Source: Ophelia neglecta
Lineage: Eukaryota
Reading direction: 5' to 3'
Length of the DNA: 64,000 bases
NCBI GenBank assembly: GCA_965285935.1
Contig: OZ260665.1
Span: 58,404,001-58,468,000 of the forward strand
Numbering within the stretch: position 1 is the first letter of the stretch; the number at the start of each line of letters is the position of its first letter. Under the pieces are notes generated by a model that was not told where the DNA came from, did no database searches, and worked only from the letters and a program-made list of their open reading frames with translations. A program made the translations under genes and the position numbers. Below, one piece after another: positions 1-64,000 of the stretch.

Positions 1-30
1 TCTGATGCCTGAGTATGATAGCTGGTTTAC

Positions 31-242
31 CTGCATGGTCTTGTCAAACCACCTGTTGGCCGAATTGTACCGACTTCCGTGACCGTGGATCATCTGGAGG
101 GCCAGACTGACGTCATCACGCATGTTAGCGATAGTTTCATCGACACTGCACTGGTGGTTGAAGGATATAGGCATGGCATTGTCCAGATTGAGCACAAATA
201 TACACCGCTCGATCATGTCCAGGCTGTCCCGGTTTGTGGAAT
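31..242 (-). CDS. ChAT: ChAT coding exon 8 (212 bp): (D)[20 protein letters not shown]...[19 protein letters not shown]
   Basis: Acceptor gtcaacag|AT, donor CAG|gtaaac; phase 1 to 0; conserved NRWFDK motif. Confidence 0.95.
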
Positions 243-3200
243 CTGTTGACAGCAAACACCATAAGGCTATAACTTTTCATCGATTAATCTCTTTGGCGGC
301 ACCTATAGCGTTGTACAGAACCATTATAAATGATACTTGAGCGCCGCCACAACAGTTTGGTTGGTTTGGTTGTTTTGGGTTTTACGTGGCTTTCAACAGT
401 CTTGTATGGTCATATCGCCACGGTGCCTACTTGTGACAGTGGTGCTGCCTAAGAACCCCATCCAGTCACATTATACTGACACCGGGTTGACCAGTGCCTG
501 GTTTTAAAATCGTAGGCGTTTAGAAGCATTTTCTTCAGGTATCTTATGCGATAGACCAATTGCTTGCTGATAAAAGTCAAATTTGTTGAAGACCAAGTTG
601 GTTGCTCAGGCAGGCAGAAGACGAAGCCGGTGAAGTGCAAGCTGCAACATGTGAGACCAAAGAACCAGCTGAAGACAGTACTAGGTCAGGTCCCCAATTG
701 ATGTCAGCTGGCACACCACTGTACTCATAGACTGTTCACACTTTGGCTACCGATGCAAAGGTGAGGATACTTGGCGTTTTATTAAATTTACAACTTACTC
801 GGACTGAGCCTTCAGACTTTTCTTGACCAAGTTTAAAGGCACTGTAATATTAGCAAGTCGGATGCACTTTATAATATTAGCTGTCCTTGGATAAATGAGC
901 AATTACCCGAGCCTCAGCTTGACATCCTCGATCATAAACTATATCATAAACCGATGAACTAAGACATCCCAAGTGACTGGAAAATATTTGTCTCATGACG
1001 GAGGTGGTCTGATTATACAGGTGGTCTTTAGGTCAGGTTTCACTGTGCATTGCTATTTGGTCTAACCGCTGCAGATCAACTAAAGCTGGTATCATCTGAC
1101 TTTCGGTATGGTTACTGAATATCAGCGTTTACACTATATCCTGACTTGGCTTACGTATGATATAACTTGACATTCGACCAGGCGTAATGCCTCCTTTTCC
1201 AAACACACGAACAAAAGAGTATCCGGATTGAGAGGCTACTTACCCTCCATTAATTTCATACGAGCCCGAGCCCATCGGTCTCTGTCCGCCGCGGTCAGGA
1301 TGCCCACCTTCTCGTCCTCCGAGGCCTCCTCCTCCTCCTCCGCTTGCTTCAAGATCCTCTTCAGCTGGGTGTACAGGTCGTCGTTACTCATACGGGTGAA
1401 GTTAACATACACGTCCAGCATAAAAAACTAAAACGAAAACAGCGTGTTTAAGGCTCGATAATCAGCTTTGGTGTGCAGGGCAACCATTAGTTGTTACAAA
1501 TTGCTACTATACGCGACAGAATGTTATTTCTGATTTACTCCAACCTGAAAGTCTAAAGTAATGGAACAATATATATGTCATTGTTCTCTTTCATTGACGA
1601 TGCCAACCATTTTGTGATTCATTCATAAAAAAGATTACTTTGGTATTTTCAACTATTTTGGTTATTTGAAACAAAGTGACGGAACTAATCCATTGTCAAC
1701 GTGTTGCATTTTTTCAGTATCCAAGTATTTCAGCGAACAGAGTAACAGATTGTTACGATTTTCAATACTTTCAGGTTATACTATTATTGTGCAGCGGTCA
1801 ATGCGGCAATATGTCTTAATTTTCGGCTAGAGCTATGTCAATGTTGCATTTGGTGTTATCTTTTTAGCGTTTGGCATATAATGAGGCAATGATTTTTCTT
1901 TACAATTGAAAACTATTACTATTAGTTGGTCTTAATTAAATTGTCTGTTTATCCTCTTACGCCATTGTAGTTGAACAGACAACCCGTCTTTAAAGTTATT
2001 CCTAGTAATAGTTGAGGTTTTTATGTCCTATTTGCATTAACTGCTAACCGAAACACACGTACAGTATAGCAGGTTGATTGTAAGGCGAAAATAAAACCAT
2101 GTACGTTGTTAAATAAATTTAATATTAGTTTGACCTGATAATAAACGGAATCTAGTATTGGCTGGACGAAAAAAGACTGATTGTGATGTTCAAATCAACT
2201 GGCGTCACCAATCAAGTTCAACCCACAACCTTTAACCAGGAATGCATTCAACCAACAAATGTTCATTATATATTAAACTGTGCAATATATCGTGCAATAG
2301 TAAGCAAATAATGACTGCCATTGACTATAATTCACACTGTTGCTAGAAATATTGATAATTATTTTACGTTTTATCATATGCTCAAGCCAAGTCATACTTG
2401 AAGAGCCCACATATTTTCTAAATGATGAATATAGCAACACTCAAATATTTCAGTTGAAAATATATCAAAATAGTGTAATGTACTTATAGAGTTGTCTATG
2501 TTATAAGATCGTATTAATTCCATAATTGGTATAAATGTTCAACAGAATAGCTAGGTGATAGTCCTGATCAGACCTCAAAAAAGTAGTATTATCTAGAGTG
2601 GGGAATCGATTAAGTATCGAAAGAGTAAATCGTATACACGTACGTTATTGTTTCAAGAATGGGTCAATTGTCAATTACTGTATTGCCCGGTTAATAGTGA
2701 TAAAACATAGGCCTACCAATGATTATATAAATTGACTTTTAGTCGGCTTTCCAATTGATGTAACCACTGCGTTCTAACACATCCCACGTACCTGTGTCAG
2801 GGCAAAAGAGGGTCCGGCATACATTTTGGGTACATCATAATTCATGATATTATCCACGAGGGTGATGGCAATTATCAAGGAATGTTTTTTGGCACCGAAC
2901 GCAAGGATCGCGCTTGGGGTTCCATGTTCATAATTATAGTTGCACAATTTGGAAAACACTACTAAATGGCGAAGTTTTTTCTTAATTGTTAAATAAAAAA
3001 GAAACTTACTCATATTGGAAAGAACTGCTAAATGGCTTAATTGCGCCGGTCTGTTTATAATAATTATCTTACCTCTACATACAATCTCTAATGATTGTTT
3101 AGAGTTTATCAGCATGGCCTTATGATAACATATGTGTAGTAACATAACTAGGCCACAATACTATTATAAATTTACCACTAATATATGTATAGGAAACGCA

Positions 3201-6200
3201 TTGGTACTACATGTACTTCCAATTTGCCTATACGTGTCTACCCCATATGACATTGTTTTATGTGCTTATGAATATTAAGCATGCTGTTTGTATGTATTCT
3301 CGTGAACGTGCACATTGTTCTAAGGATTGTCACGCAATAGATGAATATTTCATAGACAATTATCCAGTATAACCGAAGTTTGTGTACAAAGTGATGCATA
3401 TAAAAGTATTGATTACCAACGCCAGTATTATTTATTTTATTCACAAACTGAATATATTTTAAACAGTCTGTAAATGTTAAACTTATAACCGTTAATATAA
3501 TGATAATTATATTGGGTATTAATATCCATCTTCTTATCCACATCTGGGCTCATTTTCAGTGCACCGATTGTCAGATAAAAATATTGTTGCTAGGGTACCT
3601 GGTTTTTGCAGACGACAATGATGTGTTCCGGTTCTTGCATGACACTGCTTCCGGGCGAGACGAGGCAGTCTTTTTGTATCCCCGGTACTCGGTAGGAAGA
3701 GAACAGACGATAGTACTGCTCCATACACAGAGGCTGGCCTTTCTCCGTATGTCGGGCGCGGTCGATCGGCATGGAGCGCCTTTATGGAAACACAAATATT
3801 TGCTAAATGAAAGACCCAACATATGTATAAGCTGGTGTAATCCTACAAACGTACATGTACATCATTAAAAATTGAGGTGCAGAATTGATTATAGATAAAT
3901 CTCAATGAAAAAGAACAAAATCTTAATAGATATAGGCTACAAGATCACGAATAATATCTCTTTGCACAGCCAGAGTATGGGTTGTGTTTTTGTATCTAAA
4001 AAAATAGAAAAAGGGTAACTCACGAGTCGAGGATAACCTTATAGTCTAATATTCCGGATATTAGCCTTGCTGCAAATCTGAAGGATTTGTATAATCAATT
4101 TAATGGACGTATAATTCGTTTGTCATATTCCCTTTGCTTTTAATACGAGGTGTTATGGGATATTGGGGTAGGCATAAATTAGCCATGCGATATAATTACT
4201 GATCGAGTCTCGAATGTTGTCTTAATGAGCAACAGACTAAAGTTTACAAATAGTATGTATTCCTTTTTAAGTTGTTTGTTTCACTGACCTCAGTTGGGCG
4301 TCAACGTCTTCGAAATTTTGACGAGGAAAAACCATACCGGGATTGGAATTAACCGGAAGAGGAATGCGTATTTTCATGTACATGTCGTCAAGCCAAAAGT
4401 TGTAAACCTGTAATATTATAGTTATCTTTGATGTACAATTACGTTTGTTAAATAGTAATGAATTGTATTAGTCATGTTAGTTATTAATAATATTTGTAAA
4501 ACTCTCATTCATTCCCAACTATTAAATAGTGGTTGATGTTTCAAGTGTTTTTTTATCCACCAAATTAACTTTAGTTTAAAACATATTGTTATTAACTGGA
4601 AAAACTGTTCAACCACGCCAACCTCTAGACTACATGTTTAAGCATAAATGCATGTATATTGTCGTTAAAAATTGTCGCTTCATTGCAAATAGAAGTCTCG
4701 TTACTATACATATTTACGGAGCAGAAACCTTATATTAAATATTCGTACCCAGTTGTCAGTAGTGGCGGCAAATTCTTTAAGCTTTTCCTGCAAGTATTCA
4801 CCCTCTCCTGCTTTCTTACCGAATTCTTCAACAATTTTTCTGTAGTTGCAAAATAAGACTTAACGTTGAAAAATGGAAAAATAGTTGAACCGTAAGAAAT
4901 CGTTTAATAATCTCCTTTGGAATGAGATATTGACTTTTATTACATGTTTGACATGAACCATCTTTGCTTACCTGGTTTTTTCATATTGCCTTTCTGGGAC
5001 GAGAGGTTTTATACACAACAGGTACTTTTCAAGGGTCGAGTGAAGGTCGGGGATGGGCAGCTTTGGTAGTGGTTTCTGCAATTAAAAAAAAATTACCACA
5101 ATATAAAAAAAAACTGTTCTAAACGGACAATACGCACATTTGGAACAAATTGAAACCTACAATACTAATATTTGGTTTTAACAATAATTAGTTCATGTCC
5201 AGAGGCACCAAAGCGGACAATATTTTTCTGATTTTAATCATTATCAAGACAATGGTCTTTGAGTCACGTTTTGAACATCTATCACATATTCAGAATCATA
5301 TAGGGGCCTATACACGTCAAACACGATAATCGATCTGAAGTGCAAAGCAAAGATACAAACAAGATAAATCAGCATGTCCCAAGAAACAACACAAGCCATA
5401 AAGCATTGCAGCTGTACAATTCATATGAACCAGCCTGGGAGAACAGGTACATTAACTACATTTATATTTATACTCCAGTCTGAATCGGATGTAGTCATTC
5501 CATAGAATATCTGTGTCCATTGTACCGATTCCATAATAATTCGATACAACCGTTGATTAATTTATCACACATTAGTTAATCGAAGTTGAGAGTCTAGGTA
5601 TTCTTAAGGTTTTGGCAACTCCTGCAGCATACTCATATCGACATATAATTGTATAGAAATCCAAGTAACATGACATAATTTAGGCAGCTCTACTTGAGGT
5701 CGTCCTGTCCTGTGCTTGCTGCTTCTGGTTCTGATGTGTCTTTGTTTACCTTTCCTGGATACTGGATCATGCTCCTAGGATGGTAGCTTGTTGATCATCA
5801 AATTGCCTCTTACAGTGTTACACGATATTATTGGTAGCTGTCTACAAACTAATAGATCATAATTTATTATTAAAACAGTTTTAACATTCCTCTAACTAGC
5901 AAGTTTAATATAATGGCTTCCAGGGCAGATCTGGAAGCCATGGAACACTAATCTCTAACTAATCAAACATTTCGAACCTGTCTTTATATAAATACGGTTA
6001 AATTTAATGCTGAGTTTGCCACAAAATAGACTTTGAATTCTGAGACTAACTTAACATATAAGGGGTCTGACACCATCGCAAACACGCAGAAATTCATAAT
6101 GGATGACGGGGGACGACAATAACATGCATTTTCCGCATTGAGCAAATTCTCCTTTAACAGGTACACACTTGCTAAGATATTATCATGATGTATATGCATC

Positions 6201-9200
6201 TGTATAATTATTTATTGGTTAAAGGGACTTCACAGGTTTGAAAATAGTATCATATATAATTAGAACTGTATTGTAATTTATATTGCTTTTTATACCATAA
6301 TTCAAATAAAACTCCTTTTGCAGTTTAGACCACACAATATTTTAAGACACACGGAAACGCAAGTCAACCTTGTCTGGTGAAATTCGACGGACCTAAGGTA
6401 TATATGTTGGACCGTTCAGTTTATGTTCACATAAAAATGAATAAATAAACAGCCTATAATATAATGTCACAATTATGCAGATGACCAGTCGCTGGAATTA
6501 CACATTAACTCTATTGGAATTCATCCGGCACATGTGGAACTTCAAAGTGGAAATTTGGGATTTCAACTGTTGAACTTTTCAATCTGGTGCTGTAGTTTCA
6601 AATTAACTATATATAATACTTATTCCTGATGACTTCTGAATTACTCCTCTTTGGCGTTCTCTTTTACTATGGTCTAGGAAGTGCCGTGTTATCACCAGTT
6701 CTGTTTAACAGTTCAGTCTTCAAATCAAGTATCCAATATATCAATAATTTTATGGTTATTTCTTTAAAATGTTTTAAGGCTAAAATTAAGGCGTGCTTTT
6801 AAATGGGGAGTTTAAATTGTCCAAACATGAACACAATGGTTTGTATGCGCGTTTTGTTCTGAACCTTATGTTCGTATTGATCAATGGTAACCAGATTCTG
6901 CGATTCGTTTCATTGGAAAACTTGGTATCTGGTTATATATCGGGAACTATTAATTGGCAGTCAACTTTTTCAATCAGTCTCAATTAATGTTGGGGAGGCA
7001 TATTTAATATACAGTAAAACCTGCCTTAAAGACCACCTCTATATTCAGACCGCTCATTAGAAGACCATACTGCATACTTTTAATATGAAATAACCTTTCT
7101 AAACTGACCACCTCCATAATCAGACCAGTATTTTCTAGTCCTTTGGGTGGTCATATTTCACAGGATTCACTGTACATAAATATTTGGTAAAAGCAATTTA
7201 CCAATTAGGAAGAACTGTGATTCGACAGCAATGCCAATAATGTAGGTTGTGCGTTCGATGAACAAAACGGATAAAGCGATCACGAGACAGTAGTATAACA
7301 GGAGTGGTATCTGGATATGTATCGGCAGTAGTATTATATGAGTGGTGTCAGGTTATATAGCGACAGTCCTTGAGAGCATCAAGTGGCAATACACTGGAAT
7401 GTACAGGAGTAGTTCGGTAATTTTTCTATTCTATTCATGACGGTTATTTATAGTCAATCTGCCTATCGAAGAACAGTGTTATATGAGCGTCTCCCTTTCA
7501 CACAAATACAAACTGATATACAACGGAGAAATAAATTGTAGTAAAAATTTCGAATGCGTTGCACTAATCTTAAATTGTCGATTAAATTGCATAAAAAATA
7601 ACATTTCAGATGAATGTGTCGGGTCTCACCAATAGGAAAGAAGGGTGTATTCATGGCCACACTCATATATATACACACGAGGCTGGGGCATCCGCGCCAA
7701 CTATTGAAATCGATAAAGGGGAGGCTAGTTTTTTGAGATGATGTTAAGGATTCCCATCTCTCATCCTAGCCTGAGTCTCGTCAGGCGTGAACCCAGCGCC
7801 GTTTACAAATACAATCAAACCAGGAGATGCCCGAACTGCGGGAGGGAAACAGGAGCCAAGAATCCGGATTGGAATGCATTCTATGCAAACCGGCACTATA
7901 TAGCACAATACAGCAGGGTGCAACAATGGAATGCCGAATCCAATGTTTCAACTAACTGAGTCAGCAAACATTTTTGCGTTTTCCCCTTTAATATCCCATT
8001 TAAAAGGGGAACATAAAACTTAATGAAAGAGTCTTTCTTCTTTATTTAAATTGCTCGAAACATTACGCATTAGACCGAGTGTAACCATAAACTTATTAAA
8101 ATGAAAATGGCAAATTACATCCTTATACATTGCTGGGACATGTCAGACAACTGCGCCATCGAGTGACATTTATCGTTCAGGAATGCAGAAGACTTATACA
8201 ATCAGTTCAAAGGACATGTTCCCCTATTTTATTGCTCGGTGGTTCCTTGATTCCGTTGTACATATCTCTTATATAAAGATATTCCTTTTTTTTTAAAAAA
8301 AGGTTGGCTAAATGAATTTGGATGTGTAGCGTTCATGTACTTCACCCGTATACATCACTTTTGGGATTCAATTACATACATATATCTGAAGGAAAACAGC
8401 AAGAAAGACTTGGAATATACTATGCTGTCTGGGAATTATTTGAAAGTGATGCAAGAAGCTACATCAGCATTCTAGCTGCACAACCCTCTCCCTTACTGCT
8501 GTCGACGAGCCATTAAAATTCCGAAAGCTCGCAGCATCCCCAAGGGAGAGCCGTCATTCCAACCTCAAATGGGAAGGCAATGAGGAACGCGCGCTAAGCT
8601 GGTACTGGCAGCACTTTATTTTACGTCTGCCCTGTGTGACTTAGAGAAGGTTTATTAAGGCCTTCTATAAAGGGCCCAACCTGAGTATATCACTCTAGTC
8701 AATGAACTCACACTCGGTTTGGAAACTATATAGCTTTTTCATGTTATCTTTGAAATTAACATCAATTTAATACTGTTCTTACATACAATCGAAATCGATA
8801 TTAATATTATTGGCAGGGGTAAAATAACGTAAGGTTCGTCTTGAGATATTTCTATTCATTGGAATAATATTACATTTAATTATCTGGACTTCGTATAGGT
8901 CTATTCGACGTAGACCAGGATATTCGTGACCCATCTGACTGTATACGATGTCGTGGTAGAACAAGAGTCTCAATTCGTTTGGATTATTGAAAAAGTGCCA
9001 TTGTGAGCGACATTGACATCAAGATAAAACCTACCAATGTCGAAAACATTATGATAGTTTTTTTTTTGTACCACACAAATTTAATGACATCTGGCACCAA
9101 TGTTATAAATAAAATATTCCATTTGGTTTTTTCTTCAAAGCACACGCAAATACATTGCCTGACATTCCAAAATACCGAAAGGCATTGAAAATAACCAAGC

Positions 9201-12200
9201 CAAGGCTTCAATTCCAAATATTAGGTTTGGAACGTTGCTCATTATTAGATTAAATACACTAAATTGTTAGTTCCTCTTTAGCCAAAGTGGGCGGTGTGTC
9301 TTAATACAGCCAGGCAATGTCGACCCTCAGCTGTTGTGCTCCTTAGTCGTTGTCATTGTATTGATTCAAGGAAGTCGTGCCCACCATCCTGTCCCGGCCC
9401 CTATTATCGTCTACGGACGCCTGTGTCAGAATGCAAACGCCCAAATCAAATTTGCTGCGCCCTGTTGTGAACCGATGGCGCCTGATAACCGACAATTTCT
9501 CGGGAATAGTTGAGAATTCTCAAGCGACTTTTGGCAGCCCTTTGGCACTCTAGCAGTTTGAATGAACAGTCTCCGCAGGGGGTCGATCCACGTCACTGGC
9601 TCTCTGTATATATACATGTACATATAGATTGGCCGCACCATGTATTATTCATTAATTGTCACCCGCCACTTAAAACTTCAAAGTCGTTTACTTCTTGTAA
9701 TGTCAAATAGATGAAGACTAGAGCTAAATTGTTATTTAGAAACCAATGATGGTATTGAGAACTGACTTAGAAAAGGGGCAGCAAGACTGTCCGAGTAATA
9801 ATGGTAATCCACGAAATTGATTATTTACTTAATGTAGTCGTAAAAAGTTGGCATTAAGTCCATGGGACACAAGACGTTTGCAATAGGCGCGGGGTTTCTT
9901 TATCCCCAGAGAACCTCTAAGAGATACTCATCTCTATGATCTTTTCGAATGATTGGCCTCCCGGTTAACACATCGCTGGTAGATTCGGGGGATGACGAAA
10001 GTGGCGTACCATCTAATTTGGTTGGGGTTGGAGAGCGGTGTTAAATGTTGAGGAGCGAATCGTTCTGCCAACAAGTGACAGACAAATCTGTAAAATCATC
10101 ACCATGCATTCTTACAAACAAGTCTGTGTTTCCTTTCAAAAGAAAAACATAGTTTCGACGAAAACTACTCAAACTTGTTTTAGTCTCTACTAGGAGAAAC
10201 CGAGGAATGTTTATATGTTTCTTGATTTGGTAAGCCTGCCATAGCAAGTTGAATGGTTTAGGCGATACAGTTGTGTTTTCACGTATCACAATTTGACTAC
10301 ATTGCCTCTTCTAGTTTTCATTGTGCCAGTATGCAGTTTCGACAGAAGCATTTTGAAGAGAACAGACAAATCATTAAACGGCGCTTCAAATATCTACTCC
10401 TGGCATCTAAACATTAGGTCTATGACGTGGGTGTCTTGCTACAAAACACCACTCATGCCAAAACATGTATCGATTCGATGGATTTGGACTGCTCAGCCCG
10501 CCGATAGGACTGTCGGGAGACGTTTGGACGCGTGCTCGGACTGATTTGTCGGCGGGCAAAGAGGCTCGTTCATTGACTCCAGAAGTACACAGTACTTCAA
10601 AATACCAACCGTTTGTTAATTGAAAACAAAACCAGTTAATCAAAGGCGTTTATCCTGACCAATACTCACTTATATCATTTATCACCAGGGCAGTTAAACG
10701 CTCAAGTAACTTTTAACTAATTAGTTATTCCAAAAGTGCAATTCATTGATAAACATGCACCAGTACGAGATGCAATACCGTTCGCCCCTAATGTGGGGCC
10801 ACCCCTCACAGCTGGTGGCTAACTTATATCCGGATAGCTCCTAAAATAACGGTTTCGAAAAAGGGCCTTTTTGACATTTACTTGCGTAAACTCCCTACGA
10901 GTATCACACGAGGTGAAGCTGACATAACGAGTACTGATTATATGTTGAGAATGTCGTTAATGTTTGAACGGACCTAAAACATTGTTAAGAGAAGAGAAAA
11001 TGGCAAGGTTTGAGTGTAATAAGCAGTCAAAATAATAATGGTGGTAATGTTAACTTGACCTCTTGCTATATAAGTGAGTTATTACCATGTCATTTTTTAA
11101 CAGATATAAAGGAATTGATAAAGGCCTATACATTGTATGCCAAAACCAAAAGAGAACAGACATGATTATAGAATTCTCAAGCCACCTGGTTAAATAGCCT
11201 TTGTCGGCTAGAGGGTACCAAAAAATAGTCTGTATTTCAAGGAAAGGTTGGTAAAAGTCGATTTCTTTATAAATGAAATATATATAGACTGTTTTTTCAG
11301 TTGATGTAAATTATGCCTAATTTAGGTTTATAAATATTACAATTCAGGTGGTTATTAATGAACATAGTCTTACTATGTCAGAGGCGTAGGAAGGACAATC
11401 AAAGTGAGGGGGCCAACTTTACATCAGCGGCTTAAAAAGTGGGGGGACCGAAACATATGATGGCCCCCCACTTTTTTTAAGGGGTGGGGGGCCTAGCCCC
11501 CCCCCCCCGGCCCCCTGCTTTCTACGCTACAGTACATTGATCTTTACATGCCAAAAAACACTGAATAAATTTTCAATTATTGGCTGTGTAATGGGTTTCT
11601 AAATAACCTGCCCAAAATTTATGGTCAAGCCAACTGAGGACATACTCTTCTGACCACTGCTGCATGTGCACCGTTTTGAGAGGGCAAAAAGTGAGAGGGT
11701 CATCATTAAAAAGTGGGGGGGGGGGGGGGCAAAACATATGATGGCACCCCCTCCCACTTATTTAAGTGGGGGCGCCATGCCCCCCCCCTCCCTCCCCCCC
11801 CCCCGCTTCCTACGCCACTGTATGTGGATTAATAAACAACATGGCTGATCTGAGTAATCGATACCACAACTAATATCATACGTGCTATGTTAAAAGCAAC
11901 TCATACATACATACCAGTAACTTAGAAACAGATATAGTTGGCTATGTTCATTAGACCACAGAACGCTTAATATGCCATTAACAAATGAGTATGTTTATTT
12001 GGGTGAATGATTCTGGATTGAAAATTATGATTAATGATTTTGGACTAAGAATCATGATTACTGACTAGAATTAAGACAAAAGAAAATTTAGCATTTAACC
12101 ACTTGATTTTTGTGTGCGAAAACTAGAATGTCAATGTGAAATATTCGATGTAGATTCTTAAAACTGCCGGAATGGTGGAGCTCTAGTTATATATGTTAAA

Positions 12201-15200
12201 ATATGGCATTCCTAGCGTAAACCTGACCTGTAAATTTTGATAATTTTTCATTTGGGATAGTGATAAATTAATAAATAAATTTGATATTTCACAGACCCTA
12301 CACCGTCCAGATTCCCACTGACAAAAACTGGCTGGGTTCCTCTTTTCATTTTATTTGACGTATGCGAAAAAAGGCATGATCGTCTAGAATACAACATTGT
12401 CGATGCTGTAAAACGTGAACACGGAAAATATTTAAGTCGGCAATGTTTACAGTCCAACCCATATTGGTCATACAAAAGAACCCATTAGAGTTAGACCTCT
12501 TAAGTTTAGCCTGGGAGTAGAAATCTAACTCTCAGCTTTCATGAGCTTTATCGAACAGCGTTTCTTACTAATAAAATAGCGTGATAAAAGCTATTATCTA
12601 TCCCAGGAAGACACGTCCGCCTATTAGCGAATCTTATACTTATTAACCATTATTAGCCAGCCTGTAATTGCTTAAGCCCACTGGGTAATCAGTCTTGTGC
12701 ACGTGCCATTTCGTGGTTGTCGTCTGTTGCTGTTAGGGCAAGAACATGGCCGGTTTCGTGACAACATCAAAAGCGAGTTGCTCCGAAATCACATACATCG
12801 CTATGCGACTAGTTCAGTCAAAAGAAACAGTGCATAATAATCTGTATAAAACATGGATCAAAACGTTCTCGAAGAAAGAATCTTGTTTGGGATAAATGTT
12901 TAGTAAAACACTGAGAAACGGGCTCACTTTGCTGGCCAGGAATAATTGATTAAAGAATGCCTACTAGCTCCACATATGATGAAAAACATGTCTAGACCAT
13001 GCTTAACTTTATGGCTCTACTTCGATGATGGTGACATACATTATCTTTCCTGGTTTCAGGAATAACAATTGTTTATCTTAAATTAAAACAGTTGTAAACA
13101 GAAAAAACTTACTTTTCTCTTAACCTAATGTAACTGCCCTGTTCTTTTAGACAAAAGAAATGAAGGAATTGAATATAGGCCTATAGGAACTACACCTGAC
13201 ATGATCTAAAAAATTCGGAAGCCACGTGGTAAAAAAGCAGTTGACTGCACACAGAGAGTGTAACAGAAAATAGTCACCATGATATAAAAAAAAGTTTCAC
13301 AAATGTTGATTTTTCTTATAATTTGTCAATTTAAAGAATTTTATTTCAGTTGACGTATATTGTGCCTAACTTAGGATTTATAAGTAACATATAAAAAGTT
13401 ATGCTAATGAACTCAGCCTTACTACACGCATTTAAAAACATGCTATGGCTGTCCAAAGATGCTGGATTTGAATTTTTTGTCATTAATAGATTTCGTATTT
13501 GATATTCTCAACATGATGTTTGAATGCCTTTTCCAAGACAAAATAGAAAAAGAAATGTACCGGGAAATAAATAAATGGTTGTTCATGGAAAAAAATTCCA
13601 ATAATGACAGGTGAGGATGGGCATTATTTTGCTGCCATTTTAGAAATACCTTGTTTATAGGCCTAATATGAAAAGATAATCATGATAATTTATTAACAGT
13701 AATTAATGTTATCGACATAAGAGGAAGGGCTGAATCTTATGTATTCGCAATATTCATAAAGCTGTTCCTGTGTTAGGGCGAGGCTGGATGTATGGAATAA
13801 TTCCGATCTATAAACAAGGGCGCGAAATAACAGACGACACTTCGCGGATTGCGACAAAATATCGACTTTAATATTGATCTGCAACAAACAGTAAAGAAAA
13901 ACTGTTGTTGTAGATCGTGGCTGCGGAAGTTATTTGGTGGCACACACAAAGGCTCATTGGAGTATCAATAAAAACCTCCCGGGGGACACGTTTGCATGGA
14001 CAACAACTACGCACACAAATATTTTCCTCGACAGCAATAATTAACGGGAACAATGGTAAACAAATCATAGAACACAAATAGTCATCAGTGCTGGCTCGTG
14101 AAATGCCTGAGAACATGGGCATTGGCCCTAGATTACATGAACATCTATTCACAGTAGGAACTGACTGGTCAATATCATATGAATGCATGATAATGACCAG
14201 ACTGCTTTCATATACATTGTAATTATGAAAAATAACCACGGTTCTTCTTGCAAGCAGAGTTACAATCACTCATAAGATAAAATATATAAGATTTTATTAA
14301 AAATGATTAATTCGAAATGTAATAATTTGATAACCGCAATTCAGAGTCAACTCAATAAACCTGATAGAACACATGGCATTATATCAAACACAACTATAAT
14401 ACACAGCAGTGTGTCAAGTAAAATGACATCAATATTATTTCTTGTCTTAATTTAGGCACAGTAGCTGAAAATTCCATTGTGCGCCTTGTTTCTGAATGAG
14501 AAATGTAATTTCTACTTTCACCCACTCTCATTACTTACTGGGAAGGTTTTTTTCTAGGATTTCATCAGCATAAAACATGAGTGATTTGTTTATGAGGGAT
14601 GGGTGGAAGAAACAAGCCAGACACAGCGAGCTGATTGCATCTATAGACATCAGATGATAACTTGGGGAAGTCTTCTGATTAGCTTCGTGTCTCAGAATGT
14701 CTGTAGAACGCTAGGCTACTGAATCTTGTGAGATTACTGAATCACGCGGGATTACCTTTAACAACGAGGCCGTAGCGGTTATTTTACCGCCGCCAAATCA
14801 CTGATGTGCTCGTTCATTGGCGACGAGGCAGACGAATCAAAATGGATGCCATCGTTGAATGAGAACCCAGAATAGGAAACCCACGATAAAGAACCCAACT
14901 TTCAGTCAACGAGCTCTCGCCTATTACAATCATGCTACGTGTCTTTTGGTGAAAATACCAATATTGATTTATCGAATTGTCGAGTTTTACCATCCATAAC
15001 CGTAAGAAAAATTGGGTTAAGGGAGGGAAATACAAAATAGGGCACCAGTCAGTTGGTTTCTGGCCCTCGTATGGACGCCATTATGATTCGGCTGAAATAT
15101 TGACCGCCTTTTCGCGGGTTTACGTTACACCAGGGAGGCAAGCGCACGGAAGATCTGTGGGAGGTTCAAAATAGCCTCGAGGCATAATGAGGTCTGGAGG

Positions 15201-15629
15201 ACTGGCTTCTCGGAATCGGGCGTGGCTCCAATCAATCTATCTCTACAGAGGCCCAGCTTTGTGGGAACACAGTGGCTTTGCTGAGTCAGGTGTTTGTGTG
15301 ATTGACAATTCAACCTCTTGCATGAATTCCCTCAGACAAATGGACAGCATTGCAACAGTTCAAATTTATCTTCAATTTGTGTAAAGTAACTATTATTTGT
15401 TTTTGGATACATAATTATTCTAACTTATATTGTTCGCTGCACACACGCGGCAGCAGTTTACTTGCTATTTATCTACAGCCACTTAAAGCTTAAAACCAAA
15501 AAAATGTTTGTTTGGATTTCGATAGAATAAAGTAGGAATTCTCACCGTGAGATCCCATGTTGGGAAACCCTCCAAGTCTATAGACGCCACCCTCTGAACA
15601 TACTGACGGACTATCTTCTCGGACGACAT
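31..15629 (-). CDS. ChAT: Choline O-acetyltransferase, spliced and 3'-partial: join(15629-15546, 5075-4972, 4839-4749, 4407-4289, 4077-4024, 3779-3599, 1427-1244, 242-31); 1029 nt = 343 aa; continues beyond the window start
   Basis: All eight exons have AG/GT boundaries and compatible phases. The joined translation carries choline/carnitine acyltransferase motifs ([51 protein letters not shown]). Position beside VAChT identifies it as ChAT rather than a carnitine acyltransferase. The catalytic His exon is outside the window. Confidence 0.95.
355..500 (-). mobile_element. SINE fragment, MESC/Meta-core type, with (AAACC)n tail
   Basis: CCAGTCACATTATACTGACACCGGGTTGACCAGT resembles, from recall, the core of mollusc MESC/MetaSINEs. 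The ttggt repeats at 355-375 form the tail. Confidence 0.6.
955..1046. mobile_element. Partial MITE related to the element at 7012-7172
   Basis: Ends in caggtttcactg and has internal ggtggtc repeats matching the reverse complement of the 7012 element. Confidence 0.55.
1244..1427 (-). CDS. ChAT: ChAT coding exon 7 (184 bp): [10 protein letters not shown]...[21 protein letters not shown]
   Basis: Acceptor gttttcgttttag|TTT, donor G|gtaagt; overlaps ORF-track 1236..1421. Confidence 0.95.
3599..3779 (-). CDS. ChAT: ChAT coding exon 6 (181 bp): [33 protein letters not shown]...[10 protein letters not shown]
   Basis: Acceptor ttccataaag|G, donor CAG|gtaccc; overlaps ORF-track 3590..3772. Confidence 0.95.
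4024..4077 (-). CDS. ChAT: ChAT coding exon 5 (54 bp): (R)[17 protein letters not shown](S)
   Basis: Acceptor tccttcag|A, donor TC|gtgagt; phase 2 to 2, bridging its neighbours in frame. Confidence 0.93.
4289..4407 (-). CDS. ChAT: ChAT coding exon 4 (119 bp): [39 protein letters not shown]
   Basis: Acceptor attacag|G, donor AG|gtcagt; conserved PLPVNSNP motif. Confidence 0.95.
4749..4839 (-). CDS. ChAT: ChAT coding exon 3 (91 bp): [30 protein letters not shown]
   Basis: Acceptor caactacag|A, donor TGG|gtacga; phase 2 to 0. Confidence 0.92.
4972..5075 (-). CDS. ChAT: ChAT coding exon 2 (104 bp): [34 protein letters not shown]
   Basis: Acceptor tttttaattgcag|A, donor AG|gtaagc; N-terminal LPKLP.P.L motif of the family. 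Confidence 0.95.
7012..7172. mobile_element. Tc1/mariner-type MITE
   Basis: TA|cagtaaaacctg ... caggattcactg|TA: imperfect terminal inverted repeats, TA target duplication, internal gaccacc repeats. Confidence 0.7.
11379..11820. mobile_element. MITE with CAG(T/A)GGCGTAGGAAG terminal inverted repeats and 5-bp TATGT target-site duplication
   Basis: tatgt|cagaggcgtaggaag ... cttcctacgccactg|tatgt. The G/C-run subterminal block is duplicated internally (about 11433-11531 and 11707-11820). Confidence 0.8.
13140..13460 (+). repeat. Diverged ~320-bp repeat; second copy at about 11090-11850, interrupted by the MITE
   Basis: Colinear shared blocks: aaggaattga..aggcctata, aagccac.tggt, aaaatagtc, tttcagttga.gta.att.tgcctaa.ttagg, taatgaac..ag.cttacta, atggctg. 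Confidence 0.7.
15546..15629 (-). CDS. ChAT: ChAT first coding exon, CDS part: [28 protein letters not shown] (whole exon 15720-15546)
   Basis: Strong acceptor gttttttttgcag| at 15721/15720. In-frame TGA lies 21 nt before the ATG. Phase-0 donor ACG|gtgaga joins in frame to KPLPKLP. The N-terminus is poorly conserved, so support is mainly splice signals and phase. Confidence 0.8.
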
Positions 15630-17384
15630 GGGTCTGTCTGTAGTGAGTCAGGGCTTTGGCGCTGGGCTCGGCCGGATGGGGTGGACGGGCTCAGCCACCC
15701 TTCAAACTAACTCGACTAGTCTGCAAAAAAAACACGATCTTTGTTTTTCAATGCGTATAAAACTGCTAATGTTTTTCAGTGAACTAAATTTCAACCGCTT
15801 TCAATTGTAGCAGGTGTGTCACAAGGTTGACCGTAACTTAATATTACTAGTACACACAATCAGTCAAATTTCATAGCAAGTTTACAATCAAATGGCAAAC
15901 CTTTTATCATAAGACCCAAGATAATATCCATGTACACACTAGATGCTCAAAAGCCTTGAACTAGATAGTTTGTCTGACTACATAACCGCATTTAATATAT
16001 TCTAGCAATAGAAAGATGTAGCCTAAGCTCTGAGATCACAACGAGACACTCCGATGTTGACCGGTCATGACAATTACTAGTGGTAAGTTCATTCCTAGTA
16101 ACAACATGCATTGTGAATTAACAATACACATCCACGACAATATCAGTTTTTCTTACCAAGTCACGCAGAGCATTTAGTTTCTGTCAATTTCCCACTGGTC
16201 AAGGGTGCTTTCTTCTATCATTTTATATCTTACATTCATTAAATAGGATTTGGAGTCTGGACTGTAAAAAAAAGCTCCCATCGCTTTCCAGTTTGACCTT
16301 GAAGGATGGATCTGAAGGATTTTATTTATAAGACTTCACGTCCTTGGTCTGAGATTTATTCGGTTTATTTCAAGATCCCGGATGTGATTGCGGCAAACAT
16401 CCCGTTAGAGGATGTCGAACGGAAGACAGCTCAGATCAAAATGGGCAAATACATTCCACTATTAAGACTTATTTAAGGGACTGTCGCGAACCGTGGCCTC
16501 GCCTTGGTTAATGCTAAAATCGATTTTCTTGCTCTCGATGGACTTTGCATTGTTCAGATGTTGATCCCGATCGCAATTCTGCTACGTTCTATCGACGGAT
16601 TCGGACGCAGACAACCAAGTTTAAGATATGAGAATATACAGGCGAACGAAATATCGGTTGGATGCGTCCCACGAGCCCCCTCCCCCCTCCATTGCCCGGA
16701 CAGACATGGAGACCCGTTCGATATCACGTGACTAATCAGCGTCCGAGTTAACGTTATTTCTCTTCCGACTCGATAGCTTGTGAAGAAACCTAAAATGGTT
16801 TTCATAAGAAGCTATTTCCTTTCCCGTATTTGAGAAGGATGTCACAATGCCACCATCTCAATAAACTGCCTTACTTAAAATCACGGTTTAATATAAAATA
16901 AAATCTACTGCTTGCAGGGAAGATGGCCAAATGTTGACAGCCTGGAAATAGCACATCCAAACCAATTCCGGTTTATGTACTCGTAAAAAAGAAGTCAGTA
17001 GATATCACAGATAAATTAATTAAAAAAACATGTTGAACAGCGAGTTGCCTATATTATTGCGGGCCTATATTCTAAGCTCATTTTTCATGGTGTTGATCCA
17101 ACAAACTTAAAAAAAGTTGGCCATCGTTCGAATTATTTCCGAGTGAGATGTTAAAACTGATTATATTAACTGTATAATTGATGGGTAATTTGCACAAAAT
17201 TGTGTTTGGTTAGAAACCCAGTGCAATATCAATGTACAATTGTTAGAAGGACATGTTGCGTTGGGTATGGTGAGGTGATGTGGCACCCCTTTTCTTTCCA
17301 GAAATAATCAAAGATAAACGGTCAGAATGTATAGTACCATGTGGGGAGGGAAAGGGGTATCCGGTAATTAAACCCGTAAGAGAG

Positions 17385-18980
17385 ACCGCACCCCACCCTT
17401 TCCAAGTGTGAGAAGACTCACGGGCGGAATGCAGTCTCAACAATACACTCTCCAATTGTGAGTTGACACAAAAGGCGAGGTGCAGGTCCCACCATACACT
17501 CTCCAAGTATGAGAAGACGAGATGCAAGCCACACCCTACACTCTCAAAGTGTAACTTGACTCAAATGCGAGATGCAGGCCACACCCTACACTCTCCAAGT
17601 GTGAGCAGACAAAAAGGCGAGATGGAGGCCACACCCTACACTCTCCAAGTGTGAGCAGACAAAAAGGCGAGATGGAGGCCACACCCTACACTCTCCAAGT
17701 GTGAGCTGACTCAAATGCGAGATGCAGGCCACACCCTACACTCTCCAAGTGTAAGCTGACTCAAATGCTCGATGCAGGTCCCATCCTTCGCTCTCCAAGT
17801 GTGAGTTGACTCAAATGCTAGATGCAGGCCACACCCTACACTCTCCACCTGTGAGCAGACAAAAAGGCGAGATGGAGGCCACACCCTACACTCTCCAAGT
17901 GTGAGCAGACAAAAAGGCGAGATGGAGGCCACACCCTACACTCTCCAAGTGTGAGCAGACAAAAAGGCGAGATGGAGGCCACACCCTACACTCTCCAAGT
18001 GTGAGCAGACAAAAAGGCGAGATGGAGGCCACACCCTACACTCTCCAAGTGTGAGCAGACAAAAAGGCGAGATGGAGGCCACACCCTACACTCTCCAAGT
18101 GTGAGCAGACAAAAAGGCGAGATGGAGGCCACACCCTACACTCTCCAAGTGTGAGCTGACTCAAATGCGAGATGGAGGCCACACCCTACACTCTCCAAGT
18201 GTGAGCAGACAAAAAGGCGAGATGGAGGCCACACCCTACACTCTCCAAGTGTGAGCAGACAAAAAGGCGAGATGGAGGCCACACCCTACACTCTCCAAGT
18301 GTGAGCAGACAAAAAGGCGAGATGGAGGCCACACCCTACACTCTCCAAGTGTGAGCAGACAAAAAGGCGAGATGGAGGCCACACCCTACACTCTCCAAGT
18401 GTGAGCTGACTCAAATGCGAGATGCAGGCCGCTTCCTACACTCTCCAAGTGTGAGCAGACAAAAAGGCGAGATGGAGGCCACACCCTACACTCTCCAAGT
18501 GTGAGCTGACTCAAATGCGAGATGGAGGCCACACCCTACACTCTCCAAGTGTGAGCAGACAAAAAGGCGAGATGGAGGCCACACCCTACACTCTCCAAGT
18601 GTGAGCAGACAAAAAGGCGAGATGGAGGCCACACCCTACACTCTCCAAGTGTGAGCAGACAAAAAGGCGAGATGGAGGCCACACCCTACACTCTCCAAGT
18701 GTGAGCAGACAAAAAGGCGAGATGGAGGCCACACCCTACACTCTCCAAGTTTGAGCTGACTCAAATGCGAGATGCAGGCCGCTTCCTACACTCTCCAAGT
18801 GTAAGCTGACTCAAATGCTCGATGCAGGTCCCATATTTCACTCTCCAAGTGTGAGTTGACTCAAATGCTAGATGCAGGTCACACCGTACACTCTCCAAGT
18901 GTAAGCTGACTCGACGGCGAGAGGCAGGCCCCATCCTACACTCTCCAGGTGTGAGCTGACTCACAGGCGAGATACAGGCG
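17385..18980. repeat. 50-bp minisatellite, about 32 copies (gatggaggccacaccctacactctccaagtgtgagcagacaaaaaggcga)
   Basis: Direct 50-bp periodicity with two interspersed variants and degenerate edges. Confidence 0.97.
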
Positions 18981-19299
18981 ACAAATTTCATCATCCTATA
19001 GCTAAATTGAAAGCCATCGACTAAAATAATGAATAGAAATGGCTCGTTCTCCTCTTGATGCTGCATTAAATGACTTTGATTTTCGATTTCTCCTCCTTGG
19101 CAGCAGGGATATCAGAAGTAATTCTCTCTTGTACAACGTAGCGTATTGATAGAACCATATGATCTTTGGTTTCTATATACTCGACGACTTGTAAAATCCT
19201 GCATGCACCGTTCCTTTGCTATGTCTATAGACCCCAATACATTTAAAAAATCGTCAGTCAAAATTGGTAAAAAGTGTACTGTTCTTTATTCTTTTTGGT

Positions 19300-20150
19300 C
19301 ATATGAACTAGGAGAGAAGGATATATGTTCCCCGAAATGGAGTTCCTTTTTGAATTTGATAAAAGGGGGCGTGGATGGTCATTTAATTAGCCAATGTACA
19401 TGCTCCAACCGTATAAGAAAATAATCAACACCATGTATAACATAAGCTTTATTTTTTACCAACAGCACACATTTTGTCTGTATACCATCAAGTGCTTACT
19501 CCTAATTTTCGACTAGTATTCGGGATCTATTTTATTTTGACAGTTTATATAACTTTCTTGAGAATGATGTATAGCTGCAAGATGTTTTTATCTATTTTGT
19601 ATTTGTTTATATTGCCGGAATCAATTAAAATTGTAAGTATAACAATCAATTCCTTTGTGCTTTAATAATGAAAAAATGTATACCGCATTGGGCCTAAATA
19701 GTTCATAAAGACTATGGGCAATGTTCAATCGCATTCCTCATGTATTATTGCATGAATACATGTTATAATTTTGTATTTGCTTCCTGCATTAGAATGCTCA
19801 AACGGCCTTCACATAGTGTTCCCAAAGGCATCACTATGTTACCTATTGTGATGATAACTGAAGCATTTTAATATGATGATATAGAACAAATAGATATTTT
19901 TGATGTGCCTTAGTTAATTTTACGCGAGCTTTTCCGTTGTTGATTCCCACTTGTCGTAAATCGGCGAGACCTACACCGCCTTTCTCACAGGAGGTAGAGA
20001 AAATGAATCGGTTAAGTGTTTCATTGACAGAGACTAGCAAACTAGCTGGGTTGTTTAGATTGATCAATAATCAGCGTGTCATCCCTGGTGGCTTCATGTT
20101 TGTTAAAATTGGAACCAGACTTCTTAAGATTGGTAGTGTCGAGTATCCTC
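19300..20150 (-). mobile_element. Decayed L1/Tx1-like LINE ORF2 C-terminal remnant
   Basis: Interrupted translation ILRSLVPILTN..LLINLNNP..VNETLNRFIF..EKGGVGLADL, then RILVEN and PFIKFKKEL, in the order expected for Tx1-type post-RT motifs. Contains stops and frameshifts. Confidence 0.6.
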
Positions 20151-20169
20151 TCCCTGAAGGAGGCGCGGG

Positions 20170-22560
20170 TCTAAAGCCCAGGGCCCGGGTCGAGGAGGGC
20201 ACATACCACAGAAACGCTCTCACAGAAAGGGGCGAGGGTCTTAGGTCCAGGGTTCGTGGTGAATGAGTGGACATACATCACACACCCTCTCACAGGAAGG
20301 GGCGAGGGTCTTAGGCCCAGGTTCATGGTGTATGAGTGGACATACATCACACATTCTCTCACAAGAAGGGGCGAGGGTCCTAGGCCTAGGTTCATGGTGT
20401 ATGAGTGGACATACATCACACACCCTCTCACAGGAAGGTGTGAGGGTCCTAGGCCTAGGTTCATGGTGTATGAGTGGACATACATCACACACCCTCTCAC
20501 AGGAAGGGGTGAGGGTCCTAGGCCCAGGGTCATGGAATATGAGTAGACATACATCACACACCCTCTCACAGGAAGGGGTGAGGGTCTTAGGCCCAGGTTC
20601 ATGGTGTATGAGTGGACATACATCACACATTCTCTCACAAGAAGGGGCGAGGGTCCTGGGCCTAGGTTCATGGTGTATGAGTAGACATACATCACACACC
20701 CTCTCACAGGAAGGGGTGAGGGTCTTAGGCCCAGGTTCACGGTGTATGAGTGGACATACATCACACATTCTCTCACAAGAAGGGGCGAGGGTCCTAGGCC
20801 TAGGTTCATGGTGTATGAGTGGACATACATCACACATTCTCTCACAAGAAGGGGCGAGGGTCCTAGGCCTAGGTTCATGGTGTGAGTAGACATACATCAC
20901 ACACCCTCTCACAGGAAGGGGCGAGGGTCCTAGGCCCAGGGTCATGGTGTATGAGTGGACATACATCACACATTCTCTCACAAGAAGGGGCGAGGGTCCT
21001 AGGCCTAGGTTCATGGTGTATGAGTAGACATACATCACACACCCTCTCACAGGAAGGGGCGAGGGTCCTAGGCCCAGGGTCATGGTGTATGAGTGGACAT
21101 ACATCACACATTCTCTCACAGGAAGGGGCGAGGGTCCTAGGCCTAGGTTCATGGTGTATGAGTGGACATACATCACACATTCTCTCACAAGAAGGGGCGA
21201 GGGTCCTAGGCCTAGGTTCATGATGTATGAGTAGACATACATCACACACCCTCTCACAGGAAGGGGCGAGGGTCCTAGGCCCAGGGTCATGGTGTATGAG
21301 TGGACATACATCACACATTCTCTCACAGGAAGGGGCGAGGGTCCTAGGCCTAGGTTCATGGTGTATGAGTGGACATATATCACACATTCTCTCACAAGAA
21401 GGGGCGAGGGTCCTAGGCCTAGGTTCATGGTGTATGAGTATACATACATCACACACCTTCTCACAGGAAGGGGCGAGGGTCCTAGGCCCAGGGTCATGGT
21501 GTATGAGTGGACATACATCACACATTCTCTCACAGGAAGGGGTGAGGGTCCTAGGCTCAGGGTCATTGTGTATGAGTAGACATACATCACACACCCTCTC
21601 ACAGGAAGGGGTGAGGGTCTTAGGCCCAGGTTCATGGTGTATGAGTAGACATACATCACACATTCTCTCACAAGAAGGGGCGAGGGTCCTAGGCCTAGGT
21701 TCATGGTGTATGAGTGGACATACATCACACACCCTCTCACAGGAAGGGGCGAGGGTCCTTGGCCTAGGTTCATGGTGTATGAGTAGACATACATCACACA
21801 CCCTCTCACAGGAAGGGGCGAGGGTCCTCGGCCCAGGGTCATGGTGTGTGAGTGGACATACATCACACACCCTCTCACAGGAAGGGGCGAGGGTCCTAGG
21901 CCCAGGGTCATGGTGTATGAGTGGACATACATCACACACCCTCTCACAGGAAGGGGCGAGGGTCCTAGGACCAGGGTCATGGTGTATGAGTGGACATACA
22001 TCACACACCCTCTCACAGGACGGGGCGAGGGTCCTAGGCCCAGGGTTCGTGGTGTATGAGTGGACATACATCACACACCCTCTTACAGGACGGGGCGAGG
22101 GTCCTAGGCCCAGGGTTCGTGGTGTATGAGTGGACATACATCACACACCCTCTCACAGGACGGGGCGAGGGTCCTAGGCCCAGGGTTCGTGGTGTATGAG
22201 TGGACATACATCACACACCCTTTCACAGGAAGGGGCGAGGGTCCTTGGCCCAGGGTTATGGTGTATGAGTGGACATACATCACACACCCTCTCACAGGAA
22301 GGGGATTAGGGTCTTAGGCCCAGGGTCATGGTGTATGAGTGGACATACATCACACACCCTCTCACAGGACGGGGCGAGGGTCCTAGGACCAGGGTCATGG
22401 TGTGTGAGTGGACATACATCACTTATTCTCTCACAGGAAGGGGCGAGGGTCCTAGGCCCAGGGTCATGGTGTATGAGTGGACATTCATCACACACCCTCT
22501 CACAGGAAAGGGTGAGGGTCCAAGGCCCAGGGTCATGGTGTATGAGTGGACATACATCCC
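20170..22560. repeat. 69-bp minisatellite, about 34 copies (ggacatacatcacacaccctctcacaggaaggggcgagggtcctaggcccagggtcatggtgtatgagt)
   Basis: Direct periodicity. The 23-codon unit explains the long repetitive ORFs on both strands. Confidence 0.97.
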
Positions 22561-22650
22561 ATATATTCTTCCATATATTCTTCGCGGGTCTAAGCCCCAT
22601 GGTCAGACCCCGGTTGTAGGAGGGGAAATACATTCCATACCCTCTAGATA

Positions 22651-22932
22651 CCAGAAGGGGGCGCGGGTCTAGACCGCGCTCTGTCAGAAGGGGGCGCGGG
22701 TCTAGACCGCGCTCTGCAAGAAGGGGGCGTTGATCTAGACCGCGCTCTGCCAGAAGGGGGCGCGGGTTTTAGCCCCGCTCAGCCAGAAGGGGGCGCTGGT
22801 CTAGCCCGCGCTCTGCCAGAAGGGGGCGCGGGTCTAGACCGAGCTCTGCAAGAAGGGGCCGCGGGTCTAGACCGCGCTCTGCCAGAAGGGGGCGCGGGTC
22901 TTAGCCCCGCTCAGCCAGAAAGAGGCGCGGGC
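22651..22932. repeat. 33-bp GC-rich minisatellite, 9 units (ccagaagggggcgcgggtctagaccgcgctctg)
   Basis: Unit starts at 22651, 22684, 22717, 22750, 22783, 22816, 22849, 22882 and 22915. Confidence 0.95.
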
Positions 22933-24639
22933 CAAAGTATCAGAGACCGGCGATTTAAAAAGAAATAAATGAAGAGACCCCGACTCCATAGTCCGTGGTC
23001 TTTTCGTGTTTCAGCAATAATAACCCTACAAATGAGCTTTCCTTTATTCCATTGCTTAAGACTTGCGAGCTTCACTATTCACATCAGTCGTTATTTGATC
23101 TTTGATTAGTTTGGTATGATATTTCATAGTTTCACATCAATCCTAGCCTAAAATCCCTTTAGAATCTAAAACCGAGGAAACTTTTTTGAGTTTGTGACAA
23201 AGTAACTTTTTATTTTCAAATGAATTACTTTTATGTTACACAAATAAACTATCACCACTAATAATCATGCATATCATAGTAAAATGCCTTTTTAAATTAT
23301 TGGACATGAATTGCATGAAACAATAGGAAAGTCAACTATATTAAGTATACCGAAACCTGTTGCTTTAAACAAGAAAAAAATCTTTTGAATTTTGAAACAA
23401 CAGAAATAAACCTCTATATTAAATATTGTTTTCCCCACGAAATCAACAATATAATATTAATGGCAGAAATCACCTCATATTCGCTTTACAACACTTCCAT
23501 TATATAAATTTACTAATAGAATAATCGCTGAAAACGCTACTGAGCAAAGAATTTGAGAGCAGTACTAGATGCAATGTCACTATGGTCTAAATATCAAAAG
23601 TTATTACTATCGATCGCTTTTTGCCTATATTAAACGGCTGAGCGCTTCTTCTATTGTGAATGGTTAAATTTGGAATTATACTTAAATTTATATTGACTTA
23701 TTACTATTGTCTTTGAACTGGCATTGAATCCATATCTAATTTAAAGGTGGATATATCATAAGAAAAAGTTGACATTAAAATATTGCGCATTAATGAATGT
23801 CCTATACTAATAATTATTATTGCCTTTGCAATATGGGTAGATTACAGCTCTAAGGTTGTATATAACAGGGCATGAAATTAAAAGATTTCAGTAATTAAGA
23901 TAACACGGTGAAAGCATCTAACGACACCGCTTAAAACTCACATCAATACCATCTTTACAATTAATATTACATAATTCACATTGCACAATTAATATTACAT
24001 AAGTTATGTACACCTTATTTGGCAGAACGGACACTCTACATGAGCATCACCAAAGGTGTGACCTCATCCTAAATAAAATAGTAACAAGGGCATATTTATT
24101 TACAGAATGACTCTGCATTCTCAATGCTCGTCAGTCGCTTGTGAAAGCCCAGCCTTTTTACTTGTGTGGCTTGTTATAATCACAGGTGCGCGAGGCGTCT
24201 GTCCGATGCTACCTATACACACACACATATATATATATGTAACTAAAGGTAGGAATCTCCCCGGCTTTGGGTCTGCCAGTTTGTTTGGACCTTCATAACA
24301 TCGCTGCTAAATTAGTTCAGCTGTGATTCTCGGCTACAGTGGCAATATCCGGTGGTAAAAGCACCACAAAAGGCCTTTACTCAAACTTGTGGTCGGTTTC
24401 ATTAAATTTAAGCGGTTTCTCGGCGAAAAAGAACATATCTCAAAAAAAACGCTACGAGAGGCCGTACATCTTGGTAAACAATAATGTTTAGTCGGGTCCA
24501 TCTTCGTGCGCGGTCGCTGATTGGCCAAAATTCCAAGCTAGATTTGATATTTGGATAAAATTACGGAAAGAAGTCCAGAAGTGGTTCGGGAAGTGCCTAA
24601 AATGCCCTAAAAACGATGCCAGTTACATATAACTGGGTT

Positions 24640-24839
24640 GGAGGGGAGCAAGGGGGCTTATATCACTGGGGTATATAAGCCTTAGGCTTCTCACCCCTGC
24701 CTTGTATTCTCACAGTAAGTTAACCCATATTGTTCTCTGTTTATTTGTATGTATGTGAGTGCGTGAGACAAAAAAAAAAGATTTTATTATGTAAATATAT
24801 ATATGTATGGCAAATAAATTTGATTTGATTTGATTTGAT
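24640..24839 (+). mobile_element. 3' end of a non-LTR retroelement (L2/CR1-like tail)
   Basis: aagcc-tta-ggctt stem-loop within gggg..cccc, then aataaa followed by (tttga)4. Confidence 0.5.
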
Positions 24840-25948
24840 AAATCGTATAATTGTTAAGTATTACAGGCGACTGTTAAGGCGCCCGAAAAACACACCGAAA
24901 GTAAGATATCGGGGACCAAAATGAAGGTCCCAACAAGCTGCAAGTGTTCCGGTGCGGCATTAACCCTGCACGCGCACTGCGGAGATGCATACCTTTAGTT
25001 AACCATACTGAGTTGCAGAGGACAGGCGCCTCGCGTATCTGTGGTTACAATTGTAAATAACACAGATTACGATACACATTATACATTAAAATAACCAGTT
25101 GGTTTGTCAACAACAGATGTGGAGCATCATTATCAACAATTACCTATAGAACATCAAAACTATATTTAGTGCACTCACTATATCCAGCTCAGATCTTAAA
25201 TTACGTACATCACAAACAAAGCTATAATTTGAAAGAACACCGTAATCGATGATGTCAAACACTTAAATAGGATGCACACGAGATTTAAACCGACACCAAC
25301 CAACCAATTTGGGGTGCTAGTTATTCAGCTACATATTCAGTATTGCACAGTGTCCCATGATTTAAATAATGAAGTCAAATGAGTGAAATGGGACTAGCAC
25401 CAAGTCTAGACAAAACACCCTCTCGGTGTCATATTAAAAATTGTCCTAATGCATTATGGTGAATTTTTTCTATGTCTTGACTACAATTCGTATACTACTA
25501 GCTGTTGTACAGACCGGATTCCGATGTATTTAATACGCCTATAGTCCATACACACATGTCTATTGATACTCTTGAAAATATGTGACGCACAAAGAATAAT
25601 ATTTTTATCAGACTAATTACTATAGCAGCATAACAATGTACATAATTTCTATCGGATGTCCTACTATAAAAAATGTGTTCTAACTTGCGTTCATGCAGTT
25701 ACCACAGCCACGGTTGAGAGCCTTCATTCCTTCCATATTTAGTACAATTCTTCAAATTCACAATTGCAACAGAATTGCAACTTTACATAAAACATCAAAG
25801 TTGTAAATGATAAACATATATACACTTCCTTAATTGACTAGACCTACATAACTGTTTTAACTCGGAACTTGACTATTAATTTCTTGAAATTAGGAATGTT
25901 TGCTTTGTTTACGCACATGTAAGACATAATAGTGATGCTGGGCTATGG

Positions 25949-27742
25949 TTAATGATAAGTTTTGAAATCAGACTCGGAATCGACAGAGTCATTAAGATCG
26001 CGTGCATATCTGACATGTCTTACAGTGCCAGAGTCTTCTGCACTTTGGAGGAAGGGATTGGTAGGGTGTGGCTGTTGTTGGCCATGCGGTGGGTAGCCCC
26101 CTTGCTCCCCTCCACCCCTGTACACAGGCCGACCATTACTTATCTGGGGGCCGGTGTTATACTCCTCCTTGGTTTGCTTGTCATCATGAATTATGTCGTA
26201 GCCATTACCCATCTGTTCTTTGGGTGTTGAGCCTGTGAGATTGTTCATCTGGTAGGTTTTGTACTGCTGACCAGTCTGAGTGCCGAACGGGGCTTCCTCC
26301 TCCTCCATCTCGTCCTCAAACGGCTTGTACTTGTAGATGTTTTTGAGAGAGTAGAGAAGTGGGGCGTAGATGATGTTACTGAGGAAGATTCCTACATTCA
26401 ACCAGACAAAACCGATGCTAGCCACTATCCCGCTGGCGACTATTGGCCCGAAGGCGTAGGCCAGGGAGTAGGAGATGTCGGCGATGGCGTACACTGACCC
26501 ATAGACGGACACGTGACGAACGTCAACCAGGTAGGCCAGCGTGGGGAGTACCGCTGTGTCAACCAGCGCGATGCCGAAGCAGTCGATCATCAACGGAATC
26601 ACCACCATCCCAAACCCGGTACAGAAGGGGACGATGAGACAACTGACTCCTTCCAGCGCCAGCCCCACCGCTGTGATCAGCCATTGTTTGGTGGGGTACT
26701 TTTTCATCAGCTTGACCGTCAGGTAGACTCCTAAAACGTGAGGGAAAAACGCCGGCAGCCAAACTATCCCCACTTGCCATTCAGCAGCGTTCATTGTTCG
26801 TGTCATCCAAGTGGCTATCGTAGGCTCCAAAAACGCCAATGATACATTGGCCATGACCAGTGCACCAGCACATACTGCGATGTACGGATCTATAATCAGA
26901 TGATGTATCGGGGTCCCCTTGGGCAATTCATCAGCCTTCTTCAACTGTAAGCGTTCCAAACGGACTGGCTTCATGACGAAGAACAACATTATACCGTCGA
27001 ACAGGGCTACAAGGGCTAGTATGACAAAGGGCACACTTTTCCCTGCAAACTCGTAGAGAACTCCGCCGAAAGGGGGCGCGAAGAGGCAGCCGAATGAGAT
27101 GAAGGCCAGGGCGATACCCTGGGCCCTACTACGGGCGTTTTCCTCTTTATATCGGTCTGCAATCATGGCTAATCCTGCCGTGTCAGCAAACGCGGAGCCG
27201 ACACCTTGCAAACTACGAGCGAAGAACAACAGTCCGTAGTCCTCACCGACGGCGAACAACATGGTGGAGAGGAAGATGACGAAAAGACCGATCATCATAG
27301 GGTAGTCATAGCCAACACGGTCGATAACCGTGCCAGAGATCGGGTTTACTAACAACTGGACGATGGCTTTGGAAGCAAATAAAAAGCCTATTCTAGCGTC
27401 AGAAGCCCCTGCATAAGGATTCAACGGAAATAGGTGATGTTTCGTTGTTTCATTAGCTTCACTGGCGTTTAAGTTGAGCTCTTGGTACTGGTCGTGAGTG
27501 TAATTCTTGCTATCATATTCATAATAATATTTGGTGGGGTCTAAGGGATCCCACTTGTCTTTGCTTTTCAGGTAGATGGGGATGATGGGGACGATGACCA
27601 TGTACAGCATGTTGTCGAGCAGGAGGGCCACACATACTATGATGAGCACCAGCCTTCGCTGAGTCTCTGGCTGGTGAATCTTGTCATTCAGACGGTCTCG
27701 CAGAAGCCCTAAGTCCAAGTTGAGGAAAGGTATCACAGTCAT
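25949..27742 (-). CDS. VAChT: Vesicular acetylcholine transporter (SLC18A3/unc-17 orthologue), intronless ORF, 597 aa MFS transporter
   Basis: SLC18 motifs [84 protein letters not shown]. Luminal loop 1 has three N-glycosylation sequons (NYT, NAS, NET). Same strand as, and upstream of, the ChAT coding exons. Confidence 0.98.
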
Positions 27743-30009
27743 CTTGCTTGATTCTCCTTTTACCGGAAATACACTATTTCTAACTTCCTTCTGGAATGTT
27801 GGTGTTGCGTAAACTGAGCTTCCGGTTTCAGTTGATTGTGTCGAGTGGTGGCGTTGTATCTTTTTACTTTTTTACCATCGAGCGTTGAGCCGGAAGAATT
27901 ACCAAAGAGGGCGTATCAGAATTCGATATCTTGTTCCTTGTCTTCGATGTAGATTGTTTGTACAGCACGGCTGCAACGCTTGGTCCAATCGACCAGCTCG
28001 GCAATGGATCCTTGTCACGACAATCAATTCTCCCGGAACATAGAACACCATTAATTACCGCTATTCACAATTCACCTGCTATTTTGCCTCCTCTACCTCC
28101 CTTATTTGTTAGCCGGTGTTATATTTGGAGCAAATAATAGTTAAAATCCAATTCCAATTTGGTTTACTTGTAATGAACAAACAGCACATTTATCCAACTT
28201 ATACTGACTATATATCCAACGGGTTAAGTATCCACACTGCGATGTTAATAGACGATTCGTCCAAAATGGATGATTTTTTGTATCCGGTATTCGGGGTTGA
28301 GTGTCGTCTGCCCGTCTCCCTTAAGAAGGAAGAGAGATAACACAGTCAGTTTTTATCCGTTTAAACGATGCAGTTGACGAGTGGCTTGAAACAAAATGCA
28401 CAGGACTCCACGGAACGTTCAGTTCGATTTAGTTCATGAAAGTTCTAGAATTATTAACAGTTACAATCAAGGGAGGGTTTGAGGCAGTCAGGTTCAATAA
28501 GAGTTCTCCTTTTCCTCGGATGAGGGTGAATTTTGCCTGGCAGGTTTCTCGCACCCAACCACCTTCGAATCAATAAACTCGGCCGTCTGAACCAGCACAT
28601 AAGAAGGTGCTCGTTGACTGCCAAATACGCTCATTTTCTGCCTTCTTGAGCATTCACTGGCTTCTGTCTTGGCAGGTTAGACAGGGTTGCACACTCTGAA
28701 GGATATTCCGCAAAACTGTTCAGGAGTGGCCTAAATAAAGTTTCATCTATAACGACTCTACGCGCGAAAACTTGAATGATTAAAACACCGGTTCGTCCCA
28801 GCTGTGCACGTTGCTTCTTGCCAACACACCACTCAAGTAGGATTATTGACATAAAACACACTCATTTAGTAGACTCAAACACAAGTCTAACTTTCGAATT
28901 CAACAGTTGAAGAGGTTTTAATTACAGAAACAATCATGCACTACAACAATTATACTTTCAAAGTAAAAGACGAGTATTTCCAAAAAGCAGCATGTTTTTT
29001 TTAGTAGTTTGAAGAGATGAGATGTTTATTTAGCAGTTTTTCAATTTGTAAACTCACACTGTTCTTTTTGGTCTAGTTTCGTTGTGAACATTTTCCAAGT
29101 GTCTCAGATTTACATTATAAACATCCCATTCGGAGATATCCGTTATTTATCATGTATATTTACTCAAAATTTAGTAACACTATTTGCAAGAAAAGCCAGT
29201 TCGAATGGTATAGTACTGGTCTATTTTTTAAACAAATGACGAAACACAGTTGTAAACGTGTAACAGGGTACGATTCCTCTTTAGTTTGAGACAGTTTCTG
29301 CACACAGACACGGGAAATTAGAACGAAGTACACTTCTGGTGCATGGTGCGTTCCTTATTGACTTATATTAGATCATCTCGACGCCCTAATGCCCACTGCG
29401 AAAGACCATCTAATTCAAATATTTACCTGAGCAATTTGCTTGTGATGTTCCATACTAAAGTCCAACAATGTACTAAATGCCTGCAATATGCGACATTTGC
29501 TGTTCTCATTTCCAAAGACGCCGTTGGAATTTGTATTTTCAATCTCCCGAGTTGAGCAGAACTGAATTGCTCGACAAATGCACGAGTCCGCCGTTCAAAG
29601 ACGTCTATGACCATTTGAAACCACAATTTAACCCAAAAGTTGTTCCCTGGAACCCAATACTCCCTTATACCAATTTTTCCTGATAAACATAAGGTACCAC
29701 TTTCAACGAAAGACACAATTAAAGTTATATCTTTCCTGTTTAAATTATACAGGACGTACACAGAACACCAAGGGTTCATTATCACAAAAGGCTTTGTTAT
29801 TCTGTGATCTACTAGATCCTGGCCTAAATAAGACACGAGTAAGTTGGTCCCTTAACTACGAATTAACTGTTAGCTGTATTTTATATACACCTCAATTAAA
29901 AATGAGATATCAAAAAATGTTGTCAGTTTTTTTAGTCTCAGGCCTTGAGCTATTGCTTTCCCTTGGTAGAAATGAAAAGCATAAAGTCGTGTTAGTTCAC
30001 GCATTGCCT

Positions 30010-30187
30010 AATTTCGTGCTAATTTGCGGCAGGAAATCAGCTTATTTTGCGCACATTCATGCAGGTTCACTCAATGTGTAATTCCGCGCAGAAAAAAATA
30101 AACCTATTCCGCGTACTTTTAAACACACGGTGGAGACTTCATACTTCAAGAAATTAAACGATGCGTGACATAACCCGCCACTGCCCT
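30010..30187. mobile_element. Dispersed MITE-like repeat, copy 1 of 3
   Basis: The end aattaaacgatgcgtgacataacccgcc is the reverse complement of the start of the 33641 copy; internal attccgcg repeats. Confidence 0.55.
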
Positions 30188-30522
30188 ACTTAGGTCTTAT
30201 GCACTATCTTGAACTAAAGGATAGAAATCCAATCCCTACTCTTATTATAAAAAAGGACACTTTTCTATACATAATTGGTTTTGATAACACTTTCCAGTTG
30301 TGAGCCATTTCAAGTCAGTTTTCGCATTTTAGAAGCAAGCTTGTTCATGTTAAATTCTTCCTTGTGGTGAAAACCTAGAGAGGAACCGGGGCGTTGTTCA
30401 TTGTGACAAGGCGTTTGTTTTTTTGGGGGGAAACAAGCAAGGTAGTACTATGATATTAAGGTCACATCAGATGTGTAGTCTTGTAGCATCATCGCATTTA
30501 ATGAAAAGACATCTTAACTCAC

Positions 30523-30591
30523 CTAGCACATTCTTCTAGATGGCACCCTGCAAGTCGTTTCCGGTCTTAAGCCCTCTGATGCTGGCGACGT
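30523..30591 (-). other. Candidate non-coding 5'UTR exon (69 nt) shared by ChAT and VAChT transcripts
   Basis: Long pyrimidine tract ending ttcttacag| and donor TAG|gtgagt. It lies 2.8 kb upstream of the VAChT ATG, where cholinergic loci have the common exon. Confidence 0.65.
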
Positions 30592-33500
30592 CTGTAAGAA
30601 AAAGGCAAAGTTCGTTAAACAGGCACCAGGGACATGCAATTGCGATTAGTGGTGGCAAAGTGACAATGTACAATGCACCGACACACACCTTAAAATATGT
30701 ATAAATTATTCAAGAAAAAGGAACGGTGTGGTGAGTGTTCTTTCGTACTGCATTGCTTGATTCTATTTAATTATTCAGCTCATCCAAGAAACTAAGTAAC
30801 AAGTGGGTTCGTATTAGTCAAAATTCCGAGCCAGTAATTATTTCCATTCCCTGAATCATATCTTATACTTACACAAGGCTTAAACAAGCCAGACAAGTAT
30901 CTGACGCCTCTTAGGCAGTTCTGAACGCGCGTAGTGATATGATTCTGGAGACCAAATTAGGCTAGCGCGCGTAGTGGTACAACTTTGCAATTCAGTATAG
31001 GCGCTTTCTATTGATGGTATAAGTACGTCGTCTTTTTAGAAACCACATACAAAGGCATTCACATTGATCCAATCGGGCGTTTGATGAATAGAATCAAGCT
31101 GCACTGCAAGGGGATGATTATTAGCATCAGAAATCCCTCTAGCGAGCAGCATAGAATAAATTGTCTAAAAGTAACGCGTCCCCCGAGAGTTGAGTGGTAA
31201 CTTTCGAGATTACACGCTTGATAGCTCTTGATGTATTATGGGGCTCTACGAATAAGTCACGTGACTTTGCCACAGGGATATTAAATGAGCAAAGAGTCCC
31301 CGACCGCATGCCCCATTTGCTATGACGGATTACTAAATCTAGGCGTGAGTCTTGTAGAATTTTGAAATTGGTATCCGTCTGGTTGGACTCTTCCAGTACC
31401 AGAGAAGAAGGAGGGAACGTCGATATTTGGTCGGCTGTTTTCAGCCAGCTAATGGTCGGTGCCGGGACTGATTGCGCAGAGTGGGGATGATTTATCGTCC
31501 AGCATCTCACCCAATTCGGTTTGAAATGCAATAAAACGGCGGGAGAAGTGGGTTTGTATCGTCTGCTCTGACGGATCGTAGGAGTGGGCGATGGTGGGCA
31601 AGCAAGCCATCAATCCTTCAAAGTGGGCTCAAATCAGCAGACACTGCTTAATAAACATCCTGTTTCATGGCAAGCCCCTACAAGAACACATAACCACTAT
31701 CTGACTAAAAACGTGCCCGGATTAGCAGCACTTAGACTTAAACCAAGTGGAAAACACTTCTTGAGCATCCCCATAAAGGCTATAAGGACTTAAACAATGA
31801 TGAATATCAACCAACATGTAATTAAAATAAGAATTAGACCGGAAGTAGGTCTAGACACATATCCTGCTTCGAATGACGCTTGAATTGACAATTTTCTATT
31901 CAAACTTGAGGTCCTCATACAATTAAAGAACCATCGCGCATTTATCTCGCGCAAGACAAGAAACTAGCACCTTTCGCCCTTTCGAAATTCTCCTATATAG
32001 AACCCTACAGTAAAGATGTCATCTTTTCATGGGGGAATTTCGTGCAAAATGCATTGAGAACAATTGCAGACAAAGCATTTCAATAAAGAATTCATTAAGG
32101 CCGAACATGAATACTTTTCCCATGAAACATTTGACTGTACTTAATGCAAAGCCGGGTGAAAACGTTCATGCTTATTAAACCGTTAAATAGCGATAATTGT
32201 CGAACAACCGGCTCTGATCGATACACCATTGATCTCATGATAAAACGCATCAATAAAATCAATGAAGTAGCTAAATACTGGTCTATAATTGCCAATCTGG
32301 CGGCATCGCAAAGAACTACCTCCATCAGTTCATCTAGTGAAGACCTCTCTTATTAAAATAGCTCCAATCAGCCTATACAGAATCAATGAGCAGCAATTAA
32401 TGCTCAGTCTAGCTGTTATGGTGACTAGTTAGCCGGTTCACGGACCACTGATCATAAGCAAATCCGATAATCATTGGCCTAATAACGGTCACTTCTCGAC
32501 CGAGTGTCAGACCGGCAGACCTGGGATTATGTTGATTCATTAAACCAAGAACCCTCGAGACTTCATGGCTTTATGGCTTGTCATGTGAGTGAAGTGAACA
32601 CGGGCTGTGCCTTTTAAAACAGGCTGTCTAAAAGGCGTGGTAGTCACATTAGACACGTATGGGAAGGAAACAAAGTGTCAGCAATATCTGACGTGTGTAT
32701 TATATCTAGAAAAGGTAATCAGGAAACCGAGTGACCTTGTTACTTAAATCCAATTTTAGCAATGAAACTCTTGCATCATGCTTAAAAATGTATATGGTTT
32801 ATAAGTTGAAAGATCGACATGCTGAGGCATTTCATGTCAGAGAAATAAATTAATTGATTTAAACATATTTCATCCTAACTATCGAGATACATATAACCAA
32901 AATCGACTTATATTTATCGACCCTTAACATCGATTGAGACAAATTACTCGTGATTACTAACTAACTAGGATATTTGATATAAAGCACCCACGTTTCGCAA
33001 AAGCATTGCATTTTGACAAAATAATCATTTTGCAAAATGGTCACATGATGTAAATATAATAATGTCGTGGAATATTCAGGCAACAATGGTCCATGCATGG
33101 CAGGAAGTCAGTTCGACTTATCATTTTAATCGTCAATTATTTTACTACCAAATAACGTTTGCTGTTTAAAAACGGCCCGTTGACTGCATAATTGAGTAAC
33201 AGTCTACACTGATTGTTGTAGTATCCCTTAAATATCTCCAACTCTTTCAGGAGTGGCCCTGAATATCTCAGACTGGACAATGGGCGGGGTTAAAAGAGAC
33301 GATTTGCAGTCTAAGGAAAGCCGCATTCTCCATTTGGTACTGCAATCAGCGTGAATATCGACAAATAGGTCTGGCTGGCTGCTTCATCAAAGGCAGCGAG
33401 GGCTTGTCAAGGAGGTGCAGAATTTCAAGGATAATTCAATGTCAAATGTACCCACTGTCCTCGCACAATTTCTTCGTTTAAACTATAAATATACCACGAA

Positions 33501-33640
33501 AACAGCACGTTTAAGGCTATGTATTCAAACAATATATAGTAAAAGCTGTCAACAAACATTGTGTTCAGTGATCAGAGACAGATTGAACAGACACGGCCCC
33601 AGCACCACACACGATTGAACCCCGCTTGCAAATTAAACCA

Positions 33641-33775
33641 GGGTAAAAGCGGGTAATATACGTATCGTTTAATTCCCCGCAGAAAATCGGCATATTCCGC
33701 GTTTTATCCGCGAGTAAGCACTTTGAAAAACATACACGGAATAATGCTTTTACTGCGTGGAATTAAATGATGCAA
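33641..33775. mobile_element. Dispersed MITE-like repeat, copy 2 of 3
   Basis: gtaaaagcgggtaatatacgtatcgtttaattccccgcagaaaatcggcatattccgcg aligns to the reverse complement of 37313-37372. Confidence 0.6.
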
Positions 33776-36529
33776 GAATTGAATCTGATCTATTTAAAAT
33801 TCTAGGGCACATTATAAAATCTCTTGCAGTAAGAACAGTTCAAAATCCGATTTTCCTCGCCGTTTTCTGTCAATTTCCTGCCAGTTGGCGTGAGGATTTC
33901 ATTCTCAGTCTATCATTTATTATTTGGACCGGTTTGTCAGAAGATCGACACTTTCTAGTGATATCCTGGTAGCAATAAGGTCATTTACACAGGAGAAAAT
34001 GAGTTATTTCGATTTATTGAACGAGTACACAAAACAAAATCCATGTCAACTAAGGCAGGCGTAGGATCGGAGAATAACGAAGAAGGGCAAATATTCACTT
34101 TTTGTGCCAAAAGCAAAGGTGTAGGTATACACAACTGGTTCTACAATGTACGGAAGCCAACCGGTGTAATTATACATGCAGCAAATTACCAGCGAACAAA
34201 TTGGGAGCCCCATTTTTATTAGAGTTATAGCACGAAGAACGTTACTGGTGTTGAGCTGTTGGTGGTGCGAACGTGCTTCCGGCTGTCAAATATAAAAAGT
34301 AGTCCGACGGCTCTGAGGTGAGCCCGTGAGATTGCTGCCATCTGGCTGCAGGTGACAACACCTTTCTCGATGTCTTTGCCTGCTTCTTACACAGATTCTT
34401 CCAATATTTGGCCTTTGTGTTGAGACTGAACCCTAATCAATATGTCACTCAGTACGTGCATATATGTACATTAATCATAGTACAAAAGGAACAGGAAGAA
34501 ATACTGGCATAACTAAGTTTGCCTATAGCAGCTCAAAGCTTTGAGGACCTATATGCGTACGGGCGACTCACATGCACGTTGAATAAGTTAAAGCAGGTTT
34601 TCTTTGAAGCAGCATTTTCGTCTGATCTGAAAAACTTGATAAAACGACACTTCATGCTTGCGATCGCTTTTGTACATTTAGGGAGCATTTTGATAGAACA
34701 TGTATTTCTTGTCAGAATCTTTTCCTCTGTAACAGATCGAATTTCGCATCTCTCACTCAAGGGACATGGCGCAATCTTGTTCGCAACAAGATGAGGTCAA
34801 ACTGGGGTCAGGTGATACGTAATCGCTCGGAAAGTTCTTTCTACAATTGTTTCATATCACAAGAATAGCATTTGCTTGGGCATTGTGGCTTGCATCGATT
34901 TTCCGGCGGACTGGCGGGTGGACTCCAACCCGTCGATAGGGGTATTCCCTGTCTAATGTCGTAATAAGGCCCAGGGGAACAGACTAGGGGCAGGCTGGAA
35001 AACTATCCTTCGATCCAAGCCAGTGCACAAGCCTGGCAAATATCAGGGATTAGACTCTCAACTGGGGAGAATGTCACTTTGGGGCATACTTGCTGAATAA
35101 TCAAAAATATCCTTTAAATAAAGGGCGTATTAATCTATTCTCCCCTCGCTGGTCCACATAAAGCAACGGATTGATTTTAACATTTTTAACAAATTCCTAG
35201 GTCCTTTCAAAGAAGACACCGGATGTCCTTCCTAGGTATGGTTATCTATTAGTAATGGTGAGATTGTGCAGTTTCTCGTTCCAGCGATTACACGCGTCTA
35301 GTAAATTGCTTCTATCTCAGATTTCGCAGTGTCTTTTGATGTCTGAGACGGGCCTACAATGCAATTTATCGGACAAATCTTCCTTCCTGATACAAGTCCC
35401 CACCCCGAGTCTGCCTCGAGCAAATAGGAGAGTCAGTGCGGATATTGCGTGAGCCGAAAACCCGATTTCAAACGCTGCAAGGAAGCGCAAACAAATTGAA
35501 TGTTTGCCATTCCAGTGATAGCTGCAAGGGACGCAAAGGACAAAAGGCTCCTGCAGACAAGAGAAGACACTGTCTGCTCCTGGAGGAACACTCCAAAGCA
35601 TCTCTTCTTTTGGGAGGCCAGTGCTCCAAGAAACAACAGACAATGTTGAATTATACGACACCAGATAGCAAACAATAAATGAATTGATATTCTATCATCT
35701 GAAAAACAACGATTGCAGACGGTTTTGTAGTTATCATACAAGGAATGTACTGTCTGGATCAGATAAAAACTGAAGGAGTTCTCATATATAAAGTGTTTAC
35801 TGGTTTTTAAGTGACATACTGCTTTGCTTTCTGTATCAATAATGAATGAAGCTAAGTCAAGTCTTCTTCGCTTTTTCAAAACAGAATGGTGCTGGAAATA
35901 ATCAGGCATACCATTATGCCTCTATAATATGATAAGAAATTTATCATTTTTATTCATAAGCTATACAAATAAAAGTTACCCTAGAATGCACCCTAGGGAT
36001 ATGCAAATACACTGTGTCCTGTTTCTGTCGACACAGATGTCTCAGAATACCTCATACACTCAAACAGTCTACGAACATCATTGTATAATATCAGGCAGGG
36101 ATCACATATCCACCGTCCTCGGTAGACCAGCTACTGCAACTTCATTAAACCTCGGATGTTTGTCCGGATAGTGTCTATTGTCACAAACAACTGTGCCGAA
36201 TTTGCATTCTCTTCCCATCAGAGTGAATCGGTGATGGAGACAAAACAAATGCCGATTGTGCTGTCCTATCTCATGCGACTGAATCCAGCTTTACGAGCTT
36301 CAGGCGTCTGACAATGTAAATGTGAAATGGGCCGGACCATATGCAACCGCCTCTTCTCTGGCCGAGTTGATATTATCTTGTTAAATTGTACACTTTGCAA
36401 TTATAAAACTATTTTAAATTAACACCATAGAAATAATCAACATACATAACCTAATCTTACTTCCTACGCATCTCTGCAACGACTACAGGTTAAGAGAGAA
36501 GATTATTAATTAACATAAATTTGATGCAG

Positions 36530-36790
36530 CAAATTTAAGATTCGACGTGCATTACTAAACTAAGTCCTTGCATTCGTTTAGCAGAGATTGTTTCATGTTA
36601 CATAGCCAAATTCATGGAAGATGTAGAGAAAACGAAAGGGCAATATTATTTTGTCATCAAAAAGCCTTAAATGTCCTAGTATGAATCGGGACAATCTTTG
36701 GTGTGCAGCAGGGATATGTTCTTGGTCCAATCCGATCTGTGCAATACATTGACTTCTCTTTTGCTCTCTCTGACGATTCTGAGGTGCCGT
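36530..36790 (+). mobile_element. Decayed CR1/L2-like reverse transcriptase fragment
   Basis: From 36691 it translates TIFGVQQGYVLGPIRSVQYID...SDDS, matching RT motifs GVPQGSVLGP.LF..YI.D and ADD. An FD.V.H-like remnant lies upstream. Confidence 0.6.
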
Positions 36791-37284
36791 TCATTCAGAT
36801 GTCTCTCAAACTAATATCTGATATATAAGTCTGGTATTATAATGTAGAAAACAGTTTTAGTCAGGTAGCTGAGAAGATCGATTTCTCATATCTGCAATTA
36901 CACCCAGACTATAATCTGATCAAGTAAGACATAATAACCAAAAATAAGACAAGAGATGCCCAAACGAATCTAAGTCGTGATTATTGTTAATCATCCTGTT
37001 AAAAAGCTCGGTTTAAAAGTCACAATTCAGTCAATCTCAGCAAATTCTTACCAATTTAGTGCAATGATTCTAATAATCCAATAATCCCCAAAACAAATTG
37101 GCCTATAAATATTTCTTCAGATGTAACTCCCTGTTAACTTTAATTCATAAATGAGCGATAGACAAAACGACAAGAAAGAAAAAATGATGTTTTCGCATTA
37201 CCAACAACGCATTGATAAAATTGTCACAAGGCACAAACAGTCTTAGGAGAAGTTACGATATCATGTACCTTCGGTTTTGCCCTT

Positions 37285-37373
37285 ACACTATGCGCGGAAT
37301 AAACCTACTCTTGCGCGGAATTAGCTGAATTTCTGGATGGAATTATTTGATGCTAGATATAACCCGCCTTTAC
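37285..37373. mobile_element. Dispersed MITE-like repeat, copy 3 of 3 (inverted relative to copy 2)
   Basis: Reverse complement reads gtaaaggcgggttatatctagcatcaaataattccatccagaaattcagctaattccgcg. Confidence 0.6.
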
Positions 37374-39979
37374 ATTACATTGATTGGCACTGGGCAAATC
37401 CTCCCAGCACTCTTTGACAAGAGGTCCCAAGTCGCCAACGACCTTGGGGAACCAGGAGAACGTTCTCCTTAGCAACCGAAGTTACTAGAAATATTCTGCG
37501 GCACCGAATTGTACATCTGTGACATCTGTGCGTTGGTTCTGCCGTCAGGTGTCTCCCAGTCCATACAACAATACCAGGGATAATGAATCGCTTCTGGGCA
37601 ACACGAGTTAAATGTCTAATGTGATAGCACAATTAAGCTGAGCATACAGGCATTGATCGTGGAGAGTTAGACATGTAAACACTAAAATTACCCCGACCAC
37701 ACCAAAGATATCCGATACTTCCCCAGAGTCCGGGTAGATGAAGCGGGCGAGAAAGACAAGATGGTTGTAAGAGTCCGCTGCAGAAGAACAGCACGTTTGA
37801 ACGAATGTTTTTTACAGAAAAACAGATCATGCTGGCGCTCTTTGATCAAATTAAAACACCGATAAAAGTATGAGACAAAAATGAAATTAAAAAGTGAAAT
37901 TCCACACTTGCTGCTAGTTTTATAGAACTCCAGTTATTTTTTTAGTGGTCATAATATCAAATATATATGCTTAGTGGGAAAACAACTGCTCATTGTCGGA
38001 CTACCCCCCCCCCCCCCCCTGCCTCAACACGCATCCTGTCCCAACCTCCTCGCCTTACCTCAAGACTTTTACTTTGAGGCCCTAAGCACCGATCCACCCT
38101 TAGTCTTAGCTTAACGAAGTTTTGAAGTGAGCATCATCATTAAATGTCAATTAGGTGGTAAGATCTTGTTTTGCTTTCAGTGGCACATATACGTCAATTC
38201 ATGTATAAATAAACGGAAAGTAAGTCAATGTCAAAAACATGTTTACTTCGGCTATTAACGACAGGAAGCCTGTTTTGTCCATTAATTTTAATAGGTTTTA
38301 TACACTCAGATGTCGAATACGTTGGATATTTCCGGAGCCTTTATCTCTTACAAAATTCATGGAACGCTTGTTACTTCTTTTCAAGCCATATGATCACATG
38401 AACACTATCATGGGAGATAAGCAAAATGTTCTGCGGCCAAATGGCTCTGACTCATATTCGGTTCGTTCACCACGTAACAATTGTCGCCGAAGCATGCCCT
38501 GGTGACTTCCGTTACGTACACTACATCGTGCGTGGATTAAGAACTAGGCCCTATTCAATGACCTTGCTCACAACGTAACAATCGTAGGACCGGGTGTCTC
38601 AACAGCTTATTGACACTTGACAGCAATTAAAATAATGCATAATCATTTCTTATACTGCAACGTTGCCATTTTCTACGTGTATAGAGGGTACCGACACAGT
38701 GGATGGATCCTAGTTACTAACGTGAGTGTAGTTATAGCCACAGGAAATCGGTGCAAAATATTCTGGATGGCTTGAATCGGAAATGTCAGAAGGAAATAGA
38801 ACAAGGAAATGAAACCTTGCTGATAAGCTTACTTTTTTAAACTGTTGATGGGTGATATATGAAGGAGGTCACTCCAACAATTATAAACTACCGTTTATAG
38901 AAATTGAACGCGTTTGAGGATTCAGGCCTCAAGTCAATGACTCGATGGAGAAGATGACGCATATATTAGGGTACATTAGGCCTATGTAACATAGGTTATT
39001 TTGACTATTTATAAGCCTCGTTGGAATTCCGTCAATCTCCCAAATCATTAACCATTACTTCCCGAGAAAATAGGAGATAATTAGCTCTTTTCCTGTTATT
39101 TAGATATAATACTGATAAATAGAAGTGTCCACATTGTATTATCTACGTCAAGAATGTTTTAAAGATGTTTTAGATATTTCGTTTTAAGTCGTTTCCGGGC
39201 TTAATACAGGTATATGTCATCTTTGACGATGATACACTTAAGTTAGCCTGTTAGTATTAAAGCTAGACCAAGTCCTACGACATTCCAATAACATCATTCT
39301 CATTTTCCTAGTATAGTTCCCTGGTTTCACATCAAAAAGCACTTAAACAAAGGAACAAGTAAATCTATATCTCTCTCGATCAATAGCGTCTTATGTTGCA
39401 TGAGAAGGGTGCAATTTTACAGTGATTAGGACATCATAAGAAAATCTCAGTATCTAAAATCGCTGATGGGGGTCGTAGAAGCGACGACACATGCAAGGGC
39501 GTTGGTATTAGACTAATACCACATGACATGGAAAAGCAATCACGTGTTTTGTGATATTTATGATATAACAAATGATTCCAAGCTGTTTCTTGCGTCCTTG
39601 CATAGCTGAAAGCCCCGATGACTTTGAAACACGTGGCGCTTTCCCATCGAGGAGTCTGCACGTCGCACGCACGTGCTCTATGGGAGGAAGTGGAACTCTC
39701 TACAGAATGAGTTACATTTATCGCATATTACTGTGGAAGAGAGACACCCATCATTGCCTGGAGGCGCTTCCGCCATATTTTGGAAATGCTGTCAAATGAC
39801 TCCCAATAATTGCACGGTCGGGAATTGGGACGGCTGGTTACCAAATAACTGACGTTCCATGGTCTGCCATTTAAGATTATTTTATTCCATTTATTCGACC
39901 AATATATAGCTGCCCACCGGTGTTAGCAAGAAGGCCCAACCGTTATTGAAATTTACCAGAGAAAGGTCGATGTATTAAT

Positions 39980-40260
39980 GAGTTACTATAACTAAACAAG
40001 AAAATTCTTTCAGATATGATATGCAATAACATGAAGTAAGAATTTATCAAAGGAAGAAGTATGCCAAAGTAGGGTCCATGGAACAGTACAAATCGAATGG
40101 TAGTGACCTATTTCAGAGCAATCGATGAACTGGTAGGCAGAAATGGATATACCCAATACCGAGAAAACGGAGGTCAAATATCCACAATATCATTTGTATA
40201 TGATGGATGCATACATTCGTTAAACAAATAGATTGACCAAACATGTCCATTTGCTAAATT
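39980..40260 (+). mobile_element. Possible highly decayed non-LTR RT fragment
   Basis: Broken translation SMPK*G ... IDELVGRNGY ... ISTISFVYD resembles the G.PQG ... FVDD region. Confidence 0.35.
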
Positions 40261-43200
40261 ATGCCTGAATCAGTTTTCATAAGATATTCGCTATGAAACG
40301 ATTGGAACTGAAATAATACCCCACACATAAACTTGACTCTAGAAAACTTAGCGTTATAGCTGAAGTATGATAGCTAGACGAATTCAATTAATGACTCGTA
40401 TAGCTCACTCTGATTCCTTTTTTCGCGCGTGAGTGACAGAGTAAGACAATCGTTCAAGTCTTTGTTGTTTCACCAATGATTAAATTTGAAAAAAGAATTG
40501 AAGTATTTTGTGAAGACAGATTTTAACAGAAGTAATAGCTATAATCTGTAGAAACCGTGTGAGCGTAGAAACAGATGTAAAACAGAATGCGGTAGAGGAA
40601 ATCAAGTAACATACACGGTCCATTCATACATTATGATCTTTTAAAACATGGCTTCCTCTCTCATTGATAGCAAATATCCGTAGAGTTTCTCAGTACTAGT
40701 GCGTTTTTGCTACATAAAGCGCATAACCTTTTTTTTCAATATTATATTAAAAGTGATAACTTAAATTTTCCTGTTCTAGCAAGCATTTGCAAGAAAATCG
40801 TATTTGAAATAACAGTTGCGTTTTGCTCGCTCGTATGAGCGCGAAACTCCCGCTCTTCAAGCCCCTTACAAGATAAAAAAAAGGCCTCGAAATTATACTG
40901 AAAAGATTCATGAAGATCACTTACCGGTATTAGTATATAAATCTCCGTTTTGAGCCGTGTTTCGGATATTTTCCCCGATTGGTAGGTGGACTTTTGCAAG
41001 GGAATGCGAAGAAGGCAGACGGCTTTGCTGGGGTCGAAGCGGTGTATAACGACGGAGGCACAGACCGCGCAGCTTCGCTAACTTTCTCAAAATTCAATAC
41101 CACCCTAGGCCATGAATATTAATTAGCAACCTCGATTTGATACCGCCGAATCACTGGCACACCATGATCTATTCGGCCATTTATTGATTGGAAAATAGAC
41201 TGAGCGCAGAAGTATGGCGTCAGTTCAACAAGGACTTCAAACTTTGTCTTGCCGTTGAGATTCCTGTTAAGATGGGTGTTAAACACGAAAACTGTAATAA
41301 AAAATGAGCTACACTCCTAGCAGCGGCAACCTTTATAACAGTGGGCTTAAAAGTGGCTAGCCTGCTGTGATCGCGTGCGACAGTTGACATTGGAGACAGG
41401 GAGATTGAGCACTATGGGCACTACGCTGCCTTTCAAAGGAAATATATATTCATACTTTGAGGATTTTTTTCTCATTTAATAACTAGGCCTGTTCAGTGCC
41501 ACATTTATCATGAAACTCGAAACAGAGAGTTGCATAAATAATTATCTGTTGTTGATTGAGTATTACGTAAGCTTAGATATTGTATTTCAAAATGAATGCC
41601 AATTGGGATGCGAACAAGACAGCACGTCCATCTCATAGTTCACACTACAGTGTTATTGCTTGTTTCTTCTTCTCTCCTATCAACTATATAGGCCTATAGT
41701 ACTCAACCTGACACTATCAACCAGATTGTTAAACAACGATTAGATCCGGAACTCATAGCCAATAAAAGACACTTACTTAACGCACTCAACTATGGTAACT
41801 GCGTGGTATTTCAAAGCCCTTGCGAACGTAGACCCGATGAATATGAATCCTATCCCGATAATGCATATATATGCTGCGCTTGTACATGTTATATATATGT
41901 TATACCCACTTATGTTCTTCGCAAGGGACGCAATTCTACCGAGCAATCCCAGTCTATTCCATATAGAGAAATGGGCTAATTCGGTGTTATGCCAGTTTCT
42001 TCACACAGTTCATAAGTGAGGACGAAACAATGGATACCCACCAGACACAGCAAAAATATATCACATATAGTCCATTAAATCGGTCAGACATTAACAAGTA
42101 CCAGCAGCCACATGCCCATGTACATCAATCCCCAGCACTCAAACAGCAAATAAATTTGTAAAGCAAAATAAAATAAAAAGAAATATAAAATTGTTATCCA
42201 TTGTAATTAGAAGTAGTAAAGAGTTTTCTAGGATACGTGTCGTAGCACAGAGAAAGTCAGTGACCAACATAGGAAAGGGATGAAATATGCCCAAGGTGAT
42301 GTTATGATGATCTAAGCATTCTCATAAGTTAAGAGACTTAAGATGAAAAACCACAGTAGACACAAGACCAAAGAGGGGTGTAAAAAGTCCCTCGATACTT
42401 TAGTATAGAGGAGAAAGGTATTAAATCTTTTGGACACTGCCATATAATGTTAACTTTGTAAAGTGAAGCAGTCACGCTTTTATCATGACTGTACACGTGC
42501 ATCCGCAACATACGATTTTATATCAGTATAAAGCAAATGCATATATTCCCTATCCCCAGGACGAGCGGAATAGATCACTAAAGACATTGCCCCTTTAAAT
42601 GTGCAGGTGGTCAAACAATGGCAACCAGAACCAACACACGAACACTCCAGAAGAGATTATAAACTAGATGCTATTTACCATAATGAGCCTCCTGCAACTA
42701 AGGTACATGAACATGCGTGGGATAGCTGCTAAATCCCAGCTGGCATAAATTAAGACGCCTTAAATATGACAATTGCATATTAATCCATTTGGACACTATG
42801 TTCTTAGCTACAACACCGATTAAAAGTACTAAGCATTTCATGTTTATTATGAATATAGTTAAAAGGAATCTTTATACAGAAGTCGAACAATATTTATCAA
42901 TCCAACAATAATTGAGGCTTTTGAGCTATGAACAAAAAACGAAGTGCTTTATATAACATAACTACATGTGAAGAAATAAAGTTTATGTGCAACTACTGTC
43001 GTGTCAAAAACTGAAGGCAAATCATATTGCTAATAATTATCTCCAGGATGAAGACAATAATATTGCCAGGAGAATAGAGAACCAAATGATGGCCACCATT
43101 TGACGGCACGCCCTCACAACGTAGTACCCAACAAGTCGATAAGATAAAAAATAACCTACTGTTATTCTTGGAGTATTGAAATACAATCATTTATGTAGTA

Positions 43201-45584
43201 TCATTGTGAAAATTATTCAATATTGTTGACATTAGCGCTACAACACAAGTGTCTGAACAAATATTTATCTAATAAACTCGCCATGTGTCCCTGGTGTTTG
43301 AAAACTTTTTCAGTGTGAAGTATATCATGATTATTTCTTGAGCACTTATTACTATTTTGTGACAGAACTTCATTGTACAGTTACACGATTAGTCGAGCCT
43401 GTCACGTGGCCCAGTAAGCAGTTAGAGCCCACGTGTGCAGTGTAAACTTGCCTAAAGCAGACAACTAGCACTAAGGCAAAAAAAGGTCAACAGTGCAAAT
43501 AGGAATTTATATGAGCTGCCATAATGGTTTCTGGAACGAGCGCCACCCCGTGGAGCAGCCACAGTTAGATTCAAATGCGGAGGCAGTCACTTTTCAGCTT
43601 ATTTCCGTATAATTATGAAGCACTAACGTTACCAGCCACTTAGCCAACCAGCGAATCTGTTTTACTGTATTCAGATTGAGAATATGTATCCTACACCTGC
43701 AAATACATGTTTATCGCCTTTTATTCTGGAACCCATGCAATGGCATGTGCTATGAGGGAATACTTGACATACTTGGTCTAATGAGCAATGTAATGTTTTT
43801 GTCCCGTTATAACTTCCTATCCCATAGTAAATAATTTATATTTAGGAGATGATTAACAAAAATTATTAAAAATTACGTAAAACTGTAATAAACAGGTGTT
43901 ATTTGTGATATTAATATACACCATTTAACTAGAAAGAAAATTAGAAATTGTGAGCACATAGGATAGGCCTATGTGACTCCGGCAGATGGTTACACCTAGT
44001 TATTATTTAAGTGTGGGTACTTTCTATCTTGATGGATATTTATAATCGTTTAATCTTTCTGTCATACAAAGTCTCCCATGTGCACTCATGGTGTATATAG
44101 GAGGTTTTGGCAGAACATTATTTTGAACCACGCAAGTAAGAGATTATACAAAAATAGTGTCACAACCTATAATTGGTATAACCTGAAGCTACTGTTTTCC
44201 TGAGAAGATGTTCAAATAAACAATGTAGAATTCTGTATCAAAAGCTCAAAGGCGCCTGTATATTAGTGGACAAAATGTTACGTCTTTGGACAGCTAACTT
44301 TTTTTGCAAGCCAATTAGCCTAGTCAAGCTAAATCAGAGGCTAACTTACTCAGTTGTGTACAGGCTCAATCATAGTTGGTAACTGTTGATGACCAGTTAA
44401 TACAGCAGTGGCATAACTTTTAGCAGGCTTACCGTTAGCTGTTTTTTCATGTCGTACGCCGTTAACATTGAATTAAAATCAATACCCTTTTATCCACAGT
44501 ACAGTGGGGTATAATCGATAATATTTTGATTGGCAAATAGAATTTATCATCGTTTATGGCCCACTCTTTGAAGATTTCAAAAGCCCTTTGTGTTTATTAC
44601 CAAGAGAGGGAGAGAGAAATGCCATTAAAACCGGCTGCATCACAATGAAATCCCCTCACATGTCATAGGTATTAAGTAGTTTCCTTTAGGTTTAAATTGC
44701 TGATTATGCCAAAATATTAAGTCCCATGCTTTTTATATGCTTATTGATAGAGATTTTAAGACTGTCTTCGAAAAGGATTCATATCGGCAATGCCACAGGT
44801 TATGGGCCACATCTAGACATATTTCAAGTTTTAAAAATTCCGATTCAGATGCAGAATTATTGTTCTGAGAGCATACTGTTGTCAACGTGCAATAACGGTT
44901 TTGCTATGCAGTCAACTACAGTGACAAAACGACCATTGGTCAAACTTCGGAGAAATTGATTTATCACGTGCTCAGCTCTGAAAGATTATATATCTAAAAT
45001 TGATCTGTGGTGAGCAAGCAGAGTGGTTCTGTGATGATATGTTCCTTTATGTAGAAGCCATTCTGCTGTGAAGGGTGACTTCGAATCTCTTATCGAATTT
45101 TATAGAACCTGCTGAGTTAGGCAGGCTTCTTGGAGTCATCGATTACAATGAGGCTTGCTCGTTATGGAGTCATGTATTACATGGCCAGTTAGAGAATATA
45201 TCAAACCGTCAATTTGTTTGCCAATCAAATGAAGGCAATCACGTCGTCTGTACTCGCGAACATCACAGAAGGACTCGGGCTGACGAAGCAAGATTGGACG
45301 AATTGTCTAACGAGGTGGAAGGATCTCTGTGTGAAAGGGCTGTAATGAGGCCGCGGCCATCTGATTACCTATCCGCTGTGTGAATCCGCCTAATAAACTA
45401 ATCCAGTTCCGTTTTAAAGAGGATTGTTGCCCATCTAAACCACCGTAACTGAACAATTCCTTCAGTTACACAATAAGCATATCTAAGCTGCTATAGCGGT
45501 TTCGATACAGGAAATTTCGGACAATCCCATCGATTTTCTCTTGACAGTACTAACAGACATTTTGATGAAGGAGAATGGCCGATT

Positions 45585-45900
45585 TTAGGGTTGAATGTCT
45601 TCTTTTTTATCGAGGGATTTGTATAAACGTTTTAATGAACACAAAAGCCAGCATGCGAGTTGTGATCGAAACGGAAGACTTTTTTTGAAACTTGACACAA
45701 TCGGAAACATCAAATCAAGGGTATTTTTGTTACCAACTTGAACCCCGCCATGCAAAGCAGAAAAAAACATCTCAATTTTGATGCTTTTCGTCGAGCCCCT
45801 CAGAATAAGTTGTCAATGCCAAATGGTACTGGAGTTGCAGACCCCATCTTAGTATCGATTGTCGTTGGAGAGGATTTCGCGAGTAAATGACCCATGGGCC
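45585..45900 (-). mobile_element. Possible decayed RTE-like RT fragment
   Basis: GGVQVGNKNTLDLMFP resembles GG(V/I).IGG..I..L.FADD; the catalytic DD is absent. Confidence 0.3.
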
Positions 45901-48900
45901 GACTTGGTAGTGATTTCCTTACCAAATATGGCTCAGACTATCTTTCCCGCCATGTCTGTCGTCTGTCATAGTTGACTTCGGATGACCTCAATCAATATTG
46001 TCGAAGTTGGTTTATTGAACATCGTAGCGGAGTTATCTTTACGAGTGGCCGCCGTTCTAATTGGCCGCGGTGGGCTGCTCTGACCCCAGGAGAGACACAA
46101 CGGAAGACGCTTATCATCAGCCCATCTGAGCGAATAATTCGGCAAAGAAATGAGTGAGCACTCGTGTATTTTAGATAACTCTTTTTTTGTTGCTACTGGG
46201 AGAATTGTCATGACCTGTGAGTTTTTCAGTTGTTTTTGTTCCTTTTACATGGAAGAGGAAGGACCACCGCTTCTTTCAAGCTATGCTCCTTGCCCGCTTT
46301 GTGAATTGATGGAAGCAACCATGTTTTATATCACTTTTTTAATTATGCTCTTCATTGCATTGCTTTCCAAGACGACAAGCTTGCAGTTTAAGTTTTTTAG
46401 AGGCGAAAAGAAGTTTCTGGTAATGCATGTATTCAGGTTGTGTATAGATACAATTGGACATTTTATATTACTTCTATCAGACAAGACAAGGCCTGTTTCA
46501 GTTGGTCTAGTAACGTGTTCGTTTTGTTTCACTTTGATGCGGTCCTTGAGCCTCCGAGTACAGCCGCTTTAACAGTGGCTCCACCGCCCATTGAGTCATC
46601 AGTAGATGGTCATTGAGATTACGTTGACTCTCTATAATATTCATCGCCACTCTCCTCCGCCAATTTACCACTCATTAACCGATACAAGGGAAGTGTAAAC
46701 CGGCTGTCAGCTCTTCTTCATTAAACTAACTCAATAGGAACAGCAGTGTGCAAACAGCGAGTGCGGGGCTCGTGTAGATCTGAGGGACATTTTGCCCATT
46801 TCCTTGTCTGTCTAGTCGACAACGCACTGGTTTGAGGGCCTCTTAAACGACTTAACAAAGTTACTGTAGCCACCATCTAGTCTGTCAAATAGGCTGATGT
46901 AATGAAGGTTTTCGACTCGTCACTGCTCTAGGTGACTGGGTTTGAGCATAAGAGTCCCAAAATGCTATCATTCGAGCAAATTTAGTCCAACCTTGACAGA
47001 AATATGTAACAAATGTCAGGGAGAAAGAGCATAACTAATGTCCATTAGTCATTACAAAGAAAGGACTGCATATTTTTCTAATAAGTTGCAAGAAAACTGA
47101 GTTTATATAATAATGGTTTTTATATTTTGGCTATCTTGCAGCCGCATTTAAATTAAAATGTTATAAGCGTTGTTTTTATTTTAGAGTTGTACGGAAATCA
47201 ATATGTTTGAGTTTCGGCTTCAAAATAACTATCGGCAAACTAATATCTTTCTCTGGCTTTCAAAACATGTAGATTACGACTGTCAAAATAATTCATTGCG
47301 GCTTACAGGCTATGTACCTAGAGTGGATTATTTGAATATACACACCAGGGAGGTGATAATCTTATTATTATCCGCTGGGCTTAGCTAGCGTGAGTTGGAG
47401 CATAACCGATTAATCCCAGCTAAGAGTCTGCCAATCGCGGTAAATATTTACAAGATCTAGCTGATTGCCAGGATTCAATTTCTCCGTTGCTCCGAGCCGG
47501 TGTTCAATACGACTTATTGAAAACGCGAACAATTAAGCTAGTGCTCGGACTTCAAATTAGCCCAATCGGCTCTTTGCCGGGTCGTCCGCCCGGAGAAGTC
47601 TTTGTGCGGGACTAGCGCGCTCGGCCAGCAAGAGTATTAGCCTTATTTCCTCGCCTGATCGATCGATTCAGGATGAAAGTGTAAGGCTAAATGGGCAATA
47701 GAATGTAGTACACGGAACAACTGATTGAGATCAGGACGGGCGAGAATATCAACATCCTGCGGCGCTGCCGAGTCCTTAACGCTAGGCTAGAGGCCACACA
47801 ACATAGAGACCATAGAACTAACGAGCGGCCATGCCAATAGAAGGTCGCTTTCCTCAATTGACCGAGATGGGAAAGGAAAATACTTCAATGTTCTAACAGG
47901 GCTAATGGCGTAGGCCATAAACGTCCTACCAATTTCCCTTGTTAATAGACCAACAAGAAACTTCTGGCAACTGAATTAATTGCTTGCTTCTTATCTAATT
48001 TTGAGAAATTGAGATCAGACTTTCAGGGCATATTATTAAACTGAACAAGGAAACAAGCAGACTAAGATTTGACAAAATAAAATCAGGTTTTTATGTCAAA
48101 ATTTTCGGCAACATTTATCCAATTTTATGTCCAAAACATCTCTGCCATACTCATATTATTATAATAACCCTCGACCGAACTCTTGTCCTCGTCTGGCAGT
48201 GTCTAGATTTCCGGTTCCTGCTCCCGTCCCTGCCAGTAGCTGGGACAACCAATCAGTCAACTTGTTAGGAAGTTAGGTCGGCGACAACTCGACCGTGATG
48301 GTGTTTTATTTAATCATAGCCTTGCCCTACGGCCAACTCAGTTGAGAGCCCGATGCTCCCTCAAACTCATCGGCAGTACCCGACTGGAAATACTAATCAC
48401 ACTCAATTGTGTTGGCTTTGGCAGGACAGCTTTCTTCTTATGCAGAGTAGAAGCAAGTATACAGATGGCGTGAAATATTAACGGCAAAGAGTGATTCATC
48501 CATACAGGATAGCCTTTTTTATAAGACCGGATAATTTATCTGACATCACATCAGTTGCCAATATGTGTGTTTTTCCTTATCTAGTGCCTTTTAAATAGCT
48601 TCGTATGTTTTGCACTAGATAAAATATTCATGATAAACTAAAGAGCGTTGCATACACTGACGACCCCTTAATATTTGCTTCTTAATCATATATATCGTAT
48701 GTGCCAAGCGATGTTCTTCGACGATAATTAGGAAATAATAAGAAAAATTTAAAACATTAAATAAGATCGAAAAAATATATGGATATTTAATTTGTTTGGT
48801 TCCACTTGGGGATTCATGTCTCGAGATCGCAATAACTTTTATCTTTCTCCCCCGGAAAACTACCAAGAGATGAGTTTTGTTGTCGACTGGCCGGCGAAAC

Positions 48901-51900
48901 AAACAAGATCATTGTCAAAGATAACACCCAATAAATAAAAGTATACAGAGGCCTGGAGAACTGTTAAGTAATTGATCAGAGACTCACAAGATGGCGGCAG
49001 CTGCATACTTACACCTCCTCCATTCCATGGAACAAAACCGGGCTACATATGTACTAGACAAGGTCTACTCTAAACGGTGTAAGTGCCGAAGGACGAATGA
49101 TGAAGGGCACACCATTTGATACATGTTAACTTGTACTGCTCTTGAAGGGCATTGACGAGTAAATAGCGTGCTGTGACATAATTTCAAATTTGATGAATTA
49201 CATGTTTTTCAAGTCCTCCTTTCCTTCCCCTCAACTTGATCTGCATCCCTTGGCACCACAAGGTTCTGCCATGAAAACACGAACGACTTATACGGAATGT
49301 GATTAGGGTAATATAATTTTTCCTATTTACCGGCTGCACTCTTGGTTCGCTTTACTACAAACAAAGTACCATACCACCACCTATTTGTCTTGCTTTGTTG
49401 TTGGGTTGTAATAGTAATGTAGTTAAATTTAGCGGCGATGGCAGTAAGTTACTTTGGCACTCTGATGGGACTGCAGGGCCAGAACACAGTGGGCTAATGT
49501 ACACCATCATTCATTCACACCCAAGAAAAATGTGACAGAGGCATTAGTGTTCAGACGAATTTTACTTCAAAGATCTTTAATCTAGTTGTTTGAAAACTTT
49601 GGTGCGTATTATGTAGCTAGCTCTTATATAGCAGGTATACCAAGTAATAGCAATAAACTTGACTTGACTAAATAAAGAGAACACTTGGAGTCATCTAGAA
49701 ACTCGGGCTATTTTCGCTTTAGGCAGCGTCTCGAGTTTTAATCGGAGGAACTCAATTTCGTCATGAGGCATCCGCGTGTTGTTAATATCAAATTACTCAG
49801 CACTGATCTATTGTCTTGGTATGTGTCTGGCAATTCTGGCCTCGACTCTTTCAAATTCCGTGTGCATGGAGAGTTATAAATATCGCCTTTTTCTGATCGG
49901 GAACATCCTTAGCCTAATGAATAAATACCCCAGCAATATACCGCTTTTGGAGAGGTTTTCCTCGATTTTATCAAGGGAATTACTCGAAACCAAGTGCTTG
50001 ACAAATCAATGATGTTCGTCGACTCTATCCAAATAAAATCATTATAGTCGCTATTTGAATGGAAATAGATGATTAGAAGTGCAAATTTGTCTTCTCCAAG
50101 ACAACCTGCAGGAGGATATTAGCAGACACGACACAGCCAACTCATTAGAATGCAATGTACGAAAGAAACCCTTCTTCACAAGGTCAACCGAGCTTGGATA
50201 AAGGCGGCGGAAATCAGCCACTGGCTTTTGCTACTGCTCAACAATTTGGGAAAGATTAAACGAGACTTGCCAAATCATATCCCGCGGACAATTTATATCT
50301 TTGGTTGTATTTGTATGGAAGATGCTTTGAGATGAGAATGCCGTATTTCTTTCTTGTGATCTAAACAATAATCTGATTCTGTGTATGATTACACATGAAA
50401 ATTAAGATTTACATAAAAAGAAATATCTTTCACAGTGGGGGAGAGGCGGGGTCGTTGATGGCTCTATCGATTTGACAGAAGGCCAGAAGCATTAAAGAGA
50501 CAATGTATCAAGTTATTACGACAAGTTAAATTTATTGAGCTTTATGGGTTGTGTCTTAACTTGTGTGTAATAATACCTATTCTAGAGTTCGCCTCAGTAT
50601 CAATAATAAATGATCCCCTTAGCAGCGAGCCACTGCAACAGATATGTGGTTATTGATGGAAACAGCGTCCTTAGAGAGCCACTACTTTCCAGAGACAAAG
50701 AGGCAATGGATGCTGCTTTCCAATTTAGAGGCTGTGACCAATATCTGCAGCGTTTCGACAGTCCCTTCGAGGTTATCTCAATCATTTGCATGGAGAAGAA
50801 AAAAGAATAGCTGAGTGGATAACACGCTAGATTCACAACGCTAAACCCTGGAGAAAAAAAAAACCCTCTATATGACATGGCCTCAGATGGAAAAGAGAGG
50901 TCAAAGTCAGTAATTTAATGCAGTTCTTCAACTCCATTGATTTGTCTAACAAAACTGCCAATGGGCTATGAAGTCGGTACATATTAGCCAGTCCAGAAAC
51001 TGTAAGCAGATCCAAAGATGAGGCATTTGCCAGGATTCCAAGTAAATTTGAGCTTAAGAGTGGCGGACTTTACATGACGTGCTAGTCATGAGGACTTGAC
51101 GGAGGCGGAAACGACATGACGGCGGGCAACTAGATACGCCAACTCCTCTGCTTACTTCCGGTCGCCTGTGAAATGCTCTTCCGAAACACTCAGGTTTCGT
51201 AAGGAACTACATTTAAATACATCCCCAGTCTCAAAAGCCTGCGAAATCAGGCAAATGCTACAGTTTGGCTTGAATTATCAGCCAAGCTTCATGTTTAATA
51301 TCGCTGTGTAGGCTGTACGCATCTGAGATTTGATGGCTGGTTACAGAGCGTATATGTCATACATTCACATGTTTATGACCCGTTAAAGTTGGACATTCTT
51401 ATTGCACTGCCTTGCCCAATCCTTTTGCTAAGAATCTAAAGACGGTCATTCCCGATTGAAATTTGTGAGAGTGGACAATTCTAACTTCGCTTTGTAGCCA
51501 TTGTTGCTACTAATAGCTCCCTCGATGAGCTTAAAATGGTATAGTGATGTTTAAGATTGTTTCTTAGCAGTCCAACTAGGCTCGACTAACAAGATTTCCC
51601 CCGAGCACTCACACCTCAAGCGACAAGTGCGAGCCAATACAACAGTTTAGAATTCAATTACCGCACACTCAAACTGGGTAATTGAGAATATGTGGAACCG
51701 AGGGTGCCGCCATCAAGCCCATCTTCCCCAATCATGGCCGTTGACTTACTGCCGTCCTGGTGTAATAGAAATGTAATGGCTGCTGATTACGGTTCCATAT
51801 TTATAGGCTGAGCACGGCTTAGTCAGTCTCGGTCACCATGGATTTACGGCTGCTGTCTTAAGTGTCCAACGTCATAGATCAAAGGTCAACCTCTCCAGCG

Positions 51901-54274
51901 TACCACAAAGAGCGGAATGACCAGCCACAAACAAGCGAAGACAAGGATTTTATTGGTCCTGCAGCGGACAATCATAATGAACTTGTAACCTGTCATGCCA
52001 AGCAAGTATGCATAGGATGTTCAAAAGAAAGTCTTAACTTGTTTTCAATTAATTGTACACAAGTATGTATAGAGTACTTTTGGGACTTTTTCGAAGTCTT
52101 AAAACATAACAAGTGAATGTGAAGTGGAATGCAAATTGGGAAAATATCCATAACGCCGGGATGTTGATTACAGAGAGGGCTATAGACAAGAGTCGCTGGT
52201 GATCGCAAATGACAGCCGCTAGCTTCACCAACAAAACCAATTAAACTCAATCTTTATCGTTTTTTTAATATTTGAGGTTGTTGAGGTTGTTGAGGGGCAA
52301 AGCGCTTTAAATGAATAGACCTCTATTATGTCAACATGTATACCAACATGACTCAAATGTTTCCAAAGGTCAAAGCAAACATTTGATTAAGATTTAGGAT
52401 TTTTTAACTTAATTCATCTGTCGCTGATGGTTTAATTATGCACCATCTTTGGAGGTAATTGCCTTAAATTTCTATGACACCATAGGCCTGTAAGGGACGT
52501 GAAATGGCCTGTAAGTGTCTTCTTAAAAATGGGAATGTTTCTTATTCTGAGCAGGATCGGCTCGAGATCTAGATCGGACTCAATACATTATTATACTTTA
52601 TTTTATTTTATTAAGGATGGGATTTGCTTCATCACTTAGACACAGAAATAAGACATGCATGGATTAAAAAACTAATACTGTAACAGATTTTAACAACACA
52701 ACAAACAAAAGGGGAGGTTACTTGCATTCTTAATGAATTCTACGTGCTATAGGCTATAGCAGGTCATTAATGAACGATCAACCCTAATGAGCATAATGTA
52801 GGCTTAAAACTGTCCGAGATAAATATATCTTTTGATTCTCCAAATCGCCATTGAACTGTAGAAGCCACATTTAATCCAATCAGGGTGACCATTGGAAAGC
52901 CTTTGTGCGATACTCACAGTTCAAATGGCAAGTCATTCCTGATCTTTAAATGACTCGCCCTCTCTTTTCCAAGGTAATAAAGCCCAGCTCGATAATTAAA
53001 GACGAAAACAAAAGTCACCGGGCAAGTTCAGCCCGATTTATAGGGCGCCAAACGATCTATGACAGTAGTATAAATGTCGTCTACACACGGGCATTTCACT
53101 TTCTACGTCAAGAAGCGAAATGCGATACAACTGCTGTAAGAAGATATTGCGCCAACGGCTCGTAAATATCGGGAAAACAGTTAACGAGAGTATCGGCAAC
53201 GAAGCTGGTCGGAGGATACAGGGCGGCTGCAGGAAGCCAGAACGATCGTCTGGCAATGGGGTCGCAAACCCCTGTCGTAATATTTAAAAAAGTCTGTTCA
53301 TCAGAGGGAATACATTATAGACTTATTTGTAGTAAAATGAAGTACAATTTGAAGTTAAAGTTGAAGAAGTGTACGCAATATATTAAAATAGATACAGCCA
53401 TTTCTCGATATGTATATCAATGCTTAGGCTGAAGTTGGTTTCTCCATTACCAACGCATTACTGTAAAGCGATGAAAGATATGAACATTTTGACAGTTTTT
53501 AACTTTTTTTTCTCAGTTGCCCTAACGAAGCGTGTGTCTTCTGGGGTGATTGATGTAAGCGGGCCTGCAGCTGAGTGATGATTGCTGGCCGATATAATGA
53601 TTATTTTCGTTTACTGGTTTTCCTTTGTCTGCCGGGTATCCAATCATGATATTGTGTGTGTCTCTGTATATGTGTGTATGAGTGTGCGTGTTTTGCGTGC
53701 GTGCGTGTGTGGCAGGGATAGATTTTAATATTAAAGAAGGACAACTCAACATCATGACTTTAACACAGTCAGTATAGCTGATTCAGAAATAACCTTATAC
53801 GTATAAAAATGCCAGCGCATTTACCATCAGAGGCAGACTTCAGACACGTCATACATATATAATATGAGTTGGCCCTCGTTACAAATCTTCTTACACAGTA
53901 CCTGACAGCTGACCGATGTAAATGTCCTTGAAGCAAAAAGGAACACCCTCAAAGTAGTTTTCAGCAGTTGAGCCTCTCATGTTCAGACAAAGAGAGAAGA
54001 ATCTTCAGTAGCTTATCGTCTTGTAACAATTGGGGACTGTAGTACGAGTAAAAAGGGCTTACCGCAAAATTTGATTGGTCCTACTTAGGTGAAAAAACAG
54101 CACATTAATATTACTAAAATTAAAAGAATATTTGTGCCCACATGTTTAATACCGTTCCATAATAGTACTACGTTTTAACAATCAATGAAGGGTTCTTTGG
54201 TCATCTATGGTCCCTTTCGGACGTACCGACCATAAGGATAAAGGGTGATCCGGCTATCAGGGGAAAGGCTAAGG

Positions 54275-54600
54275 ACTGCGATAGGAAATCAAGTAGCTAT
54301 TCAATGGACTCGCTGTGGCAACTTGTAGAAAAAAGGTGGGTCCTTTCCGCATCTCAATAGCCAGATGTCTACTATTGCGGTCAATTAATTGCATGAAGTA
54401 ACTTCCTGTCTAACCTGATAAAACTAGTCGTGTTCATAAAATATCCATTAACCAAATATATAAGTAATTCGACATTAAGACTGGGTCTGGAAATCAAGTG
54501 TTTTGAATGAGCTCTCTGTGTGGCAACTTGTATTTAAAAAATAAGTACTTGCCCCTTCTCTGTATAGGCGCTAAACTAATTTTGCGGTAAATTTATTGCG
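54275..54600 (+). repeat. Diverged tandem duplication, period about 205 bp
   Basis: ggaaatcaagt ... tgtggcaacttgta ... ttgcggt.aatt.attgc occurs at about 54275-54395 and again at about 54480-54600. Confidence 0.7.
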
Positions 54601-56858
54601 TTTTTGAGAATAAAAAAGAATCACATATACACATACTGAGTGTGAGTTTGTTCACATTTTTAAAACAAGTTGTTCAAACTTTAAAAAAAGAATAGGTATG
54701 AGATATACAGCTTGTCGTCTGCTTCTTAAACTTAACGTCTGCTGTCAAGACGATGTTGCCTGTCGCCGTTCATTACGAGAGTTGATTTCATTCGATAGTT
54801 ATGACGAAGTGTAAGAAGCCCACCAAGTAACGTACCTGCGGAAAGAACAGTGATTCAACTCAGGCCGGGCTGTCGGCCAGTCGGCTGAATCAGGCTCACC
54901 TGACATCACCGGTCATGGTGGTACAATGCCGAGAACACTGTTATAAGCAGCAAACGCAGGGTTGCTTAGACGATCATCGGTTATTTTCTATACCAGAGAT
55001 ATGCGTACAGCGTCCAATTAATAAGATGACCTACCGGAAGGTAGCATGGAAGCTAAAGCATTGAATTGTTCACAGGAGGCAGTTGAGACGAAATTTATTT
55101 GGGTTGAGCAACTAGTTTTCTTATAAGCTGCATATTATTAGCCTTTATAAGTAAAAGACAAATGGAAATATAATTCAATGGTATTGTAAAAAGTAGCATA
55201 AATATATTTTAGTTAATATTAAAATAATTTGGCACAGAGAGCCCCCGACGCAATGGAGAAGTTGCTTAAATTGCCCCCTAATTTAGATGCCATTTCTTTT
55301 AAAAATGTGTGTATTCATCATTGTAACAAGCCTATTAACATCTGTGGGACTGGACATAAGTGTTTGTGGCCCTACGGCAGATGGTTCATAATAACATTGG
55401 ATAAGTGTAATGAAAAATTCTTACAAGATAAACAAGGATACTAACCTACAGATTTACACTAAGGTCTATCTCTTGCAGAGACACACAGGAAACTTGATTT
55501 TTCTAGGAAATATGTAGTATAAATCATGTCTTCATAGTGAAGAAAGTAATTGCATTACGAACTAACTCTTACTGGAGGAAATTATACTAAATTGATCATG
55601 AAAAATCACCCTTAACATTTTAAATCACTTTAATCAGTTTGTAACCTACCTGGGTAGTCTATGAAGATAAACACTTGACGCATTTTAGTAAAGGTGTGAT
55701 ATGGCTTGCCATTTGCTTTAATTAAGAAGTCCGGAATCGATGTAAAAAAAAAGAAGTAAACCGTTATTTTTGCTACGCTTAATACATGTGAATTGATATT
55801 GCAACGAAGCTAATAAAAGTTGACATAAATGATAAACAGTATTAATTCATTTCTTTTGAAACTGAAAACGTCCCTGAGTGGTTTGCAACGACAGGGCCTT
55901 TTGTCTTGAGTTAGTTGTTCAGCTTTCCACATAAAGGGCCGAGCACATATGGAATCAAGCATTTGAAGTCCGATGGTCATCAAATAACTATACCATTTCA
56001 ACCGGATAATATAGATTTATCCATTTAACATCCATTTACATAACTATACGACATATCGACATTATGCAACAACTTCCCTCAAGGTTCAGAATAGGATGCT
56101 TAATTAACTTCTAACAAATATATTGGAATTCATGACGAAAAAACGATTTAATTGGTAGATTTTTTCATTTCTCCATCATAATGGATAAAAAGCTAGACGG
56201 CCTGAATTTGGAGTTTCATAAGTGGGAGAGAGTTAGTTTGCCGTGCGGTGAGTGTCTCCTCTCACGATGGGGTTTCAACTTGTTGAATTTAAGCCACCAG
56301 CCCCCTATCCCTCCCAACCCCCTCCTCTCTCTGGGAGGTTACACCCATCTCGCACTCTTCAGATTGTATATATATGTAAACTGTAAAAATAACTGATCTT
56401 CCATTCTCACCCCCACGACTCTAAATCGGGCAGAGATGTTTTAAAGTTGCTTAAATAAACAGTCGGACCCATGCATGTGATAATAATTTAACTCACACTT
56501 AAATGTAACGATCCACAGCAAAGGTCAGACCGGTCCTAATGTTCAAATATTTTGCCTATTATGTGTTCCATGTTCATTTACAATTCCTAAGGAGCAAAAA
56601 CGCCCCACGCAGTCTCGTAAGTGGCAAGTCAAGGCCCTCGTGTCGGATGCGCTTGCTTCCCCTAAGAATGTCATCGTAAGCTTGTTTCCCTAACAAGGAC
56701 CTTCTCTGATGCCAAGAAGCGCTCCGCAAGTAATTGGAAAAAGATAAAGGCTACACGGCACTGTTAGATGACTACGCTTGGGGATGACTGATCTTTTAAC
56801 GACACAATCACACATCAAAGGCTACGCTTTAGAAAAACTACCAAACGCCAGTACTTAC

Positions 56859-56875
56859 CCGTTTTCTGCTCGGCC
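56859..56875 (-). other. Candidate 17-nt non-coding microexon
   Basis: gtgttcttttcgcag|GGCCGAGCAGAAAACGG|gtaagtac: near-consensus acceptor and donor 17 nt apart. Confidence 0.45.
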
Positions 56876-57063
56876 CTGCGAAAAGAACACGCCAAATGAT
56901 TACGATTGTTTTCAGGCTTGTACATTTGTGCCAATCTACTCAACTTGCTGTTCAAAGCTGAACTAGCGAGTTTCTGATGTATAAGCTCACTACATCACTG
57001 GTGTTTAGCTCCGACCATCAACACGAGTAGTAGATCGAGTTTACTTCAGGAGTTACAACTCAC

Positions 57064-57280
57064 CTGTGATCGCAGAGGTTCGGAGAGGGCAAGGTGCTTG
57101 GCAGACGACTGACCTCGATTGGGACACACTTGTGACCTCTGTGGCGTGGTCTGAAGTGAGGTCTCCCAGGAGACGCGCGTCTTATGCTTAACAAGAATCG
57201 GTGGCGCCTCTCGCCTCCTACAGACACAGGACACTTCGTCATAACCTCGGACTCCCACACCCGCTATATATATATAAATG
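57064..57280 (-). promoter_or_regulatory. Candidate promoter and first exon of the cholinergic locus
   Basis: Locally GC-rich. Consensus donor CAG|gtgagt at 57064/57063, Inr-like TCAGTC (57112-57107), TATA-like (TA)n at about 57265-57277, COE-like site at 57164-57173. The TSS cannot be fixed from sequence alone. Confidence 0.5.
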
Positions 57281-58494
57281 TTAGTGCAAAACGTGTAGCG
57301 ACCCTCGGGTCTATGTTCCTGCTTGATTAAGTAAGGCGATATATGTCAGTCATGTTAGTTTACGTTGGCAATCAAGACATCATTTGGTCAGAACACGTAG
57401 CTTAAAAGTGTGTTAATCGCAAGCAGTAAATATGTTGAAGTCTAAGTTTATCATGTAGGGTGTTTTTCTGCGATGCATAAACATACTTTGAAATGTCGGT
57501 ACTATCTAAATATGACACAGAGTCCGATGGTGTTGCAGATTTGAAGTGGCGACTGATTCATAATATTTATTTGCCAACCTCACATCTCGAAAAATAAGGC
57601 ACCGGAAGCAATCTTTGCAGAGATCTCATTGTCCACAAATGCGGGGAAACAGAGATTTGATTTACTGCTTGGTGCTTTCTGTGGAATACTTTGGCCTTGA
57701 GATTTGATTGGCTGAAGCTTTCGCGGAATGATAAGCAAATACCAGATCACATTATTCTAAAGGAGTGCATTAGCGCTCGTATAAACTTTTATTTTCCTCA
57801 TCAAACGCAGCAGACTTTGCATAAAAATGATAAGGTTATTTTTGCAAAAGGATAATTTTGTGTGCGACATAACCAGCCTCGGTGTAATAGATCAGAGAGG
57901 GACATTTAGTGGTCTGGCCAGGAAAAGTCATGCAAGGCCCTGCGCTGTACTCTAGCCCTAAATGCCACAATATAAAAAATAAATGCTACTTTCAATTGGA
58001 GCCCAATATTTTTAAGTTCCATTTTATGAATAAGAGTTCGTTTTCATTGTACATTATCACAAGGACTCATTAATATGATTCTACATCAAATCTATTTATC
58101 TGGTATCTCGAGAGATGCTGAGGGCGTCGCCTGGCCTACAAAGACATCAAAACTCTATCTTCTGTAATCTAGGCTGGCAGCCCCGTGGTGATCTGGAAAT
58201 TACTATTCAGTAATGCTAGATGAAATTCAATAGAAATCATTCTTTTTAATGATTCCGTCCCGAAGGGGTTAACCAAAGAGTGAGGTCACATTTGGAGCGA
58301 CCTCTGGTGCTTAAAGCAGATCAAACGTTATCAAACATAACAATAACGCTCTTGACAAATGGGAATACTGATGAGCCTCAGATAACTAGATTAATCCTTG
58401 TGGATCAATCTAAATTCTGATGGAAGCGTACTTCTCGGACGCCAGATATGAAGTTAATTCTTCCAGAACTTTTCCGAGTGAGTACTTACAACTG

Positions 58495-59580
58495 CAGTTT
58501 ACTCCTGACAGTGGTCAGTTTACGCCTGATTTCTCAACCGGACAGTGGTCAGTATACCTCAGATGTCTCAGCCAGACAGTGGTCAGTTTACCACTGATAT
58601 CTTAGTCGGAATGAGGTCAGTTTACCCCTGATAGCTCAGCTGGACAGTGGTTAGTTTACCCCTGATTTCTCAACCGGACAATGGTCAGTTTTACTCCTGA
58701 TTTCTCAGCCGGACAGTGGTCAGTTTACCTCTGATTTCTTAGCCAGACACTGGTCAGTTTTCCTCTGATTTCGTTTTCGGACTGTGGTCAATCTTCTCCT
58801 GATTTCACGATCAGATTATTGTCAGCTTACCCCTGATTCATCAACCGGACAGTGGTTATTTTACTCCTGATTTCTCAGCAGGACACTGGACAGTTTAACT
58901 CTAATTTCTCAGCCTGACATTGGTCAGTTTACCTCTGATTTCTTAGCCGGACACTGGTTAGTTTACCTTTGATTTCTTTTTCGGACTGTGGTCAGTTTTC
59001 CTCTGATTTCTTTTTCGGACTGTGGTCAAGTTTCTCCTGATTTCACGACCAGATAATTGTCAGTTTACCCCTGATATCTCAACCGGAGAGTGTGGTAATT
59101 CTTACTCCTGATTTCTCAGCCGGACACTGGTCAGTTTACCTCTGATTTCTCAGCCGGACACTGGTCAGTTTACCTCTGATTTCTCAGCCGGACACTGGTC
59201 AGTTTACCTCTGATTTCTCAGCCGGACACTGGTCAGTTTACCTCTGATTTCTCATCCGGACAGTGGTAATTTTTACACCTGATTTCTCTGAAGGACACTG
59301 GTCAGTTTACCTCTGATTTCTCAGCCGGACACTGGCCAGTTTATCTCAGATTTCACAGCCGGACAGTGGTAATTTTTACTCCTGATTTCTCTGCAGGACA
59401 CTGGTCAGTTAACCTCTGATTTCTCAACCTTACAACTGTCCGTTAATCTCGTATTTCTCAGCAGGACAGTGGTCAGTTTAACTCTTGATACCGTAGTTGG
59501 CCTGTGGTCAGTTTACACGGTTAATTTAGCCGGACAGTAGTCAGTTTACCTCAGTTTGCTTAGTCAGAATGCGGTCAAGT
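58495..59580. repeat. 34-bp minisatellite, about 31 copies (ggacactggtcagtttacctctgatttctcagcc)
   Basis: Direct periodicity; near-identical units at 59120-59260 and degenerate flanks. Confidence 0.95.
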
Positions 59581-62500
59581 ATACAGACTATCTGAGAAAG
59601 TTTGCAACCAAGAAAAATCTATTTATTAATCTGCTTTCTTCAGTTAATATATTATGTCCTATGGCTTGCGGAAAGGTGGTGTTTCTCCTAGATATAAATT
59701 TTCAATTAGGTGCGCATCGGAAATACCGCCCACCGTACAATATATTGCAGAACTTTTAATCGTATCATTTTACAAATTGCTAACATCGGGTATGCCATCA
59801 CAGAAGCCAGATAAATCTGAATACGCGAGACACAAGAAGCCAACAAAAAAGGTCAACTGTCACATTTCAGTACTGTTGTTATTGGTACATAAAACAGAAG
59901 AAAGTGGTCTGACAGCGGATGCCAGAATACTGAAGTTCATACGTTTTCTGACAATTATAACTGTTTGTAAGCCAACAAGAGTCAGGAGGACAGCGCCATA
60001 CAAAGATTATACGGTAATCTTTATAGAGCAATAGCCGATTCGTAACAATAAACTCAAAATATGGGAAATGACATGGTGGAAGGTAGAATTAACGTAGGAA
60101 ACTGCATCAACCTTCCGACAGACAGAGACACTATGTCCTATTAAGGACGACTCCTTTGTCCGAGCTTATATCAGTACATCGCCTACTAATGCTATGTGAC
60201 TGGGCACTTTGGAGTAATTAGGTTAGTGGGTGTGCCCAGTTGGCAGTAAATAACCGATTTGGTTGTCTGATTATGTTAGGGACCCATCACAAAGTCACAC
60301 CATGTTCCATGGACGGATCTGCAGGAGACATTTTATTCTCTGGCGCTGTCTCTGTCATATTAACAATGAGGAGACGAGGGGGGGGGGGGTTACGATTATG
60401 GTGCTTAGCACCGGAGTTATCCTATAACTGTGGCTACGTATCCCTTTTAAAATCTAAAATATGCTTTTTAGTTTACAATGATGGAGATTCTTAAATGCCT
60501 TGCATGCGTGTACACAGAGTAAATGTAGTGGCCAGTCTTATTAATGTGAGTCTTATATATCGAATGAACGTACATTCGCCATCGCACGCCGTTTAATCAA
60601 GCAGCAAATCATATAATTCTGATAACGATTGTTTTACTTATAACTTTCCCCATGCACAAACATTTAGGGCTTTTTCTATATCAATCTTTATCCATCGCTT
60701 AATTTAAAGTACAGGTCAGCCAATTACATGCATGCACCTATTGATTTTTTTTTTCATATATTCCTTTTGTTGATGCCTTATTTCGACTTTATTTTAATTA
60801 AGAACCAATGAATTGATTCCGGTAATTTCATAATTGTTTAGTGTTTCCTCTCCATTGGCTGCACTGAGCATATTATTTAAGGTTGATTATTTAGTTTCAA
60901 GGCACCCACAAGCCATAGGCTGCTTGTCCTTTAGCAAATTAATATGTTGTTTATTTCCATTATATCTTTATTTGCCTACTTTATGTCCCATAGATAAGCA
61001 TGTAATTGTTCATTCATTAACGTTGCTAACATGAATATTAACCCGATGTAAATATGCATATTCATCAAAGTTTAACAAATTGGAACTTGAATTAATATTA
61101 GTGTCTTTATAGTTCTAGGCATGCCAAACAATTACGCAAATAATTTGGAACGGTACGTGTACATCCAGTAGCCTATTGGAACATCTTAATACTGACGGAC
61201 ATAACGCAACATCAACAAATGTATAAGCCATGATATATTAATAAAAGTAAAATAGTATTTTTTTAAATATCTATCATAGGGAAATCCCTTGGTCGTTTAT
61301 CACAATAATGACTGCGAGTAACATAGCGTTAATGATTTAAAAAACAGGACAACAGCGGTTTTACCCCTGTCCATTTGAAAAACACTCCCCTAACCTCCAA
61401 CACTGAGCACGGTTATTGCAGACACAATATTCTTCACGGCAAGGCACAAACATGACGACCTAGAGCCATGGTTATTTTTCTCTTGCTAGATTACTCGTGC
61501 CTAGGAATCTTGATCAGCAGAAGCAAACAGTTGCATTATGTCCAGTTTTTCGAACGTTATTAGTCATGCAGAGGAAGATGCTGAACATTATCTCGAATAT
61601 GAACTTGAGAACAGTATCTCATCTTAAAAAATAACCGTCTCTTTCGTTTTTAGTTACCATCCCTGTTAAGATTTTAAACACAGCAAAGGGTGGACTTAAC
61701 TTGGTTCTTTTCTTGAAAATATTACGAGATGCAATATGAAAAATATCAAGAGATACAATATGATTAACAAAAGACATGTGTTCTGTAATCCTGAAGAAAT
61801 AAGTATATAGGTGAGCAAAGTGTGTACATGTAATTATGCTAAAATATTCATGTAATGCCATGAAGGATACGGTATCTGTTGTTACCGTGCTCAGTGCTGC
61901 CGTTTTATGGAAAGCACAGATGCCACATGAGTTACGTAATTGTTCAATTTGCTCATATGTACATCGATTCCCAAGGATTAATCCCGAAGGCTTATCAAAT
62001 CGACAGATGCAAAATTGGCAGTACCTCTCGTGTGCAGCTCTTCCCAAAGGACAATCCGCGATCAGAGAGGGATTTTCTGATTATAATTAGCCGCCATTTT
62101 GTCTAATTTACAGCCTAATTGCACTGTCCAGATTACATATATTCAATAATGGCAGACATTATCAGGGGACTCGTCTTCGAAGCTAGTAATCATTACGCCG
62201 ATTGTCAATTATTACCGACAGTAATAAGGCCTGAGTCACTTCTCTCTGAGCGAGGGGCTCTAAATGATACCAATTCAAGATGAAGTAGAAATGTCGATGG
62301 TGTTCCCGCCATGATTCAATGAGCCTTCCTGTAGAGTCTCGTACAAGGGCTCGCCAGTACTCAAGTATCTGTGAATGCTCTTGTACAACGTTTTAGAGCA
62401 GAAGCGAAGAGTAAGAGAGAGGTCTACTGCTAGTATCAAATACCATAATCAAATCTTTTACATAATACAACCAAAGGCAAGAGGTTTACCCGGAAACTCT

Positions 62501-64000
62501 GATTGATGATTCTGTCGGTGATAAAACGGCTTGACTATGTCTCGCATTGAATGGCAGGTTATTTGGAACTTGATCCAATTTGGAACTCAAAATACCATTG
62601 AGCATGCTAACAATGGAGCAATAACTTTGAGCTTGTCTATGACAGGACTGCTAGTGAGGATCTCGGGGGAACATATTTCTTGTAGTACGCCAACAATGAC
62701 TAACAGAAAGCCACAAAATCAGACACACAGGTTTACATATATATTCATCTAGGTTTATTCTTAGCCTCACTTTTGTACCTGGACGAGCCAGTATATATCG
62801 CTAAATATTCTGTTGACCTTTAACTGTTCATTAAATCATAATATTCCTTGACTAAGTCCATTGTAAACAGCATGCAATGTCCACAAAAAAGAATTCATGG
62901 ACATAAAAAAGGCTCGGCAAAAACCATCGCAGCCGAAGATGAATCCGAAGCGAGGGATGCCGGTAGCGGCGGAGTGCTATGGCGGCGCAGTAATTTCGGC
63001 GTAATACGGCGTGAAGCTGCCAATACGCTGATTGTTTGTTCAATCCCTGGACGCGAGGGACGGGTAAGCGGATTTCACCGTTGAGTAGTTTCGTGGCTTA
63101 GCCTCAAACGCTAAAAACCACCCAAGCCAGAGGGGGTCATTAGTCAGACAATAGGCCAGGTCACTCCTTCCATACATAAGCCCAATATATGTTTATGGCA
63201 AAAGCTGTAGGTACGGGTTTATTAATCTGTCATCAATATTCCGTTTGTATGTAATCTATATTCATGGTAATATTTCATCACCCAGAGACAAAGGCATAGA
63301 CAACGAATGAAACCTTTGTTGACGATTTTATAAGTTTGGCACTGGTAGTACTGTTAGTACCGGCAACAGACGACATAGAAGTTAATTTGAGTCACGAATT
63401 TAAGTGAGATTTGTTTTGATTTCATTACACGTTCTAACTACCACTTTCTCCCTTGTGTTTGAGTTGACTTATCTTGGACAGCTGAACACCATAGTAGCAG
63501 GACCTCGTCAACTGTCGGTCCGCCACCTTCACCAAGGTCCCGCGACGCCTATTTGACGCCAAGCCACATTAAGCGTTCTGCAGGACGCGTTCTACAGTTC
63601 GAATTGTCCATTAGTCAGCCCCAAATGACCCAACCTACGTATAAAATAGTCCATGCCTGTTGAAAGCTCCGATCAAACGCGCCCAGTAAAGGGCGATAAT
63701 GGAGCCATGGCTCAATTCACTTCATTGAAAACGGATTGAAGAGCAAGCTAGGGTGCCCATTGATGGACCGGGTATTTTTGGAGAAAAAAAATCCGACAGA
63801 CAAAGAAAGAGGAGAAATAGCTAGGACCCTCCTGAAATTATGCAAACCACATTCCATTAAACTTTAAAATACCGAGCGTGGTTACTTAGGGCCAAGCTAT
63901 TTGACTCCATCTTATCAATTTTAGACAACTGGCCTACAATAACAAAATCACGGGTCGAGTAGCAATTTTGCTTCTTATTTGTAACACTTAACAGATCGAA

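Follow-up and report, generated by a model that had tools for sequence, protein, structure and literature searches.

The nested arrangement of VAChT and ChAT has long been known: in nematodes, insects, and vertebrates VAChT is situated inside ChAT's first intron, and the two have a common 5' exon. How transcripts are divided between enzyme and transporter is not known to have been established in any animal but C. elegans, where Mathews et al. (2015) reportedly found that the proximal VAChT acceptor and the distal ChAT acceptor of unc-17/cha-1 compete, distal splicing being promoted by paired complementary elements. That study of unc-17/cha-1 in C. elegans is cited in a passage of PMC13299628.

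Ixodes ticks have a shared exon 1 of 82 bp (PMC7524744) and Ciona a short, non-coding shared exon 1 (PMC8719597), spliced in both cases to either VAChT or ChAT. The mammalian CHAT/SLC18A3 locus has several non-coding 5' exons, of which N, M, and S are downstream of VAChT, and in mouse 14 coding exons (PMC13163293). In Drosophila, VAChT arises by alternative splicing inside the ChAT unit (PMC5057162).

I consider here a window of 64,000 nt from the genome of Ophelia neglecta (contig OZ260665.1, positions 58,404,001 to 58,468,000), which is confirmed to hold an annelid cholinergic gene locus of this known kind, with VAChT and ChAT nested. Its main elements, in window coordinates, are as follows.

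31..5075, minus strand: ChAT coding exons 2-8 of a homology-based model (5075-4972, 4839-4749, 4407-4289, 4077-4024, 3779-3599, 1427-1244, 242-31)
15546..15720, minus strand: first coding exon of ChAT, its coding role assigned by homology, with a 91-nt leader, ATG at 15629, 28 codons, and a strong distal acceptor
15721..30522, minus strand: putative VAChT-containing intron of a ChAT isoform, 14,802 nt, with three tandem arrays; the boundary at 30523 is likewise putative
24740..24788, minus strand: candidate VAChT poly(A) signals, comprising the first AATAAA motifs after the stop (24788, 24745) and also an ATTAAA at 25534
25949..27742, minus strand: VAChT (SLC18A3 type) coding sequence, intronless, 597 aa

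VAChT is a single open reading frame running from the ATG at 27742 to the TAA at 25949, with an MFS_1 domain; its 597 codons, uninterrupted by introns, are full-length with respect to homologues, and its top named matches come from annelids, among them Capitella (61%) and Platynereis VAChT (69%, over 80% of the query). The exon 15720-15546 aligns with the ChAT N-termini of Owenia, Lingula, Mytilus, and Lineus. The ChAT model is complete, with 14 exons and 695 aa (68% identity to Owenia), six of the exons falling in the adjacent stretch. The two orthologues are adjacent and on the same strand, VAChT upstream of the catalytic exons of ChAT, and the order from VAChT to the N-terminal exon of ChAT recurs in two relative loci (L053 and L071). 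In Lingula, the database names ChAT isoform X1 and VAChT isoform X2, a hint that they are annotated there as one gene. Homology and gene models thus bear out the preliminary description of a nested cholinergic locus with an intronless VAChT ahead of the ChAT ATG exon, and each of the sequence features it named was located, with intervals of 14,802 and 26,472 nt. Three DNA runs, representing one sample at most, cover 30 of 30 bins both of 23000-42900 and of 50000-58400; their cover of introns and intergenic DNA is even, with no splice-like joint found, as DNA reads that are uninformative on expression.

Like Ixodes and Ciona, O. neglecta has a single-exon VAChT reading frame on the same strand as the ChAT coding exons and upstream of them. 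The shared exon of those animals is exon 1, whereas the best candidate in O. neglecta, discussed below, carries an acceptor of its own, which would make it an internal exon. Mammals too have an intronless VAChT, with every ChAT coding exon downstream of it, and these exons number 14 in mouse and in the present model; their extra non-coding exons lie downstream of VAChT, whereas the candidates in O. neglecta lie upstream. Drosophila agrees in producing VAChT from within the ChAT unit; the difference is that in O. neglecta the ChAT ATG is downstream of VAChT.

The acceptor of the ChAT ATG exon (15720) is strong (82nd percentile among true sites, by a matrix built from 39 introns of this genome), and a non-coding upstream exon is therefore needed. 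That there is a shared leader with alternative acceptors is highly probable. The fuller explanation, whose chances I judge to be even, is that one precursor gives both mRNAs by way of a multi-exon shared leader and a choice at the proximal acceptor. A shared non-coding leader, likely of more than one exon, would be joined to either of two 3' splice sites. Because the proximal acceptor is a weak AAG/G (the slash marking the splice point), the spliceosome would either use or skip it: if used, the message would end after VAChT, and if skipped, a strong CAG lying 12.6 kb beyond it would lead to ChAT. The choice would likely depend on this weak site, which in related worms is predicted to be hidden in an RNA stem, and transporter and enzyme would in consequence be co-expressed at a fixed ratio.

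The sequence just upstream of VAChT contains two elements relevant to this proposal.

28320..28350, minus strand: likely VAChT 3' splice site, with a CTGAC branch motif, a pyrimidine tract, and the rare AAG/G; similar sites occur in relatives
27743..28319, minus strand: likely 5' UTR portion (577 nt, with four upstream ATGs) of the terminal exon of VAChT

The preliminary description had offered two VAChT acceptors, 28319 and 28730. The first is retained, having a branch motif, a 63-nt AG-free zone, and counterparts in relatives, but the second, at the 13th percentile and without a branch motif, is unlikely. The weak AAG/G site at 28319 is thus the likely proximal acceptor. AAG is found in only one of 39 known acceptors of this genome, and by the matrix drawn from them 28319 is third within 1.5 kb, after 28586 and 28695. 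The preliminary description had passed over both the weakness of this AAG and the stem predicted to occlude it in relatives.

A tract with AAG/G precedes VAChT in all three of the other annelid lineages examined. It ranks first in the window, second in L011, and first in both L012 and L013 (the null for rank 1 being 0.01-0.03), although the motif was first noticed in the same relatives in which it was later counted and the shuffle statistics ignore kinship. In a further annelid clade TTGAAG/G is invariant in 11 of 11 sequences, its sites ranking 3-12 with the 39-intron matrix. A branch motif is present in 14 of 18 relatives, as against 27% at random. A CAG in the upstream stem arm of the 11-sequence clade was rejected as a conserved acceptor because four of the 11 lack that AG. 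A partial literature search, which did not take in the key C. elegans study and does not establish absence from print, found nothing published on how annelid cholinergic loci are organized into exons or on an AAG acceptor of VAChT.

Folding predictions make it very likely that in related annelids the weak VAChT acceptor is covered by RNA pairing. Of 14 relative annelid sequences, 13 have a predicted long-range stem that pairs over the site or next to it, with 95% of cells paired and three compensatory pairs. The long-range helix is predicted at p <= 0.02 in 14 of the 20 sequences tested (13 annelid sequences and the bivalve L073); it is not significant in the window (p 0.50; duplex p 0.085), in L011, or in four arthropod loci. 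For O. neglecta, the predictions offer a local structure:

28308..28373, minus strand: predicted local multi-arm hairpin, weak, in which an 8-bp helix (28333-28326/28322-28315) covers the tract and the AG

The chance that such a hairpin covers 28319 may be put a little short of even. Its z score is -2.1, for a folding window chosen post hoc, and the opening energy at 28319 is ordinary (44 of 263 among strong AG sites). In annelid relatives the stems predicted at the VAChT acceptor resemble the C. elegans pair that is said to flank the proximal acceptor. Unlike the C. elegans system as it is reported, the window has no detected pair joining donor and distal acceptor, and its own stem is local and weak. 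None of 18 tests for a helix between the donor region and the distal (ChAT) acceptor survived, one having a nominal p of 0.04, though short elements could escape such tests; the whole intron gave p 0.76 and L053 p 0.48, and the best blastn E-value was 1.0. An inverted repeat (16447-16481/29847-29881) was set aside, since it is merely 71% paired and was recovered by neither blastn nor the helix tests. The AAG acceptor and the predicted stems supply exact bases for minigene work in a third major animal branch.

The kept site argues against independent promoters of a mammalian sort, in which transcription of VAChT would begin around 28.3-31 kb, that of ChAT would begin downstream of VAChT, and the two would use hardly any shared exon or none. 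In their favor, PMC13163293 describes non-coding ChAT exons downstream of VAChT in mammals and cites a reference whose title concerns mammalian VAChT-specific promoters in intron 1; here, the minor exon candidates 16941-16875 and 16256-16234 lie inside a CpG-richer patch (16250-17000). However, four annelid lineages retain an acceptor-like site before VAChT, and in two of them stems are predicted to occlude it. This makes sense only if an upstream exon is spliced to VAChT and can also bypass it, and I regard independent promoters as quite improbable.

Under the preferred reading, a shared multi-exon leader, the upstream exons would include the following.

30523..30591, minus strand: candidate shared internal non-coding exon, 69 nt, moderately probable
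56859..56875, minus strand: tentative microexon candidate of 17 nt, lying 188 nt below the donor at 57064
57064..57280, minus strand: candidate first exon (TA-repeat, with a TATA-like run near 57276-57264), or an internal 154-nt exon from an acceptor at 57217; a possible feature, just under an even chance

The 69-nt stretch, a single-copy sequence, is flanked by ttttcttacag and gtgagt and ends in a minimal uORF, ATG-TGC-TAG. Scored against true sites, its acceptor (30591) falls at the 82nd percentile; a TTAAC branch motif lies at -24, and there is an AG-free zone of 95 nt. By the 39-intron matrix it ranks first of 273 candidates, none equally good appearing on the opposite strand; equal or better candidates are expected by chance 0.47 times per 41.6 kb, a level reached in 39% of simulations. 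A generic matrix puts it second of 2329 (chance expectation 0.12 in 41.6 kb). With a matrix of 13 introns it was 15th (chance expectation 16.8 in 41.6 kb), but that matrix discriminates too weakly and was superseded by the one of 39 introns, from whose training the RNA polymerase gene, lacking a close full-length reference, was left out. I infer, rather than observe, that 30591-30523 is an exon, the sequence evidence being only modestly above chance; as the last shared exon, and an internal one, it is a reasonably good candidate. Of the candidates in 41.6 kb the internal exon proposed earlier is the best, yet it does not reach significance across the whole interval and has no detectable sequence relative: none was detected in the upstream regions of 13 relatives. 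A 66-nt look-alike in L013 was discarded (p 0.27, with a higher-scoring antisense match).

That same chance expectation of 0.47 leaves room for a conventional locus, in which VAChT occupies intron 1 behind a single shared first exon. In one version the exon that ends at 30523 would have a nearby promoter and a chance acceptor; in the other, 57064 (or another donor) would splice directly to 28319 and 15720, making the 69-nt stretch a pseudo-exon. This is the layout of ticks, Ciona, Drosophila, and mammals in the papers cited above, and the aligned upstream blocks of the 11-sequence annelid clade show no evident conserved internal exon. I nevertheless consider it unlikely, given the percentile, branch motif, and AG-free zone of the 30591 acceptor and the placement of the top two exon candidates (69 nt and 17 nt), both on the sense strand and unmatched in quality on the antisense. 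The CpG profile has no peak just above 30591, which also counts against a promoter there, though there is none at 57200 either, nor a clear promoter peak elsewhere. If the internal shared exon is real, the rule that VAChT lies in intron 1 would be qualified, and the promoter would be about 29 kb from VAChT, a matter relevant to annelid cholinergic reporters; if there is a single first exon instead, the locus is an ordinary member of its family.

Trans-splicing, which occurs in nematodes and tunicates, would explain why the shared exon has a strong acceptor, with no need for a distant first exon: a spliced leader would be joined at 30591, the 69-nt stretch would be the first genomic exon, and the sites at 57 kb would be unrelated. 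The very strong donor upstream at 57064 argues against this, as does PMC7854359, in which spliced leaders are reported absent from the annelid Dimorphilus, "similar to other annelids", and the idea seems to me barely credible.

The shared multi-exon leader may be extended to a wider proposal, itself rather unlikely in full: that in annelids, and perhaps bivalves and some arthropods, a conserved weak AAG/G sets the ratio of VAChT to ChAT; that lineages hide it in stems built independently, one clade pairing the AG, another the pyrimidine tract, and O. neglecta using a local hairpin; and that upstream lies a 26-kb multi-exon shared leader, its exons including the 17-nt microexon and the one with the minimal uORF.

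Comparisons bearing on the upstream region were negative within their scope. None of 80 frames of at least 68 aa in 28000-64000 has a Pfam match, and therefore no rival coding owner of these splice sites was found. Rfam gave no match in five sources, the window had no convincing non-coding match among 80 related loci, and none of 15 transcript-versus-genome pairs among related loci contained a junction. The region 56800-57300 is single copy. Its donor at 57064 (CAG/gtgagt), presented earlier as that of the first exon, is indeed the highest-scoring donor of the interval, but the acceptor at 57217 could make the exon internal and a CpG peak is absent, so that a transcription start near 57250 is possible at somewhat less than an even chance. 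The 17-nt microexon (56875-56859), absent from the preliminary description and without a branch motif found, is more doubtful still; among exon candidates it ranks first with the generic matrix and second with the 39-intron matrix.

The preliminary description had proposed a nested cholinergic locus, and this is borne out: both genes lie on the minus strand, ChAT is downstream of VAChT, and the exon for the ChAT N-terminus falls below VAChT. The gene layout is visible in the following features.

Features of the VAChT-ChAT locus (window positions)
27742-25949, minus strand: VAChT, one long frame from ATG to TAA, 597 aa
15720-15546, minus strand: ChAT start exon, 28 residues matching the N-termini of Owenia, Lingula, Mytilus and Lineus ChAT
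17514-18973: tandem array, 50 nt x 29, between VAChT and the ChAT start exon
20217-22558: tandem array, 69 nt x 34, between VAChT and the ChAT start exon
22651-22931: tandem array, 33 nt x 8.5, between VAChT and the ChAT start exon
58507-59552: tandem array, 34 nt x 31

The VAChT product is an MFS protein (MFS_1) whose best named matches are annelid proteins, including Platynereis VAChT, and which groups with annelids, beside Capitella, in a tree of 111 sequences. The ChAT model, composed of the start exon, seven further window exons and another six from the neighbouring stretch (L001), amounts to 695 aa with 68% identity to Owenia ChAT. Since exon 15720-15546 encodes the N-terminus, ChAT starts downstream of VAChT, and the strong acceptor at which that exon begins, which scores at the 82nd percentile of true sites, calls for an exon further upstream. 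DNA contigs from three runs leave no bin of 23000-42900 or 50000-58400 uncovered, and VAChT is also followed by ChAT in two of the other sequences compared, L053 and L071. The locus is a real cholinergic locus of a kind already known: in ticks, Ciona, Drosophila and mammals VAChT lies in intron 1, preceded by a shared exon or promoter (PMC7524744, PMC8719597, PMC5057162, PMC13163293). Trans-splicing is given as absent in another annelid (PMC7854359). A literature search found neither annelid cholinergic locus structure nor an AAG VAChT acceptor, though either may have been published.

Some minor features were encountered along the way. The first three arrays listed above yield long repetitive frames, and the VAChT match is split into two to three pieces in six annelid clade members (L049, L050, L053, L064, L066, L090), which may reflect introns, insertions or frameshifts. 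A 329-aa frame with no Pfam match lies right beyond the ChAT end (L001:3299-4285, plus strand). Two more neighbouring long frames would encode a PRISE-like Rossmann-fold protein (L003:3798-5072, plus) and a 417-aa hydrophobic protein whose sole match is sub-threshold (L007:2211-3461, minus).

Candidate leader exons were assessed over 15721-57300 by three splice-site matrices: a generic one, one from the 13 ChAT introns, and one from those plus 26 clathrin introns of the same genome (39 in all). The generic matrix, applied to 2329 AG sites, puts two internal-exon candidates at the top, a 17-nt microexon (56875-56859) and a 69-nt exon (30591-30523); the opposite strand offers none as good, and simulation gives 0.12 equal matches. 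The 39-intron matrix ranks the 69-nt exon first of 273 and the microexon second, again with no equal on the opposite strand (chance expectation 0.47). With the 13-intron matrix the 69-nt exon is 15th (chance expectation 16.8). A branch motif and an AG-free zone of 95 nt accompany it, and on balance 30591-30523 is somewhat more likely than not to be a genuine exon. It ends in ATG-TGC-TAG (30531-30523), an upstream frame of two codons; the stop takes up the final three bases of the exon, and the frame would be present in both the VAChT and ChAT mRNAs.

Further upstream, 57064 had been taken for the donor of the first exon. Both usable matrices score it above every other donor of the interval (chance 0.07 and 0.55). 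The exon that it ends could nevertheless be internal, with its acceptor at 57217. A CpG profile gave no promoter signal. None of 80 frames of at least 68 aa within 28000-64000 has a Pfam match, so no rival coding gene was found that might own the candidate splice sites. The related locus L013 has a 66-nt exon candidate in a similar position, which has no sequence similarity to the 69-nt exon (p 0.27) and scores under its own antisense background. A multi-exon leader is plausible but unproven. Also on the minus strand, a strong donor at 54900 is followed 64 nt on by a strong acceptor (54836/54835) directly before GTACGT (AG|GT), a pair that resembles a recursive splice site or tiny intron in a single-copy stretch.

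The VAChT acceptor is a testable lead, better supported than the multi-exon leader. Of the two sites suggested earlier, 28319 is backed by a 63-nt AG-free zone and by the branch motif CTGAC; no branch motif accompanies 28730, 28586 or 28695. Site 28319, 577 nt above the VAChT ATG, ranks first with the generic matrix and third with the 39-intron matrix, partly because it ends in AAG, as does 1 of the 39 known acceptors in this genome. A moderately good donor at 28076 lies 244 nt into the presumed VAChT exon, with no strong acceptor between it and the ATG.

I infer the following scheme for exon use and for control of the VAChT/ChAT ratio. Most likely, one transcript carries a shared non-coding leader. 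It would then splice to the weak proximal AAG (28319) and end after VAChT, or skip that site for the strong CAG at 15720 and yield ChAT; with the proximal site weak and in part hidden, sufficient transcripts would get past VAChT. Candidate VAChT poly(A) signals are AATAAA at 24788 and 24745. Adjoining the first hexamers is a repeated element (24664-24779; contig depth 260 versus about 30 in X1), and VAChT coding sequence (26095-26121) has 93% complementarity with a 27-nt arm at 24632-24658.

AAG|G sites in relatives, taken from the best 80 of 112 VAChT loci in a scan of metagenome contigs, are candidate VAChT acceptors as well. For 51 loci the upstream sequence extends to 700 nt or more. A pyrimidine tract with AAG|G is the top-ranked site in 8 of them and one of the best two in 13, as against 1-3% and 3-7% of control windows; the counting came after the motif had been spotted in the same loci. 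Such a site is present in all three other annelid groups: at rank 2 in L011, at rank 1 within a 36-nt identical block in L012 and L013, and at rank 2-10 in a 15-locus clade, where TTGAAG|G is invariant in all 11 aligned loci (three near-duplicates and one short locus excluded). It recurs in six arthropod-clade loci (rank 1) and the bivalve-clade L073 (rank 2); many other loci lack it, among them the ones that group with bryozoans and the majority of those placed with rotifers. A branch motif accompanies 14 of 18 tract-plus-AAG|G sites; the figures are 25 of 39 for true acceptors and 27% for random positions. The annelid clade also keeps a non-coding block of about 600 nt (approximately 70-78% identity; L064 about 5070-5660, 1.84 to 1.25 kb above VAChT; matched in L015, L047, L049, L053, L059, L061 and L067). 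It carries a second tract with TTGAAG and a palindrome, had no Rfam match in three clade loci, and is possibly an enhancer or structured RNA.

In C. elegans, paired elements are reported to control the VAChT/ChAT choice (Mathews 2015, cited in PMC13299628). In the 11 aligned clade sequences, an element about 190-260 nt upstream is predicted to pair across the acceptor in a stem of 25 pairs, with 95% of cells paired and compensatory change in 3 pairs, a covariation that 1 shuffle in 500 also reached, relatedness being disregarded in this control. A different upstream element is predicted to pair with the pyrimidine tract itself in L012, L013 and L073. The helix test is significant in 14 of 20 sequences and failed in the window (p 0.50), four arthropod loci and L011, which has a long, borderline flanking stem (z -1.7). 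For the window, an 8-bp hairpin is predicted over the tract and AG (probability about 0.8; 72-nt fold z -2.1), with a higher opening energy than any of the 13 internal ChAT acceptors, though 44 of 263 strong AG sites match it. No pairing of the donor region with the ChAT acceptor region held up. Of 18 tests, one reached a nominal p of 0.04, for a possible 16-bp helix (about 28589-28574 with 16623-16608) that would join sequence above the VAChT acceptor to sequence 0.9 kb above the ChAT acceptor.
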